Shown one piece after another: positions 1-54,920 of a DNA stretch of 54,920 nt (its first letter is position 1; each line of letters begins with the position of its first letter). Both the position numbers and the translations under genes were made by a program. The DNA is from a virus (Duplodnaviria > Caudoviricetes), in IMG/VR virus record IMGVR_UViG_3300013005_000046, positions 1 to 54,920 of that record. One strand, written 5' to 3'. Below the pieces are notes generated by a model. The model did no database searches. It saw only the letters and a program-made list of their open reading frames with translations, and had not been told where the DNA came from.

Positions 1-650
1 GGGAAGTACGGGAAGAATGGTGGGAAGAATGGTGGGAAAAATGGTGGGGTAGTTGTGATGTCGCCAGAATATGGAGACCACTCTCCTAGACCATTTGCAT
101 TTTCTGCACGTACACGGTACTTCTGTGTAGTGCCTCCTTCTTGGGTAACTGCAGCAGAGGTACCAGAGGTATTTCCGCTTTTTGCATCATTACTCTCCCA
201 GTAGTAAAGAGTAATAGCACTTCCACCAGCTGATGGAGCAATCCAGCTAATGTTATCCTGATTAACCTGAGTAGATACAGAAGGTGCTGAAGGAGTTCCT
301 GGAACGGTAGTTATTGCTGCAGTTGCAGGTGGAGTAGATGCTGCTGAAGTTCCAGCTGCGTTTGTTGCAGTAACTACAAAAGAATATGTTACATTAGAGT
401 CAAGCTGTGTTATTGTAATTGGAGATGTGGCTCCAGTAGCAGTTCTCTCTGATGCTCCAGAACCTGTAGCTGTTACTGTATAAGAAGTTGCTGCTGGAGA
501 ATTTTCTGGTAATTCAAAAGTGACGGAGGCTGCTCCATCATTAAATGGTCTGTTGGTTCCAACGTTAGAAGCTGAAACATTGATTGGGGCCGATGGCTCT
601 AGAAAATCGTTTTGCTGAGATGACCGTCCGCCAACTTCTTTTTTTGCCAT
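1..650 (-). CDS. Fibronectin type III-like protein with C-terminal PPFF repeats (3' end runs off the window; not in ORF track)
   Basis: Hand translation from ATG at 650: MAKKEVGGRSSQQNDFLEP...TVPGTPSAP...SWIAP...YRVRAENANG...ITTTPPFFPPFFPPFFPYF; paralog of 1238-1700. Confidence 0.8.
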   Translation of the reverse strand, partial: MAKKEVGGRSSQQNDFLEPSAPINVSASNVGTNRPFNDGAASVTFELPENSPAATSYTVTATGSGASERTATGATSPITITQLDSNVTYSFVVTATNAAGTSAASTPPATAAITTVPGTPSAPSVSTQVNQDNISWIAPSAGGSAITLYYWESNDAKSGNTSGTSAAVTQEGGTTQKYRVRAENANGLGEWSPYSGDITTTPPFFPPFFPPFFPYF

Positions 651-742
651 TTAATAAAACCCTTCTTTTAATCGGTATTCAAACCTTATCTAATTATAAG
701 GCATTTTTATAATGTTTTAATTATTAAAGGTTTGTTTTTTAA

Positions 743-1189
743 CTATTCTGGCACAATCTGGCCATTAACAATTTGTCTTCCTATAAGGTCAAACGGATTA
801 CCGTCTATTTCTTCTGCCTGATCTGTAATATCAACAAAAGTTGGATTGCTTCCATAAACAGCAAATATCATCTGCCCCATAGGGTCGTCTATTCTAATAA
901 CAGACCTTCCAACAAAAATATTATCAACCACGTAAGCAAAAACCTTAAAAACTTCTGGATTAAGCTCTTGATATGGCTCAAGTGGCATTAAGTCTTCTGG
1001 GATATCAAAGCTTTCTCCATTCCAGATAGCACCAAGTGGTGGCATTACGCCAAGGTTTGTTGCTTCTATTACTGTTGGGTTTAACCTAAGAGTTGTATTT
1101 AGCTTGCCATTCGAACGTACTTTTAAGATTACGCCAATTTCTTCATCAACAACCGCAGCAAACACTACTTCAGTCACTACATCATTCAT
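743..1189 (-). CDS. Hypothetical protein, paralog of 7518-7769
   Basis: ORF with AGGAG RBS; shares a VFA...P.(F/I)VDIT pattern with 7518-7769. Confidence 0.75.
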   Translation of the reverse strand: MNDVVTEVVFAAVVDEEIGVILKVRSNGKLNTTLRLNPTVIEATNLGVMPPLGAIWNGESFDIPEDLMPLEPYQELNPEVFKVFAYVVDNIFVGRSVIRIDDPMGQMIFAVYGSNPTFVDITDQAEEIDGNPFDLIGRQIVNGQIVPE

Positions 1190-1237
1190 TTTTTCTCCTT
1201 TATGTTATATATTGTAGCAGATTTAATTTTATAAATA

Positions 1238-1707
1238 TTAGTCATCACAGAAACATGTTCCTGGTACGTAACACCAGTTACAGCTCATATAGAATCCACC
1301 ATTACCATCAGCAGCCATCGCACAGCAATTACATCCTGAACACGAAGGCTGGAAGGACGGGAAGTACGGGAAATACGGTGGGAAGAACGGTGGGAAGAAC
1401 GGTGGCGTTGTTGTTATTTCATCAGAATACGGTGACCAGTTGCTCAAAGCAACTGCATTTTCTGCACGAACACGATATGCCTGACTTGTAGAACCTTCTT
1501 GTGTAACAGTTACAGAAGTATTAGTCGTAAATCCGCTCTTGCCGTCAGTGCTTTCCCAATAATATGTATCAATTGGACTACCGTTGCCGTCTGGGGCTAT
1601 CCAACTAACAGTATCCTGGTTAATGTCAGTAGTCACAGTTGGTGCCAGAGGTGTTCCTGGAACAGTTATGCCCTCTGGGGCTGACGAAGCAGGGGAACTA
1701 TTATCCC
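1238..1707 (-). CDS. FN3-like domain + PPFF repeats + Cys-rich tail; reading frame has no obvious start of its own
   Basis: Track ORF starts at GTG 1636, but similarity to the 1-650 paralog (TVPGTP.AP) extends upstream in an open frame with no ATG/GTG/TTG. Confidence 0.7.
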
Positions 1708-3729
1708 CTAGGCTTTTAAATCGCCGTAAGCAATCCAGCTGTTTTCTGCACGTTTTAGAATTGTTGCAGAAGACCAGCGAGTTCTAAGCTTAAGACCTGG
1801 TGTTGAGTTTACAGTAACTCCATCAGCTCCAGCAATTGTTACCTCACCAGTACCAGTTCCAAGAATATCCATAGACGCACCTACTGGCCAAGCCAAGGTT
1901 GCATTTAGGGGAATTGTAAAGGTAGTTGCTGAAGATGAGTTCATTTCTACAATACCGTCTCTTAGATCTAGGTCATCTAATGTGTAACTTGCAGTCTTTT
2001 CTACAAACTCAGTAAGTGATGGAACACCAGCTTTTGTCTGGGTACCGTCAGTAAATACTACTCCAGCAGCCTTAATATTGTTTAGCTCTAGGTCATCTAG
2101 AGAACCTTCACCAAAAGCAACTGTAGTTGCTGGCTCTGTCTCTACACCCTTAAATAGCTTCCAAGTGTTTTCAGATACGTCTCTTACGATACCTGCATGT
2201 TGAGCTGTTCCGTCATTGTAACCAACTACAAGACCTAGGTCTACAGTATTTACTGCATTTGTGTGAGCAATCTGAACTAGGTTATCTTCAATTGTAATGC
2301 TGGTAGCAGATGCTATGAATTCTGTACCGTTTACAGTAAGGTTTCCGTCTACAACTAGATTTCCATCCATCTCTACGTTGCCTGTAAAGGTGGCACCAGC
2401 AAGGCTTGCCTTAGCATCCAGAGCTGTCTGAGTAGCTGTAGAAACTGGCTTGTCTGCATCTGAGGTATTGTCTACGTTGGCTAGGCCCACGTGAGTCTTG
2501 GTAACACCAGAAACTGTTCCAGTGAAGGTTGGTGATTCAAGTGGAGCCTTGGCATCTAGAGCAGTCTGAGTTGCTGTTGATACAGGCTTTGCTGAATCTG
2601 CAGTATTGTCAACATCACCAAGACCAACCATAGCTTTAGTAACACCAACAACAGTTCCCGTAAAGGTAGGGTTGGCAGTTGGAGCTTTAGCATCAATCTG
2701 AGTCTGAATTGCTGAAGTTACTCCATTAAGGTGTCCAAGCTCAGCAGATGATACATCTCCGATTGAGGTTGTTGATGGTAGAACTACTGTTCCAGTAAAT
2801 GTTGGGGCATTAGTAGGTGCCTTTGTTCCAACGTCAGTAGTCAGGTTTCCTAGATCAGAAGTAAGTGTTCCAACATCGGTTGACAGGGTGTTAAAGCTAG
2901 AAGTTAGGCTAGTAAGGTCTCCAGCTACATCATTAATTTCCCCAGATAGAGTGGATGTGTTAGTAGCAAGGTCTGTTTCTAAACCGTCAGCCTGTATAAC
3001 CAAAGCGGCAACAGCATCATCTAAGTCACTAACGGCATTTGTTAGGACTCCATCAGCGGCCTCTAGAGTAGCCGATAATGAGGCTAGCTCTCCATCTACA
3101 TATCCCTTATTGGCTGCGTGGAAAGTTGTTGTTGGCTCTCCTGAAAGAGTAAGAGCTCCAGTCATGGTGTCTCCAGACTTACTTACCTTTGCTCCAATAG
3201 CTGTAGTAACAGTTGATGCATAGCTAGCGTCATCATTAATAGCTGCTGCAAGCTCATTAAGAGTATTTAGAGTTGATGGAGCAGCATCAACAAGTCCAGA
3301 AACTGCTGAAGCAATTCTGCTGGTTATAGTATTTCCGCCAACACCAGTTACAGTTGCATCTCCAATAAGAGCAGTAACATATGAGTTATCTGCTTTTGCA
3401 TCTAAACTTGTTCCAATTGTTGAAATAAAGTTTGGGTCATCACCTAGAGCAGCAGCTACCTCATTTAATGTATTTAAAAGATTTGGGGCACCATCAACAA
3501 GGCTAGAAATTGCTTGACCTACATAGGCTTCTGTGGCATAGTCTCCTAGCTCACCTGCTAGGTCATCTGAATTTACGAAGTAAGCGAGGTCGTCCCAAAA
3601 GTTGACATCGTCACCTACTTTAAACTTGCCAGTGTCGGTTTCAAATCCGATTTCTCCAGCCGCTAGCCTTGGGTTTGCGTCTGTCCACTGCTGTGCAGTG
3701 CCTCGTCTTTGCTGCATTCTAGTTGCCAT
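1708..3729 (-). CDS. Tail fibre / minor tail protein
   Basis: N-terminal RRGTA.QW..ANP.LAAGEIGFETDTGKFKVGD (Mtd/hyaluronidase N-terminal type), APxxLNTLNExAAA repeats, coiled coil, VDNTxDxxKPVSTATQTAL repeats. Confidence 0.85.
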   Translation of the reverse strand: MATRMQQRRGTAQQWTDANPRLAAGEIGFETDTGKFKVGDDVNFWDDLAYFVNSDDLAGELGDYATEAYVGQAISSLVDGAPNLLNTLNEVAAALGDDPNFISTIGTSLDAKADNSYVTALIGDATVTGVGGNTITSRIASAVSGLVDAAPSTLNTLNELAAAINDDASYASTVTTAIGAKVSKSGDTMTGALTLSGEPTTTFHAANKGYVDGELASLSATLEAADGVLTNAVSDLDDAVAALVIQADGLETDLATNTSTLSGEINDVAGDLTSLTSSFNTLSTDVGTLTSDLGNLTTDVGTKAPTNAPTFTGTVVLPSTTSIGDVSSAELGHLNGVTSAIQTQIDAKAPTANPTFTGTVVGVTKAMVGLGDVDNTADSAKPVSTATQTALDAKAPLESPTFTGTVSGVTKTHVGLANVDNTSDADKPVSTATQTALDAKASLAGATFTGNVEMDGNLVVDGNLTVNGTEFIASATSITIEDNLVQIAHTNAVNTVDLGLVVGYNDGTAQHAGIVRDVSENTWKLFKGVETEPATTVAFGEGSLDDLELNNIKAAGVVFTDGTQTKAGVPSLTEFVEKTASYTLDDLDLRDGIVEMNSSSATTFTIPLNATLAWPVGASMDILGTGTGEVTIAGADGVTVNSTPGLKLRTRWSSATILKRAENSWIAYGDLKA

Positions 3730-3797
3730 TAAAAACTCTCCTTCAGGGTGGGTTTACCCAATTGATTCTTGTTTAATTATAACAGGTTTTATTATAA

Positions 3798-4253
3798 TTA
3801 ATTAAAGTTGTCTATTGCAATTCCGCCAGAAAGTGTGTTTAACCAAACAGTCGTAAGCGGAGTTCCTGCGTCTACACCAGTTCCTTGTGGGCTATTAAAA
3901 CTTCCGCCATCAAGGAATGTTGTGACAATCAAACCATTTCCATCAATAGATGTGTCGTGGATGTGATCAGGAATACTAAGTGTATCATCAATTGTAGCAA
4001 TTGTCATCCAACTACCACCATAGTACACGTTAACTCTTTCGACTAATGTGTCGAACCATAGGTCTCCATTAGAAGCATTTTCTGGTGGAGTTAATCCTGT
4101 AGGAATACCCCCAGTTGCTGCGTCTACATAGGCTTTTGTTGCTAAATGACCAGATGCCGTAGGAGTGGCTCCAGAAACAGTTCCATTAATGACAGCATCG
4201 CCGTTTACCTGTAAACCATTTTTGACCTTAAAGTCTTTATTTACTGTAGCCAA
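3798..4253 (-). CDS. Tail-fibre-associated protein
   Basis: MAT..KDFKVK start shared with 4281-5864; ATKAYVD fibre motif; GDLWFD motif. Confidence 0.7.
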   Translation of the reverse strand: MATVNKDFKVKNGLQVNGDAVINGTVSGATPTASGHLATKAYVDAATGGIPTGLTPPENASNGDLWFDTLVERVNVYYGGSWMTIATIDDTLSIPDHIHDTSIDGNGLIVTTFLDGGSFNSPQGTGVDAGTPLTTVWLNTLSGGIAIDNFN

Positions 4254-4280
4254 TCCTACTCCATCCTATCTTGTTTTAAA

Positions 4281-5864
4281 TTAAGCGACTAGTGTTCCAA
4301 CAACAGTAACATCTGAGTCATTATTAGCAGTTGTTACACGTAGTCTGACGTCAGTGCCAGAAACATCTGCAGAGATAGTAGATGCAGAACCGTTGGTTCC
4401 AACAATTGCATACTCTGTAATTGCTATATTGTCTGATGTGTCTAGTGTTAGCAATACCTTGGAAATTTCTGTGTGAGTTCCGTAAGCAACCTTTACCAAG
4501 TATTCTGCTGAACGGTAGTCAGCCTTAGCAAAAGCGTGAGCAGTTACAGTGCTTGCAGTTGCAACAGCAACTGTAGCAGCTACCTGAGTAGCAACAGAGT
4601 TAATGTCTATTTCTGTAAAGTTAGGAACTACAGCCTCTAGAGCAGATACAGCACGTGCATCTGTAAAGTAAAGGTTTGTTGCACCCTCTGTAAGGTCATC
4701 AGTATCTGAATCTGCAACACCGTTTTCTGCTGTAATTACAAGACCAGTCTCGTCACCAGTAATAGTGATGTTGGTCAGGCTTGCACCAGTTAGAAGGTTA
4801 GCTGCAGATGTCTTTGCACGAACGTCAGTGTGGTAAAGGTTGTTTGAACCCTCTTCAATGTCGTCTGTGTCAAGAGCACTAATTGCATTTGTAGCAAAAG
4901 ATTCAGCATTAGTCTGTGCTGTTGAAGCAGAACCTGCTGCATCGTAGTTGATTGCAAGGCCATCTGCGTAGTCTTCTGCTGCGGCTTGTGCTGCTGCTGC
5001 TGCACCATACATATCGTATGCTGCAACTGTTGCTGCAAGTGCTGCTGCATCAAAGTCTGATATGTCTGCTGCATCAAGACCAGTTACGGAAATTGTTGCT
5101 CCTGTAATGTCAATGTTTGCACCAGCGGTTAGCTCATCCTGCTTACCAGCAGCAATGTCCTGTAGGTCACCAATAACGTCTGGGTTATCCTGCAGTGCAG
5201 CTGCTAGCTCGTTTAGAGTGTCCAGAAGTTCTGGAGCTCCATTAACAAGTGCTGCAATTTCCGCATCTGCATAAGCCTTGGCATCAACCTCTGCCTGGTC
5301 AGCGTAAGCTTCGTAAGCAGTTGTAATAGCAGTTTCACGAGTGTCAGTATAAGCCTTGGCATCAACCTCTGCCTGGTCAGCGTAAGCTTCGTAAGCAGTG
5401 GTGATAGCAGTCTCACGGCCATCTGTGTAAGAGTTAGCTGATGTTACTGCATCTGCTTCTGCTGTGTCAGCATATGCTTCGTAAGCAGTTGTAATAGCTG
5501 TCTCACGAGTATCTGTATAAGCTTTTGCATCTACCTCAGCCTGATCTGCATATGCCTCGTAAGCAGTGGTGATAGCAGTCTCACGAGCGTCTGTGTGTGC
5601 AATTGCATTATCTTCTGCGGTATCTGCAGAACCTGCTGCATCGTAATAGGCGTCTACAACTGTGCGATCAATTGAAAGCTCTTTTCCAGCTGAAACATCA
5701 AATTCGTTAGAAACCGATGTAATAAAACTTTCTCCGCCTACAAGGCCAAGAATATATGCGTCACCATCTACCTCTGTGAGGATTGTCTGGTTGTTGATTG
5801 TACCTTGGGTACCTTCAACGATAAGGCCAGCTTTGACCTTAAAATCTTTAGTTACTGTTGCCAT
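4281..5864 (-). CDS. Fibre-like virion protein with 26-aa repeats
   Basis: TDxRETAITTAYEAYAD repeated four times; APELLDTLNELAAAL; TDDLxEGxxNLY repeats. Confidence 0.8.
   Translation of the reverse strand: MATVTKDFKVKAGLIVEGTQGTINNQTILTEVDGDAYILGLVGGESFITSVSNEFDVSAGKELSIDRTVVDAYYDAAGSADTAEDNAIAHTDARETAITTAYEAYADQAEVDAKAYTDTRETAITTAYEAYADTAEADAVTSANSYTDGRETAITTAYEAYADQAEVDAKAYTDTRETAITTAYEAYADQAEVDAKAYADAEIAALVNGAPELLDTLNELAAALQDNPDVIGDLQDIAAGKQDELTAGANIDITGATISVTGLDAADISDFDAAALAATVAAYDMYGAAAAAQAAAEDYADGLAINYDAAGSASTAQTNAESFATNAISALDTDDIEEGSNNLYHTDVRAKTSAANLLTGASLTNITITGDETGLVITAENGVADSDTDDLTEGATNLYFTDARAVSALEAVVPNFTEIDINSVATQVAATVAVATASTVTAHAFAKADYRSAEYLVKVAYGTHTEISKVLLTLDTSDNIAITEYAIVGTNGSASTISADVSGTDVRLRVTTANNDSDVTVVGTLVA
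5271..5399. repeat. Two identical ~51-bp direct repeats, 78-bp period, inside the fibre gene
   Basis: ataagccttggcatcaacctctgcctggtcagcgtaagcttcgtaagcagt at 5271 and 5349. Confidence 0.85.
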
Positions 5865-5884
5865 TTTTTATCTCCTAGGGTTAG

Positions 5885-6331
5885 TTAAGCCTTTAGACCA
5901 ATGCGAGCAAATCGCACGGTGACAGGCTTGATTGATGGAACTGGAGTAACAGTTAAAGCAACTGTATTTCCAATCCTAGAGACATTAACGGTGCCAATAT
6001 TCCCATCATTGTCTATTGTGCCATATTCAGAGACGTTTACATTCGTACCGTCAACCAAAATGGTCAATTCTGTAGCATAGAACTTATTATCTCCTGCTGA
6101 AGTTTTTGAAATTGATACAATGTATTTGACCATACGCCAAACAGTTGCATCAAACGAGTCAATTGGTGTTGGGTTTTCAATACCATAGATCGTATTCTCG
6201 TTGTTACCAAAGGTGCCAAGGTCAGTAGCCTGACCTGCAGCGGTATCAATCAGGTCAACATAGTCTTCCTGAGACGGACGGTCACCAGTTTCAAATCTGG
6301 TTTTTACATAAGGGATTGATGATCTAGCCAT
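5885..6331 (-). CDS. Virion accessory protein; C-terminal half resembles the C-terminus of 4281-5864
   Basis: ORF; FETGDRPSQEDY.DLID motif; TGTTATAAT 6 nt before ATG (leaderless). Confidence 0.75.
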   Translation of the reverse strand: MARSSIPYVKTRFETGDRPSQEDYVDLIDTAAGQATDLGTFGNNENTIYGIENPTPIDSFDATVWRMVKYIVSISKTSAGDNKFYATELTILVDGTNVNVSEYGTIDNDGNIGTVNVSRIGNTVALTVTPVPSIKPVTVRFARIGLKA

Positions 6332-6375
6332 GTTAAAATTATAACACTCTTTTATGTGTATTTATTTTATTATGA

Positions 6376-6600
6376 TTATAAGATGTAGTTGCTAAAGCCA
6401 ATTACCTGAATACCAATTCCTGGAATGTTTGATGAGCTATATCCTGGAACAGTAATATTTGTAAGTTTTACTCTAAACGGCAAGATTTCTTTTATAGCTA
6501 CTTTTCTGGGGCGATAAATAATCTTTGCTATAGGATAGTCAACAGGTTTTATGCTTTTTAGCTTTTGTTTTTGCTTATCTATAATAACTGCAGTAGCCAT
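6376..6600 (-). CDS. Hypothetical protein
   Basis: ORF coupled to the upstream gene. Confidence 0.65.
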   Translation of the reverse strand: MATAVIIDKQKQKLKSIKPVDYPIAKIIYRPRKVAIKEILPFRVKLTNITVPGYSSSNIPGIGIQVIGFSNYIL

Positions 6601-7010
6601 TAGTCAGTTACATCTTCCAGGATAATCATGCTACCCTGGGCTACAGTCCAAACTATTTGATCCTGTTCAGTAGACAACTCAATGTCAAAGATATCGCCTG
6701 TTTCTAAAAGAGTAGACTGGGCAGCTGTCAAAGATACGGTAAACTCTCCAGCAGAGTCATCTGGGTCTGCTTCTGGGGTTAAGCTAAAAACAAGAGTAGC
6801 GTTGTCTGTAATAACGCCAGCGTTTGCTGAATTATTTGGTCTTTTAATCTTCATCTGGATTGACCAGTCGTCAATATTTAAAGGTGCCTTAAGGTCGTCA
6901 GTAACGTATACCTTAAATCCTGCTGTGTCGCCACGAACCACTGTCCAAGTTACTCTTGGTGGGTTGTTTCCAACGGAATACGACGAGCCAGTTCCTCTTA
7001 TAGTTGCCAT
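6600..7010 (-). CDS. Baseplate/tail adaptor-like beta protein (VxRGDT family)
   Basis: Paralogous to 12158-12538 and 10922-11293. Confidence 0.65.
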   Translation of the reverse strand: MATIRGTGSSYSVGNNPPRVTWTVVRGDTAGFKVYVTDDLKAPLNIDDWSIQMKIKRPNNSANAGVITDNATLVFSLTPEADPDDSAGEFTVSLTAAQSTLLETGDIFDIELSTEQDQIVWTVAQGSMIILEDVTD

Positions 7011-7047
7011 TTTTAAATTATATCACACTATATGCTGTTTAGGCTTA

Positions 7048-7266
7048 CTAGCTTATATCTGCTTTCCAATGGAAGTACGATTTTATGTATACAATCCCAT
7101 ATGCTATAGCTGAAACAATAAATCCGTACTGTTCTGTAATAACAGCATAGATTATCCAGATTGCTTCATTAAATAGCAAGACAAACCAGCCCCATAGGGT
7201 TTTCTTGCCAACAAAATAGATTCCCGCAACGCCAATTACGGCAAGGATCCATGACCAATATTCCAT
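7048..7266 (-). CDS. Small PnuC-like membrane protein
   Basis: Three hydrophobic segments with a PnuC-like W/G pattern. Confidence 0.55.
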   Translation of the reverse strand: MEYWSWILAVIGVAGIYFVGKKTLWGWFVLLFNEAIWIIYAVITEQYGFIVSAIAYGIVYIKSYFHWKADIS

Positions 7267-7275
7267 TTGGAATTA

Positions 7276-7515
7276 CTACCAATTTCCAACAGGACACTCA
7301 GCATGTTTTAGCTTTGTTTTTAAGTGCATAATGCATCCACACTTTTGACATTGGTTTGTAGCTTTAATTAAAAATGGACATGCCTTGCAGATATCCATTC
7401 GTCTATCAGCTTCTTCTTTTTCAACATACTCAGTGTTTGGGTTAAGCATGTCCCATGGTCTTGTAGTGCCTAGGTTCTTTTTCCATTGCTGATATGGTGT
7501 AAGCTTTTCTTCCAC
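7276..7515 (-). CDS. Small Cys-rich (putative metal-binding) protein
   Basis: RxxICxxCP..CxxCGCxMxLKTxL..CPxGxW; paralog of 13355-13552. Confidence 0.75.
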   Translation of the reverse strand: MEEKLTPYQQWKKNLGTTRPWDMLNPNTEYVEKEEADRRMDICKACPFLIKATNQCQKCGCIMHLKTKLKHAECPVGNW

Positions 7516-7517
7516 AA

Positions 7518-7769
7518 TTACCCCTCAGAAATTGGCGGGATAAAGGAATCTCCATCATTGGTCCAGCCAAAATCAATCTCTTCATGATTTAAATCAGTAA
7601 TGTCGACAATCTTTGGACCAGACTTCAGTCCATAAATTAAAGCAGCAATATATGGATTGTCATAGTCTTCATCAATATACCATTTATGAAAAACTTCGTT
7701 ATCTGTAATTAATGCAAAAACTCTTTGTGGCTTAGGGGATTCTTCGGCTACTACGTTTTCTTCAGTCAT
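7518..7769 (-). CDS. Hypothetical protein, paralog of 743-1189
   Basis: Start moved to ATG 7769, which follows TGCTATAAT (leaderless). Confidence 0.7.
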   Translation of the reverse strand: MTEENVVAEESPKPQRVFALITDNEVFHKWYIDEDYDNPYIAALIYGLKSGPKIVDITDLNHEEIDFGWTNDGDSFIPPISEG

Positions 7770-7857
7770 AAAAGTATTATAGCACAAACTCTTTAAAAGT
7801 AAAACCTGCGTATTTCTTATATTTTTAATATAAAGAAAGTCTCAGTATTAAAACTAA

Positions 7858-8871
7858 TTAGCAACGAGGTGGGCAACCGCCAACAAACCTAGGTGGGAAG
7901 AACGGGAACCTAGGTGGGAAGAACGGAGGGAAAAACGGGAACCTAGGTGGGAAAAACGGAGGGAAAAACGGAGGGAAGAACGGAGGGAAAAACGGTGGTG
8001 TATATACCGCTGCACAAGCTTCTACAAATGACAATGCTGACTGACTGCAGTCTTCTTTTGTTGTTGTAGTTGTACAGTTTCGAACGCTGCCTCCTTTGGT
8101 GGATTGGCAAGTTCCACAGGTTGTAGTGCTTCTTGGCGTACATCTAGTTTCATAATCAGTGTAAGTGCTGCAGTCAGCTTTTTGACAAGTTCTAGATCTT
8201 TCCTGAACCCCAGGTGCAGAAGCTGACCAACTACTCCAAGCACCAAAGCAACCAGCTTGACAGCATACAACAGTTTGCACTTCTGGGTATGGAGAACAAT
8301 CTGCTCTAGTATTAGTTCTAGTTCTAGTTCTTGTACCACCAGTACCGTAAAGAATTTGGCAAGGGCTAAAAGCAGACCAAAGGCCTTCGGTTGGAGTACA
8401 TGTTTTTGCTGGAGGAACATATCCACATGATACGCTATTTGGAAAAGTGTCAGTTCCTATAAATGGTTCGCAAGGATCGTAACCCTGAAATACTCCGTCA
8501 AAAAAGTATGGTCGATGACGATATTGTGTTGATGTTGTTATTTCAGTAAAAGTTCCAGGAACACATCTAGTCTGAGTGGTTGTGTAATCGGGCGAGCAGT
8601 CTCCATATGTTACTGTTGGAGTGTATGCAACATAAACGTAGTTTTCAAAAGATATTGCAGTTTCATACTCTACTAAAGTCCCGCTAGCAATTGATTGAGA
8701 GAATACCTTATCTCCTAAAGATGATGAAGACGTTGTAGATGTTGAACTGCCAGAAAATTTTAAACCAGCATTTTGTATTGCAGAAGTGGCTTCGGAGGTA
8801 GTTAGTCCAGAAAGATTAGGAACTAAAACCATTCCTTTAGAAGAGCCAAATCTAGCAATAATTCCTAACAT
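7858..8871 (-). CDS. PASTA domain + thrombospondin-type-1-like Cys-rich repeats + PPFF repeats
   Basis: VPNLSGLT..EA...IQNAGL..V.SQS (PASTA); WSAFSPC..GGTRTRTRT and WSSWS..QERSRTC (TSR-like); C-terminal PPFF/PPRF tract. Confidence 0.75.
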   Translation of the reverse strand: MLGIIARFGSSKGMVLVPNLSGLTTSEATSAIQNAGLKFSGSSTSTTSSSSLGDKVFSQSIASGTLVEYETAISFENYVYVAYTPTVTYGDCSPDYTTTQTRCVPGTFTEITTSTQYRHRPYFFDGVFQGYDPCEPFIGTDTFPNSVSCGYVPPAKTCTPTEGLWSAFSPCQILYGTGGTRTRTRTNTRADCSPYPEVQTVVCCQAGCFGAWSSWSASAPGVQERSRTCQKADCSTYTDYETRCTPRSTTTCGTCQSTKGGSVRNCTTTTTKEDCSQSALSFVEACAAVYTPPFFPPFFPPFFPPFFPPRFPFFPPFFPPRFPFFPPRFVGGCPPRC

Positions 8872-8880
8872 GACTCTTTC

Positions 8881-9519
8881 CTATGCCGTCAAATCACCAA
8901 TTAAAATCCAAGTATCGGTATCTTTTTTAATTAGGGTTGCTGGAGAATATCTAGACGATATTTTTTTATTAGAGCTCTTGCTTAGAATTGTTGTAGTTAC
9001 TCCATTTGCTGCAGCAAAAGATGTTTGTCCAGGACCAGTCTGAACAAATGCTATCTGAGTTCCTATTAAGAATGGCACTGATGCATTTGTAGGAATTGTT
9101 ACTGTATTCGCAGTACCAGCATCCATCTCAATAGTTCTTCCAGCATCAGAAATTTCTAGTACATGTCCAGCAGTTTTAGTAAGTAAGCTAGCATTTTCAC
9201 CATAAACTCTCCAGGCACCGTTAAAATAATACTGAATTTGATTTAACTGTCTTACAAATACAACGATTCCGTTTGTTGGAGCTGTAATAGCTGCATCTCT
9301 GGCTGCTGCGTCTGCAAAATTATTTACCCCAGCTTTTGCGTTTAAAACAGAATTAAAGTTTACTGTATTAGAAAAGTTGTGAATTCCAGACCAAGCAAAT
9401 GCTTCTGATGTGTTTGTATATCCAGCGACTGGATACCATGTATCGCTTGGCTGGTCATAGATATATGCAATTTTTCCAACATTACTAATAGTAGACATTA
9501 TACTCCTAGAGGTCTCCAT
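8881..9519 (-). CDS. Tail-fibre-related protein
   Basis: C-terminal domain similar to that of 1708-3729 (TIPxNA..P.G..W..GDLxA). Confidence 0.7.
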   Translation of the reverse strand: METSRSIMSTISNVGKIAYIYDQPSDTWYPVAGYTNTSEAFAWSGIHNFSNTVNFNSVLNAKAGVNNFADAAARDAAITAPTNGIVVFVRQLNQIQYYFNGAWRVYGENASLLTKTAGHVLEISDAGRTIEMDAGTANTVTIPTNASVPFLIGTQIAFVQTGPGQTSFAAANGVTTTILSKSSNKKISSRYSPATLIKKDTDTWILIGDLTA

Positions 9520-10097
9520 CCAACTGACGAATCAAAAACATACATCATTAGCGGTACAGAATCTTTATCTACCCACAAAGATCCTTCTACAACATTTGTA
9601 TTTGATGGTGGGGAATTTTGATATTTTGCAACTTGCCCAGTTCTGACCCAAGAAGTTCCTGTTTCGTCATAAACATATGTATTTACGAATTGATCATCTT
9701 TGTCTACCCAAATCATTCCATCTTTTAAATTTGTTGTTGGTTGAGAATTTTGATACTTAACAACGGATGGAACAGAAACTAATGTTTCGTCAAATATTGG
9801 TGCAGCTGAGTCAGCATCTACCCACAAGAATCCATTTGGAACGGATGTTGGTTCATTGGCCTGATATCCAGAACCAATTCCAGTAGATTCTACAATCTGA
9901 ACTCTGTCGGATATAGACTTAAAATAACCAGCAACAGACTTCGAGGTTACTCCAGCTAAATTTGAAGGTGGTGTCTTAGATCCATAGTGATAAATTCTAA
10001 GGGCTTCCTGAATATCAGCATTATCTGATAATCCAGGTATAGAGGTATTAAACGGACCAGTACCACCAGATGTGCCATCAATATTTTCAATTGCCAT
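9498..10097 (-). CDS. Virion accessory protein with three P...GxxWVD repeats
   Basis: GFLWVDAD / GMIWVDKD / GSLWVDKD. Confidence 0.7.
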   Translation of the reverse strand: MAIENIDGTSGGTGPFNTSIPGLSDNADIQEALRIYHYGSKTPPSNLAGVTSKSVAGYFKSISDRVQIVESTGIGSGYQANEPTSVPNGFLWVDADSAAPIFDETLVSVPSVVKYQNSQPTTNLKDGMIWVDKDDQFVNTYVYDETGTSWVRTGQVAKYQNSPPSNTNVVEGSLWVDKDSVPLMMYVFDSSVGWRPLGV

Positions 10098-10130
10098 TTT
10101 TTATCACCAAATAAATTCTATCATTATATG

Positions 10131-10919
10131 TTAAATCTCCAAAGATCCAATATTAGCAGTAACTACAAAGTTTAACTCTTTAATTCCAGTTACCGCTTCC
10201 CAGGTTATAAGGTCTTCCCCAGTCTGAGACGCTGTAATATAAACTGGAAGATAAATCTTACTTCCAAGTTCGGTTAGCTCTCCCAAAGTAAGACCAGAAG
10301 CAATTGGGGTTTCGTTACGAAGAATATATTGAATATTAAAAGTATCTACAGAAAGATTTAGTTCTGGAAAATAGTCGCTAATAGGAAAAGATAGTCCATT
10401 AATAATAATTCCAAGCTTAATCCACGGAGCTAAAGGAATAGCACTGTTATACACCATAAGTTCATTTGGTGTTTTAGAAACATCCAGCCATAACATTCCA
10501 TCTACTGCTGGTGATGGGGCTACTGGGCTAGGAATAATTAATCCAATACTTTCATCTGTTGGCCTTGTTGTTACTCCTGATTCAGGAACAAAAGTTACAG
10601 CCTGTCCGTTATAAAAAATTACTGGGATATTGGCAAGTGCTGTATTAGGAATAAGTCTAAGAACCTTTGACCATGTCTCTACTCCATTAACGCTACCATA
10701 CTGATATAAGAATAGGTATTCTGTATCAGAAGGCTTTTCATTAATATAAAGATCGTATGGCTGAATTGGAGGCAGGTCAACGTCTGGATCTGTTGGTTTT
10801 CCAGGGCCAGCAAAAATAAAACTTCCACGAGTCCCTTGTGCACCAAAATCAACATTTACGTCTATAGAGGCTGGACCACCATAGACAGAAACATTTTCTG
10901 AAGATAGCAGAATATCCAC
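10131..10919 (-). CDS. Putative minor tail protein
   Basis: Long ORF in the structural block; GxxGxRGS and DLYIN motifs. Confidence 0.65.
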   Translation of the reverse strand: MDILLSSENVSVYGGPASIDVNVDFGAQGTRGSFIFAGPGKPTDPDVDLPPIQPYDLYINEKPSDTEYLFLYQYGSVNGVETWSKVLRLIPNTALANIPVIFYNGQAVTFVPESGVTTRPTDESIGLIIPSPVAPSPAVDGMLWLDVSKTPNELMVYNSAIPLAPWIKLGIIINGLSFPISDYFPELNLSVDTFNIQYILRNETPIASGLTLGELTELGSKIYLPVYITASQTGEDLITWEAVTGIKELNFVVTANIGSLEI

Positions 10920-10921
10920 GA

Positions 10922-11293
10922 CTATACCGCCCCAGTAATCTGATTAGTAACTGAGATTGTTCCAGTTAAAAGTGTTGTGACCAAGTTATACGGAGTTCCA
11001 GTTTTACTAATCTCTATATCATAGACATAGTTTGTTGCTGTCATAGCAGTTCCGTTTGCTGGTAGGATTGCACAGTCTATGTGAGTACGGTCTGCTGAAA
11101 TTACAGAGTATGCCTGAATCTGATCTTCAAGTCCGTCTACCCCTCTTTGAGTAGAAATGGTAAACTTTGCTCCCTGAGCTAAGTCATAACCAGTCAGTGG
11201 AAATGCTGCACCGCTAGCGTCTTTGGGGTAGATCTTAAACTCATAAGTATCTCCCCTGTAATAATTAATATCAAATGTTCCTGGAAATGCCAT
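10922..11293 (-). CDS. Baseplate/tail adaptor-like protein (RGDT family)
   Basis: YYRGDT..YVYDIEI..LLTGTI; AGGAGG RBS. Confidence 0.7.
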   Translation of the reverse strand: MAFPGTFDINYYRGDTYEFKIYPKDASGAAFPLTGYDLAQGAKFTISTQRGVDGLEDQIQAYSVISADRTHIDCAILPANGTAMTATNYVYDIEISKTGTPYNLVTTLLTGTISVTNQITGAV

Positions 11294-11320
11294 CTGTCCT
11301 CCTGTTTATATTATAACACG

Positions 11321-12058
11321 TTAACGGACTGAAATATGGATACTTTTTAGGCTTGCCATAGCGTCTAAATCAGTTCTTAGTTGTGGGATGATTCCAGACC
11401 TTTTTTCAGAATCCCCACTTAGAAAAATATTGTGAGTTTCTGAGATTAAGTATTCGTGCTGATATTTTAAGGTGGCAACAAAAGACGTCACTTCATATCC
11501 ACTATTTAAAAAATAAGACCTCAGCCAAAGCTCTGTATTTGAGTGAATTGTGGTTACTAAAAACTCATAGGTTATCTGAACTTGACTTCCAAGTTTTAAA
11601 CTTTTTAGGTTGATAGATCTTGTTTCTGGATTATATAAAGAAGCTTCTCCAGCGGGCAAGTATTTTTCTTCTGATATAGAGTCTTTACCAATAGAAAGAG
11701 TAACCCATCCGTCAGTTCCTTCGGTTGCCCCTAGTTTTATTTGATTATTTTTTAAGGCTTGATAACTAGCCCAACCTGGCTCTTGTTCATAGACTGTTTG
11801 ATAAGATTTTCCATCTTTACCAGGAAGCCCCCTATCTCCCTTTGGGCCAACTTTTCCGTCTTTACCATCTAAACCATTTTTTCCAGATAAGCCATCTTTT
11901 CCAGCTGGACCTCTATCGCCTTTTGGACCAGGATCCCCTTTAGGTCCAGGTACTGGAATAAATAAGCCCTCGTTAGGCAGAGGGATTGAACCTTCTACCT
12001 TAGAAGCATAACTGTTTTTGCTGCTAACTGGAAAATCCATGCTTTTGGAAGATGACAA
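11321..12058 (-). CDS. Collagen-like (Gly-X-Y) protein
   Basis: Run of GPKGDPGPKGDRGPAGKDG triplets. Confidence 0.85.
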   Translation of the reverse strand: MSSSKSMDFPVSSKNSYASKVEGSIPLPNEGLFIPVPGPKGDPGPKGDRGPAGKDGLSGKNGLDGKDGKVGPKGDRGLPGKDGKSYQTVYEQEPGWASYQALKNNQIKLGATEGTDGWVTLSIGKDSISEEKYLPAGEASLYNPETRSINLKSLKLGSQVQITYEFLVTTIHSNTELWLRSYFLNSGYEVTSFVATLKYQHEYLISETHNIFLSGDSEKRSGIIPQLRTDLDAMASLKSIHISVR

Positions 12059-12157
12059 GGTTTATCCTTTGGGGTTATTTTGTTTTGAAGACTTTATTGC
12101 TAATCCTTATAATTGGAGGAATGGCAGGTTTATTATTTGAAATTTTAATAACTGGCA

Positions 12158-12538
12158 TTACAAACTTCCTAAGGTTATGTCCCCAAAAACTTTTATCGTT
12201 CCAATGACTGGAGTCCAAACAACGTCATCAATAGTGACCTGAAGGTCAAAGGCAAGCTCTGCGATTACTGAGTTAAATCCTGATCCCCAAAATTCTGTAA
12301 TTTCTGGAGATGCTTTGATGTCTACATAGCCATCGCCTGATACAACCTCTAGCTCATCAAGAACGTCGCCTCTGAAATCATATGATGTGGCAGCAAATAC
12401 CCAGCCTTCAGTATCAAAATAGGTTTTTTCATCGTTTTCAAGGAATTCTACACGAAGACTAGCGGTATCTCCTCTAACGACTTGCCATTTAACGTTGGCG
12501 GGATCAGCACCAAAAGTGTCAAGATTGTAATAGCTCAT
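12158..12538 (-). CDS. Baseplate/tail adaptor-like protein, paralog of 6600-7010
   Basis: WQVVRGDTA versus WTVVRGDTA. Confidence 0.7.
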   Translation of the reverse strand: MSYYNLDTFGADPANVKWQVVRGDTASLRVEFLENDEKTYFDTEGWVFAATSYDFRGDVLDELEVVSGDGYVDIKASPEITEFWGSGFNSVIAELAFDLQVTIDDVVWTPVIGTIKVFGDITLGSL

Positions 12539-12562
12539 ATAAAGAATTATAGCATAATTAAA

Positions 12563-12612
12563 TGACTAATACCCAGGCAAGTGGGTATGAGAGACAAACC
12601 TGGGTACTAGTC
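12563..12612. other. Intergenic stem-loop (14-bp stem, ~21-nt loop)
   Basis: GACTAATACCCAGG ... CCTGGGTACTAGTC. Confidence 0.6.
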
Positions 12613-12644
12613 TTTAAAATTATATCATACTTGTAGTTTATCGA

Positions 12645-12800
12645 ATTGTTATAAAATTGTTGTCAAATTGTTATCAAAAATATTGTTTGCACAAAAGTAA
12701 AAAGTGTGGTATATTGTTATAATTAGGTTTTAGAAAAGCTATATATAAATATATAAATATATTAATATATAGTATAGTTTATATATATTATATATAATAA
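12645..12800. promoter_or_regulatory. Three 11-bp-period ATTGTT(A/G)T repeats followed by an almost pure AT tract (origin-like)
   Basis: Repeats at 12645, 12656, 12667; TA-rich run at about 12740-12800. Confidence 0.5.
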
Positions 12801-12837
12801 TCGGTTTTTAAGTTTTTAGCTCTTGACGATTTAGCGA

Positions 12838-13194
12838 CTACTTGATTTTTTTCTTTATATCCTGAATCTCTTTTTGGATCTCCATAAATGCAAGATCTCC
12901 AGATTCTAGTCTAGCTTCTATTCTGTCTACTGCGTCTTTTAATGAGCTACCGCCATTATTTCTTAGTTCTCCGTCAATACGGTTTAAGCGTTCCATGACT
13001 CCGTGAACTTCGCCTCTGCCAGGTTTTGCTGGGGTACCAGCCCAATCTTCAATAAACTGCTCTAAGGCAGTAATGAGCTTTTTAATCTTTTTAAAAAATG
13101 GATTAATAAAAGTTGCGATAGCAAACCAGGCTCCGAGAATCGTGGCAATCCATCCAGATGCCATTAAAATCATATTAAGTTCGTCGGAAGTCAT
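12838..13194 (-). CDS. Single-TM membrane protein with coiled coil (holin-like/lysis accessory)
   Basis: N-terminal TM segment; NGGSSLKDAVDRIE motif seen in actinophage membrane proteins. Confidence 0.65.
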   Translation of the reverse strand: MTSDELNMILMASGWIATILGAWFAIATFINPFFKKIKKLITALEQFIEDWAGTPAKPGRGEVHGVMERLNRIDGELRNNGGSSLKDAVDRIEARLESGDLAFMEIQKEIQDIKKKIK

Positions 13195-13354
13195 AATGTT
13201 ATAATTATAATATAGTTTTTAAAGTTCGACGGCATAAAGCGATTTTTAAAACGGCGATTTTAAATTCGGCGGTATAGAGATACCAAACACCACCCCCTAC
13301 AACAAATGCATGTCCCATGCAACTATGTAGGATTAGGTGTGATATAATTCATTT

Positions 13355-13552
13355 ATGGGAGACGTCACATTCTTTGATCTATTTGATCCAAACCAACCTC
13401 GTAGCGATAAAGAGCTAATTGAGAAGAGGCTAGCTATTTGCAATGCCTGTCCCGATTTAAAGAAAAATACCAAAAGATGCAAGCACTGTGGCTGCTTTAT
13501 GGAATTAAAGACTACTCTTAGCCAGGCTAGCTGTCCAATAGGAAAATGGTAA
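13355..13552 (+). CDS. Small Cys-rich protein, paralog of 7276-7515
   Basis: Same Cys pattern; leaderless after TGATATAAT. Confidence 0.75.
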   Translation: MGDVTFFDLFDPNQPRSDKELIEKRLAICNACPDLKKNTKRCKHCGCFMELKTTLSQASCPIGKW

Positions 13553-13741
13553 TATGATTCTTTCAATAAATACGCTGTACGGGCTTATAAGGCTTCAGAA
13601 GATGTCGACCTACTCATTACATGCTTTATATGCTGTAATGGCTTCAGGATGGCATACAGGGGTTAATAGGGGGTTATTGTTGTTTGGTCGTCAAGAAAGA
13701 ATTCTTGGACTTATACCCTCGAAAAATATGAGAATCTAAAA

Positions 13742-13801
13742 TTAGTTAGATTCAGGCTGTGGATTTTGTTTTCCACAACCACAATTAGTACAATTACACA
13801 T
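13742..13801 (-). CDS. 19-aa Cys-rich micro-peptide MCNCTNCGCGKQNPQPESN
   Basis: TGATATAAT 6 nt before ATG, the same leaderless pattern as larger genes. Confidence 0.45.
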   Translation of the reverse strand: MCNCTNCGCGKQNPQPESN

Positions 13802-13830
13802 AAAATAATTATATCACGATAGGAGACAAA

Positions 13831-14007
13831 ATGGAGAAGAAGCCTTATATTAAGTATTATGAGGATAGGGATTGGTTGCAGAACGAATACAGTACCTTGC
13901 AAAAATCATCAAGAGAGATTGGCAATGATTTGCATGTATCTTATAAGCTAATTGAGATTTGGCTGAAGAAGTTCAATATCCCTGTCAGACAGCCTATTTC
14001 TTATTAG
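13831..14007 (+). CDS. 58-aa putative helix-turn-helix protein
   Basis: AGGAG RBS; MEKKPYIKYYEDRDWLQNEY..KSSREIGNDLHVSYKLIEIWLKKFNIP. Confidence 0.7.
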   Translation: MEKKPYIKYYEDRDWLQNEYSTLQKSSREIGNDLHVSYKLIEIWLKKFNIPVRQPISY

Positions 14008-14080
14008 GTTTCTGGCTGCACCTATTGCAAAACATGTCTTGAAAGATCTTTAGTGCCCATGGGCATGATGGCTTATCCAT
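13994..14080 (-). CDS. 28-aa micro-protein MDKPSCPWALKIFQDMFCNRCSQKPNKK
   Basis: TACAAT 6 nt before ATG. Confidence 0.4.
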   Translation of the reverse strand: MDKPSCPWALKIFQDMFCNRCSQKPNKK

Positions 14081-14126
14081 AGGATTATTGTATACCCGAT
14101 TTTTTAAAAAATAGCCAAATGTGGCT

Positions 14127-14207
14127 TTAGGGTTTATCTTTGTAGCGTATCAGGATATAGATCATAGCTCCTGTGAATAGGAAGAATACTATATGTGGCC
14201 AGTCCAT
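14127..14207 (-). CDS. 26-aa single-TM micro-protein
   Basis: GGTATAAT 6 nt before ATG; MDWPHIVFFLFTGAMIYILIRYKDKP. Confidence 0.5.
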   Translation of the reverse strand: MDWPHIVFFLFTGAMIYILIRYKDKP

Positions 14208-14376
14208 GATCTTATTATACCCCCGAATTTGTGCGTTCACACGAAAATCTGAAAAATTTTAAATTTACCAAAATCTGAATATTTCTAACAAGTGTATGAT
14301 GCATAATTTGTATAAAAAAACAAGTGATTATTAGTGAGCACACACACGCCCAAATAATAATAACTTGATTTCTATC

Positions 14377-14446
14377 TAGTGCCAGCAACTAGTGCCAGCA
14401 TTTTTATAAACAGTAGTGCCACTATTTTTGTGAACACTACTGCCAC
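14377..14446. repeat. Short direct repeats: TAGTGCCA three times plus TACTGCCA
   Basis: Seen directly in non-coding DNA. Confidence 0.6.
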
Positions 14447-14451
14447 ATTTT

Positions 14452-14667
14452 TTATTTGATAATGCTTAGACTAGCTAATGCGTCTTCCGCATTGTCAAAC
14501 ATTGCAGTAAAAGCATTTAGACTTTTTTGCTTTCGCAATTCGCCACACACTTTCAAATCGTGATTAGCTTTCCAAGCTTTAGCGTGAAGGTAATAGCTAA
14601 CGCTATCTTCCTGAGTGTAGTTGCAGTTAGTGCAAACAGTTTTTCTATACATTGTAGTTTTAGTCAT
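14452..14667 (-). CDS. Hypothetical early protein
   Basis: AAGGA RBS; CxxC. Confidence 0.7.
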   Translation of the reverse strand: MTKTTMYRKTVCTNCNYTQEDSVSYYLHAKAWKANHDLKVCGELRKQKSLNAFTAMFDNAEDALASLSIIK

Positions 14668-14766
14668 TTATTTATTTTCCTTTTCATTGAGAGAGATAGT
14701 TAGTGTAGTGATAGAAGAGATAGCATTGTCGTATTCTTCCCAAGTGTCGAAGGTTAGTGTTATCAA
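14668..14766 (-). CDS. 32-aa protein MITLTFDTWEEYDNAIS..., paralog of 15691-15786
   Basis: Hand translation; near-identical N-terminus to the plus-strand copy. Confidence 0.7.
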   Translation of the reverse strand: MITLTFDTWEEYDNAISSITTLTISLNEKENK

Positions 14767-14921
14767 ACTCTACCCCCAAAACTTTTGACTAACTTAGTTA
14801 GTGATAGCAATTCATTTTGGAATTGTGGCGTAAGCTCTACGCCGTTAGCAATAGAAGAATTAGCTATTTTTAGCATAGTATCGTATTGCTTTTGGTAATA
14901 AGCTACTGATTTGATTTTCAT
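14763..14921 (-). CDS. 52-aa hypothetical protein
   Basis: Hand translation MKIKSVAYYQKQYDTML...; tightly packed between neighbours. Confidence 0.6.
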   Translation of the reverse strand: MKIKSVAYYQKQYDTMLKIANSSIANGVELTPQFQNELLSLTKLVKSFGGRV

Positions 14922-14923
14922 AA

Positions 14924-15124
14924 CTATTCACCGTCCCAACACTCAGGGCTTGACTCGCAAGACTCCCAATAGGCGAAACTTGAACAAAAGGCACAGCCTT
15001 GAAACTTATCGTGTTGGACACAGTAATACCTATCTTGGTATTCCTCGCAACAGCGGAATAGGTCATCACCGCTTAGGGTGTAGTAAAAGCCTTCAGGCTT
15101 TAGAATTGTTTTGACTTGAGTCAT
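14924..15124 (-). CDS. Cys-rich hypothetical early protein
   Basis: GAAAGGA RBS; first gene of the leftward operon. Confidence 0.7.
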   Translation of the reverse strand: MTQVKTILKPEGFYYTLSGDDLFRCCEEYQDRYYCVQHDKFQGCAFCSSFAYWESCESSPECWDGE

Positions 15125-15156
15125 AATTTGTATCCTTTCTAAAATACTTGGCTTTT

Positions 15157-15202
15157 TTATTCGCTAGGCTCATACCGCTAAGGGTCTTATTTGCTAGGCT
15201 CA
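15157..15202 (-). repeat. Tandem 16-bp repeat TGAGCCTAGCRAATAA (30-nt period) in a 5' leader
   Basis: Copies at 15157-15172 and 15187-15202. Confidence 0.75.
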
Positions 15203-15243
15203 AAAGCTCTTTTTTGTTTATTCTTATTTATTTATCTATCTAT

Positions 15244-15525
15244 ACACTATCACGACCTACCGACATTTATAGCCCTTTTTAGCCCTTTTTTACCCCTTTT
15301 TTTATTTTGTTTACCTATTGTTCACTTAGTAAACAGTTATCCACAAGTTATCCACAGCTTTGTTATCAAATTGTTATAAAACTACGGCGTGTCGGTTTGA
15401 CATCTAGAAAATTTTTTGCGCCCCTGTGTATAACCCTGTGGATAAGTCTGTTATGAAACTGTTATAAAAACCCCCCTGAATTACGGCGTGTCGATTTGAC
15501 TTTGTCGGTGGTCTGTGATAGGTTA
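15244..15525. promoter_or_regulatory. Divergent early promoter region with DnaA boxes, TGTTAT direct repeats and GACAC boxes
   Basis: TTATCCACA at 15337 and 15348; TGTGTATAA 15425; TGTGGATAA 15437; TGTCGG-N10-TAnnnT on both strands. Confidence 0.75.
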
Positions 15526-15550
15526 TAAAGTAGTTAGAAAGGATAAATAA

Positions 15551-15691
15551 ATGACTAAATTGCTTACAAGGACTTGGGGAGATGTAGCCTATTGCGACAT
15601 CTGCGACAACTACACTGAGCAGGTGTATGTTGAGGAGTTCAATCAGAAGTGCTGTGAGAATTGCTACCTAGCGTATGGGGAGTGCAACTAA
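15551..15691 (+). CDS. 46-aa Cys-rich protein (two CxxC)
   Basis: GAAAGGA RBS; hand translation. Confidence 0.7.
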   Translation: MTKLLTRTWGDVAYCDICDNYTEQVYVEEFNQKCCENCYLAYGECN

Positions 15692-15786
15692 TGATAACAC
15701 TAACATTTGAAACTTGGGAAGAGTTTGATAACGCTATCTCAGGAATTGTTTCTATCGCTACCGAAATTTCTAAGGAGAATAAATGA
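15691..15786 (+). CDS. 31-aa protein MITLTFETWEEFDNAIS...
   Basis: Paralog of 14668-14766. Confidence 0.7.
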   Translation: MITLTFETWEEFDNAISGIVSIATEISKENK

Positions 15787-15872
15787 TGATACTAATTCAG
15801 GAAGTTGTTTACTCAGATGACACAATGTTTGACATCGAAACTATTCTAAGCGAAAAGGAAGTTGAAATATGA
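15783..15872 (+). CDS. 29-aa acidic micro-protein
   Basis: AGGAG RBS; ATGA overlaps at both ends. Confidence 0.55.
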   Translation: MMILIQEVVYSDDTMFDIETILSEKEVEI

Positions 15873-15976
15873 TTTTTTATAACGGGTTCAATCTATTGTT
15901 AGATTTAGTTCTTGTGTTTATTGCTTTTGTAATTGGGCACGGAATTGGATACCGCAAAAATAAACCTCCGTTCTAA
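15869..15976 (+). CDS. 35-aa single-TM protein ending KNKPPF
   Basis: Hand translation MIFYNGFNLLLDLVLVFIAFVIGHGIGYRKNKPPF. Confidence 0.65.
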   Translation: MIFYNGFNLLLDLVLVFIAFVIGHGIGYRKNKPPF

Positions 15977-16134
15977 CGGCGTGTCAACTTGACAAGATCC
16001 CGAAAGGGCTGCGCCCCTGTGGATAACTCTGTGTAAAACTTTGTTATGATACTGTTATGAAAACCCCCCGAAATCTCCCCAAAATGTCGGTGGTTTATGA
16101 TAGGGTTTTAGTAAGTCAAAAGAAAGGAAACAAA

Positions 16135-16290
16135 ATGGATTTGATGTGTGTTTACTGCGAGGGTGTCTTTTCACCTGACACTTATGTCTGCTCAAATTGT
16201 GATGAATACAAGGGGCTAATGCCACTGAAAGACGCTGTTGAGTATCTGGATTTGCCAATTGGTGATTTCCCAGAACTACGCCACGCCTAA
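16135..16290 (+). CDS. Zn-ribbon-like small protein
   Basis: GAAAGGA RBS; CVYC..CSNC. Confidence 0.7.
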   Translation: MDLMCVYCEGVFSPDTYVCSNCDEYKGLMPLKDAVEYLDLPIGDFPELRHA

Positions 16291-16337
16291 AAATGTCGGT
16301 GGGTTATGCTAGGTTGGAACTAACGAAAGGAAATAAA

Positions 16338-16502
16338 ATGAAAAAAACAGAAATTGCTAGTGGTGGATTAGTTGAGCTTGTAAAGTCAAAGACTAACCTA
16401 ACAGACATTGGAGCTTATGCCTATGGGCTAACCCTTGTTTGGGCTTTGGCTGATGACAAGCTAAAGAATAAAGTTATTGAGCTAATTGAAAGTGAGGTCT
16501 AA
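16338..16502 (+). CDS. Hypothetical protein
   Basis: GAAAGGA RBS before ATG 16338. Confidence 0.7.
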   Translation: MKKTEIASGGLVELVKSKTNLTDIGAYAYGLTLVWALADDKLKNKVIELIESEV

Positions 16503-16682
16503 ATGACAGAAGAAGAATTTGATGATTGGCTAGATGATGTTTACCCAACTTACCAAATTGCTGGTGTTGAATTGCGTCCCTCGCAAATGCTAAAGAACTG
16601 CGACCCTATCGCATACAGAATTGCGTTATCAGAATGTGAAGATAGAGAAGAAGAATGGAATGGCTACTTTGACAACAAGTGA
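16503..16682 (+). CDS. 59-aa acidic phage protein (DPIAYR motif)
   Basis: GAGG RBS; MTEEEFDDWLDDVYP...LKNCDPIAYRIAL. Confidence 0.7.
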   Translation: MTEEEFDDWLDDVYPTYQIAGVELRPSQMLKNCDPIAYRIALSECEDREEEWNGYFDNK

Positions 16683-16764
16683 ATTGGAAGAACTAATTTT
16701 CAAGATTGACCTAATGCTAACTGAAGATGTTGGCGAATTGTTTACAACACCAGAGGAGAAATAA
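16660..16764 (+). CDS. 34-aa acidic micro-protein
   Basis: Hand translation MATLTTSELEELIFKIDLML... Confidence 0.5.
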   Translation: MATLTTSELEELIFKIDLMLTEDVGELFTTPEEK

Positions 16765-16905
16765 ATGGAACTAGGTTTGATTGTTATTTTTATAATCGTT
16801 GGCGTTTCAATTTTTGTTGGAATACAACTTGCCGCAATTTTATTTTTGCTACAAGAAAATAATAGACTTGGCGAAGAGTTAGAAAAAAACGAACCGCCTT
16901 TTTGA
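16765..16905 (+). CDS. 46-aa single-TM protein ending EKNEPPF
   Basis: GAGGAG RBS; MELGLIVIFIIVGVSIFVGIQLAAILFLLQENNRLGEELEKNEPPF. Confidence 0.7.
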   Translation: MELGLIVIFIIVGVSIFVGIQLAAILFLLQENNRLGEELEKNEPPF

Positions 16906-17019
16906 TTTGACAATCACCGAGAAATCGGGGCGCACCTGTTATCAAATTGTTATAAAAATTCTTACGAAGACACGGAAAAACCCCCCAGAAATGTCGGTGG
17001 CTTATGCTAAGATTATTTT

Positions 17020-17172
17020 ATGTTGAACAGAAGTAATGAAGCAAGACGCAAGGCAGAGAGCCAAGCGTTATTCCAGTCTATGCTAAAGGCACCTCACCTA
17101 GTTCAGACTCCAAAGAAATACAAAGGCAGCCGTCAGTCTACAAAGGCTAAGGCAATAAAGGAGAGCGAATGA
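17020..17172 (+). CDS. 50-aa basic protein
   Basis: Leaderless behind a TGTCGG promoter; K/R-rich. Confidence 0.65.
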   Translation: MLNRSNEARRKAESQALFQSMLKAPHLVQTPKKYKGSRQSTKAKAIKESE

Positions 17173-17321
17173 TTTTTCCAGGCTTGATTCACTATGTTTG
17201 TGAAGACTGTAATAAGTTTGTTCACACCAATGCGGTCTATTCCTATGACCTCAAGAATGTCTGTGGTAGATGTTATGCTATTCAGGCAGGACACCCTTCA
17301 ACAAGAAAGTTGGTAAAGTAA
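17169..17321 (+). CDS. 50-aa Zn-finger-like protein
   Basis: AGGAG RBS; CEDC..CGRC. Confidence 0.6.
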   Translation: MIFPGLIHYVCEDCNKFVHTNAVYSYDLKNVCGRCYAIQAGHPSTRKLVK

Positions 17322-17515
17322 TGTCAAAGTATGCCGTATCAGTTCAGCTATCAGGTAATGATGGAAATGCTTTTGCCGTAATGGGAGCCGTAAAGTCTGC
17401 CCTCAAAAAAGCTGGAGCAAGCAAGGAAGAAATTGAGCAATACCTAACAGACTCTATGTCTGGCGACTACGACAACCTGTTGCGTGTAGCAATGGAATGG
17501 GTAAAGGTAAAGTAA
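17321..17515 (+). CDS. Conserved small phage protein (GxDGNAF motif)
   Basis: LSGNDGNAFAVMG..SGDYDNLL. Confidence 0.75.
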   Translation: MSKYAVSVQLSGNDGNAFAVMGAVKSALKKAGASKEEIEQYLTDSMSGDYDNLLRVAMEWVKVK

Positions 17516-17640
17516 TGCTAGGACAACTAAGCATAAGCTTTTGTGATACCTGTAATGAGTTTGGTATGGTGTCGGTAGTAGATGGTAAACTAATGGTACA
17601 GTATTGTGATTGTGAAGTAGAAACTCTAGAAGGAGAATAG
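17515..17640 (+). CDS. 41-aa Cys-containing micro-protein
   Basis: Coupled TAATG start; CDTC..CDC. Confidence 0.5.
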   Translation: MLGQLSISFCDTCNEFGMVSVVDGKLMVQYCDCEVETLEGE

Positions 17641-17642
17641 AA

Positions 17643-17936
17643 ATGGGATACGCAACAGCAGTTGGACTTACAGATACAGACCTAACCCTATCAGACCAAT
17701 TGGCAATTCACTTTAGCAGTAATTGTTATCCACCAATTCCAAAAATAATGATACCTGTAGCAGTAGCAGCTATTGACGCCTATTGGGAAGAAGACTACGC
17801 TAGAGTAATCAAGTTGCCCGAAGGTGTTGAGTTTAGAAATGGTGAAGATTGGGTATTCGCCTCACAAGCAGTTGAGTCCCTCAGACTTGACGCCTGGTTG
17901 CAGGAAATTTACTGGACAGACGAAGACGAAGAGTAA
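17643..17936 (+). CDS. Hypothetical protein
   Basis: AGGAG RBS; HFSSNCYPPIP motif. Confidence 0.75.
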   Translation: MGYATAVGLTDTDLTLSDQLAIHFSSNCYPPIPKIMIPVAVAAIDAYWEEDYARVIKLPEGVEFRNGEDWVFASQAVESLRLDAWLQEIYWTDEDEE

Positions 17937-18125
17937 ATGGATAACCTGATTGTAATTATCTTTGCAGTCTGGATAGTAATAATGTTTCTTGCTTTGGAGT
18001 GACGTCCCCCAGAAATGGGGCGCACCTATTGATCCACAATAGAATGTTAATTAAGAATTAACTAAAAAATCCCCCAAAATGTCGGTAGGTCATGGTAATG
18101 TTATCTTATCAACGAAAGGAAACCC

Positions 18126-18644
18126 ATGGACTACTACGCAATTTATTCAGGTCTAATCAAGAACGCTACTTTTGGTCAAGTAGAGCAAGCAAGCAAGTGG
18201 TATCTAGACGCAGAACGTGTTGCAGCACAGGTTGCACGTAATCTAGATTCTACCCTTGAGGTTGGTGCAAGCGTAGTGTCTGCATTCTCACCTAGAGAGC
18301 GTTGGACTAACAACGTTACTAAGGCGATTAGCTTCTCACTTGGTAATCACATTCCAGGATTCAAGAACAACATGCTAATGGCTAACAATGCAATAGCCTT
18401 TGGGTATGACGCTCTAAAAGGATTGAAGACTAACGCATTCGCTAGAGCTATCGCAGGTGATGAGAATGCTGTAGTGATTGACGTATGGATGTTGCGAGCT
18501 GTTGGTATTGAAAAGAAAACACCTAATCAAACACAGTATAAGCAATTAGCTGACGCAGTTGCTAAGGTTGCATTTGATAATGGCATGACACCTAGAGCAA
18601 CTCAAGCCCTAATCTGGATTGTTGTTAGAGGTAGTTCGGAATAG
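18126..18644 (+). CDS. Conserved actinophage protein, possibly a DNA-glycosylase-like fold
   Basis: WY..A, SPR..W, VVIDVWM.RA and QA.IW motifs. Confidence 0.65.
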   Translation: MDYYAIYSGLIKNATFGQVEQASKWYLDAERVAAQVARNLDSTLEVGASVVSAFSPRERWTNNVTKAISFSLGNHIPGFKNNMLMANNAIAFGYDALKGLKTNAFARAIAGDENAVVIDVWMLRAVGIEKKTPNQTQYKQLADAVAKVAFDNGMTPRATQALIWIVVRGSSE

Positions 18645-18932
18645 CTACCCCTCGAAAGAGGGCGCACCCTTTTGCCTGATTGTCAAGTTTAAGAAGATAA
18701 CAATTTTTCCCCCAAATCGTTATAAATAAAAGCTGCTAAAGACTTATAAATGTCGGTGGGTGGGGCTATAATAGAAACATCACAGAAAAAGACAAAAAGT
18801 AATACAAAAAGTTGTTATCAAAATGTTATCAAAATGGTATTGACAATTTGACCTTTTTCTGGGATAATGGATTTATCAACAAGTCGTTGGTAAATAATCA
18901 AAACAGTCCCTCTGGGGCGGAAAGAAGCAAAA

Positions 18933-19085
18933 ATGAAAGACACTCTAACTGTTGGCTCACAGTTCACTACTGCTAAGTCTGGCGTAGTAGGCACAATTCA
19001 GGAAGTCAAGGAGAACAAGAACGGCTCGTTCCGTGTTCGCCTAGATGTAAATGGTGAGCCTCGCTGGACTACTGTTAGCAAGTAA
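18933..19085 (+). CDS. 50-aa small beta (SH3/KOW-like) protein
   Basis: Hand translation MKDTLTVGSQFTTAKSGVVGTIQEV..RVRLDVNGEPRWTTV. Confidence 0.7.
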   Translation: MKDTLTVGSQFTTAKSGVVGTIQEVKENKNGSFRVRLDVNGEPRWTTVSK

Positions 19086-19091
19086 TCCGCC

Positions 19092-19119
19092 TCTGCTGGG
19101 TATCAGATAAAACTGCCCA
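19092..19119 (+). ncRNA. Compact H-type pseudoknot motif, copy 1
   Basis: UCUG-CU-GGGUA-U-CAGA-UAAAAC-UGCCC. Confidence 0.6.
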
Positions 19120-19194
19120 ACCCTCACAAATGTCGTATGCTAATGCTACAATGATAAAGCAATAAACCCAATCAAGAAAAGGAAGAAACAAACT

Positions 19195-19638
19195 ATGGCA
19201 AGAACCCTGTCAGTAAAAATCCCAGTCGCAAAACTAATCGCAGATGTAGAGCAGTCTATTGCTAAGATAGATGTTGCTATTGCTGAGTATGCTGAAAAGC
19301 GTAAGCAGTATGAAGCAGAAAGCAAGCAGTATGACCTAGACATTGTTGCTCACGCTATCAAAGCACTATCAGACCCAAGTAATGTTGGAACAGAACACGG
19401 CTCATTAGTTCGTGTGTCAAGAGGATACAACGGAAACATTTCTGTTGATTTTGATGTTGAGGCACTTGGACTACCAGCCAAGCCAGTAGAGCCAGCAAGA
19501 CCAAATGAGAAAACTTATTTTGGTCGTGAGTATGCCACACGCAAAGAAGTCTTAGAGCGTAATCTTCGTATTCTAAAGATGACAACCCAAGAGGAAGTTT
19601 CGGCAAGTTCTTACTCTGCTGTTATTGACCTTATCTAA
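19195..19638 (+). CDS. Hypothetical coiled-coil protein
   Basis: ORF with RBS behind a TGTCG promoter. Confidence 0.8.
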   Translation: MARTLSVKIPVAKLIADVEQSIAKIDVAIAEYAEKRKQYEAESKQYDLDIVAHAIKALSDPSNVGTEHGSLVRVSRGYNGNISVDFDVEALGLPAKPVEPARPNEKTYFGREYATRKEVLERNLRILKMTTQEEVSASSYSAVIDLI

Positions 19639-19680
19639 ACTTAGGGAACAAGCCTTGCTTTGACAAGGAAAACGCCCGAA

Positions 19681-19708
19681 GCAACCTGAGCAAGTTGTGA
19701 AACTGCTT
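19681..19708 (+). ncRNA. Compact pseudoknot motif, copy 2
   Basis: CAAC-CU-GAGCA-A-GUUG-UGAAAC-UGCUU. Confidence 0.6.
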
Positions 19709-19857
19709 CCCCTTCCCCCTCTAAAGCTGAAGATCGTAAGATCACAAATACTGCGGGGGACTCAAAGGGGGGCGCACCTTATAACAGATAGATAACATCT
19801 TTAAGAAAAGCTTTAAGAACCCTTGTAAATGTCGGTGGGTACCTGTAAAATATAGAC

Positions 19858-19998
19858 ATGACAAAAAACCAGATTATAGATGAACAAGCAGAAGAAATCC
19901 GTGAGGCCTTGGCTGACTACTATGCTAACCCAGAGGAGTACACACTCGAAGACTGGGAAGAAATCTTTCAGGATAGGGACCCATTCGAATTCCTATAA
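19858..19998 (+). CDS. 46-aa highly acidic protein
   Basis: Leaderless; ...EEIREALADYYANPEEYTLEDWEEIFQDRDPFEFL. Confidence 0.65.
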   Translation: MTKNQIIDEQAEEIREALADYYANPEEYTLEDWEEIFQDRDPFEFL

Positions 19999-20046
19999 TG
20001 TCGGTGGGTCATGGTAGAATTCAAAAAAGAAATGAAAGGAAAACAA

Positions 20047-20247
20047 ATGTCTTATGACACAATAAGAAACGTTGGCTACGTATCGTATGACGGAAACTAT
20101 GGAGCGGAAGCGGACTTGCTAATGTTTGATAGTAATGCACTTACCTTGCAGCAGTGGGAAACCCTAGGTGAGCTAGGCGATAACTCCAGGTATGAGTATG
20201 TTGAAGCAGTATTCAACAACAAGGACCTAACTGAGTGGGAGGGCTAA
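20047..20247 (+). CDS. Hypothetical protein
   Basis: GAAAGGA RBS. Confidence 0.7.
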   Translation: MSYDTIRNVGYVSYDGNYGAEADLLMFDSNALTLQQWETLGELGDNSRYEYVEAVFNNKDLTEWEG

Positions 20248-20585
20248 TGTTGGATACTCTAGATACTTATCTAATCGATGAGTTCACTGATGAAGCTAAA
20301 GGTATTGCATTCGACACATGTCACAAAATTTATATTCTCATGGATAACGAACAGGTTGACCTTATGCGTGAGTATGGTTATGGTGATGCAAATGACCCAG
20401 ACAGTCTACTGACGTCGTACCAGCTGACACCAAGAGAGATGAGCAACAAGGTTGTTGAGTGGTTCCATGGCTCGTGTGGCCTAAGATTTATCAGTGCCGT
20501 TTATTCTGATGAGCGAGGTTTTGTAGACGTCGTCAGTCAGTTTGAAGGCAATGGATATGACGAAGATGAGGATGAAGACTTGTAG
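20247..20585 (+). CDS. Acidic hypothetical protein
   Basis: GGAGG RBS; FDTCHKIY..W...SCGLRFI. Confidence 0.75.
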   Translation: MLDTLDTYLIDEFTDEAKGIAFDTCHKIYILMDNEQVDLMREYGYGDANDPDSLLTSYQLTPREMSNKVVEWFHGSCGLRFISAVYSDERGFVDVVSQFEGNGYDEDEDEDL

Positions 20586-20619
20586 TGCATTCCCTTACTT
20601 CCTTTCTGGAATGTACTAC

Positions 20620-20647
20620 CGTCCTGGCCATGACGTAAATCTGGCCA
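20620..20647 (+). ncRNA. Compact pseudoknot motif, copy 3 (preceded by a 12-bp hairpin at 20582-20619)
   Basis: CGUC-CU-GGCCA-U-GACG-UAAAUC-UGGCC. Confidence 0.6.
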
Positions 20648-20791
20648 CCTTCAATTTGCGCCCCGTCGGGCGTGTCGGATCCATTTACGAAGGCTATTAA
20701 GAATGCCCCAAAATAAACCCAGTCTTGACAATGTCGGTGGTTGGGTGTAAAATAAGACTATAATAAACAACCCCTAAAGAAAGTAGAAAAC

Positions 20792-21805
20792 ATGGCACAT
20801 TTGCTAGAATCACAAAACGGAGAAACCGCATTTGCTTCATTCAGACAGCCAGCTTGGCATGGTCTAGGCGAAGTATTCACTGAGGAAGTATCCACAGCAG
20901 AAATGCTAAAGAAAGCTAAACTAAACAATTGGGATGTTCGCTTGGAAGACATCGAGATTCCTAATCAGTTTAGTTCCGACAAGAATTATTCTTTTGTCGT
21001 TAGAGATAACCCGTTTACCTTAGGCAACAAGGATGTTCTTGGTGTTGTTGGTGAGCGTTATGTTCCTCTCCAGAACGAGGACTTGTTTGATTTCGCAGAC
21101 AACCTACTAGACAATGGTGGTCGTTGGGAAACAGCAGGTTCAATCAAGGGCGGTAGAGTTGTATTCGGTGCTCTTGCTCTTGAGCGTGAAACAGTTCTTG
21201 ACAAGGACGGCGTTGCTGACAAGATAAACACTTATCTTCTTGTAAACACATCTCATGACGGGTCTATTGCTATTCAGGCAAGTATCACACCAGTTCGTGT
21301 TGTTTGTGCTAACACACTAAACCTTGCTCTTGGTAATCGTGGTCGTGGTGGTTCAGTAAAGCAGTCATTCAAGATTAGACACACACAGACTGCTCAGGGT
21401 AAGGTTGCTGTTGCTCGTGAGGCTCTTGGTCTTGCTAATGCTTACATGGATGAGTTCGACAAAATGGCAAGTGCTATGATTGAAACTGAAATTACTAAGG
21501 CACAGTTTGACAAGATTGTAAACTTGGCTTATCCAATGCCAAAGGATGACGCTAAGAAAGTTTCAATCACCAAACACGCTAACAAGATTGACCTCATCAA
21601 CGACATCTATGTTGGTGATTTCAATAACACAATTAGCGGAACAGCTTGGGGAGCATTGAACGCTCTAACCGAAAGACTAGACTGGCACAGAGCAGGTCGC
21701 AAGGGACAGACTGAAACAATTTTGTCTGGTGCTTCTGGTTTTGACCCAGTCATCAACGCAGAGAAGAATCGCTTGATGAAAATTGTTCAGAGTGTAATGG
21801 CATAA
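20792..21805 (+). CDS. DUF932 / phage-plasmid LGT_TIGR03299 family protein
   Basis: PAWHGLG, WETAGSIKGG, NTSHDGS, TPVRVVCANTL and IRHT motifs. Confidence 0.9.
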   Translation: MAHLLESQNGETAFASFRQPAWHGLGEVFTEEVSTAEMLKKAKLNNWDVRLEDIEIPNQFSSDKNYSFVVRDNPFTLGNKDVLGVVGERYVPLQNEDLFDFADNLLDNGGRWETAGSIKGGRVVFGALALERETVLDKDGVADKINTYLLVNTSHDGSIAIQASITPVRVVCANTLNLALGNRGRGGSVKQSFKIRHTQTAQGKVAVAREALGLANAYMDEFDKMASAMIETEITKAQFDKIVNLAYPMPKDDAKKVSITKHANKIDLINDIYVGDFNNTISGTAWGALNALTERLDWHRAGRKGQTETILSGASGFDPVINAEKNRLMKIVQSVMA

Positions 21806-21812
21806 CCCAAAA

Positions 21813-21838
21813 CTCCTAGGCATGAGAATAAACTGCCT
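21813..21838 (+). ncRNA. Compact pseudoknot motif, copy 4
   Basis: CUC-CU-AGGCA-U-GAG-AAUAAAC-UGCCU. Confidence 0.6.
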
Positions 21839-21979
21839 CCAATTTCGGGGCGCAATCTAATAATAACCTAGTTATCTATCTAAAATTCTTTAAGAAGATC
21901 CTAAAATTTTTGCCGAAATCTCTTGACTTTTGTCGGTGGTTAGCCTTATACTTATAACAACAAACAGAAAGGAACCCAA

Positions 21980-22477
21980 ATGGGAACCAGAAACCTAACA
22001 GTAGTAAAGAATCTAGAAGGCACTACAAAGATTGCTCTATACGGACAATGGGATGGCTATCCTAGCTATTCAGGTGTTGAAGCCCTAAAGTTTCTAAGAG
22101 ATAAAGTAAATAGGGATAACCTATTGGTAGAACTACAGCAAGTAGAGTTTATTAGCGAGGAAGAATCAGAAGCCCTTTGGGAAACCTTTGAGCATGATGA
22201 CAATGACCCAACCAAAGCACAAACAGCTATGCCAGGACTAACCAGGGATACTGGTATCGGTATTCTAGAGATAGTTGCTAATACTATGAATCCTATCAAG
22301 ATGATTGACAATAGTGAGTTTAGGAACGATACCCTATTTTGTGAGGGTGTCTATGAGGTAGACTTTAGCACTAACAAGTTTATTACTACCTATGCTGACA
22401 AGGTTGTTGAGTATGACCTTGATACCCTGCCAAGTGATGAAGAATACCTAGCCCAATGGGAAACTGCTAACGCATAA
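21980..22477 (+). CDS. Conserved phage protein (MGTR..YxQWDGYP family)
   Basis: Motif and GAAAGGA RBS. Confidence 0.8.
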   Translation: MGTRNLTVVKNLEGTTKIALYGQWDGYPSYSGVEALKFLRDKVNRDNLLVELQQVEFISEEESEALWETFEHDDNDPTKAQTAMPGLTRDTGIGILEIVANTMNPIKMIDNSEFRNDTLFCEGVYEVDFSTNKFITTYADKVVEYDLDTLPSDEEYLAQWETANA

Positions 22478-22491
22478 GAAGGAATAGAAAA

Positions 22492-22644
22492 ATGACAATG
22501 AATGAACTAATGAGCAAAATCCTAGAAATCCTTCCTAACGCTGTATTTGGCGAAGAGGACAATGGAGAAATCCTAATCGCAACAGGATTTGTAGAACGCA
22601 AAGACGGAACCCTAGCAGAATTGGATGACAGCGATGAACTTTGA
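22492..22644 (+). CDS. 50-aa acidic protein
   Basis: Hand translation; AAGGA RBS. Confidence 0.6.
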   Translation: MTMNELMSKILEILPNAVFGEEDNGEILIATGFVERKDGTLAELDDSDEL

Positions 22645-22822
22645 TAATTTAGATACAAAACATGTAACAGGAGACCTAGCAACAGACGTTCAGTTCATCA
22701 AAGATAATCTTAGTATTGATGACGCTGAGTTCTTTAGACAGGCTATGGCCAACATAATGTCGGAGGGTACTGCTAGAATAGAATCCCTAACCAATGAAGA
22801 GATAGATAGGTTCTTTGAATGA
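22634..22822 (+). CDS. Hypothetical protein
   Basis: ORF track; operon packing. Confidence 0.6.
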   Translation: MNFDNLDTKHVTGDLATDVQFIKDNLSIDDAEFFRQAMANIMSEGTARIESLTNEEIDRFFE

Positions 22823-23013
22823 TGAGTCTAACAAGTAATGACCTAAAAACTTGGCAGGTAGAGTATTCGGCTGCTTACTGGGTAGAAGCAACAAGTGAAG
22901 AAGAAGCTATTGATAAGGCTATGGAAGAACACTCCGAATTTCCTGACGGTAGTTGGGAAGCTATGATTGACCCCTATGATAGCAACAACTTCAATACCCT
23001 AGGAGAAAAGTAG
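22819..23013 (+). CDS. Small acidic protein with VEAxSxEEA motif (DpnD/PcfM-like)
   Basis: WVEATSEEEAI. Confidence 0.65.
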   Translation: MMSLTSNDLKTWQVEYSAAYWVEATSEEEAIDKAMEEHSEFPDGSWEAMIDPYDSNNFNTLGEK

Positions 23014-23204
23014 TGCAGACTATCAGGATAACTATTGACTTAGACTATGACTTAGAGTCTCACTACAATAGCCCAGAGGAATACAAAAACCTATCTTTAG
23101 ACGCTATCGTAGATGACTTGGAAGATAATGTGTATGAGGATTTGTTAGACCTTATGCGTAATGATAGATTGAGATTTTGGTCAGAGACGAGGGTAATCGC
23201 CTGA
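23013..23204 (+). CDS. Acidic hypothetical protein
   Basis: AGGAG RBS; GTG start. Confidence 0.65.
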   Translation: MQTIRITIDLDYDLESHYNSPEEYKNLSLDAIVDDLEDNVYEDLLDLMRNDRLRFWSETRVIA

Positions 23205-23339
23205 CCTGGTCCCCCGAAAGGGGTGCGCCCACTATTATAACGATCTTGTTATCTAATAAAAAACCTTTACGAACTACTTGACTTTTTCCCCGAATTGTGA
23301 GATACTTGATTTATCAAACCCCAACCCTTAGGAGCTAAC

Positions 23340-23516
23340 GTGCCTACTTTCAAAATCCAAAGAGAATACACCAACTGGGAAGAAATTACAGTTGAAGCTG
23401 ATTCAAAAGAACATGCCCTAGAACTTGCAGATGATGATGACACATGGGACATGGCCTATGATGTAAACTCCTACAACTACACTGGAGAGACATGGGTAGG
23501 AGAAGCAGATGAGTAA
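23340..23516 (+). CDS. 58-aa acidic protein with VEADS motif
   Basis: AGGAG RBS; GTG start; hand translation. Confidence 0.65.
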   Translation: MPTFKIQREYTNWEEITVEADSKEHALELADDDDTWDMAYDVNSYNYTGETWVGEADE

Positions 23517-23618
23517 GAAATGTTTCCACTACAACTGGGGTGGATACTGTGCCCTTTGCGGTAAGCAACTATACAATAAAGGACTAGGCGTAGACCTATA
23601 CAAAGGAAAGAAAGTCTA

Positions 23619-24137
23619 ATGCACGTATTACAATACATAGCTGTTCAGGCAGATAGCAATGACGAAGCCTTTCGTACCGTCAAGGATACACTTGAATCCG
23701 AGCTAGGCAATAACGAGTATTCAACTAATGCTTGGTTTGACTGGTTCGTAGTTGGTGGCGGTAGGTTTGTAGAAGGAAACCCATATGAAGAATCTACTAA
23801 TAGTATAATCTCCTATGACGAAGCACCAGCTGAGTATCTGGCTATGGTTGATAGTCTTATTAGTAATCGTATGGATGAGTTTGAGGCCTACCGTAAACAC
23901 TATAACGAAAAGGGTGTTGACATTGAAGCTAAGTTAGATAACTATAGAGGTGTTATGAACTATGACTTTGAGCTATACCCCTTGAAAAAAATGATTGACA
24001 TGATTCAGGGTGAGTGGGACATGAACTCATACTTTTATGACATGCACCATTCCAGCACTAACCCTGACCACATGCACAAGAGCCTTGACTTAGGCAACAA
24101 GAACTGGTATGCTGTACCTGTAGACTTTCACTTCTAA
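23619..24137 (+). CDS. Conserved phage protein (DWxxxGGR ... VDxH family)
   Basis: MH start, WFDWFVVGGGRF, VPVDFHF end. Confidence 0.8.
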   Translation: MHVLQYIAVQADSNDEAFRTVKDTLESELGNNEYSTNAWFDWFVVGGGRFVEGNPYEESTNSIISYDEAPAEYLAMVDSLISNRMDEFEAYRKHYNEKGVDIEAKLDNYRGVMNYDFELYPLKKMIDMIQGEWDMNSYFYDMHHSSTNPDHMHKSLDLGNKNWYAVPVDFHF

Positions 24138-24149
24138 AAAGGAAACCCA

Positions 24150-24545
24150 ATGACAGAAACCCCATACACAGAATACCAAGGTTGGCATGAGTGGGCAGAA
24201 AAGTTCAAGCCTATAAAAAACCACCTTGTCAATGACCCTGACCAGCAAATGTTTGAGACCTATGGTGAAGAGGTTGAGTTTGTATCTAATTATGATAACA
24301 AGTATGTTTGGACTTGGCTTCAAGGAGACATGTCAGACCTTGTTTGTGCTGGCTACCACTATGTAAATAGATTGGGATACTACATTTCCGAGGTACCTTG
24401 GGAAAACGAAGATGACTATGCTTTACTATCAGTTGAGGTAGAGTGTGAATGCTATAAAGAGGAAGGCTATGAAGATGGCGAATACGGAAGAGCTGACTGT
24501 GAGGAGTGTGAAGGTAATGGACACATCACTAAGTACATCGACTAA
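24150..24545 (+). CDS. Hypothetical protein with C-terminal Zn ribbon
   Basis: FETYGEE..GYHYVNRLGY; CEC..CEECEG. Confidence 0.8.
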   Translation: MTETPYTEYQGWHEWAEKFKPIKNHLVNDPDQQMFETYGEEVEFVSNYDNKYVWTWLQGDMSDLVCAGYHYVNRLGYYISEVPWENEDDYALLSVEVECECYKEEGYEDGEYGRADCEECEGNGHITKYID

Positions 24546-24912
24546 ACCAGTATCACAAGGTTACGGTAGATTCAAGAGGAATGCAAATGCAGATAGAACT
24601 AAGTTTATCTATGACCTAAACATCTATCAGCTGGAGCAGTTGGACGCAGATGGGGAGTACAGATTCTTTGGACCATGGTACATCCATGTCTATGAGTATA
24701 CTGGCCAGACGACGGAAGAGGTATCAGTTCCGATCGAGCTCACACCTGAAGAGCAAGAGTTTCTAATCGATAACGACCCCTACTTTGATAATGAGGTAGA
24801 CACGTGGTATGGATTAGATGGCTTTATATTTGAGAAGTGGGAGGTCATCTCAGATAGACTAAAGTTTATCTTTGAAATGCTTCCTAAATATAAAGATGAA
24901 GTTCTATTCTAG
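24517..24912 (+). CDS. Acidic hypothetical protein
   Basis: ORF track; start adjusted. Confidence 0.65.
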   Translation: MDTSLSTSTKPVSQGYGRFKRNANADRTKFIYDLNIYQLEQLDADGEYRFFGPWYIHVYEYTGQTTEEVSVPIELTPEEQEFLIDNDPYFDNEVDTWYGLDGFIFEKWEVISDRLKFIFEMLPKYKDEVLF

Positions 24913-24915
24913 GAC

Positions 24916-24944
24916 TTGACAAATACAACTGAATACTGTACAAT
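24916..24944 (+). promoter_or_regulatory. Canonical primary-sigma promoter TTGACA-17-TACAAT
   Basis: Direct consensus match. Confidence 0.75.
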
Positions 24945-24993
24945 GGAATAGCTACAAAAACCAATAATAACCAACAACCCTTAGGAGAACCAA

Positions 24994-25152
24994 ATGGCAA
25001 AGAAGAGCAAAGCAAAAACCTATCCATACCTAGAGACTTGGGACACACGCTATGGTATGAGTCAGCGTGTAGTCCTACGCAAGGATGGTAAGTTTGTAGA
25101 TAACATCTCGCTTACCGCACTGAAGCAAGGGGTTAGGGTTTCCTCTCGCTAA
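24994..25152 (+). CDS. 52-aa basic protein
   Basis: AGGAG RBS; MAKKSKAKTYPYLETWDTRYG... Confidence 0.7.
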   Translation: MAKKSKAKTYPYLETWDTRYGMSQRVVLRKDGKFVDNISLTALKQGVRVSSR

Positions 25153-25227
25153 TCAGTAAATGAGAAAAAGGGGGGCACAGGTTCAGGCTTGTGTCCCTCT
25201 CCCATTTCTGGTATAATGAAGGAAACT

Positions 25228-25437
25228 ATGAGAAGAATAAAAACAGACGAAGAAAAAGCGGCAATCAAATTAGCAACAATCGTTTCTGATGTAAGACTAG
25301 ACTTAGATGAAGTCGGAGTTTATCTTGGAAGATACGCACCAACAATTTCATACAATCGTTTATTGCTTATAGCAGAATCAGCAGAGTTCGAGAAGGAGAA
25401 CATAGATGTCAGACACGCCCACGAACCACTTTTCTAG
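25228..25437 (+). CDS. Hypothetical protein
   Basis: TGGTATAAT upstream; ORF track. Confidence 0.7.
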   Translation: MRRIKTDEEKAAIKLATIVSDVRLDLDEVGVYLGRYAPTISYNRLLLIAESAEFEKENIDVRHAHEPLF

Positions 25438-25699
25438 ACAATGTGAGATACTGGCTGACCTTTGGCTAAATCATAAAGGTGATGAGCAGTTAGCAGATTT
25501 CATTGAATACAATGACATTGGCTTGCCACTTGCTTATGCTTTTGCTGAGGACTTGGCAAAGCCAACAGAGTTAGCAACTAAATACATTACCGAAACTTAT
25601 TCTTTGTTGGTTGAGGCATTAGGTCTTACTGATTCAGAAGAGTGGGAATCTATTGACGAAATGTTTGATAACTCTCCAAATTATGAATCAGATTTCTAA
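25406..25699 (+). CDS. Hypothetical protein
   Basis: DFIEYNDIGLPLAY motif. Confidence 0.75.
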   Translation: MSDTPTNHFSRQCEILADLWLNHKGDEQLADFIEYNDIGLPLAYAFAEDLAKPTELATKYITETYSLLVEALGLTDSEEWESIDEMFDNSPNYESDF

Positions 25700-25734
25700 T
25701 AGATAAAGCTGGCATTTAGGAGATAACATCTCCA

Positions 25735-25807
25735 ACCCCCATAGCCCAATGGCAGAGGCGATAGACTTAAAATCTATTCAGTGTTGGTTCGAGTCCAACT
25801 GGGGGTA
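25735..25807 (+). tRNA. tRNA-Leu(UAA) with short variable loop
   Basis: Cloverleaf ACCCCCA/TGGGGGT; anticodon arm ATAGA-CTTAAAA-TCTAT; GGTTCGAGTCC. Confidence 0.9.
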
Positions 25808-25859
25808 CGTTTCGGGGCGCACATATGTTTGTCCAAATGTCAAATACCAAATACCAAAT

Positions 25860-26680
25860 ATCATTAAGAACCCTATCCAAAAAATCGCTGAAAGTTTATT
25901 ACGATCCCTATCATATTTTTCCCAAATTGTCAAATAGGGTATTACGAACCTATAAAAAAATGTCCTATATTTTTACACATTATCCAAACATGTAAAGTAT
26001 CTTTCCCCAAAATGGGATTACGATCCAAAGGATCCTTTTCCCCAAATAGGGGTATATAATTGTTATATGAGTCCAAGAGGTTTTTACACTAAAGAGTATA
26101 TCTCTCCTTATTTTACTTCAAGTACATATTTGAATTCAGAACAACATAAGAATGAGCTAGAGAGTATGTCTGTTATATATACTAGGTATAAAGCTCTCTT
26201 ACAATACCCCGCCAAAATCGCCAGGCGGGTCTGGTACTGGGCCCTGCTTCGGGCGGGGTATATCAAAGACCTAATGAAATAACCCCTAGTATAATACATT
26301 ACGATCCCTTGATTGTTTTCCCCAAATATGGGATATGTTTTCCAAAATAAGATTACGATTATCAAATATTTTATCCCAAATTGGGGATATTATTATATGT
26401 TTTTATACGCCAAATACGAGTATATTCGGATACAGTATTTGACAATTTGATGGATATGTGGTATACAGTATTTGGTATTTGATATTGGGTATTGACAAAT
26501 CAGGAAAAGTGTGCTAGGGTATTTGGCCGTCAAAAAGATTACGACGCCATCTAAATATAAGTTCCATTCTCCATATCTCTCCACAACTATCCACAAATAG
26601 CCAAATAGAATTATCAACAGTAAGATATATATGTGCATAACTTGTTAATAACTTATCAAATATGTGTATAACTTTAGTAT
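25860..26680. repeat. Mostly non-coding region with repeated ATTACGA and TTTTCCCCAAA motifs and DnaA-like boxes
   Basis: ATTACGA at about 25898, 25941, 26017, 26298, 26352, 26538. Confidence 0.6.
26067..26282 (+). CDS. Hypothetical protein
   Basis: Leaderless after TATAAT. Confidence 0.55.
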   Translation: MSPRGFYTKEYISPYFTSSTYLNSEQHKNELESMSVIYTRYKALLQYPAKIARRVWYWALLRAGYIKDLMK

Positions 26681-26936
26681 CAAAGTGGTATCATGGTATC
26701 AATTTTTTGGGGGTATTTGGATCAACGGATAGGCGGCTATGGCTTATTCAGATACAATAAAATAACAGTACAAACGCCAAAGAAGGCTATCAGGCATATC
26801 ACTATTTGCTCAGCTGTCATGTATCCAGTATATGGGTGTTTTCAAAACCACCATGTATTCCTACTAGGGGTTATATCTTATACTAGGGATTACGATGCTT
26901 CCTTGACATCCCCCGAAAATTTGATACAATTGATAG

Positions 26937-27407
26937 ATGCATCCTAAATGTGGAACCAAAGCTGGTCATGATGATCATAGGCGTAAATACAGGGATGCCT
27001 TTTGCGAGCCATGCATTGAGGCTATGAGAGCCTACTGGATAGAGTATAGGAAGCGTCCAGAAAAGAAAGAAAGAATTAAGCATTACAATCGGACCAATAG
27101 GAACATTAGGTCTGGCACAAGATTTAAGAATTTAATCAAACAAGGATTTGATATACAAAGAGACTTTTTCTCTGCTTCTACAGTTATCTTTACTTATGGA
27201 ACTATTTGTCATTTGTGTAATGAGGAAGTTGATCTAAATGCCCCTAGGGGTGTAGGACAGCCTGGATGGGAAAGAGGTTTGCATATTGACCATGTCATTC
27301 CATTGTCAAGAGGAGGACACGATATCCTGGATAATGTTAGACCTTCTCATGGCCAATGTAATATAAAAAAACATAACAAAATGGACTATATCCATTTGTC
27401 TTATTGA
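26937..27407 (+). CDS. HNH endonuclease
   Basis: CHLC..IDHVIPLSRGG..N...HGQCN..K; N-terminal CGT..CEPC. Confidence 0.9.
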   Translation: MHPKCGTKAGHDDHRRKYRDAFCEPCIEAMRAYWIEYRKRPEKKERIKHYNRTNRNIRSGTRFKNLIKQGFDIQRDFFSASTVIFTYGTICHLCNEEVDLNAPRGVGQPGWERGLHIDHVIPLSRGGHDILDNVRPSHGQCNIKKHNKMDYIHLSY

Positions 27408-27586
27408 CTAACTGATCCTGGAGCTAAAGGTCTATACTGTTTACGTGCCCTATTGAAAGACTTATAGCAGTCAGAATGGACTGTGACATCTATCCTATAT
27501 TTCTTAGTCTTGTGTGACCGTCTATAGGTGGTTAATGGCTCTACTAGTTCTTTATTACAATACCAACAAGGATTACGATCCATCAT
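27401..27586 (-). CDS. Small hypothetical protein
   Basis: CWYC..HSDC; start uncertain. Confidence 0.5.
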   Translation of the reverse strand: MMDRNPCWYCNKELVEPLTTYRRSHKTKKYRIDVTVHSDCYKSFNRARKQYRPLAPGSVSQ

Positions 27587-27795
27587 TTGATACCCCCAGA
27601 TTTTCCCCAGGTTACCTTGAGCCAAATACGCTCATGCAGGTAGTACAATACAAAGTTAATTACGTTAGATACTACTGTCAAAGACGCAGCAAAGGTTAGA
27701 CTGCCTGTCATGGCATATCCTATTATGAATGTGCTGACAACAGCTATGACCCTCCAGGTGAGTGACTTAGCTAAAGACCTTTTCTTAGTAGCCAT
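27583..27795 (-). CDS. DUF2061 membrane protein
   Basis: RSLAKSLTWR..YYLHERIW. Confidence 0.85.
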   Translation of the reverse strand: MATKKRSLAKSLTWRVIAVVSTFIIGYAMTGSLTFAASLTVVSNVINFVLYYLHERIWLKVTWGKSGGIK

Positions 27796-28003
27796 CAGTC
27801 TCTACCCAATCTTTGGCATAGCCATAGCATACACCACCTGTGGTCATATCCCAAACAGCTATTTCTCCTAGCTGGAGATACTTGACCTCATTTGGTGATG
27901 TGATATGGAACATCCATTTGCCTTCTGGAATGGCAAGCTCAATGTCTGAGTTGTTCATTCTGTTGATGTGGGTGTCTCGTTTGGCTGTTACAAACTGAGC
28001 CAC
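27785..28003 (-). CDS. Hypothetical protein
   Basis: ORF within the operon. Confidence 0.6.
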   Translation of the reverse strand: MAQFVTAKRDTHINRMNNSDIELAIPEGKWMFHITSPNEVKYLQLGEIAVWDMTTGGVCYGYAKDWVETDGY

Positions 28004-28005
28004 GA

Positions 28006-28203
28006 TTACTTGATCTTTACGAATTTAGCCCAGATACGCTCATGAATGAAGTATGCCAGAGCTTCCCAAGCGATATAGACAAGTGCTCCTAGAGTAGCGT
28101 ATTCCCACTCTCCTGTGATTACAAAGATCACTCCTGCTATGATAACAAGGTGTACGAATTCCCAGCTAAGGGTCTTGGTTAAACTTCTTTTTGTGCTTTC
28201 CAT
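28006..28203 (-). CDS. DUF2061 membrane protein
   Basis: RSLTKTLSW..FIHERIW. Confidence 0.8.
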   Translation of the reverse strand: MESTKRSLTKTLSWEFVHLVIIAGVIFVITGEWEYATLGALVYIAWEALAYFIHERIWAKFVKIK

Positions 28204-28336
28204 TTTTACTCTTTCCTGTTATATCAATTATACGGTATGCTAGGATGTTTGTCAATAGCATTACGGAGTAATGTAGTAAGACATTAACCTTCTATTTACC
28301 GCCGAACTTTTCGCCCGAACTTTATATATTATTTTT

Positions 28337-28864
28337 TTAACCTGGATACTTGTCAAACCACTTGGTAGTCGAGCTGCCTATGCCATTCCAAGCAGACCAG
28401 TTTTTTCCGCCGTCTGACATCTGGAATGCAATCCTTGCATTTACCCATGGGTCAAACAGGTCTTTGTAACTATCTAATCCGTATTGCTCAAGCCTTGCTG
28501 GGCCCAAGCTCCCAATCATATTGATCTGGAATAGTCCATGAGAGTTGTCCCCTGTCTTAGGGTTATCATTATGAGACCTTGGTCTGCCAGTCGATTCCTT
28601 CATAGCTACTGCCCAGGCCTCTTTTAGATTGCTGCCACGAAACCCAACTTCATACAAGATAGCCTTAAGATCTTTAGGAGATAGTTGCTCATTCTTCTTG
28701 TATGTTTGCTTTATGTTTACCTTTGGCTTTTCTAAAGCAAGAAACCTCTGAGTTTCTGCCTTATCGATAGATGCTGTGTAAGCACTATTACTAGGCTGGT
28801 TAAGTATTGACAAGCCAACAAGTGCCAACGAGCATGCGAATGTAACTGTTAAAGCTTTATTCAT
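28337..28864 (-). CDS. Secreted lytic transglycosylase (SLT/lysozyme-like)
   Basis: Signal peptide; ES..GLFQIN..N..A..W..W. Confidence 0.85.
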   Translation of the reverse strand: MNKALTVTFACSLALVGLSILNQPSNSAYTASIDKAETQRFLALEKPKVNIKQTYKKNEQLSPKDLKAILYEVGFRGSNLKEAWAVAMKESTGRPRSHNDNPKTGDNSHGLFQINMIGSLGPARLEQYGLDSYKDLFDPWVNARIAFQMSDGGKNWSAWNGIGSSTTKWFDKYPG

Positions 28865-28867
28865 GGC

Positions 28868-29626
28868 TTAGTTATTTGTCTCAATTATTCGAGTATAGGT
28901 GACTTCGCTATTACCATTAGCTTTAGACCAGTTCTTAATAGAACGTATTTCAGTCCTGTCTCCTGGCTTACCACCTGCGTGTATCATCTCATCAGGCCCT
29001 ACATAGATTCCAATATGATAGGCACTGCCATAGCTTTGGAAGTTGAAAGAGACTAGGTCTCCAATCTTAGGGTTGGTAACAATTGCTCCAGATTCTCTCT
29101 GAACAGAAGCTCTGTGCTCAAGATCAACCCCAAGACGAGCATATGTCCACTTAACAAGTCCTGAGCAATCCCAAGCGTCTGGTGTGGATCCACTAAAGAC
29201 CCAAGGGGTTTTTCCAATTTGCTTTTTAACCAAGATTAAGGTTTCATTTAATTTCTTGGTGTCACTGGCAACTTTTTCCAGTCTGGCAATCTCTGCCTCA
29301 AGCTCATCTTGCTTTCTTTCAGCATCGGACTTGAGCTTATCCTTTGCTGCCTTCTCCTGAGCCATCCAATCAACGGAACCGATAAGCGGTGCGTCTGAGG
29401 CCAGGACTGGCCCAGTTGCTAGCTCCAAGGCCTTCACTGGCCCTGAGAAGATAACTTCTTTTGTTACTGGAGAATCAATTACTGGTGTTGGCTTTGTTAC
29501 TTGTGTTACTGGTTGTTTCATGTTCGATGACTCAGCAGACTCTATCATAGCTCCAAAAGCTACTCCAGTGCCACTAGTCAGTAGCAGTGCAATCATACCA
29601 ATTGCGATGAACCTTTTTCTTTTCAT
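28868..29626 (-). CDS. Secreted NlpC/P60 peptidoglycan endopeptidase
   Basis: Signal peptide; coiled coil; DCSGLV, HIGIY, MIHA. Confidence 0.9.
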   Translation of the reverse strand: MKRKRFIAIGMIALLLTSGTGVAFGAMIESAESSNMKQPVTQVTKPTPVIDSPVTKEVIFSGPVKALELATGPVLASDAPLIGSVDWMAQEKAAKDKLKSDAERKQDELEAEIARLEKVASDTKKLNETLILVKKQIGKTPWVFSGSTPDAWDCSGLVKWTYARLGVDLEHRASVQRESGAIVTNPKIGDLVSFNFQSYGSAYHIGIYVGPDEMIHAGGKPGDRTEIRSIKNWSKANGNSEVTYTRIIETNN

Positions 29627-29774
29627 TTGGCGACCTACCTTTCCTTGGTAGTTAGTACTCGGTCGTTGAGCGTTAGCGGGTGGTTTCCCTATATTAAGTT
29701 ATAAACCCTTGAAATAGATACATCCATCTCAAAGGCGTACTACTATTTTACCACAAATTAAGACAAAATACACA

Positions 29775-30029
29775 TTACTTAGTTTTATTTCTTGTTTTTA
29801 GCTTTAAGCCAGTAGCCTTTTTTAGCCAAGGCTTGTCAGAATATCTAGCCCACTCATACACAAAAATGCAGGCTGCAATAAGCAATCCAAGGGAAGCTGA
29901 TTGCACAATGTAGTATGGAGTTGGGTCAATTAGATAGGTTTCCCAAGGGAAGCTATAAGCCACTACTGGGAATGCAATGATGTTTCCAAATACTACAGCA
30001 ACTACAATACTCTTATAAACGTTTTTCAA
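29775..30029 (-). CDS. Two-TM membrane protein
   Basis: AGGAG RBS; hydrophobic segments. Confidence 0.7.
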   Translation of the reverse strand: MKNVYKSIVVAVVFGNIIAFPVVAYSFPWETYLIDPTPYYIVQSASLGLLIAACIFVYEWARYSDKPWLKKATGLKLKTRNKTK

Positions 30030-30233
30030 TTGTTCTCCTTGTTAATTAAATCCTATGTATGATTATACAGGTGGTGGTACAGAATGTCAAGTGTTGCACC
30101 TTCTATTAGGTGTTGCACCTACTTACCGCCGAATTTTAATCTATTAATGATTCTTCTGCGATTTCGACGAACTCTATATCTTTTAGATCTTCGTCAGTAA
30201 GTCCCTCAGCGTGAAGGCTTGCCATTTTAGCCA

Positions 30234-30443
30234 TTAGTAGCTCCTATCATTTGGGTCGTACCAGTTATATATCCATCCTTGTGGTGTAAAACATTTTTTA
30301 CAAATCTGCATTAGCATTGTGCCTTTGTCTAAAGCATTTACAGCATCTTCAAAGTCATGCTGATTATCATTGCAGGGATTCCTCATTGCTGCACTAATTA
30401 TCTTAAGTCTTTCAGAAAACTCTTCATCGCTTAGTCTAGCCAT
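30234..30443 (-). CDS. Hypothetical protein
   Basis: ORF; GGGAG RBS. Confidence 0.6.
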   Translation of the reverse strand: MARLSDEEFSERLKIISAAMRNPCNDNQHDFEDAVNALDKGTMLMQICKKCFTPQGWIYNWYDPNDRSY

Positions 30444-30651
30444 AGATAATCTCCCTTATTTTGGCAAATACAGTTTCTTGATATAGCGGTGTTCTTGTTG
30501 CATGGGATTGATCTTCTAGCCTCTGGATGCCCTGCAAAATTCTCTCACGTTCATCTAAGGTTCCAGCCTGATAGCCAAGATTATAGTCGTCATAGTCATC
30601 CAAGAAGCTGTCATCATCAAAGTCTTCGTCCAAAAAGTATTCTTTGCTCAT
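30436..30651 (-). CDS. Hypothetical protein
   Basis: GYQAG..ERERI motif; leaderless. Confidence 0.65.
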   Translation of the reverse strand: MSKEYFLDEDFDDDSFLDDYDDYNLGYQAGTLDERERILQGIQRLEDQSHATRTPLYQETVFAKIREIIYG

Positions 30652-30689
30652 AGTACGATTATACAGGAAACCCAGGATAAAGTCAACGA

Positions 30690-30848
30690 CTAATCTTCGG
30701 TCAAGTAGTCCTTAAATATCTTTAAAATCTTGGCGGTATACTTCTGATATTCAACATCCATAACAGTATTATCGCTATCAACCTTATACAGCTTGATATC
30801 TTTTACTAACTCAAAGAGGATATCATCAACTTCTTTGCCTAGGTCCAT
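30690..30848 (-). CDS. 52-aa hypothetical protein
   Basis: TGGTATACT 5 nt before ATG; MDLGKEVDDILFELVK... Confidence 0.55.
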   Translation of the reverse strand: MDLGKEVDDILFELVKDIKLYKVDSDNTVMDVEYQKYTAKILKIFKDYLTED

Positions 30849-31027
30849 ACCTAAGTATACCAGATTCATAAAGCATTGGTAAAATTAAGTGTGATCTATA
30901 AGTGTAATTGTGGCAAGATACATGTTATAGGGATAGAGCTATATTTTGAGATAATTAAGTATAAAGAGTACTGTTATTGTCCTATAATTAACTTGACATC
31001 CCCCTGAAATTCTGGTACCATTTTCAT

Positions 31028-31444
31028 ATGAATATTACTAATGTGAATTTTCAAGCAGAGTCAAAACATTCTGGAGATATTTTTGAGTCCCAGGTTCTTG
31101 AAGACCTTGACCGCTTTGGGCAAAAAGATATTAAGAAGAATGTAGTAGTTAAAGATGCTGGCTGTGAAGTTGACTTTGCTTATGACTTTCATGGGGTTCA
31201 GGTTTACGTTGAAGCAAAAGGTGGACTTCAGGGTGAGGGCAAGCGTCCTGGGGCCAAGAGAACTGACAATGTAAAGAAAGCAATTGCCAATGCTGCACTT
31301 ATTAAGTCTCTCTATCCAGAAACCCAATATATAGTTTATTTCTCAGATCTGCCAAAGCATGGCTCTTCTTCTCACAAGATGCTAAGGACTGCTGTTCGTG
31401 CAGGTTTTATAGATGGCGTAAGATATCTTATTGACATCAACTAA
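31028..31444 (+). CDS. PD-(D/E)XK nuclease-fold protein
   Basis: G..FE..EVDF..VEAKGG..RTDNVKKA. Confidence 0.75.
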   Translation: MNITNVNFQAESKHSGDIFESQVLEDLDRFGQKDIKKNVVVKDAGCEVDFAYDFHGVQVYVEAKGGLQGEGKRPGAKRTDNVKKAIANAALIKSLYPETQYIVYFSDLPKHGSSSHKMLRTAVRAGFIDGVRYLIDIN

Positions 31445-31450
31445 TTATTT

Positions 31451-32032
31451 TTAGAGTTTGTGTAACTCATCATAGCTAAGCCAGATTGGCAGGGTATACC
31501 TTACCTCTGGCGATTCCGAAACTCCGTGGTAGCCAGTAGTTTTAGTTGGAAAAAATACGAGGTCACCCTCTTCTGGTTTATAAGAATATCCTGAGTCAAT
31601 AAACGATAACTCTCCACCAGACTGCAAGGTGTTCAGATAAACGATGCAACTGTATTCAAGATGAAGGTTTACTCCATGATCAGTGTCATTGTGTGCTGGA
31701 ATCATTCCTCCAGGGTATTGTTTAGAGAGCCAAAAAGAGCATACATAAAGGCTTTTATCTAAAGACAAAGTTTCTTTAACCCCTTTTTCTAGTCTTTGAA
31801 ATAATGTTCGAACAGTGGCTTCACTGTTTGCTAAAAGGGCTAAGTTTTCTTGGGCTACAACGTTTCCCTGGATATCGTTTTTGGGATTTCCAAAAGCAAG
31901 ACTAATTCTTAACCAATCCTGCCAAGAGAAGAATTTATCAATATGATTTGTTTCGTAATCATCAATTAGTTTTTTAAAAAACAATATTTCATCACTAGAG
32001 ATGAAGTTTTTTATGATCCTGACATCATCCAT
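31451..32032 (-). CDS. 2OG-Fe(II) oxygenase (prolyl-4-hydroxylase-like)
   Basis: HND..YLN..GGEL.F..P..GD..F..HGV..RY. Confidence 0.9.
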   Translation of the reverse strand: MDDVRIIKNFISSDEILFFKKLIDDYETNHIDKFFSWQDWLRISLAFGNPKNDIQGNVVAQENLALLANSEATVRTLFQRLEKGVKETLSLDKSLYVCSFWLSKQYPGGMIPAHNDTDHGVNLHLEYSCIVYLNTLQSGGELSFIDSGYSYKPEEGDLVFFPTKTTGYHGVSESPEVRYTLPIWLSYDELHKL

Positions 32033-32035
32033 AAT

Positions 32036-33193
32036 TTACACAAGTTTAACAGATGATGTATAATCTTTACCAAAATCAGAGAACAGGGCCTTGTCTGCTT
32101 CACGCTGAGCTATTCTGCGTGACCATGAATAACCTGCGTCTCCACCCCATGCTAGCCACATAATGTATCCATTAGATGGGTTGGCTTGGTTTCCCCAGTC
32201 CTTGCCCTTCTTGTCTACCTCATGACGTGAGAAGTAAGAATACATACGCTTTACTGTGCTTAGCGAAAGTGTCTCTCCATTAGCCAGCTGTCTAGCTCTA
32301 GTCCATCCAACTGCAGTTCCTGCTCCTGTTGCTTTGCCATCTTCTTTGAACTTGATAGCACGACGAGCAGCACTCCTAGCCCCAGCAGGAGGGCTGTAAC
32401 CTTCAGCTTTGTCCATGTATTCATCATCTTCATCCTCATAATCTTCTAAACTAATGTTTGGCATATCAATTCGTGTTACATCAGATCTTAATGCACCAAT
32501 TGAGTATGCTGTGTAATAGTAAACACCATCATCTTCTTCAAGAATTCTAACCGCTACCGCTGGATTTTCAGGAGTTGACTCTACGGAATAAGGGTTTCCA
32601 GGCTGACCATATGTTCCACCTTCAATCATAATGTGTTCAACTTGACCAACTATTACACCTTCAGTTGTCATTGCCACTACAAAGTCGCCTTCGACTAATG
32701 TAGCATCTGCCTTTGATACTGGAATGCAGTTTGGAACCATTCTTCCATTGTCGCCTGGCTTCATGCCTCTTTGAGTATAGCCATCCCAGCATGGAGCAGC
32801 TTTTTCGTCTGACTTAGTTCCCATCGATGTTCCAGAGTTAGTTGTAGATATTGCTCCAGAAGGGTCTCCACCAGCACCACCAGTAGTAGTCTTTGGTTTT
32901 TTCTTAGGATCTTTTAATACGGAAGGCTTCTTAGAAGCTGGTTCTGGCTGCCCAATAGCAGACCCCATACCATCTTTATCTGTAGCTGATTTTATTGCCG
33001 TTCCTGGCCATTCTTCTGGGTCTTTGATGCCAACACCCTTATCTGGAATATTTCCTTCAGATTGGTTGATTGCATAGATTTGGTTAGCGGCTTCTTCAGC
33101 TGACTTGTGGCAACCCATTACGGTTCCATCGTCTTTAACGGCAGGGTATCCCGAACAACCGTATGAATCTTTTTCTCCAACATGATATGGCAT
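32036..33193 (-). CDS. Multi-domain phage protein
   Basis: GCH..A..Q..A, CWDGY..MVPNC and RARQLANGETLS..VKRM.SYF.RH..W.AWGG modules. Confidence 0.75.
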   Translation of the reverse strand: MPYHVGEKDSYGCSGYPAVKDDGTVMGCHKSAEEAANQIYAINQSEGNIPDKGVGIKDPEEWPGTAIKSATDKDGMGSAIGQPEPASKKPSVLKDPKKKPKTTTGGAGGDPSGAISTTNSGTSMGTKSDEKAAPCWDGYTQRGMKPGDNGRMVPNCIPVSKADATLVEGDFVVAMTTEGVIVGQVEHIMIEGGTYGQPGNPYSVESTPENPAVAVRILEEDDGVYYYTAYSIGALRSDVTRIDMPNISLEDYEDEDDEYMDKAEGYSPPAGARSAARRAIKFKEDGKATGAGTAVGWTRARQLANGETLSLSTVKRMYSYFSRHEVDKKGKDWGNQANPSNGYIMWLAWGGDAGYSWSRRIAQREADKALFSDFGKDYTSSVKLV

Positions 33194-33216
33194 AACTAAA
33201 TTATACCATGAATGTT

Positions 33217-33244
33217 AGGCCTTTTTTCAACATGCCCAGGTTGT
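33217..33244 (-). ncRNA. Compact pseudoknot motif, copy 5 (degenerate)
   Basis: CAAC-CU-GGGCA-U-GUUG-AAAAAA-GGCCU downstream of hsp20. Confidence 0.45.
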
Positions 33245-33300
33245 CTCCTAAGGTAGCGGCCTTTCGGAAACCTTAAGCTGCTACAAGGATATCATTATTT

Positions 33301-33690
33301 TTAACTTATTTTAATTTGCTTTGGCTTCTTTTCTTCTGGAATATTCCTGACCAAATCAATATACAGGATTCCATCCTCAAAGCCAGCTGCCTCTACCTCA
33401 AAGTACTCAGGTAGTGTGAATGAACGGTGAAACTTACGAGCAGCAATACCCTTGTGTAGGTATTCCTTTTCTGTAGTTTCTGGCTTTTCAGCCTTGATAG
33501 AAAGAACGCTCTTTTCAGTAGTAATACTGATGTCTTTCTTCTTGAATCCAGCTACCGCAAATTCCATAACAAGTTTGTCATCATTAATCTTGACAACATT
33601 GTAGGGTGGGTATGCTGGGGTAGTGCTAGTAGCAGAAAAGAACTTGTCAATATCTAGACCAAGTCCTCCGAATGGTGTTGTAATAACCAT
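33301..33690 (-). CDS. hsp20: Small heat-shock protein Hsp20 (IbpA-like)
   Basis: YPPYN..AVAGF..YLHKGIA.R.F.R.F.L..GIL.I.L..PE. Confidence 0.95.
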   Translation of the reverse strand: MVITTPFGGLGLDIDKFFSATSTTPAYPPYNVVKINDDKLVMEFAVAGFKKKDISITTEKSVLSIKAEKPETTEKEYLHKGIAARKFHRSFTLPEYFEVEAAGFEDGILYIDLVRNIPEEKKPKQIKIS

Positions 33691-33797
33691 TTATATCATC
33701 TCCTTATGTTAAGCGAGTTAATTGCCTCCATTTGGCAGGCATAAATATTATACCATAAGTTGAACAAAGCTCTTTTTAGTGGTATAATATAGTCATT

Positions 33798-34388
33798 ATG
33801 AATATTCCAAAGTCATTTAGAGATAGACAGAAAATGCTTGCTGAGAGAGCAAATTACACTGGTGGGGTAGAGGCTACTGTTAGACGTGTAGAAGATACTA
33901 GGCGTCAAAGATATGAACTTCAGGAATCTAAACGTGCCCCCAAAATTCAGGTTGATCAAAAGATTATTCTTTGGTCTTGGCTAATTGGTATTGGCTTTGC
34001 CTTTATTTCTTCTGCAATTGTTTCTTTTAACGGAATTACTGCTGTAGCACAGTTTGTTGGGCTATCTCAGGCATGGATGGCTGGACTATTTTTCTTTTTT
34101 ATTGAGCTTATGTATCTTTTGTTCTTAGTAGCGTATCTAGTTCTTGCTTCTAGAATGAGAGAAGATGGCAAGCCAGAAAAAACTTTTGGAGCTATTCTTG
34201 GAATGGTTGCGTTTGGTGGCATTGCAGTCTTAGCAAATGCTTTCCATACTTTTGATTTTTGGGAATGGAACTATCTTGAGCCACGGATGTGGGCGGGTAC
34301 TGTTCTAAGCGTTGCTGCCCCTATTGCAATTATTGCAGCATCTAAGATGGCATCTAGAGTTGTGTTTGCCAAAGCCATTAAGCTCTAG
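33798..34388 (+). CDS. Four-TM membrane protein
   Basis: Hydrophobic helices; leaderless promoter. Confidence 0.75.
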   Translation: MNIPKSFRDRQKMLAERANYTGGVEATVRRVEDTRRQRYELQESKRAPKIQVDQKIILWSWLIGIGFAFISSAIVSFNGITAVAQFVGLSQAWMAGLFFFFIELMYLLFLVAYLVLASRMREDGKPEKTFGAILGMVAFGGIAVLANAFHTFDFWEWNYLEPRMWAGTVLSVAAPIAIIAASKMASRVVFAKAIKL

Positions 34389-34436
34389 GCCGCAGGCCTA
34401 AGCCCTCAAGATGGGTCTCTATGATATACTATTGCT

Positions 34437-35108
34437 ATGGACAAAATTAAATTAGCTATTCTAGTTCCCACTCGTGGAAGACCACATAACCTTGAAAGAT
34501 TAGCAAAAGCTGCTAAAAAAACATGCAAGACAGAGTATCAAATCTTTGCAAGACTAGACGAAGATGATCAATCAAAATATCCAGAGCTTGAAGGTGTTAG
34601 ATACTCTATTGGAAAAAGAATTTTTTATGCTAACTCTGTTAATGAGATAGCTGAAACCGCACTCAACGAAGAGTTTACACACTTAGCAATTCTTGGTGAT
34701 GATGTTTTGCCAGAAACAATTGGCTGGGATGAAAAACTAATTAGTTCTTTGAATGGTCTTGGAGTTGTTTATGGCAGCGATGGTCTAGAACATTTACATG
34801 GAGAAGACCTTCCTACTCACGTTGTAGTGCCAATTGAAATGTATAAAAGGTTGGGTTGGATTGCTCTACCAACACTAAGGCATTTGTTCTGTGATAATGT
34901 CTGGCGTGAGCTTGGAAAAGCAACTAAGTTTATTTATCGTCCAGATGTCAATCTTAGCCATTTGCACCGTTGGAACAAAGCAGCTCCTGATGATCAGACA
35001 TACCAAGAGGCTAACGACAAGGTAAAACGTGATCTTGATAGAATTGCATTTGAGACTTGGCGTGATGGAGAAGGTCTGCAGATTGCAAAAGAAGCACTTA
35101 CAAAATGA
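34437..35108 (+). CDS. Glycosyltransferase family 2
   Basis: LVPTRGRP, LGDD and H.FCD motifs. Confidence 0.85.
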   Translation: MDKIKLAILVPTRGRPHNLERLAKAAKKTCKTEYQIFARLDEDDQSKYPELEGVRYSIGKRIFYANSVNEIAETALNEEFTHLAILGDDVLPETIGWDEKLISSLNGLGVVYGSDGLEHLHGEDLPTHVVVPIEMYKRLGWIALPTLRHLFCDNVWRELGKATKFIYRPDVNLSHLHRWNKAAPDDQTYQEANDKVKRDLDRIAFETWRDGEGLQIAKEALTK

Positions 35109-35689
35109 CTTTTGCAGTTATCCCTACCCGCACTGAAAGAAAAACTCTTTGGCCGCTGATTGATGTTCTTAATCAGGCTGGTGTCACACCAGTCATTGTC
35201 CGAACATGGGAGCATGCAAAGCCAGTACCAGGAGCGGTAGAGCTAGACGGTTGGGGCAAGATGTCAATTACATATTGGTGGAATCTTGGCATTGATTATG
35301 TCACAAAGACAATGCCGAATGCCCCCATTCTGGTGCTGAACGACGACCTTGGCATGTCAGTTGAAATGGTCAATGAACTTCTTGACGAGCTAAAGGACAA
35401 CGATCTTATTTGGTCTCGCAATTATGGCCCATATGTTTATAGTCCATTTTCTGGGGCTTGCTTCGGCCTTCGTGCTGGGACTATACGTCTGGACGAGGAG
35501 TTTGTTTGGTGGCATGGTGACGATGACCTGTATCACCGTGCAAAGGAATCTGGACTACGACTTAAGGCCACAAAGGTTGAGCCTATTCACGTTCGTGCAA
35601 ATGACTACGAAAACTGGGGAGAAACAATGTTTGCTGAAGACATTCCACGTGACACTGCCTTGTTTGTTAGCCGCTGGGGGGAACAGTGA
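35105..35689 (+). CDS. GT-A fold glycosyltransferase
   Basis: VIPT..WNLG..VLNDD..DE.F.WW.GDDD. Confidence 0.75.
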   Translation: MTFAVIPTRTERKTLWPLIDVLNQAGVTPVIVRTWEHAKPVPGAVELDGWGKMSITYWWNLGIDYVTKTMPNAPILVLNDDLGMSVEMVNELLDELKDNDLIWSRNYGPYVYSPFSGACFGLRAGTIRLDEEFVWWHGDDDLYHRAKESGLRLKATKVEPIHVRANDYENWGETMFAEDIPRDTALFVSRWGEQ

Positions 35690-36123
35690 AAGTCCTTTAC
35701 CCAGGCGGATTTGATTTACTTCATGCTGGTCACATAAACGCTCTTGCCTTAGCTCGTAAAATAGCTGGACCTGGTGGCCGTCTTGTAGTAGCGGTCAACA
35801 CTGACAGTTTTATGTCAGATTACAAGCGTGTCCCTGCACGAACACAACAAGAACGTGTAGATGATGTTATTGCTACTGGATTAGCAGATGAAGTAATTCT
35901 TTGGCATGGACCAGAAAAACAAGATGAACAAATACTTTTCCAGAGTCCAGACGTTTACGTTGCTAGTTTTGACTGGGTTGACCGTGACTTGGCTCGCCAG
36001 CTTCGAATTCCTAGTCTTTCTTGGATAGATGACCAAGGAATTAGTTTGCTTTATATCCACAGAACGCCAGGCATTAGCACAACTCTTTTAATTAATAACC
36101 AAGTAGAGCAAAGTTTATCATAA
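35686..36123 (+). CDS. Cytidylyltransferase (TagD/RfaE-like)
   Basis: GGFDLLHAGH; RTPGISTT. Confidence 0.9.
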   Translation: MKVLYPGGFDLLHAGHINALALARKIAGPGGRLVVAVNTDSFMSDYKRVPARTQQERVDDVIATGLADEVILWHGPEKQDEQILFQSPDVYVASFDWVDRDLARQLRIPSLSWIDDQGISLLYIHRTPGISTTLLINNQVEQSLS

Positions 36124-36780
36124 ATGGATAGTTACATTTGGCTTCAGCCTATCATTGAAGCACATCAAAAATATTTTGGTGGAGATGCTCTTAGAATTAT
36201 TGATGCAGGATCTCGTGATGGTGATGATGCCCAATGGATTTTATCAAAATTAGGTAATCAGGCTAATTGTACTGTTATCTGTATAGAAGCTAGAGAGGCT
36301 GCTGCTAATGAGATTAAAAACAAGTATCCAAACTTTGTGGTGTTTCCAACAGCAGTATCTAACTTTATTGGAGAATCAGAGTTTGTACAAATGAATGAAC
36401 AAGAGTTTTTTGGTTCCTCATCGCTTGAGCTAATAAGATCAAAAGCGTATCCGACAGAAAGCACAATTATTAATGTCGAAGTTACTAGGCTAGATGCTAT
36501 AATTGAACCAGGAATAACTGATGTTTTAAAAATAGATGTTGAGGGGCACTCTGTTCCAGTAATTGAAGGAATGGGAGATTTAATAAAAGACGTCTTAGTT
36601 GCTCACATTGAAACTGAAACTCCAGAAAGAATTTCTTGGGGAGAACCATCAAATAATTTAATAGTTATGGACATTATGCAAAAACTTGGATTCTCTTTGG
36701 TTGACGTTAGCTACCAATGGGGATGGAGTATTCAAGATCAAACTTGGATAAACACAAAACATGAAAGATATAGGGGCTAA
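36124..36780 (+). CDS. FkbM-family methyltransferase
   Basis: IDAGSRDG..AVSN..LKIDVEG. Confidence 0.85.
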   Translation: MDSYIWLQPIIEAHQKYFGGDALRIIDAGSRDGDDAQWILSKLGNQANCTVICIEAREAAANEIKNKYPNFVVFPTAVSNFIGESEFVQMNEQEFFGSSSLELIRSKAYPTESTIINVEVTRLDAIIEPGITDVLKIDVEGHSVPVIEGMGDLIKDVLVAHIETETPERISWGEPSNNLIVMDIMQKLGFSLVDVSYQWGWSIQDQTWINTKHERYRG

Positions 36781-36781
36781 A

Positions 36782-37831
36782 ATGACAGTAGTTGCAATTT
36801 CTCACGGATATCCACCACTTTGGAACATGGGTGGAGAAGTATCTCTTCATAGATCAATGGTAGCTGTTAAAGGAAATAGGGTTGTTTTAACAAATACTGA
36901 AGCCGAATACTATATTGATGGGATACGTGTTAGTCAAATAAATACCCCAGATGTCCTTAATGTAAACGCAAATCCATCTCCAATTGCTGAACAGCTTAAA
37001 GATCTTAATGCCAGAGTTGTAATTGCTCAAAACGAACTATCGTTACCCGCAGCTTTAGCAGCAAGCTCTGCTGGGGCAATCTCTATAGCAAGTGTTCATA
37101 CACCACCAAGGTATGGTAAAAACATTCGAGAGGGAGTTGTTTATTCTGATTATGCAGTATACAACACTGAAACTTCTGCAAGGCAGTGGGGGGAGCCTGG
37201 GGCTGTAGTTTTGCATCCACCTATTAGCGATTTACCGTCTAACACTAACACCAGTGGTGACGCTTACACCTGCCTTTCATCTTTAAGGAACAAAGGTGTT
37301 GAGGTAATGCTTTCCTTAGCAGAAACGCATGCAGATAAAAGATTCATTATTGTTAGATCGCCAGCCGAACCAACTCATGGTATACCAAACTTAGAGGAAA
37401 GAGTTTCTAAGCTGCCAAACGTTGAGCTACATCCAAGGGTAGATCCCAAAGATGTATATAAATACCTAGAGCAAACAAGAATACTCATAGTGCCATCTAT
37501 GTATGAAACTTATGGGATGTCCGCTATTGAAGCAGCAGGATATGGTATTCCATCTATTCACGTAGATACCCCGCATGTGAGGGAGGGTATTGGAGATGCT
37601 GCAGTGTTAATTAGTCCACTAAGCGTAGCTGAAGCTGAAAATGGAATTAGACTTATAGAGAATAGCTATAACCATTATAGTGAAAAGGTAAGATCCAAGG
37701 CTGAATGGATTCACGACAGGCAAGCTATGGAGCTTGATAACTTTTCTGAGTTTGTCAAAAACGTTAGCAAGCCAACCGACAAAACTGCAAGACAGAAGGC
37801 TGTTGCAAGAGCTTCTAGGATAAATCGCTAA
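36782..37831 (+). CDS. Glycosyltransferase family 4 (GT-B)
   Basis: GGE..KG..PS.YETYGMSAIEA..G.P. Confidence 0.9.
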   Translation: MTVVAISHGYPPLWNMGGEVSLHRSMVAVKGNRVVLTNTEAEYYIDGIRVSQINTPDVLNVNANPSPIAEQLKDLNARVVIAQNELSLPAALAASSAGAISIASVHTPPRYGKNIREGVVYSDYAVYNTETSARQWGEPGAVVLHPPISDLPSNTNTSGDAYTCLSSLRNKGVEVMLSLAETHADKRFIIVRSPAEPTHGIPNLEERVSKLPNVELHPRVDPKDVYKYLEQTRILIVPSMYETYGMSAIEAAGYGIPSIHVDTPHVREGIGDAAVLISPLSVAEAENGIRLIENSYNHYSEKVRSKAEWIHDRQAMELDNFSEFVKNVSKPTDKTARQKAVARASRINR

Positions 37832-38514
37832 GCTTCATAAACTGTTTTGTTTGCAAAATCAACATCTAAAATCTTATCTTTAATTATTTCAAAAGAATCG
37901 TCATTGCTAGATAGGTAGTCATATTTTAACATATCTATCTTGTCTGATTTTTTTGCAAGGCCACCAGAAGAATACACCTTAACGTCATCGATCTCTATTC
38001 CACCAACATTAAATACGTTGCCATACCTTGATCTCCATAAATCTGGAACATCTATTATTTTTAAAAGCTTTTCTTTTTCCATAACCATTGGAACATGCAA
38101 CTCATAATCTAAAACGTTTTCCTTTGCTCTGCGAGATAAGTTAGTTAAGGTTTTCTTTAGCATTAAAACATATCTTGTATTTCCAGTTAGCTCTTTATAC
38201 CTTGATATTTTTTTAAATAGAGATCCACCATGCATATATGGAACGTTGTCGACCTTTTTTATAACATAAAAATCATCATTCATCAAGATAAATGAGTCTG
38301 ATACCTGCTCAGAATTACAGATGGCCCTAAGATTATTTCTAGCATTTACATACTTAGATTTATTCTGAGGAACGTGTAAGTGGTTTCCTACATACCAGTC
38401 TGGCTTTCCACCAACTACCCACAAATTATCAAAGGCTAGGTTCTTTACGGCAGACCTAATAGAATACCTAAGCTCTTCATTATCGCCGTCTCTACAAATA
38501 TAAACTAAGTCCAT
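37828..38514 (-). CDS. Stealth-like sugar-phosphotransferase
   Basis: DLVY..NEELRYSIRS..FILMNDDF match Stealth conserved regions. Confidence 0.65.
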   Translation of the reverse strand: MDLVYICRDGDNEELRYSIRSAVKNLAFDNLWVVGGKPDWYVGNHLHVPQNKSKYVNARNNLRAICNSEQVSDSFILMNDDFYVIKKVDNVPYMHGGSLFKKISRYKELTGNTRYVLMLKKTLTNLSRRAKENVLDYELHVPMVMEKEKLLKIIDVPDLWRSRYGNVFNVGGIEIDDVKVYSSGGLAKKSDKIDMLKYDYLSSNDDSFEIIKDKILDVDFANKTVYEA

Positions 38515-38535
38515 TATAATAAAAGTATAGCATAG

Positions 38536-38564
38536 CAAAACGGACTGCCATAATCGACAGTCCG
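38536..38564 (-). terminator. Intrinsic terminator
   Basis: CGGACTG/CAGTCCG stem followed by TTTT on the minus strand. Confidence 0.55.
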
Positions 38565-38580
38565 CTAGCTAAGTAAATAG

Positions 38581-38871
38581 TTACTTCTTTTTGTTTGCTG
38601 GAGCCTTCTTAGCTACAGCTTTCTTAGCAGCTGGTGCCTTTAGGGGCTTAGCGGCCTTTGCAGCCTTCTCTACGGCCTCAGCAGATGGCATAACACCAAA
38701 AGCTGGGTCATTTGGATTAACGGCTCTCAGAGCCACTGGCAGCAATGCTGCTAGTAGTGAGTAAGCTAGGTCAGCTGGGTCTGTAACTCCAGCTAGGTAC
38801 AAAGCAGTTGCTGCTCCCAGAACGCTTCTTCCATAAGAAGCCAACATATTTTTTAGTTTTTCTGTATTCAT
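38581..38871 (-). CDS. Holin-like membrane protein with Lys/Ala-rich tail
   Basis: SYGRS..two TM..R..NP.D..FG. Confidence 0.65.
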   Translation of the reverse strand: MNTEKLKNMLASYGRSVLGAATALYLAGVTDPADLAYSLLAALLPVALRAVNPNDPAFGVMPSAEAVEKAAKAAKPLKAPAAKKAVAKKAPANKKK

Positions 38872-38920
38872 TTTTCTCCTTGTTTTTTCTATCTATATCG
38901 TTGATATAGAATCTTTATAG

Positions 38921-39358
38921 CTACTTGGCCTTGTTTTCTTTAGGCTCGTCTTCGGGCATGATCTTTTTAAGTTCTATGTATGCTAAGTTAATTTCTTGTA
39001 GTATATCAGAGTGAGCACTTTGACCAGTGACAGTTCCATATGTATTTGCATATTCTAGATTTGGTTCTACTTTATTTTTAAATGTAGTAAGGGCAGCCTG
39101 GACATCCTCTATGTACTGAAATGCCCAATCCCTTGACTCAGAAATAAACTTTAAAAAGCCATCTGTTTTTTCTACATCATCAGGCTTTCTTTTGTCCAGC
39201 TGTTCTTTAAGATTTCCAATAATCACAGCCTTGTCAATAGAGTGTTGCAAAAAATTAGCTGTAAGCTTTTTAGCTTTTAGCTGTAGTCTAAAGTTATTTA
39301 TTAATAAAACAATAACTAAGAATGAAAGTATTCCAAATACAATTAGGTCCGTAATCAC
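38921..39358 (-). CDS. Membrane-anchored hypothetical protein
   Basis: N-terminal TM; FLKFISESRDWAF. Confidence 0.75.
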   Translation of the reverse strand: MITDLIVFGILSFLVIVLLINNFRLQLKAKKLTANFLQHSIDKAVIIGNLKEQLDKRKPDDVEKTDGFLKFISESRDWAFQYIEDVQAALTTFKNKVEPNLEYANTYGTVTGQSAHSDILQEINLAYIELKKIMPEDEPKENKAK

Positions 39359-39594
39359 TCTGTTCCACCTTCTCTTACAAGTAAAACAATTGCCCCATTA
39401 TCTTCCAGGGCTTTCTTAATTCTGATCATGTACTCTACAGCCTGTCTTTTACCATCATGTGATAGTGACATAAAAGCTTTTTCACTTGCCTTTACTGTAA
39501 TAAAATTATCATTGTCTACTAGCTGTACCGCAAAATTTGTTGGGGCGAAGTGTGCCAGAGAGCGAAACGCTCTTTTCATCTCATCTGTATACAT
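39355..39594 (-). CDS. Hypothetical protein
   Basis: ORF within the operon. Confidence 0.7.
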   Translation of the reverse strand: MYTDEMKRAFRSLAHFAPTNFAVQLVDNDNFITVKASEKAFMSLSHDGKRQAVEYMIRIKKALEDNGAIVLLVREGGTE

Positions 39595-39600
39595 TAGTTT

Positions 39601-39885
39601 CTACTCATCTGTTGTTAAGTCTTTCCATTTTGAGCCCCAGTCTTTTTTAGTTCTATGGCTATTAAACTCTCTAGATATTTTACCAGACTCTAGAAAGATT
39701 CCTCCCCAGACTCCCCATTCTTTTTGAGAAACACCAACAGCAAAACACTTTCTAGCAACAGGACAACCAGAGCAGACTTTGTCAATCGCTGGCCTTAGTC
39801 CTTCGTTCTCTTCATACTTATCAAAAAATAGATTTGTGTCATACCCTACACAAGATCCGAGCTCTTTCCACTCATGCTTGTGCAT
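39601..39885 (-). CDS. whiB: WhiB-family Fe-S transcription factor
   Basis: C..FF..CxxCPVxxxC..GVWGG. Confidence 0.92.
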   Translation of the reverse strand: MHKHEWKELGSCVGYDTNLFFDKYEENEGLRPAIDKVCSGCPVARKCFAVGVSQKEWGVWGGIFLESGKISREFNSHRTKKDWGSKWKDLTTDE

Positions 39886-40090
39886 CGCTATTCCGATCTG
39901 GGATTAGCCATCCATTGCCAGATAGCTCAAAGCGTTGCTGCACATACCAGACCCCCTTGATTCTAACTCCGTCTTTAGAAGTCCTGCCTTTGTCAGACGG
40001 GTATCTTTTTACAACAGTCCATCCGTCCCAAAAAAAGCCTTTATTCTTAGAAATAAAGCTTTCCATCTCTTCGATTGTCTTGATAATCAT
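39872..40090 (-). CDS. Hypothetical protein
   Basis: WDGWTVV motif; operon packing. Confidence 0.7.
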   Translation of the reverse strand: MIIKTIEEMESFISKNKGFFWDGWTVVKRYPSDKGRTSKDGVRIKGVWYVQQRFELSGNGWLIPDRNSDAQA

Positions 40091-40114
40091 TTTGGTGCTT
40101 TCTATTTTTATTGT

Positions 40115-40465
40115 TTAAAAGCGGTAAACGCCTACGGAAGCATCTTTGCTTTCTGCATAAGATACTAATGGCGAAACAGCTTCTTTCGGTTTGCTAAAAA
40201 ATGCAAAGTAGTTAACGATACTGATGTTTTCTTTTATCCAGCTTGGAGGAACCTTAATTAAACGAATCTTAATTCCTCTAGCCTTCAGGCTTCTTTCAGA
40301 AACATTACAAAATTCTAAGGCCATAGAGTTTATCTTTGATGGACCTGCAGAATAGACATAAAACTCTTTATCGTCTTCACCCATCTGAGAAAGGGCAGTT
40401 CCCATAGCTCTTAAGAATACAGAGTATTCATCAAAAGACTTGGTTCCCTGGGCAGCAACAATCAT
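40115..40465 (-). CDS. Hypothetical protein (possible SLOG/YspA-like)
   Basis: I...G...F..Y N-terminus. Confidence 0.6.
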   Translation of the reverse strand: MIVAAQGTKSFDEYSVFLRAMGTALSQMGEDDKEFYVYSAGPSKINSMALEFCNVSERSLKARGIKIRLIKVPPSWIKENISIVNYFAFFSKPKEAVSPLVSYAESKDASVGVYRF

Positions 40466-40860
40466 TTTTCTTTTCCTTCAGTTAGGGCTTCTACAATATG
40501 TATAACCTTTTCTAATTGTACCCTATCCATACCCATTGTGTCAACCTCTCTCGTGGTTTGTTCGTCGACGAGACCCTCTTCCATGTCTGCGACAAAAAGA
40601 GTATTGTTTTTAATCCAGTAAGCCTGGTTTTCTAGAAACACAACTCTTGTATACATAGAGCTTCTGTGGTTTTGTGATTGAGTGTTTGGCCTTTTAACCT
40701 CAAACTCATAATCTGGGACGTGGTTTTTTATTATTTCGTGTACCCTCGTCTGGCTGTATTTAATTGACCAGCTTTTGTCTTGGTCTATACCTTTGATAAC
40801 AAAAAAACGGAACACTAGGATAGTAGCACATGCTAAGACAAACCCCATTAAAAATTCCAT
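40462..40860 (-). CDS. Membrane-anchored hypothetical protein
   Basis: N-terminal TM; AGGAG RBS. Confidence 0.7.
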   Translation of the reverse strand: MEFLMGFVLACATILVFRFFVIKGIDQDKSWSIKYSQTRVHEIIKNHVPDYEFEVKRPNTQSQNHRSSMYTRVVFLENQAYWIKNNTLFVADMEEGLVDEQTTREVDTMGMDRVQLEKVIHIVEALTEGKEK

Positions 40861-40898
40861 CGTTATCTCCTAGTAATATTTTACATAACTTTATGGAA

Positions 40899-41147
40899 TT
40901 AATCAGATTCTACTAATCGATTTTCGATTAGCTTTTCGGTTTCATCAACAATCTGATAAGCAAATTTCATCATTTTGTCATAACCAACAGCATTATCTAC
41001 AATACTATTATAATGATGTGCACAAAATAAGAGGTCTCCAGAAACACCAGTTACCCAGACGTAAGCCTGAGCACCGCAAGAATCACACCTGTCCGAAGCA
41101 TTTAGTTGCCAAACAGTCTTTTTCTCTATTGTAGAGTTTGTGTCCAC
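40899..41147 (-). CDS. Small actinobacterial-type Zn-binding protein
   Basis: DRCDSCGAQAY..LLFCAHH. Confidence 0.8.
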   Translation of the reverse strand: MDTNSTIEKKTVWQLNASDRCDSCGAQAYVWVTGVSGDLLFCAHHYNSIVDNAVGYDKMMKFAYQIVDETEKLIENRLVESD

Positions 41148-41152
41148 GTTAC

Positions 41153-41338
41153 CTACTTAGCCTTATTGTCAGTTGAATAGAATCCACCACCATTAAAGGC
41201 GACTCCTACAGGATAGTATACACGAGATAGCGGTAGATTGCAAGCATGGCAATCGTACCCTGGATCTTTATCCGAAATGCTTCTTACAAAAGTTTCTTTT
41301 GTTTTGCACTCACGGCATTCATACTCATATATAGGCAT
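41153..41338 (-). CDS. FmdB-family zinc ribbon protein
   Basis: MPIYEYEC..C..C..C..F.GGGFYSTD. Confidence 0.9.
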   Translation of the reverse strand: MPIYEYECRECKTKETFVRSISDKDPGYDCHACNLPLSRVYYPVGVAFNGGGFYSTDNKAK

Positions 41339-41392
41339 AGTTATCTCTTATAGTTTATCATAAAATATAAGATAACGCAACAGGTAAGTATG

Positions 41393-42157
41393 TTAGTTTA
41401 GCTTAGACCAAGTTTTTGGGCCAACAATTCCATCTGCCGTTAGCTTGTGCTTTTTTTGAAAAGCAACTACTGCAGCGTGAGTCTTAGGACCGAATGGGCC
41501 GTTTGGGCTTACACCTAGCTTGTCTTGTAAGTAAACAACATCTGGAGTTTGTGGTTCACCCTGCTTTAGAAGTTTACCACCATAAGCCATTGCTCCGCTC
41601 TTAGTTGTTTTACCATGCACTGGAGCAGGGGAAGGAGGTGCATCAACAGGAGTTTGATCCTTAGCAGTCCCATTAATTGCTTCGTACTTAATCAGAGCAT
41701 CAAAGAAAGCTACTGGCTCAATAAAGTTTAATCCTGTAGCACTCCACTCGTACTTCTTGCCCTTGTGCAGCTCCCAGTGAAGGTGCTTGCCAGTTGACAT
41801 ACCAGTTGTGCCCATCTTTCCTAGCGGTGTGCCAGCTTCGATTTTTTGACCAACTTTAACCTTGATGCTGTCATCCTGCATGTGGGCAAAGAGTGTAGTA
41901 TACTGCTCCCCATTAATTTTGTGATGTATCATTACATAATTTCCAAAGCCACCACCTGCAGCGGTTGACTTCTTAGCCTCTGTTACTACACCATCAAAAG
42001 GTGCTTCGATCCAGCATGGTTCAGCTGGTGCCCAAATGTCTGTGCCGTTGTGGTGTTTTGGGGCTTTTGTTACAGGGTGAATGCGGTTGCCCATGATGCT
42101 GGTAATTTTCCAGTCTTTGCCCTGTTTGCCATCAATAGCTTGTTGTGCTTTAGCCAT
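41393..42157 (-). CDS. M23 peptidase endolysin with peptidoglycan-binding domain
   Basis: HNGTD, HLH; C-terminal FQ..L.ADGIVGPKTW. Confidence 0.92.
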   Translation of the reverse strand: MAKAQQAIDGKQGKDWKITSIMGNRIHPVTKAPKHHNGTDIWAPAEPCWIEAPFDGVVTEAKKSTAAGGGFGNYVMIHHKINGEQYTTLFAHMQDDSIKVKVGQKIEAGTPLGKMGTTGMSTGKHLHWELHKGKKYEWSATGLNFIEPVAFFDALIKYEAINGTAKDQTPVDAPPSPAPVHGKTTKSGAMAYGGKLLKQGEPQTPDVVYLQDKLGVSPNGPFGPKTHAAVVAFQKKHKLTADGIVGPKTWSKLN

Positions 42158-42327
42158 AATATTTCTCCTTGGTTTTCCATAATTATTTGGAATGTGCGTT
42201 GTTACCGCTTTTTAGCGTGTAATTAATTATACCATAATGGGTGAAAAATGCTTCATATGTTTCGTTTAAGCGTAAAAATGCCCCCACACAAAAACCAGGC
42301 TCTGTGTGAGGGACACTTAGTTGTAAA

Positions 42328-42993
42328 TTATTTTGTTTTCTTTTTCTTTGGAGCTGCACCAAATCCTGGAACTGGATTAACCAACTTAGCATCCTTGCCA
42401 GGCTTTTTCTTAGCGGCCAAGTGACTTACGTCAAGGCTTGGTGCTGCAGTAGAAATTACTCCGTCATCTGGAGTTGCCATTGGAGCAGAGTCTCTTAGCT
42501 TTTCCCATGCCATTACAGCTTCAACAAACTCGATAGGGCTAACAAAGCCTTTACCATTTAGATCCCATCTGTGAACCTTTCCTTCTACAATCTCAAAGTG
42601 AAGGTGTCTTCCAGCAGAAGCTCCAGTGTTTCCCATGATGCCTAGGATAGTTCCAGCTTCAACCTTCTGACCAGTCTTAACCTTAAGAGAGCCCTCTTCC
42701 ATGTGACCTGAGCGAGATACATACCACTTACCATTAATCTTTGAGCGAATGTCTACGTAGTATCCGATGCCACCTAGAGAGCCATCAGAGTTTTTTAACT
42801 TTGAGGGACCTGCATATACCACCGTTCCGTCGTGCCATGCTTCAATATAAATCTTTGGGTTACTGCCCCAAAGGTCAGTGCCATTATGATGTTTCTTGAT
42901 TTTCTCTATAGGATGCACCCTCCATCCAAAAGGACTCGTAATTTTCCAAGCCTTTCCTTTTTTCCCGTCAATCGGGTATTGTGATTTTGCCAT
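42328..42993 (-). CDS. M23 peptidase (paralog without PG-binding domain)
   Basis: HNGTD; HLHFE. Confidence 0.9.
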   Translation of the reverse strand: MAKSQYPIDGKKGKAWKITSPFGWRVHPIEKIKKHHNGTDLWGSNPKIYIEAWHDGTVVYAGPSKLKNSDGSLGGIGYYVDIRSKINGKWYVSRSGHMEEGSLKVKTGQKVEAGTILGIMGNTGASAGRHLHFEIVEGKVHRWDLNGKGFVSPIEFVEAVMAWEKLRDSAPMATPDDGVISTAAPSLDVSHLAAKKKPGKDAKLVNPVPGFGAAPKKKKTK

Positions 42994-43058
42994 AAAATCT
43001 CCTTAACTATTGTCCTAACAAATTAGAACATATTATTATTATACCACCGAAAAGTCTT

Positions 43059-43631
43059 TTAAATCTTGGCTAAAAAGGCTTGGTATCTTTCGTTTAAGCT
43101 ATGCACTGACTCCATAGAAGAGACCTGTTTTTCTATCTGTAAACGGATTTCATCTTTTTCCCTAGGCATATGACCATCATACTTGTCTGCCCAAATGGGA
43201 CTATCTTTGTCTAAAGCGATACGGCCTTCGTATCCATTATTAATGGCCAGAGAAAATCTATCTGAAATAGTTTTAATTACTGACTGGTAGTCTTTTTCTA
43301 AGTTTTTAAATAGAATTACACAAACATTATCTAAATTATTAGTAACAGAATCTAAGTACTTATCATAGGTTTCAATAGCTTTAAGTACAGAAGCTTCAAT
43401 ATCTAATTCTCCAGACTTTGTTATAAAATTAGAATGTTCTCTAAGTTTATTTAACAAAGATGCTATGGCATCTGATGGTTCTCTAAAAATGGAAACATGA
43501 TAAAGATCTTTTACTACAAAAATTTCTGGTAAATGAGCAGAAGATATTGGCATATGAAAGGCATATCCAGCAACATTGCTTAAAAACACTTGACCAGATC
43601 TTGGAATAGAGTTAACTACTAAATGAGACAT
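43059..43631 (-). CDS. Sulfotransferase-like P-loop protein
   Basis: PRSG (5'-PSB-like) and R.P.DA..S (3'-PB-like). Confidence 0.65.
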   Translation of the reverse strand: MSHLVVNSIPRSGQVFLSNVAGYAFHMPISSAHLPEIFVVKDLYHVSIFREPSDAIASLLNKLREHSNFITKSGELDIEASVLKAIETYDKYLDSVTNNLDNVCVILFKNLEKDYQSVIKTISDRFSLAINNGYEGRIALDKDSPIWADKYDGHMPREKDEIRLQIEKQVSSMESVHSLNERYQAFLAKI

Positions 43632-43640
43632 AGATAAATA

Positions 43641-44039
43641 CTATGCCTTTCTCTTAGCTGCAAGCTCATCAAAGTTTTTTACTTTTGTATCACCCAAGTA
43701 ACCCCAAGCATAGCCCTTATCAATCATCTCAGTATTGATTGAGTTACCTTCTCCATCAAGATATAACCAACCAAGGATACGACCATACTTCTCGGATGAA
43801 TCCATCTTTTCAGTTTTAATAACAACAGTCTTTGCTGCCTTGATGCGATCTGCCAAATACTTTTTAGACTCTAGCCCTAAAGCTTTTTCTACTTTGTCCT
43901 TAGTACGACTTTCTGGGGTATCAATGCCAGCCAGTCTAACACGTGAAGTAAAACTAATATCAAAACCTAAATCAATTACAACATCAATAGTGTCTCCATC
44001 GACTACATTAGTAACCTCTTTTACATAATACTCAAACAT
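43641..44039 (-). CDS. Thermonuclease (SNase-like)
   Basis: VVDGDT..VRLAGIDTPE..KYGR.L. Confidence 0.92.
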   Translation of the reverse strand: MFEYYVKEVTNVVDGDTIDVVIDLGFDISFTSRVRLAGIDTPESRTKDKVEKALGLESKKYLADRIKAAKTVVIKTEKMDSSEKYGRILGWLYLDGEGNSINTEMIDKGYAWGYLGDTKVKNFDELAAKRKA

Positions 44040-44238
44040 CTTTTCTTTCCCATCTAATCTTGCTCCAGATCCTTTCGTGCCAGAAGTAAACCACTATCTT
44101 GATTAAAACCTCTATGCTTACAATAGCTGCAGCCATTTCTATTTTACCAGTAACTATTAAAGATATTAGAAAAGTATTAAGGCTTTGCCAAAGCCTATAA
44201 GTTAATGCTTTTACTATTGATCTTAAGTTAGATTCCAA
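44032..44238 (-). CDS. DUF2061 membrane protein
   Basis: RSIVKALTYR..YFWHERIW. Confidence 0.85.
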   Translation of the reverse strand: MESNLRSIVKALTYRLWQSLNTFLISLIVTGKIEMAAAIVSIEVLIKIVVYFWHERIWSKIRWERKDV

Positions 44239-44983
44239 GTTCTTTCCTTTTTTGCGTAGCGGAAATAGCCTGTATCTCTGGTGGTAAATCTATTTGCTCA
44301 ATCTTATACCCAACGTCACGACCGTAAACGATGTTAGTAATGTTTGGAAGCCTAAGGACTAAAGTATCCAGCCGCTCTTTACTATTGTTATGTATATGGT
44401 GTTTAACTTCTTCATAGGTAAGAGGATCTTTTTCTGAAGTACCGTGGGTATTTCTTACTCCTACAAGAACTTGTTCAGTTCTTTTATGTGCCTCGTCTTT
44501 TAAAGCTTCGTGCCCCTCATGCCAGGGCTGATATCTGCCAAGCTGAAGGGTGGTTGGGGCTGACCAATCAAATAAGCCCAAGTGTTTAATTATGACATCA
44601 GCCTTATTTGATTGCTCTAGGTCAGTAAATACGTAGTCAGGTTCCTCTGGATCAGACCAGATAGCGTTGGTGTTTTCATACCTGCCCTCGCTTATAGTGT
44701 TCATCCAAATCAAATAATCTGGATTACCGAAAGCCTTTCAAGTTTTATTTGTAGGACACACAAAGTCAACTATAACCAAGTGCCCCTGTTTAGAAAGAAG
44801 TCTTGCAATTGCCCCTAGCCTACGAGCCTGCTCATACCTAGCATCTAAAGAAAATCCTAGGTCAGAGCTTATGTCTGCACGAACCTCATCTGCATTCAAA
44901 TGAATAGCATTTGTTCGTTCTTTTAGTGCTTTCGCTAAAGTTGTTTTGCCACTTCCAGGCAAGCCTATAATCTGAATTATCAT
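44228..44983 (-). pseudogene. Adenylylsulfate-kinase-like + nucleotidyltransferase fusion interrupted by one in-frame TGA (44738-44740)
   Basis: GLPGSGKTT..DFVCPTNKT*KAFGNPDYLIWMNT..GRYQPWHEGH all in one frame. Confidence 0.75.
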
Positions 44984-45003
44984 TCTTTAATTATAGCAGA
45001 GAG

Positions 45004-45076
45004 AGCCTCCAACAGGACTTGAACCCGTCACCTACGCATTACAAGTGCGTCGCTCTACCAGATGAGCTATGGAGGC
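45004..45076 (-). tRNA. tRNA-Thr(UGU)
   Basis: Cloverleaf; anticodon loop CTTGTAA. Confidence 0.92.
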
Positions 45077-45077
45077 G

Positions 45078-45151
45078 TGGGGGGTACTGGACTTGAACCA
45101 GTGACCGACGGATTATGAGTCCGCTGCTCTAACCAGCTGAGCTAACTCCCC
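45078..45151 (-). tRNA. tRNA with CAU anticodon (Ile2 or elongator Met)
   Basis: Cloverleaf; anticodon loop CTCATAA. Confidence 0.88.
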
Positions 45152-45156
45152 TAGTG

Positions 45157-45309
45157 TTACTTACGGTGTTTCCCAGTACCCTTCTTAATTAAAGCATTTA
45201 CCAAAATCATATAGGTTAGCCAAGCAAAAGCTAGTTCAAATCCTACATTCATCAAAAAATCTGCCAAGATGTGGTGTGGATCTGTAATTATTTCTATCCA
45301 GTTTTGCAA
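45157..45309 (-). CDS. 50-aa membrane protein between tRNA genes
   Basis: AGGAG RBS; TTG start; hand translation. Confidence 0.55.
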   Translation of the reverse strand: MQNWIEIITDPHHILADFLMNVGFELAFAWLTYMILVNALIKKGTGKHRK

Positions 45310-45331
45310 ACGTTTCTCCTATTTTTACCAG

Positions 45332-45405
45332 CGACTCCAACCAGACTTGAACTGGCGACCCCTACCGTGACAGGGTAGTGCTCTAACCAACTGAGCTATG
45401 GAGCC
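45332..45405 (-). tRNA. tRNA-Asp(GUC)
   Basis: Cloverleaf; anticodon loop CTGTCAC. Confidence 0.92.
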
Positions 45406-45431
45406 TTTGTATTAGTATAGCAGGAAAGGGA

Positions 45432-45632
45432 TTAATCCACAAGTCTTTCGTATGCCCAGCCAAGAACGCTTGCTGAAACATCGTCATGATCATACTGCTT
45501 TTCATAAATAAGATTACGAAGCTTAGAGAAGATTTTAATTCTTTCAGACATTCTAATTAGCTCAACAGTCATTGGATCAATGCCGTCGATACTTTTGGAG
45601 ATATCCATATCTATTTCATTAGGATTATCCAT
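45432..45632 (-). CDS. Hypothetical protein
   Basis: GGAGG RBS. Confidence 0.65.
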   Translation of the reverse strand: MDNPNEIDMDISKSIDGIDPMTVELIRMSERIKIFSKLRNLIYEKQYDHDDVSASVLGWAYERLVD

Positions 45633-45647
45633 AAGGCTTTGCCTCCG

Positions 45648-46961
45648 TTAAGCAGCTATGTAAGTGCCGTTAATGTATATTTTGCTAATAGTTGAAAGTG
45701 TTACTGGTGTACCCTGCACAAACAGGCCTTCTCTAATTGGAGCATTAGCACCACCTGCTGACTTGAGGTAGTGCAAGTCTAGAACGTCAGTAACTCCTGC
45801 AGTATCAGCATTAATAATTGTGTGCCCAGTTCCAGTGTCTGGACTTACATCTGGATCAGCCCATGCCCAACCACTAAAGTGATTAAATCCAAATTGTGGA
45901 GTAAACGGAAGCTGTAGTTTGTACTGTCCAGTTCCGAAATTTGTCACGGTAGATAGATCAACCTCAATAACAAAGCTAACTAGTTTGCCTGCCTTAACGT
46001 AGTATGAATTATAGGTAGGGTGTGTTGCACCTGTTCCAGTAAAGGTTAAACCAGTTGCCGTGAAGGTTGGTGTGTATCTTGTCGAAGCTTCTAAACCAGA
46101 GGTTCCACTAGCACCGTCTGCACCATCTGCACCTTTTGGAAGAAATATGGCCCACTCCGCAGTGTTGCCAACTGGATCTCCTAAGCCACCGCTTGATGTT
46201 GCAATGTAAAGATTATTATCGCTTCCCTTTACAACAGCTAGGTTTGCAATATATCCATTACCTGAAACATAGTTGCCTAAATAGACAAGTCCTGGACTAC
46301 CAGGATCACCCTGTGGTCCCTGTGCCCCATCAGCACCGTCTTCACCAGGAGCACCATCACTACCATCTGCACCGTCTGCTCCATCAGCACCAGCTGTGCC
46401 AGCAGGAATAATTAGAGTCCATTGACCTGGGGTAGGAGCATATCCTGCAGCACCAATAAAATTATTTAATTTCCAAAGACCACCCTGAAAAGTAACTGCA
46501 TCATTACCAGCATAAGTTACTCCGTAGTCAAACTCGCCTTGATAGTTAAATGGCATGGGTCCAGGGTCACCCTGTGGGCCCTGTGCACCATCAGCACCGT
46601 CTGCACCTGGGGCACCGTCAGCACCATCAGCTCCAGGGGCTCCGCCAGCACCTGCTGGCAAGATAAAAGATTCGTTGTCATCGATAACCCAACCAGTTGC
46701 AGAATTTGGATCTTCACGAACTACATAAACTTTAGTTGGGTCGCTATTGTCTTTTACAAAAGCCCACCAGTCTCCATCAGCTAAGCCTACTGGCCCACCC
46801 TGATATACTGCAAGAAAAGCAGTTACGCTATTCCACGTACCAAGAAACAAAGAGTCTTTGCCATCAATACCATCCGCTCCATCTGCACCATTAGATCCTG
46901 CTGGACCTGCTGGGCCTACATCGCCTTCTCCGCCAGCAGAGCTGCCACTAAACCTAGCCAT
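45648..46961 (-). CDS. Collagen-like fibre protein
   Basis: Several GADGADG/GPQGDPG tracts separated by small beta domains. Confidence 0.85.
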   Translation of the reverse strand: MARFSGSSAGGEGDVGPAGPAGSNGADGADGIDGKDSLFLGTWNSVTAFLAVYQGGPVGLADGDWWAFVKDNSDPTKVYVVREDPNSATGWVIDDNESFILPAGAGGAPGADGADGAPGADGADGAQGPQGDPGPMPFNYQGEFDYGVTYAGNDAVTFQGGLWKLNNFIGAAGYAPTPGQWTLIIPAGTAGADGADGADGSDGAPGEDGADGAQGPQGDPGSPGLVYLGNYVSGNGYIANLAVVKGSDNNLYIATSSGGLGDPVGNTAEWAIFLPKGADGADGASGTSGLEASTRYTPTFTATGLTFTGTGATHPTYNSYYVKAGKLVSFVIEVDLSTVTNFGTGQYKLQLPFTPQFGFNHFSGWAWADPDVSPDTGTGHTIINADTAGVTDVLDLHYLKSAGGANAPIREGLFVQGTPVTLSTISKIYINGTYIAA

Positions 46962-47242
46962 TAGTTACCAGTCTCTAGGTTAGTCTTTATAACTGCAACC
47001 TGAGAGCTGTTTGTGTCAGTGATTGCATACATGGCATCCTTTCCTGGAAGCTCAAAAGAAATAGCTGTTCCAGGATTTAGGCGGTATCCATAAGAAGAAG
47101 TTGTTACACCCTCTCCACCAATGTAAACATAAGCAGAGGCGTGAATATTCTGAATGGTAATATCCATTCCAGAGTGAACTCCATTAGGAGTTAGGCGGGT
47201 AGCAGATGAACTGCTAAGAGTAGTTAAGGCATGAGAAGTCAT
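46961..47242 (-). CDS. Small beta protein (putative virion decoration)
   Basis: IQN..VYIG..V...GY.L.PG; leaderless start. Confidence 0.7.
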   Translation of the reverse strand: MTSHALTTLSSSSATRLTPNGVHSGMDITIQNIHASAYVYIGGEGVTTSSYGYRLNPGTAISFELPGKDAMYAITDTNSSQVAVIKTNLETGN

Positions 47243-47299
47243 ACCTCTATTATATAGCAATATAACGCAGACTAACACTTTTATTGCTATAATATATGC

Positions 47300-48013
47300 A
47301 TGACTTTATCTTATGAGAATATTCCAAAAATTGTACCAGGGGCCTATGGCAAAGCAAAAATAGAGTACTCCTTGGAGTCTAGATCATTTTTCTTGTTTTA
47401 TGATGATGTAAAGTGGATGGGGGTTTACGATGACTTTTCTGATGCTTTTGATAATCTATATTCTCAATATGAGATTGCTTATGGCAATGTTTTGATTACT
47501 GGATTGGGGTTTGGAATTCTTTTAAAAGCCCTTGAAAAAAAGGAAGAGGTTACATCTATAACTGTTTTGGAGCAGCAGCAAGACGTTGTCGATGCATTCT
47601 TAATGCATAATGAAATTGACAAGAATAAGACAAAAATACTTATTGAAGATGCGACTACATATCATACAGACGAAAAATTTGATTGTTTTTTACCAGACCA
47701 TTATGAGCAACAAGGATTTTGGTGGAAGGTAGAAGATATGAACAAGCTTTCAAAAAGAATAAATAATGACCATTTTTGGCCGTGGTCAATAGAGGCTTTG
47801 TTTTTTAAAGCCATGTATCCAATTGCCGTGTATCCAGAAAGTCCTGAAGAAATATTCACAATATATGCTTCAGAGATTTACCCAAAATGGGAATTCTTTA
47901 TCAACAAGTATTTTGATGGAAACACTAGCTTGCTGTCAGTCCCAGAAGATAAAGTTATAAATTACCTAACTCGCCCAGACTGGATCTTAATTTCAAGATC
48001 AATGATGAATTAA
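47300..48013 (+). CDS. Class I SAM-dependent methyltransferase / spermidine-synthase-like
   Basis: VLITGLGFG..V.E..DA. Confidence 0.7.
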   Translation: MTLSYENIPKIVPGAYGKAKIEYSLESRSFFLFYDDVKWMGVYDDFSDAFDNLYSQYEIAYGNVLITGLGFGILLKALEKKEEVTSITVLEQQQDVVDAFLMHNEIDKNKTKILIEDATTYHTDEKFDCFLPDHYEQQGFWWKVEDMNKLSKRINNDHFWPWSIEALFFKAMYPIAVYPESPEEIFTIYASEIYPKWEFFINKYFDGNTSLLSVPEDKVINYLTRPDWILISRSMMN

Positions 48014-48076
48014 TCTTTTTATATTGCCCATTTTTATTCCTCTCTCATATGGAAGTGGTATGGGCCACACCATTAG

Positions 48077-48148
48077 CTCCCCCTCGTGGATTCGAACCAC
48101 GGACCTTAGAGTTAACAGCTCTCTGCTCTGCCGCTGAGCTAAGGGGGA
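48077..48148 (-). tRNA. tRNA-Asn(GUU)
   Basis: Cloverleaf; anticodon loop CTGTTAA. Confidence 0.92.
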
Positions 48149-48157
48149 TAATTTCTC

Positions 48158-49138
48158 TTATGGAGAAACCCTTACCCACTTTTCTGTTACCAGACCATCT
48201 AGCCACATAGCAGCGACACTGGCCGTTGCTGATGAGGTGGCATGGGGAATATTACCAAACACTATAGACTTATAGCTAAGTGTGCTTGATGGCAAAGCAC
48301 CAACATAGTCAGTAGCTGCATCATGGTTGCTTGATGCCAAGAACTTATCTCCAAATCCAGATGCAACAGATGCTACGTCTGGAATACAGGCTGGATAAGA
48401 AACTGGTCTTCTGTTTCCATCATTGCCAGTTGCAGCAAATACTGGAATACCAGCTATTTTAAGATCCGCAACTGTGGATCTAATTTGAGGATCTACAACT
48501 GAAGTGTTTACAGAACCAGAAGTAGAAAGTCTGCAGTCTCCAACCTTTGTCATGTTTCCATTCATGCTGTAGGAGAAAGAAACTGCACCAACCTCATCCT
48601 TCTTAGACTGTACAAACTTTAGTGCGTTCAAAAAGTCATTTCCATTTACTACCTGTAATGTTACAGCACCAGTTCTTGAATCTCTTGCTGCAGATGCTGC
48701 CCTAACAAGATATATCTTTACGTCTGGGTTAGCTTTTCTTGCAAGATCAGCCATTACAGTACCGTGGTTAAAAGCACTTGACAGTCCAGCAACTGGGCTT
48801 GGTGTCAGGTCGCATCCTGTTCGTGCAACACAAACATTTACAACTTCCCCAGAAATCTTGCTAGAATCAAAATAGGCATCTACAATTACCAAAGCTTTTT
48901 CTGGAACTCTTTTGACTTCTTCTGTGACTACTAGCTCTGCAGTTGGCTTTGGCTGTTCTACGCTTCTCTGAACAATCTGGCTATTTACAACCCAGCCATT
49001 GTCAACTCCAGCTTTTAGCCACTCTTCATAGTTTGAGATGCTGATAATTGGTCGCTCTGCTGTAGCCTGAGCTGATAGAGGAACGATTGCTAGTAATGCT
49101 GCAAATAATATTGCTGTTGTTTTCTTCATTTTTCTCAT
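48158..49138 (-). CDS. Secreted subtilisin-like (S8) protease
   Basis: Signal peptide; IVD, HGT, ATGNDG, YPAC, TSSAT. Confidence 0.8.
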   Translation of the reverse strand: MRKMKKTTAILFAALLAIVPLSAQATAERPIISISNYEEWLKAGVDNGWVVNSQIVQRSVEQPKPTAELVVTEEVKRVPEKALVIVDAYFDSSKISGEVVNVCVARTGCDLTPSPVAGLSSAFNHGTVMADLARKANPDVKIYLVRAASAARDSRTGAVTLQVVNGNDFLNALKFVQSKKDEVGAVSFSYSMNGNMTKVGDCRLSTSGSVNTSVVDPQIRSTVADLKIAGIPVFAATGNDGNRRPVSYPACIPDVASVASGFGDKFLASSNHDAATDYVGALPSSTLSYKSIVFGNIPHATSSATASVAAMWLDGLVTEKWVRVSP

Positions 49139-49160
49139 ACCTTCTTTTTTATGTTATTGG

Positions 49161-49403
49161 TTATAGCTTAAAACCAGAATTTGTTGCTCTCCAAATAGAT
49201 GGAGAATGATTTTCTTCTACTGCAAGCTTTGTTTCCTCATCTTCATAGAGTCTTAAAATGTGTATGCATGGATCTCCACCATTGTCAAATTCTTCATCTT
49301 CTTCAATGGTTTGTGGCAATCCGTCGTGTGGCAGACAAACTGCTGGTCCACAAAAACCTAGGGACAGCCCCTCTTGTAGCCATTCGTCAAAAGTTTTTTT
49401 CAT
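49161..49403 (-). CDS. Hypothetical protein
   Basis: C..HDG..GGDPC.H..R motif; leaderless. Confidence 0.75.
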   Translation of the reverse strand: MKKTFDEWLQEGLSLGFCGPAVCLPHDGLPQTIEEDEEFDNGGDPCIHILRLYEDEETKLAVEENHSPSIWRATNSGFKL

Positions 49404-49418
49404 ACCTATATTATACCT

Positions 49419-49946
49419 TTACGTATTTAAAATGTCAATAGTTCCAGAGCATGTCTGAGAAAACTTTATAGCTGCCTTAACTGCTCCCTGAGCAACTTCT
49501 TCAGGCTTATCAAAAGAAGTGGCTCCATATAAATAACCCAAAGCAAAATGACATCCAGAGCCTATAGCAAGATACCCCAAAGAGTAATCATTTAAAGACA
49601 TGTCAGAAGAGCTGTGCTCATAAAGCCTGTCCTTAATTCCAATAATCATCTCTAGCTCAGAATCTTTTGACGTATCTACCCACCACTCATCGTAGAATTC
49701 TCTAAGGTATTTTAAGAAAGTTGTGTGCATGAATTCATCTAGGTTTTCATCTTCATGTGGTCTTGGTGGATCAAAGGTATAGGCTAACCTCTGCCCTTCC
49801 ATAGTTCCAGCAAATCCAATTACGTATGGTCCAAAACGATGAATCTTTGGTTTTGTTAAATGCATAATGCTGTCTTCAGTAGAAGCCCCACGCTCCCCAG
49901 CAATATATACTTTATTATTAGCCTTTAGGCCAACTATGCATGTCAT
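49419..49946 (-). CDS. Ntn-hydrolase (HslV/proteasome-beta-like)
   Basis: MTCIVG (N-terminal Thr); AIGSG..ALG. Confidence 0.85.
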   Translation of the reverse strand: MTCIVGLKANNKVYIAGERGASTEDSIMHLTKPKIHRFGPYVIGFAGTMEGQRLAYTFDPPRPHEDENLDEFMHTTFLKYLREFYDEWWVDTSKDSELEMIIGIKDRLYEHSSSDMSLNDYSLGYLAIGSGCHFALGYLYGATSFDKPEEVAQGAVKAAIKFSQTCSGTIDILNT

Positions 49947-50022
49947 GACAAAACCCCTCGTAGATGATTTACTGTATCAGTATACACCATCCAGAGGGGG
50001 TCTGTCAACTAGGGTTTAAAGC

Positions 50023-50298
50023 CTATTTCTTGCCTGACTTCTTGTCAACTGTAGCAAAAGCATCGTTGATCTCAGCCATGGTTAGCTTACCATCATCTAG
50101 GTATGCACGAGCTAGCTTCTCAACTACCGCTGCAACTCCTAGGATTCCAGCCATCATTACAGCAGAAATTAGATCTACGCCTACAACTGCACCAGCACCT
50201 AGGACGGTAAGTCCAGATGCTGCAAATACTGCTACAATCCTAAAGATGATGTTTTTAACTGTGGACCAGCCACCAGTTACTCCATATTCTTCTTCCAT
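50023..50298 (-). CDS. Two-TM membrane protein (holin-like)
   Basis: Hydrophobic helices; DDGKLT..EIN. Confidence 0.7.
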   Translation of the reverse strand: MEEEYGVTGGWSTVKNIIFRIVAVFAASGLTVLGAGAVVGVDLISAVMMAGILGVAAVVEKLARAYLDDGKLTMAEINDAFATVDKKSGKK

Positions 50299-50316
50299 TT
50301 TTGGGTTTCCTATCTA

Positions 50317-50502
50317 CTAGTTATCTTCTTTTTCATAACGAAAAATCGGAAATGTTACTATCCATACTAATAGGGTAATTAGTATTAGATTTCCTGTTAG
50401 CTCCTTTGCAGAACCCTCCAGGACAAGCCAAGCCACGACCATACCAAGCAATGTCCATGCCTGATCTATGACGTCCTTAGCTAATGCTATTAAAAATTTC
50501 AT
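50317..50502 (-). CDS. Small membrane protein
   Basis: WTLLGM..W.VLEGSA. Confidence 0.7.
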   Translation of the reverse strand: MKFLIALAKDVIDQAWTLLGMVVAWLVLEGSAKELTGNLILITLLVWIVTFPIFRYEKEDN

Positions 50503-50503
50503 T

Positions 50504-52228
50504 CTATGCTCCGTTCCTTAAATTAACTGTTGTTGCTATACCGCTTAGAGAAACTGCTGATAGTGCTGCTTGCACTGCAACAACTGCGATAACTACTATC
50601 TTTTCTGAATCTTCTCTCACTTGTGGACTCATGTCTGCTCCCGCATTTCCAAGAAAGTTAATGAGCTCTGTAGCTCCTCCAAGAACATCTCCAAGAAGAG
50701 GAATGGCTGCAAGAGCTTCATCCAAAATAATGTCATCTGCCTGTGCTGCTACAAACAAAGCCTTAAGGGCCTGTTCGTACTCTGGAGAGCCTTGCTCGGC
50801 TGTTTCAAAGGTTTGTAGGGCAGCCTCAATAAGAGCCTCTACCTGAGCCTCTGAGAGGTCTGTAGCTATGATCTGCTCTAGATCTACCTGCATCAACTCT
50901 TCAGTAGAAAGCTCCTCTGGTAATTCTTCTGCAGATGTGATAGAATCTTCTTCAGGTTCTATAATAGGAGGTTCAATTGGTTCAGGTTCAGTGGGGGATG
51001 GTTCTTCAACGGGTTCTTCAGGTTCTGTGGATGGCTCTTCTGGTTGCTCTGTTTCCTCTGGCTGTGGTGGTGTCGTTACTTCTGGCTCTGGCTCCAACGA
51101 TGGTTCTGGTTCTGGGACTACTGGTGTGGAGGGCTGTTGTCCTGATCCAGCGTTCTCGCCAGGGGATGGCTGAGGAAGACTCTCAACAGGAATATCTTCA
51201 TAAACTATAAGCAAAATTAAAACTTTTGGTGTTCCTGGTGCTGGATCATTAGCAAATGTTGTATTAGAAACTTCAATAGTTGCAGAAGTTTCTCCCGCTA
51301 GTAGCTCAAAAAGGATAGATGAAACCTCTCCTCCACGTGTACTATCATTTGGATCCCCATAATACCCAACAGCACTTGCAATTCTTTGCCCTTCGGGTGC
51401 AACCACCTGAACAAGTGAACCTTCATTCGTAACTGTTGCCCCATCTGGAATAGTTGGTGGAGTTAGTGTTGGAGTAGGTTCTGGAGTTGGCGTCGGTTCT
51501 GGAGTAGGCTCTGGTGTTGGCTCTGGAGTAGGGGTAGGGGTGGGCTCTGGGGCTGGCGGATTAAATGGAGCCTCTTCAGTTGGCTCTGGTGCCAATACTG
51601 GTGGCTCCTCTGCTTCTTCAATTCCATAAGTTTCGAAGTCAACAACTTGACCGTTGTTTAGACGTACTCCAGTTCGTGGATTGTTTTGTGGGTACTATGG
51701 GCCACTAAGGGTGTAAGCCATTGCAACTGTGCCATCTGAAAGAATGGCAGCAGTAATGATGATCCTTGTTGGTTCTGGTGTGCCTTGTAGCCAGATTGGT
51801 CTAGCTGAAATGTCTACCTGGAATCCACCATCCGATGAACGAATAATTAAGTGCTCGTCATTTCTCCACTGTGGATAGACAACCCAGTCGAAAGAGTAGA
51901 GGGAGATAGAGGGGGTTGACGGGTAAGTCCAGTAGGTTCCGTCTGGAGCACCAAACGTAATTACTGAGTTTGTGGTTGCATAGATGTTATTGTAGACAAC
52001 TCCATCAAAAGTTACAGTAGTTGTAAGTGGTATCTGGTATGAGACGTCGTCTCCACCACAAGTAAAAATTTCAGTAACTACAGGCTCTGTAGACCCATTT
52101 TGTTGGGCAGCAGCAACGGCTGCAACCTGTCCTGGGTTGACACAACTAGCGTTTGCTGAATCGGCAACGAGAAAAAGGGGGCCAAATGATATAGCAAAAG
52201 CTAAGAAAATTCTAATTAGGGTTTTAAT
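50504..52228 (-). CDS. Secreted/membrane-anchored Pro-Glu-rich protein of about 574 codons, with ATT start and one in-frame TAG at 51695-51697
   Basis: AGGAG RBS 6 nt before ATT 52228; signal peptide; frame continuous with track ORF 50504-51595 except for ..LSGP*YPQN.. Confidence 0.7.
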
Positions 52229-52288
52229 TTTCTTCTCCTTGTTAGTCTTATACTAACAGGATAATTATAACATTTTATTTAATGTAAA

Positions 52289-54920
<2,632 letters not shown>

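What the first reader, a model, noticed from the sequence alone, without database searches (positions are those of the whole stretch)
15337..19797. Early promoters stacked with sites resembling host cell-cycle regulators (DnaA, MtrA, WhiA)
Seen in sequence: DnaA boxes TTWTNCACA at 15337, 15348, 15425, 15437, 16018 and 16030. TGTTAT direct repeats at 11-bp period occur at 15360/15371, 15448/15459, 16041/16052, 16936/16947, 18812/18823/18834 and inverted at 19781/19792. ACGGCGTGTC-N3-TTGAC occurs at 15384, 15483 and 15976. Knowledge: 11-bp tandem repeats are typical of OmpR/PhoB-family sites and match my recollection of the actinobacterial MtrA consensus (RTAACA repeats; needs verifying). GACAC is the WhiA box used with WhiB, and the phage encodes a WhiB. 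Inference: the phage reads host replication/division state to time early expression, titrates these regulators, or uses a DnaA-dependent origin.
Basis: partly seen in the sequence, partly recalled or inferred. Interest (0 to 1): 0.78.

Follow-up and report, generated by a model that had tools for sequence, protein, structure and literature searches.

The report
Host-regulator sites on actinophage early promoters
An uncultured lake phage of actinobacteria places sequences that look like binding sites for its host's replication starter (DnaA) and nitrogen regulator (GlnR/MtrA type) in front of early promoters built like the host's DNA-damage (PafBC) promoters, so it probably ties its first genes to the state of the cell, though no binding has been tested.

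Summary
All three motif sets are real and non-random; only the TGTTAT start coordinates are off by one. The DnaA boxes form three tandem pairs, none seen in 300 shuffles. They are conserved in 71 of 80 related phage loci and have the same 11/12-bp geometry as the pairs flanking dnaA in a candidate host genome. No DnaA domain was found in five related phage records.

TGTTAT-N5-TGTTAT fits the actinobacterial GlnR-box/MtrA-site class. In a candidate host family the same word lies upstream of amtB (28 of 30 loci against 1 of 30 controls) and of glnA, but not of pstS (1 of 28). Nitrogen control by GlnR is therefore likelier than MtrA cell-cycle control or PhoP. More distant relatives carry CRP-type palindromes there instead.

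ACGGCGTGTC-N3-TTGAC is a phage-family element fixed 3 bp upstream of a -35 hexamer. It is under-represented in host genomes, and GACAC alone is not enriched, so the WhiA reading is not supported.

Earlier notes of this scan report the same design in related phages. Host binding remains untested. Verdict: a new variant of a known kind.

The parts
15337..15356 (+). Tandem pair of perfect DnaA boxes (TTATCCACA-AG-TTATCCACA, 11-bp period), lying between the divergent promoters.
15361..15377 (+). GlnR-box/MtrA-site-like direct repeat TGTTAT-CAAAT-TGTTAT, 4 nt after the DnaA pair.
   Evidence: The identical 17-mer occurs in host-family genomes G382 and G447.
15384..15424 (+). ACGGCGTGTC-GGT-TTGACA followed by the GC core GCGCCCC where a -10 hexamer would lie; a 'disabled promoter' type site.
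   Evidence: Relatives show the same layout.
15425..15445 (-). Tandem DnaA-box pair (TGTGTATAA-CCC-TGTGGATAA on the + strand, 12-bp period), about -106 to -86 from the inferred start of P15503.
15449..15465 (+). TGTTAT-GAAAC-TGTTAT, about -82 to -66 from the inferred start of P15503.
15483..15524 (+). First rightward promoter: ACGGCGTGTC-GAT-TTGACT, then the PafBC-type element TGTCGG (15503), N10, and the -10 hexamer TAGGTT.
   Evidence: The consensus is taken from PMC8635444.
15244..15265 (-). Leftward PafBC-type promoter (TGTCGG-N10-TAGTGT), divergent from P15503.
15976..16017 (+). ACGGCGTGTC-AAC-TTGACA, a small GAAA-loop hairpin, and the GC core GCGCCCC, directly after a stop codon.
16018..16038 (-). 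Tandem DnaA-box pair (TGTGGATAA-CTC-TGTGTAAAA on the + strand).
16042..16058 (+). TGTTAT-GATAC-TGTTAT, about -71 to -55 from the inferred start of P16085.
16085..16106 (+). PafBC-type promoter TGTCGG-N10-TAGGGT. Further exact copies start at 16294, 16992, 17570, 18080, 18751, 19830, 19999, 20732, 21931 and 22758.
   Evidence: 13 exact copies against 0.20 expected (maximum 2 in 200 shuffles).
16937..16953 (+). TGTTAT-CAAAT-TGTTAT directly after the GC core GCGCACC (16930-16936), upstream of P16992.
18813..18868 (+). Three 11-bp units (TGTTAT, TGTTAT, TGGTAT) abutting a near-consensus sigma-70-type promoter, TTGACA-17-GATAAT.
   Evidence: (11 of 12 consensus positions matched).
19781..19797 (-). 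Inverted copy of the TGTTAT pair, directly after the GC core GCGCACC (19772-19778), upstream of P19830.
12647..12674 (+).
39601..39885 (-). Phage WhiB-like gene (94 aa), present once in each of 5 related records searched. It is a candidate partner of the ACGGCGTGTC element; that link is inference only.

Best explanation
The stretch 15.24-22.8 kb is the early-gene arm of an uncultured phage of low-GC freshwater actinobacteria; complete relatives are about 110 kb. It is split into small cassettes. Each cassette starts from a hybrid promoter of the host PafBC class: a -26 element TGTCGG, 10 bp, then a -10 hexamer TANNNT, mostly without a -35 hexamer.

(1) Tandem pairs of DnaA boxes are docking sites for host DnaA.

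(2) The 11-bp TGTTAT repeats are docking sites for a host OmpR/PhoB-family regulator of the GlnR/MtrA class. GlnR, the nitrogen regulator, is the most likely reader.

(3) ACGGCGTGTC-N3-TTGACW is an element specific to this phage family. It sits directly upstream of a -35 hexamer. In about half of its copies it belongs to a complete promoter. In the others it forms a promoter-like site whose -10 position is taken by a GC-rich core. It is probably read together with sigma region 4 by a phage factor, and the family-conserved phage WhiB is the first suspect.

Taken together, early transcription, and possibly the start of replication, would be gated by host state: the ssDNA/damage alarm (PafBC), initiation potential (DnaA) and nitrogen status (GlnR/MtrA).

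Shown here: the motifs, their statistics, their conservation, their presence at matching host genes, and the lack of phage homologues of these regulators. Inferred: that the host proteins bind, and the direction of any effect.
For: Core promoters. There are 13 exact TGTCGG-N10-TANNNT against 0.20 expected. This matches the published consensus tGTCgg(N10)tA(N3)T with its element at -23 to -28 (PMC8635444, passages read). Sigma-70 consensus promoters are not enriched: 17 found against 17.2 expected.

Family conservation in 80 related loci (1.30 Mb), each motif against its reversed control:
- PafBC type: 568 against 9 (77 of 80 loci).
- TTATCCACA: 344 against 8 (71 of 80 loci).
- GlnR-like TGTTAY-N5-KGTTAY: 45 against 5 (26 of 80 loci).
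- ACGGCGTGTC: 130 against 0 (55 of 80 loci).
- CRP-like TGTGA-N6-TCACA: 251 against 3 (56 of 80 loci).

In three complete relatives these motifs lie almost wholly in the roughly 10-kb early arm.

No phage reader was found. There is no WYL, DnaA C-terminal, OmpR-type winged-helix or CRP-type HTH domain in the five records of each search (which used two overlapping sets; four records of each set are rated 100% complete). The window has no OmpR-type domain.

Host side, in a family of 1.0-2.2 Mb actinobacterial genomes:
- Exact TGTTAY-N5-TGTTAY: 41 hits against 13 controls in 61 genomes.
- Of the 30 loci fetched, 5 sites lie before glnA, 3 before amtB, 1 before asparaginase, and 2 before amino-acid or peptide permeases.
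- 28 of 30 amtB upstream regions hold a match with at most 2 mismatches, against 1 of 30 coding controls.
- Upstream of pstS only 1 of 28 does.
- G382 has TGTGGATAA pairs at 12-bp and 11-bp spacing on either side of dnaA.
- 5 of 5 genomes carry two adjacent WYL genes.

Literature. GlnR box gTnAc/GaAAC with 6-nt gaps (PMC10235972). MtrA sites and GlnR boxes share a core and both proteins bind them (PMC9151340). The Streptomyces coelicolor MtrA consensus is (G/T)T(G/A)ACC-N5-GT(G/T)ACN (PMC5650626).

ACGGCGTGTC. Of 110 unique contexts in relatives, 56 lie just upstream of a full promoter and 23 have TTGAC only. The order of the modules is conserved in an alignment with relatives.
Against: No binding or expression experiment exists for any of this.

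The host is not identified. The 'candidate host family' was reached through a MAG labelled Aquiluna and chosen for small genome size, GC content and motif sharing.

The phage half-site is GTTAT. The host amtB and glnA sites are mostly GTTAC. The host sites that match the phage best (TGTTAYCAAAYTGTTAY) lie before sugar-type binding proteins, an MFS transporter and unknown genes, so a different regulator could read them.

The boxes lie at about -55 to -106 from the inferred starts. That is further upstream than the GlnR sites in the solved amtB complex, whose scaffold runs from -64 to +13.

One complete relative (G003) has no perfect DnaA box, so the boxes are not essential to the family.

The link between phage WhiB and ACGGCGTGTC rests only on position and co-presence.

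RNA-library contigs identical to the window cover parts of the arm, but they cannot show transcript starts and may derive from DNA.
Confidence: 0.55

Rival explanations
1. The repeats are operators for phage-encoded DNA-binding proteins, in the manner of the stoperators of cluster A mycobacteriophages, and merely resemble host sites.
For: ACGGCGTGTC is clearly private to the phage family: 130 against 0 in relatives, and 23 against 110 reversed controls in candidate hosts. The operator type switches by lineage, with TGTTAT repeats in the near relatives and CRP-like palindromes in the others, as would be expected if it co-evolved with a phage protein. The early arm is full of small proteins of unknown function, several of them rich in cysteine.
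Against: TTATCCACA keeps the universal DnaA consensus across relatives whose DUF932 marker protein is only about 70% identical to the window's. The TGTTAY and TGTGA-N6-TCACA words equal host-type regulator sites, and the former marks amtB and glnA in candidate hosts. No DnaA, OmpR-type, CRP-type or WYL domain was found in any phage record searched.
Confidence: 0.2
2. The DnaA-box pairs do not control transcription. They serve DNA handling instead: a DnaA-dependent origin, a sink that titrates host DnaA, or a T5-like injection-stop or membrane anchor at the border of the first-entering DNA.
For: The closest complete relative encodes a Pol III alpha subunit, a DnaG-type primase, a DnaB-type helicase and RecA, but no recognisable initiator among the 49 of 138 ORFs scanned. 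In relatives the boxes form two clusters that bracket the early arm. In the window, the second place is a repeat-rich 0.9-kb non-coding stretch. T5-like phages carry 8 DnaA boxes in pairs separated by 3 bp in their pre-early DNA, and these are proposed to act as an injection stop (bioRxiv 10.1101/866236, passages read).
Against: In all three cases the pairs lie at a nearly fixed distance (66-67 bp) from a PafBC-type promoter or next to the divergent promoter, and each is fused to a TGTTAT pair 3-4 nt away. I saw no DnaA-trio array or clear unwinding element beside them (reading). The contig is incomplete, so terminal repeats cannot be checked.
Confidence: 0.22
3. The motifs are chance or compositional artefacts of an AT-rich intergenic region.
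For: The degenerate DnaA pattern and GACAC are not enriched over the whole window.
Against: Tandem pairs never arise in 300 shuffles. The other words exceed their shuffles or reversed controls several-fold to more than 100-fold, both in the window and in 80 related loci.
Confidence: 0.01

Closest known systems
GlnR boxes / MtrA sites of Actinobacteria (OmpR/PhoB-family direct repeats upstream of amtB, glnA and similar genes)
   Same: Two or three 5-6-bp units at an 11-bp period with core GTnAC. The same word lies upstream of amtB and glnA in candidate host genomes.
   Different: The sites are on a phage. The half-site ends in T rather than C. They are placed at about -55 to -83 from PafBC-type promoters instead of overlapping a weak -35 hexamer. 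Which regulator binds them is unknown.
DnaA-box pairs in the first-step-transfer (pre-early) DNA of T5-like phages (bioRxiv 10.1101/866236)
   Same: Consensus and near-consensus DnaA boxes arranged in pairs separated by 2-3 bp, in both orientations, in non-coding DNA at the pre-early/early arm.
   Different: The host is an actinobacterium. Here the pairs are fused to response-regulator-type repeats and sit at a fixed distance from promoters. No terminal repeat or injection-stop context is shown.
NtcA and Pho-box promoters of marine cyanophages (PMC3037559)
   Same: The phage genome carries multiple binding sites for the host's global nitrogen regulator, read as exploitation of the host nutrient-stress response.
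   Different: The regulator family differs (CRP-type NtcA palindromes there, OmpR-type direct repeats here), the host phylum differs, and here the sites are combined with DnaA boxes and PafBC-type promoters.
PafBC-dependent (RecA-NDp) promoters read by sigma adaptation (PMC8635444, PMC6789036)
   Same: Exact consensus and spacing, TGTCGG-N10-TANNNT, mostly without a -35 hexamer.
   Different: There are thirteen copies on a phage driving small early genes, and three of them also have a TTGACA/TTGACT -35 hexamer. No PafBC dependence has been shown.
WhiA/WhiB activation complex at Streptomyces sepX (PMC10243135)
   Same: A GACAC word lies upstream of a -35 hexamer, and a Wbl protein is available; the phage encodes one.
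   Different: At sepX, WhiB contacts about 7 nt between the -35 hexamer and the WhiA motif. Here only 3 nt separate them. The conserved word is 10 bp long and is not a host-genome motif.
Stoperators/operators of cluster A mycobacteriophages (recalled from knowledge, not looked up here)
   Same: A short asymmetric word repeated at many gene junctions of an actinophage.
   Different: Those are bound by the phage repressor of a temperate phage. Here no repressor or integrase was seen in the window.

Membership tests
DnaA box cluster | 9-mer matching TT(A/T)TNCACA, best TTATCCACA | tested here: met
   There are 6 matches at the stated places, 4 of them perfect.
DnaA box cluster | Non-random clustering or tandem arrangement, as at oriC and dnaA promoters | tested here: met
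   There are 3 tandem pairs at 11-12 bp, against 0 in 300 shuffles. Candidate host G382 has the same pairs on either side of dnaA.
DnaA box cluster | Bound by DnaA | not testable with these tools
   Needs EMSA, footprinting or ChIP.
DnaA box cluster | Adjacent unwinding element or DnaA-trios (for an origin) | tested here: inconclusive
   An AT-rich stretch at 15200-15330 lies beside pair 1, but I saw no trio array when reading. No formal scan was made.
GlnR box / MtrA site (OmpR/PhoB family) | Direct repeats of 5-6 bp at an 11-bp period | tested here: met
   There are 6 exact pairs or triples plus 1 near-exact triple; 9 matches against 0.58 expected.
GlnR box / MtrA site (OmpR/PhoB family) | Half-site core gTnAc / GT(G/T)AC | tested here: inconclusive
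   The phage half-site GTTAT matches 4 of 5 positions, with T in place of the final C. The sequence logos in the papers' supplements were not seen.
GlnR box / MtrA site (OmpR/PhoB family) | The same word marks the nitrogen regulon of the host clade | tested here: met
   amtB: 28 of 30 upstream regions with at most 2 mismatches, against 1 of 30 controls. Sites before glnA in 5 and before amtB in 3 of the 30 exact-site loci. pstS: 1 of 28. The host clade itself is only a candidate.
GlnR box / MtrA site (OmpR/PhoB family) | Bound by GlnR and/or MtrA | not testable with these tools
   Needs EMSA or ChIP. The two cannot be told apart by sequence, because they share sites in Streptomyces.
WhiA box | GACAC motif enriched or positioned at targets | tested here: not met
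   GACAC: 65 matches against 72 expected. The three flagged copies are part of a fixed 10-mer.
WhiA box | Spacing that leaves room for WhiB between the motif and the -35 hexamer, as at sepX | tested here: not met
   There are 3 nt here. WhiB contacts a 7-nt stretch just upstream of the -35 hexamer at sepX, although the paper says that spacing and strand vary among targets.
WhiA box | The word is used in host genomes | tested here: not met
   ACGGCGTGTC: 23 hits against 110 reversed controls in 61 candidate host genomes.
PafBC-dependent promoter | tGTCgg-N10-tA-N3-T with the element at -23 to -28 | tested here: met
   13 exact copies against 0.20 expected.
PafBC-dependent promoter | The host encodes PafB and PafC | tested here: met
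   Two adjacent WYL genes in 5 of 5 candidate host genomes. None in 5 phage records.
PafBC-dependent promoter | Transcription depends on PafBC plus ssDNA | not testable with these tools
   Needs in vitro transcription or a pafBC mutant.
T5-type injection stop signal | DnaA-box pairs within inverted repeats of a terminal repeat that enters the cell first | tested here: inconclusive
   Pairs in both orientations are present. The contig is rated 48% complete and has no end repeats, so its terminal position is unknown.

The most novel reading that the evidence does not exclude
This abundant family of lake actinophages runs its early arm as a multi-input reader of host state. Transcription starts only through the host's ssDNA alarm activator PafBC and is tuned by host DnaA and by a nutrient regulator. 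The nutrient input has been swapped during evolution: GlnR/MtrA-type nitrogen boxes in this lineage, CRP boxes in most others and LexA boxes in a few. A private 10-bp word next to the -35 hexamer lets the phage's own WhiB take over sigma region 4.
Probability: 0.35. Interest if true: 0.8.

Novelty: new variant of a known kind. Interest (0 to 1): 0.6.

Why it matters
Streamlined freshwater actinobacteria are among the most abundant lake bacteria, and their phages are almost unstudied at the regulatory level. If host DnaA, GlnR/MtrA and PafBC really act on these promoters, infection would depend on the host's nitrogen supply, replication state and DNA-damage signalling. That would parallel the NtcA and PhoB wiring of marine cyanophages, and it would be an example of a phage exploiting sigma adaptation; the listings of three literature searches showed no published case. 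The phage motifs also give a ready-made, testable guess at the DNA sites of these regulators in hosts that are hard to culture.

Tried and rejected
- A nucleotide search of the GenBank phage collection with 15200-20000 found nothing.

- Using the phage WhiB to find the host in genome contigs returned only 5 loci, at 58-70% identity. They lie in MAGs labelled Polynucleobacter, Methylococcus, Chitinophagaceae, Aquiluna and Bifidobacterium. I read these as phage contigs binned by mistake, and they give no host call.

Its pstS upstream regions lack the word (1 of 28 with at most 2 mismatches) and show GTTCAC-type repeats instead.

- RNA-structure reading of the ACGGCGTGTC...GC-core units. The folds are weak, with z-scores from -0.1 to -2.3 over 7 stretches. 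Rfam finds only the tRNA in 12000-27500. This was not pursued further.

- The consensus sigma-70 promoter scan shows no enrichment.

- Lake-water metatranscriptome runs: contigs identical to the window cover 15710-15875, 17333-17724, 18793-19224, 19281-19676 and parts of 20827-21468 in 4 runs. Contigs show no starts or ends, and DNA may be present in such libraries. Parts without cover mean nothing.

- The genome search with 'relatives' is not available for a virus record.

- The exact TGTTAT-N5-TGTTAT word in a class-wide sample gave 21 hits against 1 control in 401 genomes. This is too sparse to define a regulon, so the search was narrowed to one family.

Full report
WHAT THE WINDOW IS. The window is a 54,920-b IMG/VR virus record rated 48% complete. 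Its GC content is about 36-46% along its length. It encodes tail-fibre-like proteins, a PASTA-domain protein, NlpC/P60, M23 and SLT wall hydrolases, Hsp20 and ribonucleotide reductase, five tRNAs and one WhiB-like protein, ORF 39601-39885 on the minus strand. I read this as a phage of actinobacteria. A nucleotide search of deposited phage genomes found nothing. The DUF932 gene at 20792-21805 has relatives on 175 viral contigs, of which the best 80 loci were kept. Several of these contigs are 90-119 kb long and four are rated complete. Genes run leftward up to about 15.1 kb. Small genes run rightward from 15551 to about 25.9 kb.

CHECK OF THE OBSERVATION.
- The degenerate DnaA pattern is not enriched over the whole window: 10 matches against 7.2 expected. 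However, six copies fall within 750 bp (shuffle maximum 3 in 300), and they form three tandem pairs 11-12 bp apart, which never occurred in 300 shuffles.
- TGTTAT-N5-TGTTAT with up to one mismatch occurs 9 times against 0.58 expected.
- ACGGCGTGTC-N3-TTGAC occurs 3 times against 0.03 expected.
- GACAC alone is at chance: 65 against 72.

Laying the intergenic regions side by side shows a stronger repeat, (A)ATGTCGGTGG, placed 7 nt before a TANNNT hexamer. I recalled the actinobacterial RecA-independent promoter and then checked the literature. PMC8635444 (passages read) gives the PafBC consensus as tGTCgg(N10)tA(N3)T, with the upstream part at -23 to -28 replacing the -35 hexamer ('sigma adaptation'). 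The window holds 13 exact TGTCGG-N10-TANNNT copies against 0.20 expected (maximum 2 in 200 shuffles). Twelve are on the + strand between 15503 and 22758. One is on the minus strand at 15265, aimed leftward. Ordinary sigma-70 consensus promoters are not enriched: 17 against 17.2.

ANATOMY (positions relative to transcript starts are inferred, taking the start as about 7 nt after the -10 hexamer). The divergent control region 15266-15502 reads, in order:
- DnaA pair (direct);
- 4 nt;
- TGTTAT pair;
- ACGGCGTGTC-N3-TTGACA, 15 nt, then the GC core GCGCCCC;
- DnaA pair (opposite orientation);
- 3 nt;
- TGTTAT pair;
- a C-run;
- ACGGCGTGTC-N3-TTGACT fused to TGTCGG-N10-TAGGTT.
The unit before P16085 repeats this order directly after a stop codon. 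All three DnaA pairs are followed 3-4 nt later by a TGTTAT pair. The promoter-proximal TGTGGATAA lies 66-67 bp before TGTCGG in both cases. Other TGTTAT pairs follow the GC core GCGCACC (16937, 19781). Relative to the inferred starts, the pairs lie at about -55 to -83. At 18813 three units abut a near-consensus TTGACA-17-GATAAT promoter. An alignment with relatives keeps this order of modules.

CONSERVATION IN RELATIVES. In the 80 loci (1.30 Mb), each motif was counted against its reversed control.

| Motif | Hits | Control | Loci with a hit |
|---|---|---|---|
| PafBC-type promoter | 568 | 9 | 77 of 80 |
| TTATCCACA | 344 | 8 | 71 of 80 |
| ACGGCGTGTC | 130 | 0 | 55 of 80 |
| TGTTAY-N5-KGTTAY | 45 | 5 | 26 of 80 |
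| TGTGA-N6-TCACA (CRP consensus, recalled) | 251 | 3 | 56 of 80 |
| TCGAAC-N4-GTTCGA (actinobacterial LexA box, recalled) | 6 | 0 | 6 of 80 |

The TGTTAY type and the CRP type are nearly exclusive. The loci closest to the window have the former and no CRP-type site. The CRP-type palindromes occupy the place of the TGTTAT pair, about 18 nt upstream of ACGGCGTGTC. In three complete relatives nearly all of these motifs lie in the roughly 10-kb early arm. One of them, G003, has no perfect DnaA box.

IS THERE A PHAGE-ENCODED READER? Six-frame searches of five related records found no WYL, DnaA C-terminal or OmpR-type winged-helix domain. A search of the window and four relatives found no CRP-type HTH domain. 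In each search four of the five records are rated 100% complete. The window has no OmpR-type domain. Pfam and PHROGs give no DNA-binding family for any of the early ORFs scanned. Small proteins of unknown fold remain possible readers.

HOST-SIDE TEST. The WhiB query reached only phage-like contigs inside MAGs. I used one of these MAGs (labelled Aquiluna, handle G006) as a centre.
- In a class-wide sample of 401 genomes the exact TGTTAT pair gave 21 hits against 1 control. This tally includes one hit in G310, a genome flagged as unpublished; no other claim rests on it.
- Two genomes carried the phage's exact 17-mer. One of them is G382, 1.27 Mb, with 48% GC in the piece fetched.
- In the family of G382 (61 genomes of 1.0-2.2 Mb; by size and GC they resemble the streamlined freshwater actinobacteria, which is my inference), TGTTAY-N5-TGTTAY gave 41 hits in 28 genomes against 13 controls.
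- Of the 30 loci fetched, the site lies just upstream of glutamine synthetase in 5, of the ammonium transporter in 3, of asparaginase II in 1, of a branched-chain amino-acid permease in 1 and of an oligopeptide permease in 1. It lies before Peripla_BP_4 binding proteins in 3 and before an MFS transporter in 1. The rest are unknown, other, or inside genes.
- A direct survey found a match with at most 2 mismatches upstream of amtB in 28 of 30 loci (at most 1 mismatch in 14), against 1 of 30 coding controls.
- Upstream of pstS-type genes only 1 of 28 had such a match, against 4 of 28 controls. GTTCAC-type repeats are seen there instead.

WHICH REGULATOR READS THE TGTTAT REPEAT. The literature agrees with the nitrogen reading. 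The GlnR box is gTnAc/GaAAC with 6-nt gaps, and GTAAC is the co-crystal consensus (PMC10235972, passages). MtrA sites and GlnR boxes share a core, and both proteins bind them in Streptomyces (PMC9151340, passages). The Streptomyces coelicolor MtrA consensus is (G/T)T(G/A)ACC-N5-GT(G/T)ACN (PMC5650626, passages; its supplementary logos were not seen). The TGTTAT repeat is therefore a nitrogen-regulon-type box. GlnR is the likelier reader, MtrA is not excluded, and PhoP is unlikely. One caveat remains: the host amtB and glnA sites mostly end in C, whereas the host sites closest to the phage word lie before transporters of unclear substrate.

DnaA AND PafBC IN THE CANDIDATE HOST. G382 carries TGTGGATAA-cat-TGTGGATAA just before dnaA and TGTGGATAA-ag-TGTGGATAA just after it. 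These are the same 12-bp and 11-bp tandem geometry as in the phage. Five of five genomes have two adjacent WYL genes of about 310-350 codons, as expected for pafB and pafC.

THE ACGGCGTGTC ELEMENT. Relatives give 110 unique contexts.
- 56 lie directly upstream of a complete promoter: 33 with TTGnnn-17-TANNNT, 14 of PafBC type, and 9 with both.
- 23 have TTGAC only, often followed by a hairpin, a GC core and DnaA boxes.
- 19 are followed at once by a CRP-like palindrome.
- 9 fit none of these.
In L016 and G001 the word is paired with its inverted copy around TTGACA. In the candidate host family it is under-represented: 23 hits against 110 reversed controls in 61 genomes. At Streptomyces sepX, WhiA binds GACAC upstream of a stretch of about 7 nt that WhiB contacts next to the -35 hexamer, although strand and spacing vary among targets (PMC10243135, passages). 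Here the gap is only 3 nt. I therefore do not file the element as a WhiA box. Because Wbl proteins sit on sigma region 4 and touch DNA exactly there, and because a phage WhiB is present in 5 of 5 relatives, the phage WhiB is my first suspect as its reader. This is inference only. RNA folds of these units are weak, and Rfam finds nothing but the tRNA.

HOW IT MOST LIKELY WORKS. The promoters need PafBC, which ssDNA activates in mycobacteria. DnaA and the GlnR/MtrA-type regulator bind 55-106 bp upstream and adjust firing. The private 10-mer with its -35 hexamer either strengthens a promoter or, where a GC core replaces the -10 hexamer, holds the polymerase or a factor at cassette borders. The direction of each effect is unknown.

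RIVAL USES OF THE DnaA PAIRS. These are an origin, titration of host DnaA, or a T5-like entry stop. The closest complete relative has its own Pol III alpha, primase, helicase and RecA, but no initiator among the 49 of 138 ORFs scanned. T5-like phages keep 8 DnaA boxes, in pairs 3 bp apart, in their pre-early DNA (bioRxiv 10.1101/866236, passages). Cyanophages carry 1-16 NtcA sites per genome (PMC3037559, passages), which is the nearest precedent for the nitrogen input.

PRIOR NOTES AND PRINT. I reached the PafBC reading before consulting the scan's notes (note, look-up).
- Earlier notes on related phages report the same PafBC-like promoters with DnaA and CRP boxes: e1-6006289, e1-5977188 and e1-6088692.
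- One reports a DnaA box plus a 'PHO-box-like' repeat: e1-6042598.
- Others report 'disabled promoter' sites with lineage-specific GC cores: e1-6012132, e1-6036810 and e1-6001679.
So the scan has found this design before on other DNA.
Searches for 'PafBC' with 'RDRM', 'RecA-NDp' or 'phage' (listings only) showed no paper on phage promoters of this type among the titles listed (20 of the 61 papers holding 'PafBC' and 'phage').

VERDICT. This is a new variant of a known kind, namely host-regulator sites on phage promoters. It is interesting, and it is untested at the bench.

Noticed in passing
window 25809-26700: A 0.9-kb non-coding, repeat-rich stretch directly after tRNA-Leu (25735-25808). It holds 4 or more copies of ATTACGATCC...TTTCCCCAAAT, long inverted repeats of CAAATACCAAATACC, and only degenerate DnaA boxes (25971, 26587, 26632, 26663). 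Relatives carry perfect DnaA-box pairs at the equivalent place, 4-6 kb downstream of DUF932. It may be an origin or a second control region.
   Followed up: partly
window 12647-12805: A triple TGTTAT/TGTTGT/TGTTAT is followed by a promoter-like TTGCAC-17-TATATT and then about 65 bp of almost pure TA repeats, in a gap of the leftward arm. No clear gene lies downstream.
   Followed up: no
window 19846-19860 and 17008-17022: The inferred transcript starts of P19830 and P16992 fall on or next to the ATG codons at 19858 and 17020, so some early messages may be leaderless.
   Followed up: no
window 15551-17640: Several early ORFs of 46-51 codons carry paired CxxC motifs and look like zinc ribbons (15551-15691, 16135-16290, 17169-17321, 17497-17640). 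None matches a Pfam or PHROG family of known function.
   Followed up: no
related loci L021, L027, L028, L037, L044, L053: Each has one perfect actinobacterial LexA-type box, TCGAAC-N4-GTTCGA, in its early arm (6 hits against 0 controls). The window has none.
   Followed up: partly
L107-L111 (genome contigs): The only bacterial 'genomes' holding a close WhiB relative are MAGs labelled Polynucleobacter, Methylococcus, Chitinophagaceae, Aquiluna and Bifidobacterium. These are most likely phage contigs binned into the wrong genomes.
   Followed up: no
candidate host family (61 genomes): ACGGCGTGTC is about five times rarer than its reversed control (23 against 110). This could reflect avoidance of the word in the hosts, or it could be plain compositional bias.
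   Followed up: no
window 16930, 18020, 18662, 19772 (GCGCACC) and 15418, 16011 (GCGCCCC): A GC-rich core follows a small, mostly GAAA-loop hairpin at cassette borders and directly precedes the DnaA or TGTTAT units. At 18030 it is followed by a one-mismatch DnaA box, TGATCCACA.
   Followed up: partly
window 34437-38538: A cluster of sugar-modifying genes: glycosyltransferases, an FkbM-type methyltransferase, a cytidylyltransferase and a Stealth-like protein. A 2OG-Fe(II) oxygenase lies at 31451-32032, Hsp20 at 33301-33690 and an HslV-like peptidase at 49419-49946.
   Followed up: no
window 18793-19224: Contigs from four lake-water metatranscriptome runs are identical to this stretch. They begin at 18793/18794 in two runs and at 18834/18835 in two. 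This is downstream of P18751 and upstream of the inferred start of the TTGACA-17-GATAAT promoter. Contigs cannot prove transcript ends.
   Followed up: partly

Follow-up and report, generated by a model that had tools for sequence, protein, structure and literature searches.

A compact 27-nt RNA pseudoknot class at reading-frame ends in phages and bacteria

The window analyzed here, a stretch of 54,920 nucleotides from a Caudoviricetes virus (IMG/VR record IMGVR_UViG_3300013005_000046), carries five copies of a compact RNA pseudoknot (PK). The PK is a previously uncatalogued and very widespread 27-nt H-type pseudoknot class, a new RNA family whose fold type is known. A first-pass annotation of the window had noticed the copies; the observation is real, and its extent was underestimated. 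The best-supported role, to which we give a probability of roughly 0.42, is that of a compact element at the end of the reading frame, which would stay folded during translation and block 3'-to-5' decay.

Copies in the phage window

All five copies aligned without gaps as one 27-nt unit, P1(4)-CU-P2(5)-N-P1'(4)-UAAAAC-P2'(5). The copies and an accessory hairpin are located as follows:

19092..19118, plus strand: PK copy 1, UCUG-CU-GGGUA-U-CAGA-UAAAAC-UGCCC, 34.6 bits, 6 nt past the TAA of a 50-codon ORF (18933-19085)
19682..19708, plus strand: PK copy 2, CAAC-CU-GAGCA-A-GUUG-UGAAAC-UGCUU, 32.4 bits, 43 nt past the TAA of ORF 19195-19638
20582..20619, plus strand: accessory hairpin adjoining copy 3 on its 5' side, with a stem of 12 bp and a pyrimidine loop of 14 nt (CCUUACUUCCUUUC), -15.8 kcal/mol, z -5.84
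20620..20646, plus strand: PK copy 3, CGUC-CU-GGCCA-U-GACG-UAAAUC-UGGCC, 32.4 bits, 34 nt past the TAG of ORF 20235-20585
21812..21838, plus strand: PK copy 4, ACUC-CU-AGGCA-U-GAGA-AUAAAC-UGCCU, 33.6 bits, 6 nt past the TAA of the DUF932 gene (20792-21805)
33217..33243, minus strand: PK copy 5, CAAC-CU-GGGCA-U-GUUG-AAAAAA-GGCCU, 33.9 bits, 57 nt past the stop of the Hsp20 gene (33301-33690, minus strand)

When the window was searched with a covariance model, the five copies scored 32-35 bits and the next-best match 17 bits. A loose scan with the bare pseudoknot architecture produced 46 matches on the plus strand and 43 on the minus strand; this architecture alone is not beyond chance, whereas the shared sequence and structure together are. 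The P1 and P2 pairings given in the first-pass annotation were correct. The starts it gave for copies 2 and 4 (19681 and 21813) belong to real copies but reflect readings of P1 with five and three base pairs, respectively. All five copies lie on the coding strand after a stop codon, as had been reported, with the spacers listed above.

The outermost P1 position of copy 4 is A/A, and the location of this copy behind the DUF932 gene is kept in relatives. Copy 5 is a variant in which four of the five P2 positions are paired, A11 faces G23, and columns 22-23 are AG, not CU; the same type of variant tail is present also in loci L084, L105 and L071. The hairpin upstream of copy 3 lies outside the core PK motif. 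Its loop is complementary to the GAAAGGAAG-type ribosome-binding sites of the phage, and hairpins of this type are kept upstream of CGUCC-class copies in relatives. There is also a small hairpin between the TAA of ORF 19195-19638 and copy 2. The copies are dispersed at gene ends in a multi-promoter region of the phage.

Fold, conservation and distribution

The covariation at the family level is strong, and the PK is a compact RNA pseudoknot. Model R1 encoded only P1, and P2 was left un-encoded. The search with R1 gave 269 matches in 80 related viral loci, and among the 86 distinct sequences the un-encoded P2 paired in 99.8% of the cells, with compensatory changes on both sides at four of the five pairs. 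Overall pairing in this set was 99.1%, compared with 74.4% in shuffles and 28-42.5% with the partners slid, and in the independent set A3 (109 distinct sequences) it was 97.3% vs 78.5%. For P1, pattern-anchored 27-mers with free P1 columns (n = 108) provided a test without model bias: pairs 2-15 and 3-14 were each present in 108/108, the former with four pair types and a shuffle mean of 43.9, while pair 1-16 was present in 84/108. The covariation of both stems proposed in the first-pass annotation was confirmed in these sets. As G-U and U-G wobbles are present (e.g. U-G at columns 10-24 in 18/86) and all 269 matches lie on the gene strand, the element is a sense-strand RNA. The isolated helices are weak, -1.3 to -2.9 kcal/mol for P1 and -2.5 to -5.8 kcal/mol for P2, which argues for cooperative folding of the PK.

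The CU loop (C5, U6), called invariant in the earlier annotation, was so in all 86 distinct relatives. Among the same sequences A11, A19 and A20 were each present in 86/86, A21, C22 and U23 in 85/86, and G24 in 84/86, C22 being unpaired at the helical junction. The single-nucleotide L2 (column 12) is not conserved (U 60, A 20, C 6), and the consensus of L3 is UAAAAC. Two of the three frames are closed within the consensus PK, by a UGA at columns 6-8 and a UAA at columns 17-19. PMC5737381 takes three properties together as the sign of a biochemically sophisticated RNA: occurrence in multiple phyla, a fold with a pseudoknot or a multistem junction, and several nucleotides at ≥97% conservation. 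The PK occurs in many phyla, forms a pseudoknot and reaches ≥97% at nine or more positions. The near-invariant C4-G13, C5, U6, A11-U23, G24, A19-A21 and C22 most likely form base triples; by analogy, C5 and U6 may occupy the P2 major groove, with the adenines placed in the P1 minor groove. Such triples, together with stacking of P1 (4 bp) on P2 (5 bp), would make a very compact and mechanically tough knot.

In the Rfam search, covering positions 18500-22500 of the window and eight PK-bearing genome loci, the PK matched no family, in agreement with the first-pass remark that the family was not recognised. Viral stretches with the core sequence number at least 120, and contigs of bacterial assemblies with it, from many phyla (phyla taken from record titles), at least 118; cultured phages of Mycobacterium, Synechococcus, Streptococcus and Paracoccus carry it as well. 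It occurs in ordinary bacterial operons, too.

Two other RNAs share some of these features. The T4/T2 gene 32 pseudoknot is a single-copy element confined to one gene's 5' leader, where it nucleates the binding of that gene's own product; like the PK, it is a small H-type pseudoknot of phage mRNA outside Rfam, but the two are not known to resemble each other in sequence. This autoregulatory pseudoknot is mentioned in PMC10690425. The DUF2800 RNA (RF02960) is likewise phage- or prophage-associated and a candidate cis-regulatory RNA, and in locus L246 it starts 1 nt past the PK; in loci L280, L284, L291, L304 and L311, too, this sequence comes after the PK. Its Rfam model, however, excludes the PK, and the great majority of PK loci lack the DUF2800 RNA.

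Placement and the preferred role

The longest upstream open frame was on the PK strand in 5/5, 145/148 and 106/118 cases, and the upstream genes vary (DUF932, Hsp20, small unknown ORFs and others). The closest PK start is 5 nt past the stop codon, a hard edge, and the mode is 5-6 nt: the first base of the stop was at -8 (5-nt spacer) in 20, 23 and 15 contexts of three sets, at -7 in 1, 1 and 0, and at -6 to +5 in 0, 0 and 2. This edge coincides with what we take to be the edge of the terminating ribosome, and since the first base pair is never less than 5 nt from the stop, such a ribosome need not melt the PK. In 38/128 and 39/119 contexts (30-33% of the phage copies) over 25 nt separate the stop and the PK, which makes the PK independent of contact with the ribosome.

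A tRNA gene on the same strand begins 3-19 nt past the PK in 31/150, 15/127 and 4/124 cases, with five tRNA types represented, and the next Shine-Dalgarno sequence and start codon are found 20-39 nt past it in 29/84 and 14/61 cases. Because these features follow so closely, the PK is co-transcribed with them and is no terminator. Phage contexts rarely have a canonical terminator after the PK (5/129 and 3/122), and in cellular genomes a terminator-like hairpin is present about 5-25 nt past the PK in 31/118 cases. Of 124 cellular copies, 41 use the UGA within the PK as the stop codon of a small ORF. The flanks are unstructured and G-poor; position +1 is A in 63%, and ACC occupies +1..+3 in 24/123 and 21/120 contexts compared with a 1.5% background (about 12-fold enrichment). 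The first-pass placement in 3' UTRs was right in that the PK follows stop codons, but too narrow, the PK being often intercistronic, upstream of a tRNA, or itself carrying the stop. Contigs from metatranscriptomes (RNA libraries) carry no information on RNA ends.

Among the roles suggested in the first-pass annotation, an exonuclease-blocking mRNA end fits this placement best. Transcribed within the mRNA on the sense strand just past the end of the reading frame, the PK would delimit the upstream message at its 3' end. Where the transcript ends beyond the PK or is cut there, as by RNase P at a neighbouring tRNA, 3'-to-5' exonucleases would trim it back and stall at the PK, sparing the coding region upstream together with its stop codon. 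In effect the PK would be a 27-nt stand-in for the stabilising hairpins of mRNA 3' ends.

Known mRNA stabilisers include REP elements and the hairpins that RNase III cleavage leaves in T7 early mRNAs; the MALAT1 and PAN transcripts have triple-helix ends, made by RNase P cleavage beside a tRNA-like structure. As with these, the PK is a sense-strand structure just past reading frames and repeated at gene boundaries, and the PK-tRNA pairs resemble MALAT1 in that a putative triplex element directly precedes an RNase P site. The PK differs from them in being a 27-nt pseudoknot with a sequence kept across phyla, not a species-specific hairpin, and a stabilising role for it is presumed.

The scarcity of alternative 3' hairpins in phage contexts and the unstructured flanks speak for a 3'-cap role, and other structured elements nearby in long promoter-bearing spacers speak against it. 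In cellular genomes the terminator-like hairpin that follows in 31/118 cases seems to make the PK superfluous there as a 3' cap, and in the 41 cellular copies with the stop inside the PK ribosomes must melt it. About ten nucleotides are near-invariant across many phyla, more than a passive roadblock obviously needs, and by the criterion of PMC5737381 this conservation suggests a more specific biochemical task.

Alternative roles

It is unlikely that the PK is instead directed at the ribosome, sitting at the mRNA-channel mouth of the terminating ribosome and acting on translation, whether by slowing or tuning termination, by preventing read-through or post-termination sliding into the next cistron, or by insulating cistrons from the ribosome traffic of their neighbours. 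The exact mode of 5-6 nt with its hard edge would put P1 near +12, counted from the P site, and thus beside the ribosomal helicase site, which is reportedly at +11 (Takyar et al. 2005); frameshift and read-through stimulators have the same spacer geometry, the small-ORF class has its stop codon within the PK, and many copies sit between two cistrons. The 5-nt edge is, however, equally explained by avoidance of a clash, and the family sequence is unchanged in the copies more than 25 nt from the stop. Furthermore, the frame of the PK relative to the ORF shows no strong preference (72/62/38), and the next start codon lies at varying distances.

We also doubt that the PK is a specific recognition module, either a small-molecule aptamer or a binding or processing site of a universally conserved factor. 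No consistent downstream or neighbouring gene was found among the loci inspected, and the location is tied to the upstream stop and not to an expression platform, although the PK has the properties that PMC5737381 ties to sophisticated function, an invariant unpaired C22 at the helical junction and the fold type of preQ1-I aptamers. PMC11625349 describes those aptamers as H-type pseudoknots of about 30 nt in which L1 is a short pyrimidine loop, L3 is A-rich and occupies the minor groove of P1, and P1 and P2 stack coaxially; a specificity cytosine (UC or AC) sits immediately 5' of the P1 3' strand. The PK has similar size, loops and coaxial stacking but lacks the cytosine (column 12, as above), and its L2 is 1 nt instead of 4-6 nt. 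With a non-conserved L2 of this length, a pocket of the preQ1-I type is absent. The preQ1-I model RF00522 gave no match at the gathering score or at E ≤ 10 in positions 18500-22500, nor at E ≤ 1 in the eight PK-bearing genome loci, and the PK follows stops of unrelated genes while preQ1-I lies in 5' UTRs of queuosine genes; membership was rejected, although the H-type fold with an A-rich 3' loop is shared. In a speculative variant, the G7-C27 terminal pair and a 3' A-C-C might mimic a tRNA acceptor end read by tRNA-end enzymes, as the ACC enrichment could indicate, but only 9-20% of the copies have ACC. Tertiary triples alone can account for the invariant bases. As phages of unrelated hosts share the PK, any partner would have to be universal.

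A processing signal or small self-cleaving ribozyme, cutting polycistronic phage transcripts at gene boundaries, is very improbable. The repeated intergenic sense-strand placement in a multi-promoter region, the highly conserved core and the proximity to tRNA genes, to which some phage ribozymes also lie close, are compatible with it; to our knowledge, however, 27 nt is far below the size of any natural self-cleaving class, Rfam gave no ribozyme match, and apart from the A at +1 no conserved flanking nucleotides for a cleavage site were found.

Hardly any credence can be given to recoding, by stop-codon read-through or frameshifting, to give C-terminally extended proteins. Luteovirus-type -1 frameshift knots such as that of BWYV have a stem 1 of 4-5 bp, a C-containing 2-nt L1, one junction base that is extruded and an L3 of 6-7 nt rich in A, and are placed 5-8 nt downstream of the codon being read. 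The PK is a similar minimal H-type knot with a 2-nt L1, a single junction base and an A-rich L3, and its spacer of 5-9 nt corresponds to this classic viral geometry. It differs in having a stop codon upstream, where those knots have a slippery heptamer, in being hosted by bacteria and phages, and in the lack of both an overlapping extended frame and a frame preference. What follows it is non-coding or belongs to the signals of another gene (a tRNA within 3-19 nt, promoters or a Shine-Dalgarno sequence), the PK itself stops two of the three frames, and the upstream stops are mostly the strong TAA (115/147 and 83/114).

A transcription terminator or a type III antitoxin decoy, both named in the first-pass annotation and in keeping with a gene-end position and with the small pseudoknots of such antitoxins, is barely credible: the PK lacks a U-tract, is followed closely by tRNA genes and start codons and in bacteria often by a separate canonical terminator (31/118), and occurs as single dispersed copies, not in the tandem arrays beside an endoribonuclease toxin gene that characterise ToxI-like antitoxins, also in ordinary bacterial operons, with no match to an Rfam antitoxin family and no recognised toxin found among the neighbouring genes of PK loci.

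Beyond the preferred 3'-boundary role, a broader proposal, which we regard as rather improbable, is that the PK is a near-universal functional RNA class, a minimal triplex pseudoknot recognised at reading-frame ends by a conserved machine or metabolite and not a passive roadblock. It could then mimic a tRNA acceptor end for the enzymes that read tRNA 3' ends, or be a new aptamer built on the invariant junction of C22, U6 and A21. If true, this would represent an unrecognised layer of post-transcriptional punctuation common to phages, mobile elements and bacteria of many phyla.

Copies, fold and conservation of the pseudoknot

All five copies of the compact pseudoknot named in the first-pass annotation were present and aligned without gaps as one 27-nt unit (PK; columns 1–27), with the layout P1(4)-CU-P2(5)-N-P1'(4)-L3(6)-P2'(5). 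The window, a complete contig of 54,920 bp, has a G+C content of 40% and is phage-like, with many small ORFs, five tRNA genes, and DUF932 and Hsp20 genes. The tRNA genes are situated at 45004–45405 and 48077–48148 (-) and at 25735–25807 (+), and none of them adjoins a PK copy.

PK copies in the window
19092–19118, + strand, copy 1
19682–19708, + strand, copy 2
20620–20646, + strand, copy 3
21812–21838, + strand, copy 4
33217–33243, - strand, copy 5

The architecture alone was at chance level, as a pairing-only scan of the window gave 46 plus-strand and 43 minus-strand matches. Loose scans (pairing only, or P1 plus an A-rich stretch) produced dozens of chance matches in the window and were rejected as evidence. 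Under R1, a covariance model made from the five copies and encoding P1 alone, the copies scored 32–35 bits and the next-best match in the window 17 bits. Shared sequence together with structure is significant, the bare architecture is not.

A DUF932 protein query retrieved 80 related IMG/VR loci (70–96% identity), in which R1 found 269 matches at E ≤ 1, all 269 on the gene strand. In the best 150 of the 269 matches (86 distinct sequences) the full PK was paired in 99.1% of the cells compared with 74.4% in shuffles, the loci being phylogenetically related and the counts not independent events; with slid partners, 28–42.5% of the cells of these best 150 matches were paired. The proposed covariation of P2 was borne out, 99.8% of its cells being paired though P2 was absent from the encoding of R1, and both-side changes were found at four of the five P2 pairs (e.g. 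columns 8–26, A-U 49 and G-C 37). An unbiased test of P1 was based on 108 distinct 27-mers fetched by sequence pattern with the outer P1 columns left free. Also here the proposed covariation held: pair 2–15 was formed in 108/108 (GC 42, AT 26, CG 21, TA 19; shuffles with mean 43.9 and maximum 59), pair 3–14 in 108/108 and pair 1–16 in 84/108. A second alignment, independent of DUF932, was 97.3% paired vs 78.5% when shuffled; in pattern-anchored sets a part of P2 is fixed by construction.

The sense-strand placement noted for the window copies proved general, with the PK co-oriented with genes in 5/5, 145/148 and 106/118 cases. Together with wobble pairs that pair on the sense strand only, this orientation points to RNA rather than duplex DNA. 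Single-helix energies ranged from -1.3 to -2.9 kcal/mol in P1 and from -2.5 to -5.8 kcal/mol in P2, and since each helix alone is marginal, the fold must be cooperative.

The consensus was NNUC-CU-GRGYA-U-GANN-UAAAAC-UGCYC. Positions C5, U6, A11, A19 and A20 were present in 86/86 distinct sequences, the first two upholding the invariance ascribed to the CU loop; A21, C22 and U23 were found in 85/86, G24 in 84/86, and C4 and G13 in 81/86. Variable positions were column 12, the junction base, and those at the distal helix ends. Compared with solved structures of compact H-type knots (see also PMC11625349), this conservation would fit major-groove triples of C5 on G24-Y10 and U6 on A11-U23, and A-minor contacts of L3 (UAAAAC) may be compatible with it as well.

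Distribution and relation to known RNAs

The commonest core sequence was found in at least 120 viral stretches and a 20-base version in at least 118 bacterial-assembly contigs, the chance expectation for the latter being about one match in 596 Gb (4^20 vs 1.2×10^12 positions). Titles among the matches listed included Saccharibacteria, Aminicenantes, Clostridia, Actinomycetes, Deltaproteobacteria/Thermodesulfobacteriota, Cyanobacteria, Bacteroidota, Spirochaetota and others, and the PK was present in phages of Actinobacteria, Cyanobacteria, Firmicutes and Proteobacteria. Cultured phages matched by BLAST included Mycobacterium phage Labelle, Synechococcus phages S-EIVl and S-RIM4, Vibrio phages, Streptococcus Javan271 and Javan383, and Paracoccus phages ParKuw1 and ParMal1; partial matches to plasmids were left out of the distribution. 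In four whole records searched with R1 (Labelle, S-RIM4, Javan271 and ParKuw1) one copy each was detected, that of Labelle at 56441–56467, 6 nt after gene 85. Megablast of window positions 19000–22000 gave no matches to phage records, and tblastn with DUF932 recovered distant (<60%) actinophage homologues only.

Genes 5' of the PK included DUF932/phrog_1221 (17/74), Hsp20 (3) and Gp2.5-like SSB (2) in the pattern-anchored viral loci, and DUF7249 (7/47), DUF932, DUF3768, DUF2958, RadC and ANT in the cellular loci; the recurring ones we take to belong to the usual early or accessory complement of mobile elements. Two Saccharibacteria loci were found among the bacterial contigs. At the first (L202, L223, L230, L243, L253, L294) an ORF extends into the PK, with the UAA of L3 as its stop codon, and in the same six assemblies the GGGAGG Shine-Dalgarno (SD) sequence of the next gene follows about 10 nt after the PK, in a chromosomal and conserved setting. 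At the second (L204, L227, L241, L297, L301, L315) the PK is situated 7 nt after a DUF7249 gene.

No Rfam 15 family covered any of the copies, in agreement with the first impression of an unrecognized family. The nearest fold was the preQ1-I aptamer, the specificity cytosine of which, as defined in PMC11625349, is missing from the PK (C in 6/86). The preQ1-I covariance model gave no match to the PK and the gene context is also different. These three differences exclude the PK from preQ1-I membership. To our knowledge, few curated RNA families are equally small and widespread. The PK combines occurrence in multiple phyla, a pseudoknot and multiple nucleotides conserved at ≥97%, the features by which PMC5737381 delimits sophisticated RNAs. 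A description of the motif was not found in the literature searched, in which supplementary motif tables of hundreds to thousands of entries could contain it; nor do the accessible parts of PMC5737381, PMC10690425 and 10.64898/2026.09.22.753630 describe it, their supplementary tables being again a place where it could be found. The accessible part of the Patience phage paper has nothing on the PK locus. We regard the PK as a new RNA family whose structural type is known and whose placement is new.

Placement at reading-frame ends and neighbouring elements

The distance from stop codon to PK had a mode of 5–6 nt and a hard edge. According to mechanical ORF calls, the first base of the stop was at -8 (5-nt spacer) 20, 23 and 15 times, at -7 once, once and never, and between -6 and +5 never, never and twice among the distinct contexts of the DUF932-anchored viral, pattern-anchored viral and cellular sets, respectively. 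Window copies 1 and 4 have 6-nt spacers, and copies 2, 3 and 5 are more than 25 nt from the stop, likewise 38/128 and 39/119 of the copies elsewhere. The ribosome is said to open mRNA duplexes at +11 (work of Takyar, Hickerson and Noller in 2005). With the stop in the A site and a 5-nt spacer, the first P1 pair is at +12 from the P site, just past that point, so that termination does not require the ribosome to melt the knot. The UAA of L3 was without frame preference and was rejected as an in-frame second (back-up) stop.

A conserved sORF some 20 codons long, with the peptide M-K-R-F/Y-x-I/V-P-R-V-A/S-H-C-x-x-G-C-x-x-x-S, ends at the PK in 41/124 cellular copies, variation at third positions indicating that it is coding. 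Carriers were Aminicenantes, Deltaproteobacteria, Clostridia, Actinomycetes and others. The peptide matched no Pfam or NCBIfam family and no mention of it was found in the literature searched. Its stop is the UGA of PK columns 6–8 in most cases and one codon earlier in a few; as this stop is inside the PK, the knot has to be unwound by ribosomes here, and any model must allow for this. The sORF is usually at an operon end, with the upstream gene on the same strand and the downstream gene often convergent. A single pathway upstream of it was rejected, the upstream genes being heterogeneous.

Elements around the PK copies
16084, 16293, 16991, 18750, 19829, 19998, 20731 (e.g.), window, members of the promoter-like family
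20582–20619, + strand, 12-bp hairpin, -15.8 kcal/mol, z -5.84, begins inside a TAG stop
19709–19775, + strand, conserved element directly after copy 2, weakly supported fold, z -1.98
L035, L036, L044–L047, L050, L051, L054–L058, L060, L065, L066, L069, L076, L077, DUF932-PK-tRNA-Asp loci
L203, L206, L208, L211, L219 and others, sORF examples (41 PK copies in bacterial-assembly contigs L201–L318)

A same-strand tRNA gene (Asp, Arg, Ser, Glu, Asn) was located 3–19 nt downstream in 31/150, 15/127 and 4/124 copies, and the next SD and start codon 20–39 nt after the PK in 29/84 and 14/61; such short distances imply co-transcription of the PK with what follows and argue against a terminator. Other copies, those of the window included, precede promoter-bearing spacers. 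A canonical terminator-like hairpin followed the PK in 5/129 and 3/122 phage contexts and in 31/118 cellular ones. In many relatives the PK after the DUF932 gene is followed 3–19 nt on by a tRNA-Asp gene, around 5020–5110 of the respective loci; at the DUF932 end the window has a promoter-bearing spacer instead.

A promoter-like family, TTGACA - aATGTCGGTGG - TAAAAT, extends over window positions 15257–22766, mainly on the + strand. Its spacer decamer ATGTCGGTGG occurred 14 times in the window at ≤1 mismatch vs 1.16 expected, 12 of the 14 on the + strand at 15.5–22.8 kb ahead of small ORFs. The family marks a multi-promoter region, probably the early region. The PK itself was rejected by eye as a promoter, as UAAAAC does not end in the T expected of a -10 hexamer and has no -35 upstream.

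The 14-nt loop CCUUACUUCCUUUC of the hairpin at 20582–20619 is complementary to the GAAAGGAAG-type SD sequences of the phage, and the hairpin may be an anti-SD regulator. It is also found 5' of CGUCC-class copies (L001, L002, L003, L005, L008–L010, L013–L015). The element at 19709–19775 consists of a C-rich run, AAAGCUGAAG-GAUC-N4-GAUC-ACAAAUACUG and a G-rich run, with counterparts at L001:1854-, L005:2255- and L007:2278- and in L012–L014 and L018. In L246 the DUF2800 RNA (RF02960, 153 bits; 5051–5208, -) begins 1 nt past the 3' end of the PK, which is outside the Rfam model, and the sequence after the PK recurs in L280, L284, L291, L304 and L311. In prophage-like contigs of Firmicutes the PK and the DUF2800 RNA thus recur as a tandem pair.

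Possible functions

The preferred reading, held tentatively at a probability of about 0.4, is that the PK is a boundary element at the reading-frame end and a putative exonuclease block. The knot would remain folded during translation of the upstream ORF; the RNA would then end further on or be cleaved there, the most concrete case being RNase P at an adjoining tRNA, with a 3–19-nt tail left; and 3'-to-5' exonucleases would stall at the knot, so that the coding sequence would be preserved together with its stop codon. This reading fits the strand and position rules, the edge of no closer than 5 nt (for which contact is not required), the scarcity of other 3' hairpins in phage contexts, and the PK-tRNA pairs, which parallel the triple-helix and RNase P arrangement of MALAT1. 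It leaves unexplained the PK ahead of canonical terminators in bacteria and so many bases invariant across phyla.

A role directed at the ribosome is on the doubtful side. Similarly unlikely is a specific module binding a ligand or factor, including a mimic of the tRNA acceptor end. The flanks of the PK are G-poor, with A at +1 in 63% of the contexts and G almost missing at +1 to +3 in all sets. The top triplet at +1 to +3 in the phage sets was ACC (24/123 and 21/120; background about 1.5%), found also in 11/119 genome contexts; its 12-fold enrichment suggests acceptor-end mimicry, but it is present in only 9–20% of the copies. A processing site or ribozyme is improbable.

Small shares of the window were contained in 24 lake-water and metagenome RNA runs, and in four lake-water RNA libraries short assembled contigs matched 18900–19700 and 20785–21813 at ≥99% and a depth of about 2–7, which indicates close phage relatives in those libraries, DNA carry-over being possible. 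The contig ends near PKs (19112, 19676, 19691 and 21813) differed between studies, and one piece (19089–19239) spans copy 1.

Luteovirus-type frameshift knots have architecture and spacing in common with the PK, but the slippery site and extended frame are not common to both, and a recoding signal is very improbable. Hardly any weight is left for a terminator or a type III antitoxin decoy: the termination role suggested in the first-pass annotation fails on tRNA genes 3–19 nt or start codons 20–39 nt downstream, with which the PK is co-transcribed.

With its 27 nt and about nine near-invariant bases, the PK is a widespread motif absent from Rfam 15, and it flags an unannotated conserved gene for a 20-codon Cys/His peptide in many anaerobic bacteria. 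The hard 5-nt spacing is an in-genome readout of the downstream footprint of the ribosome at termination. Should the PK bind a factor or ligand, it would represent a new functional RNA class tied to reading-frame ends. A role as a 3' protective cap, if true, would explain stable messages of phage genes without terminator hairpins, and the PK would then also be a very compact part, independent of the host, for stabilizing or insulating the cistrons of synthetic operons.
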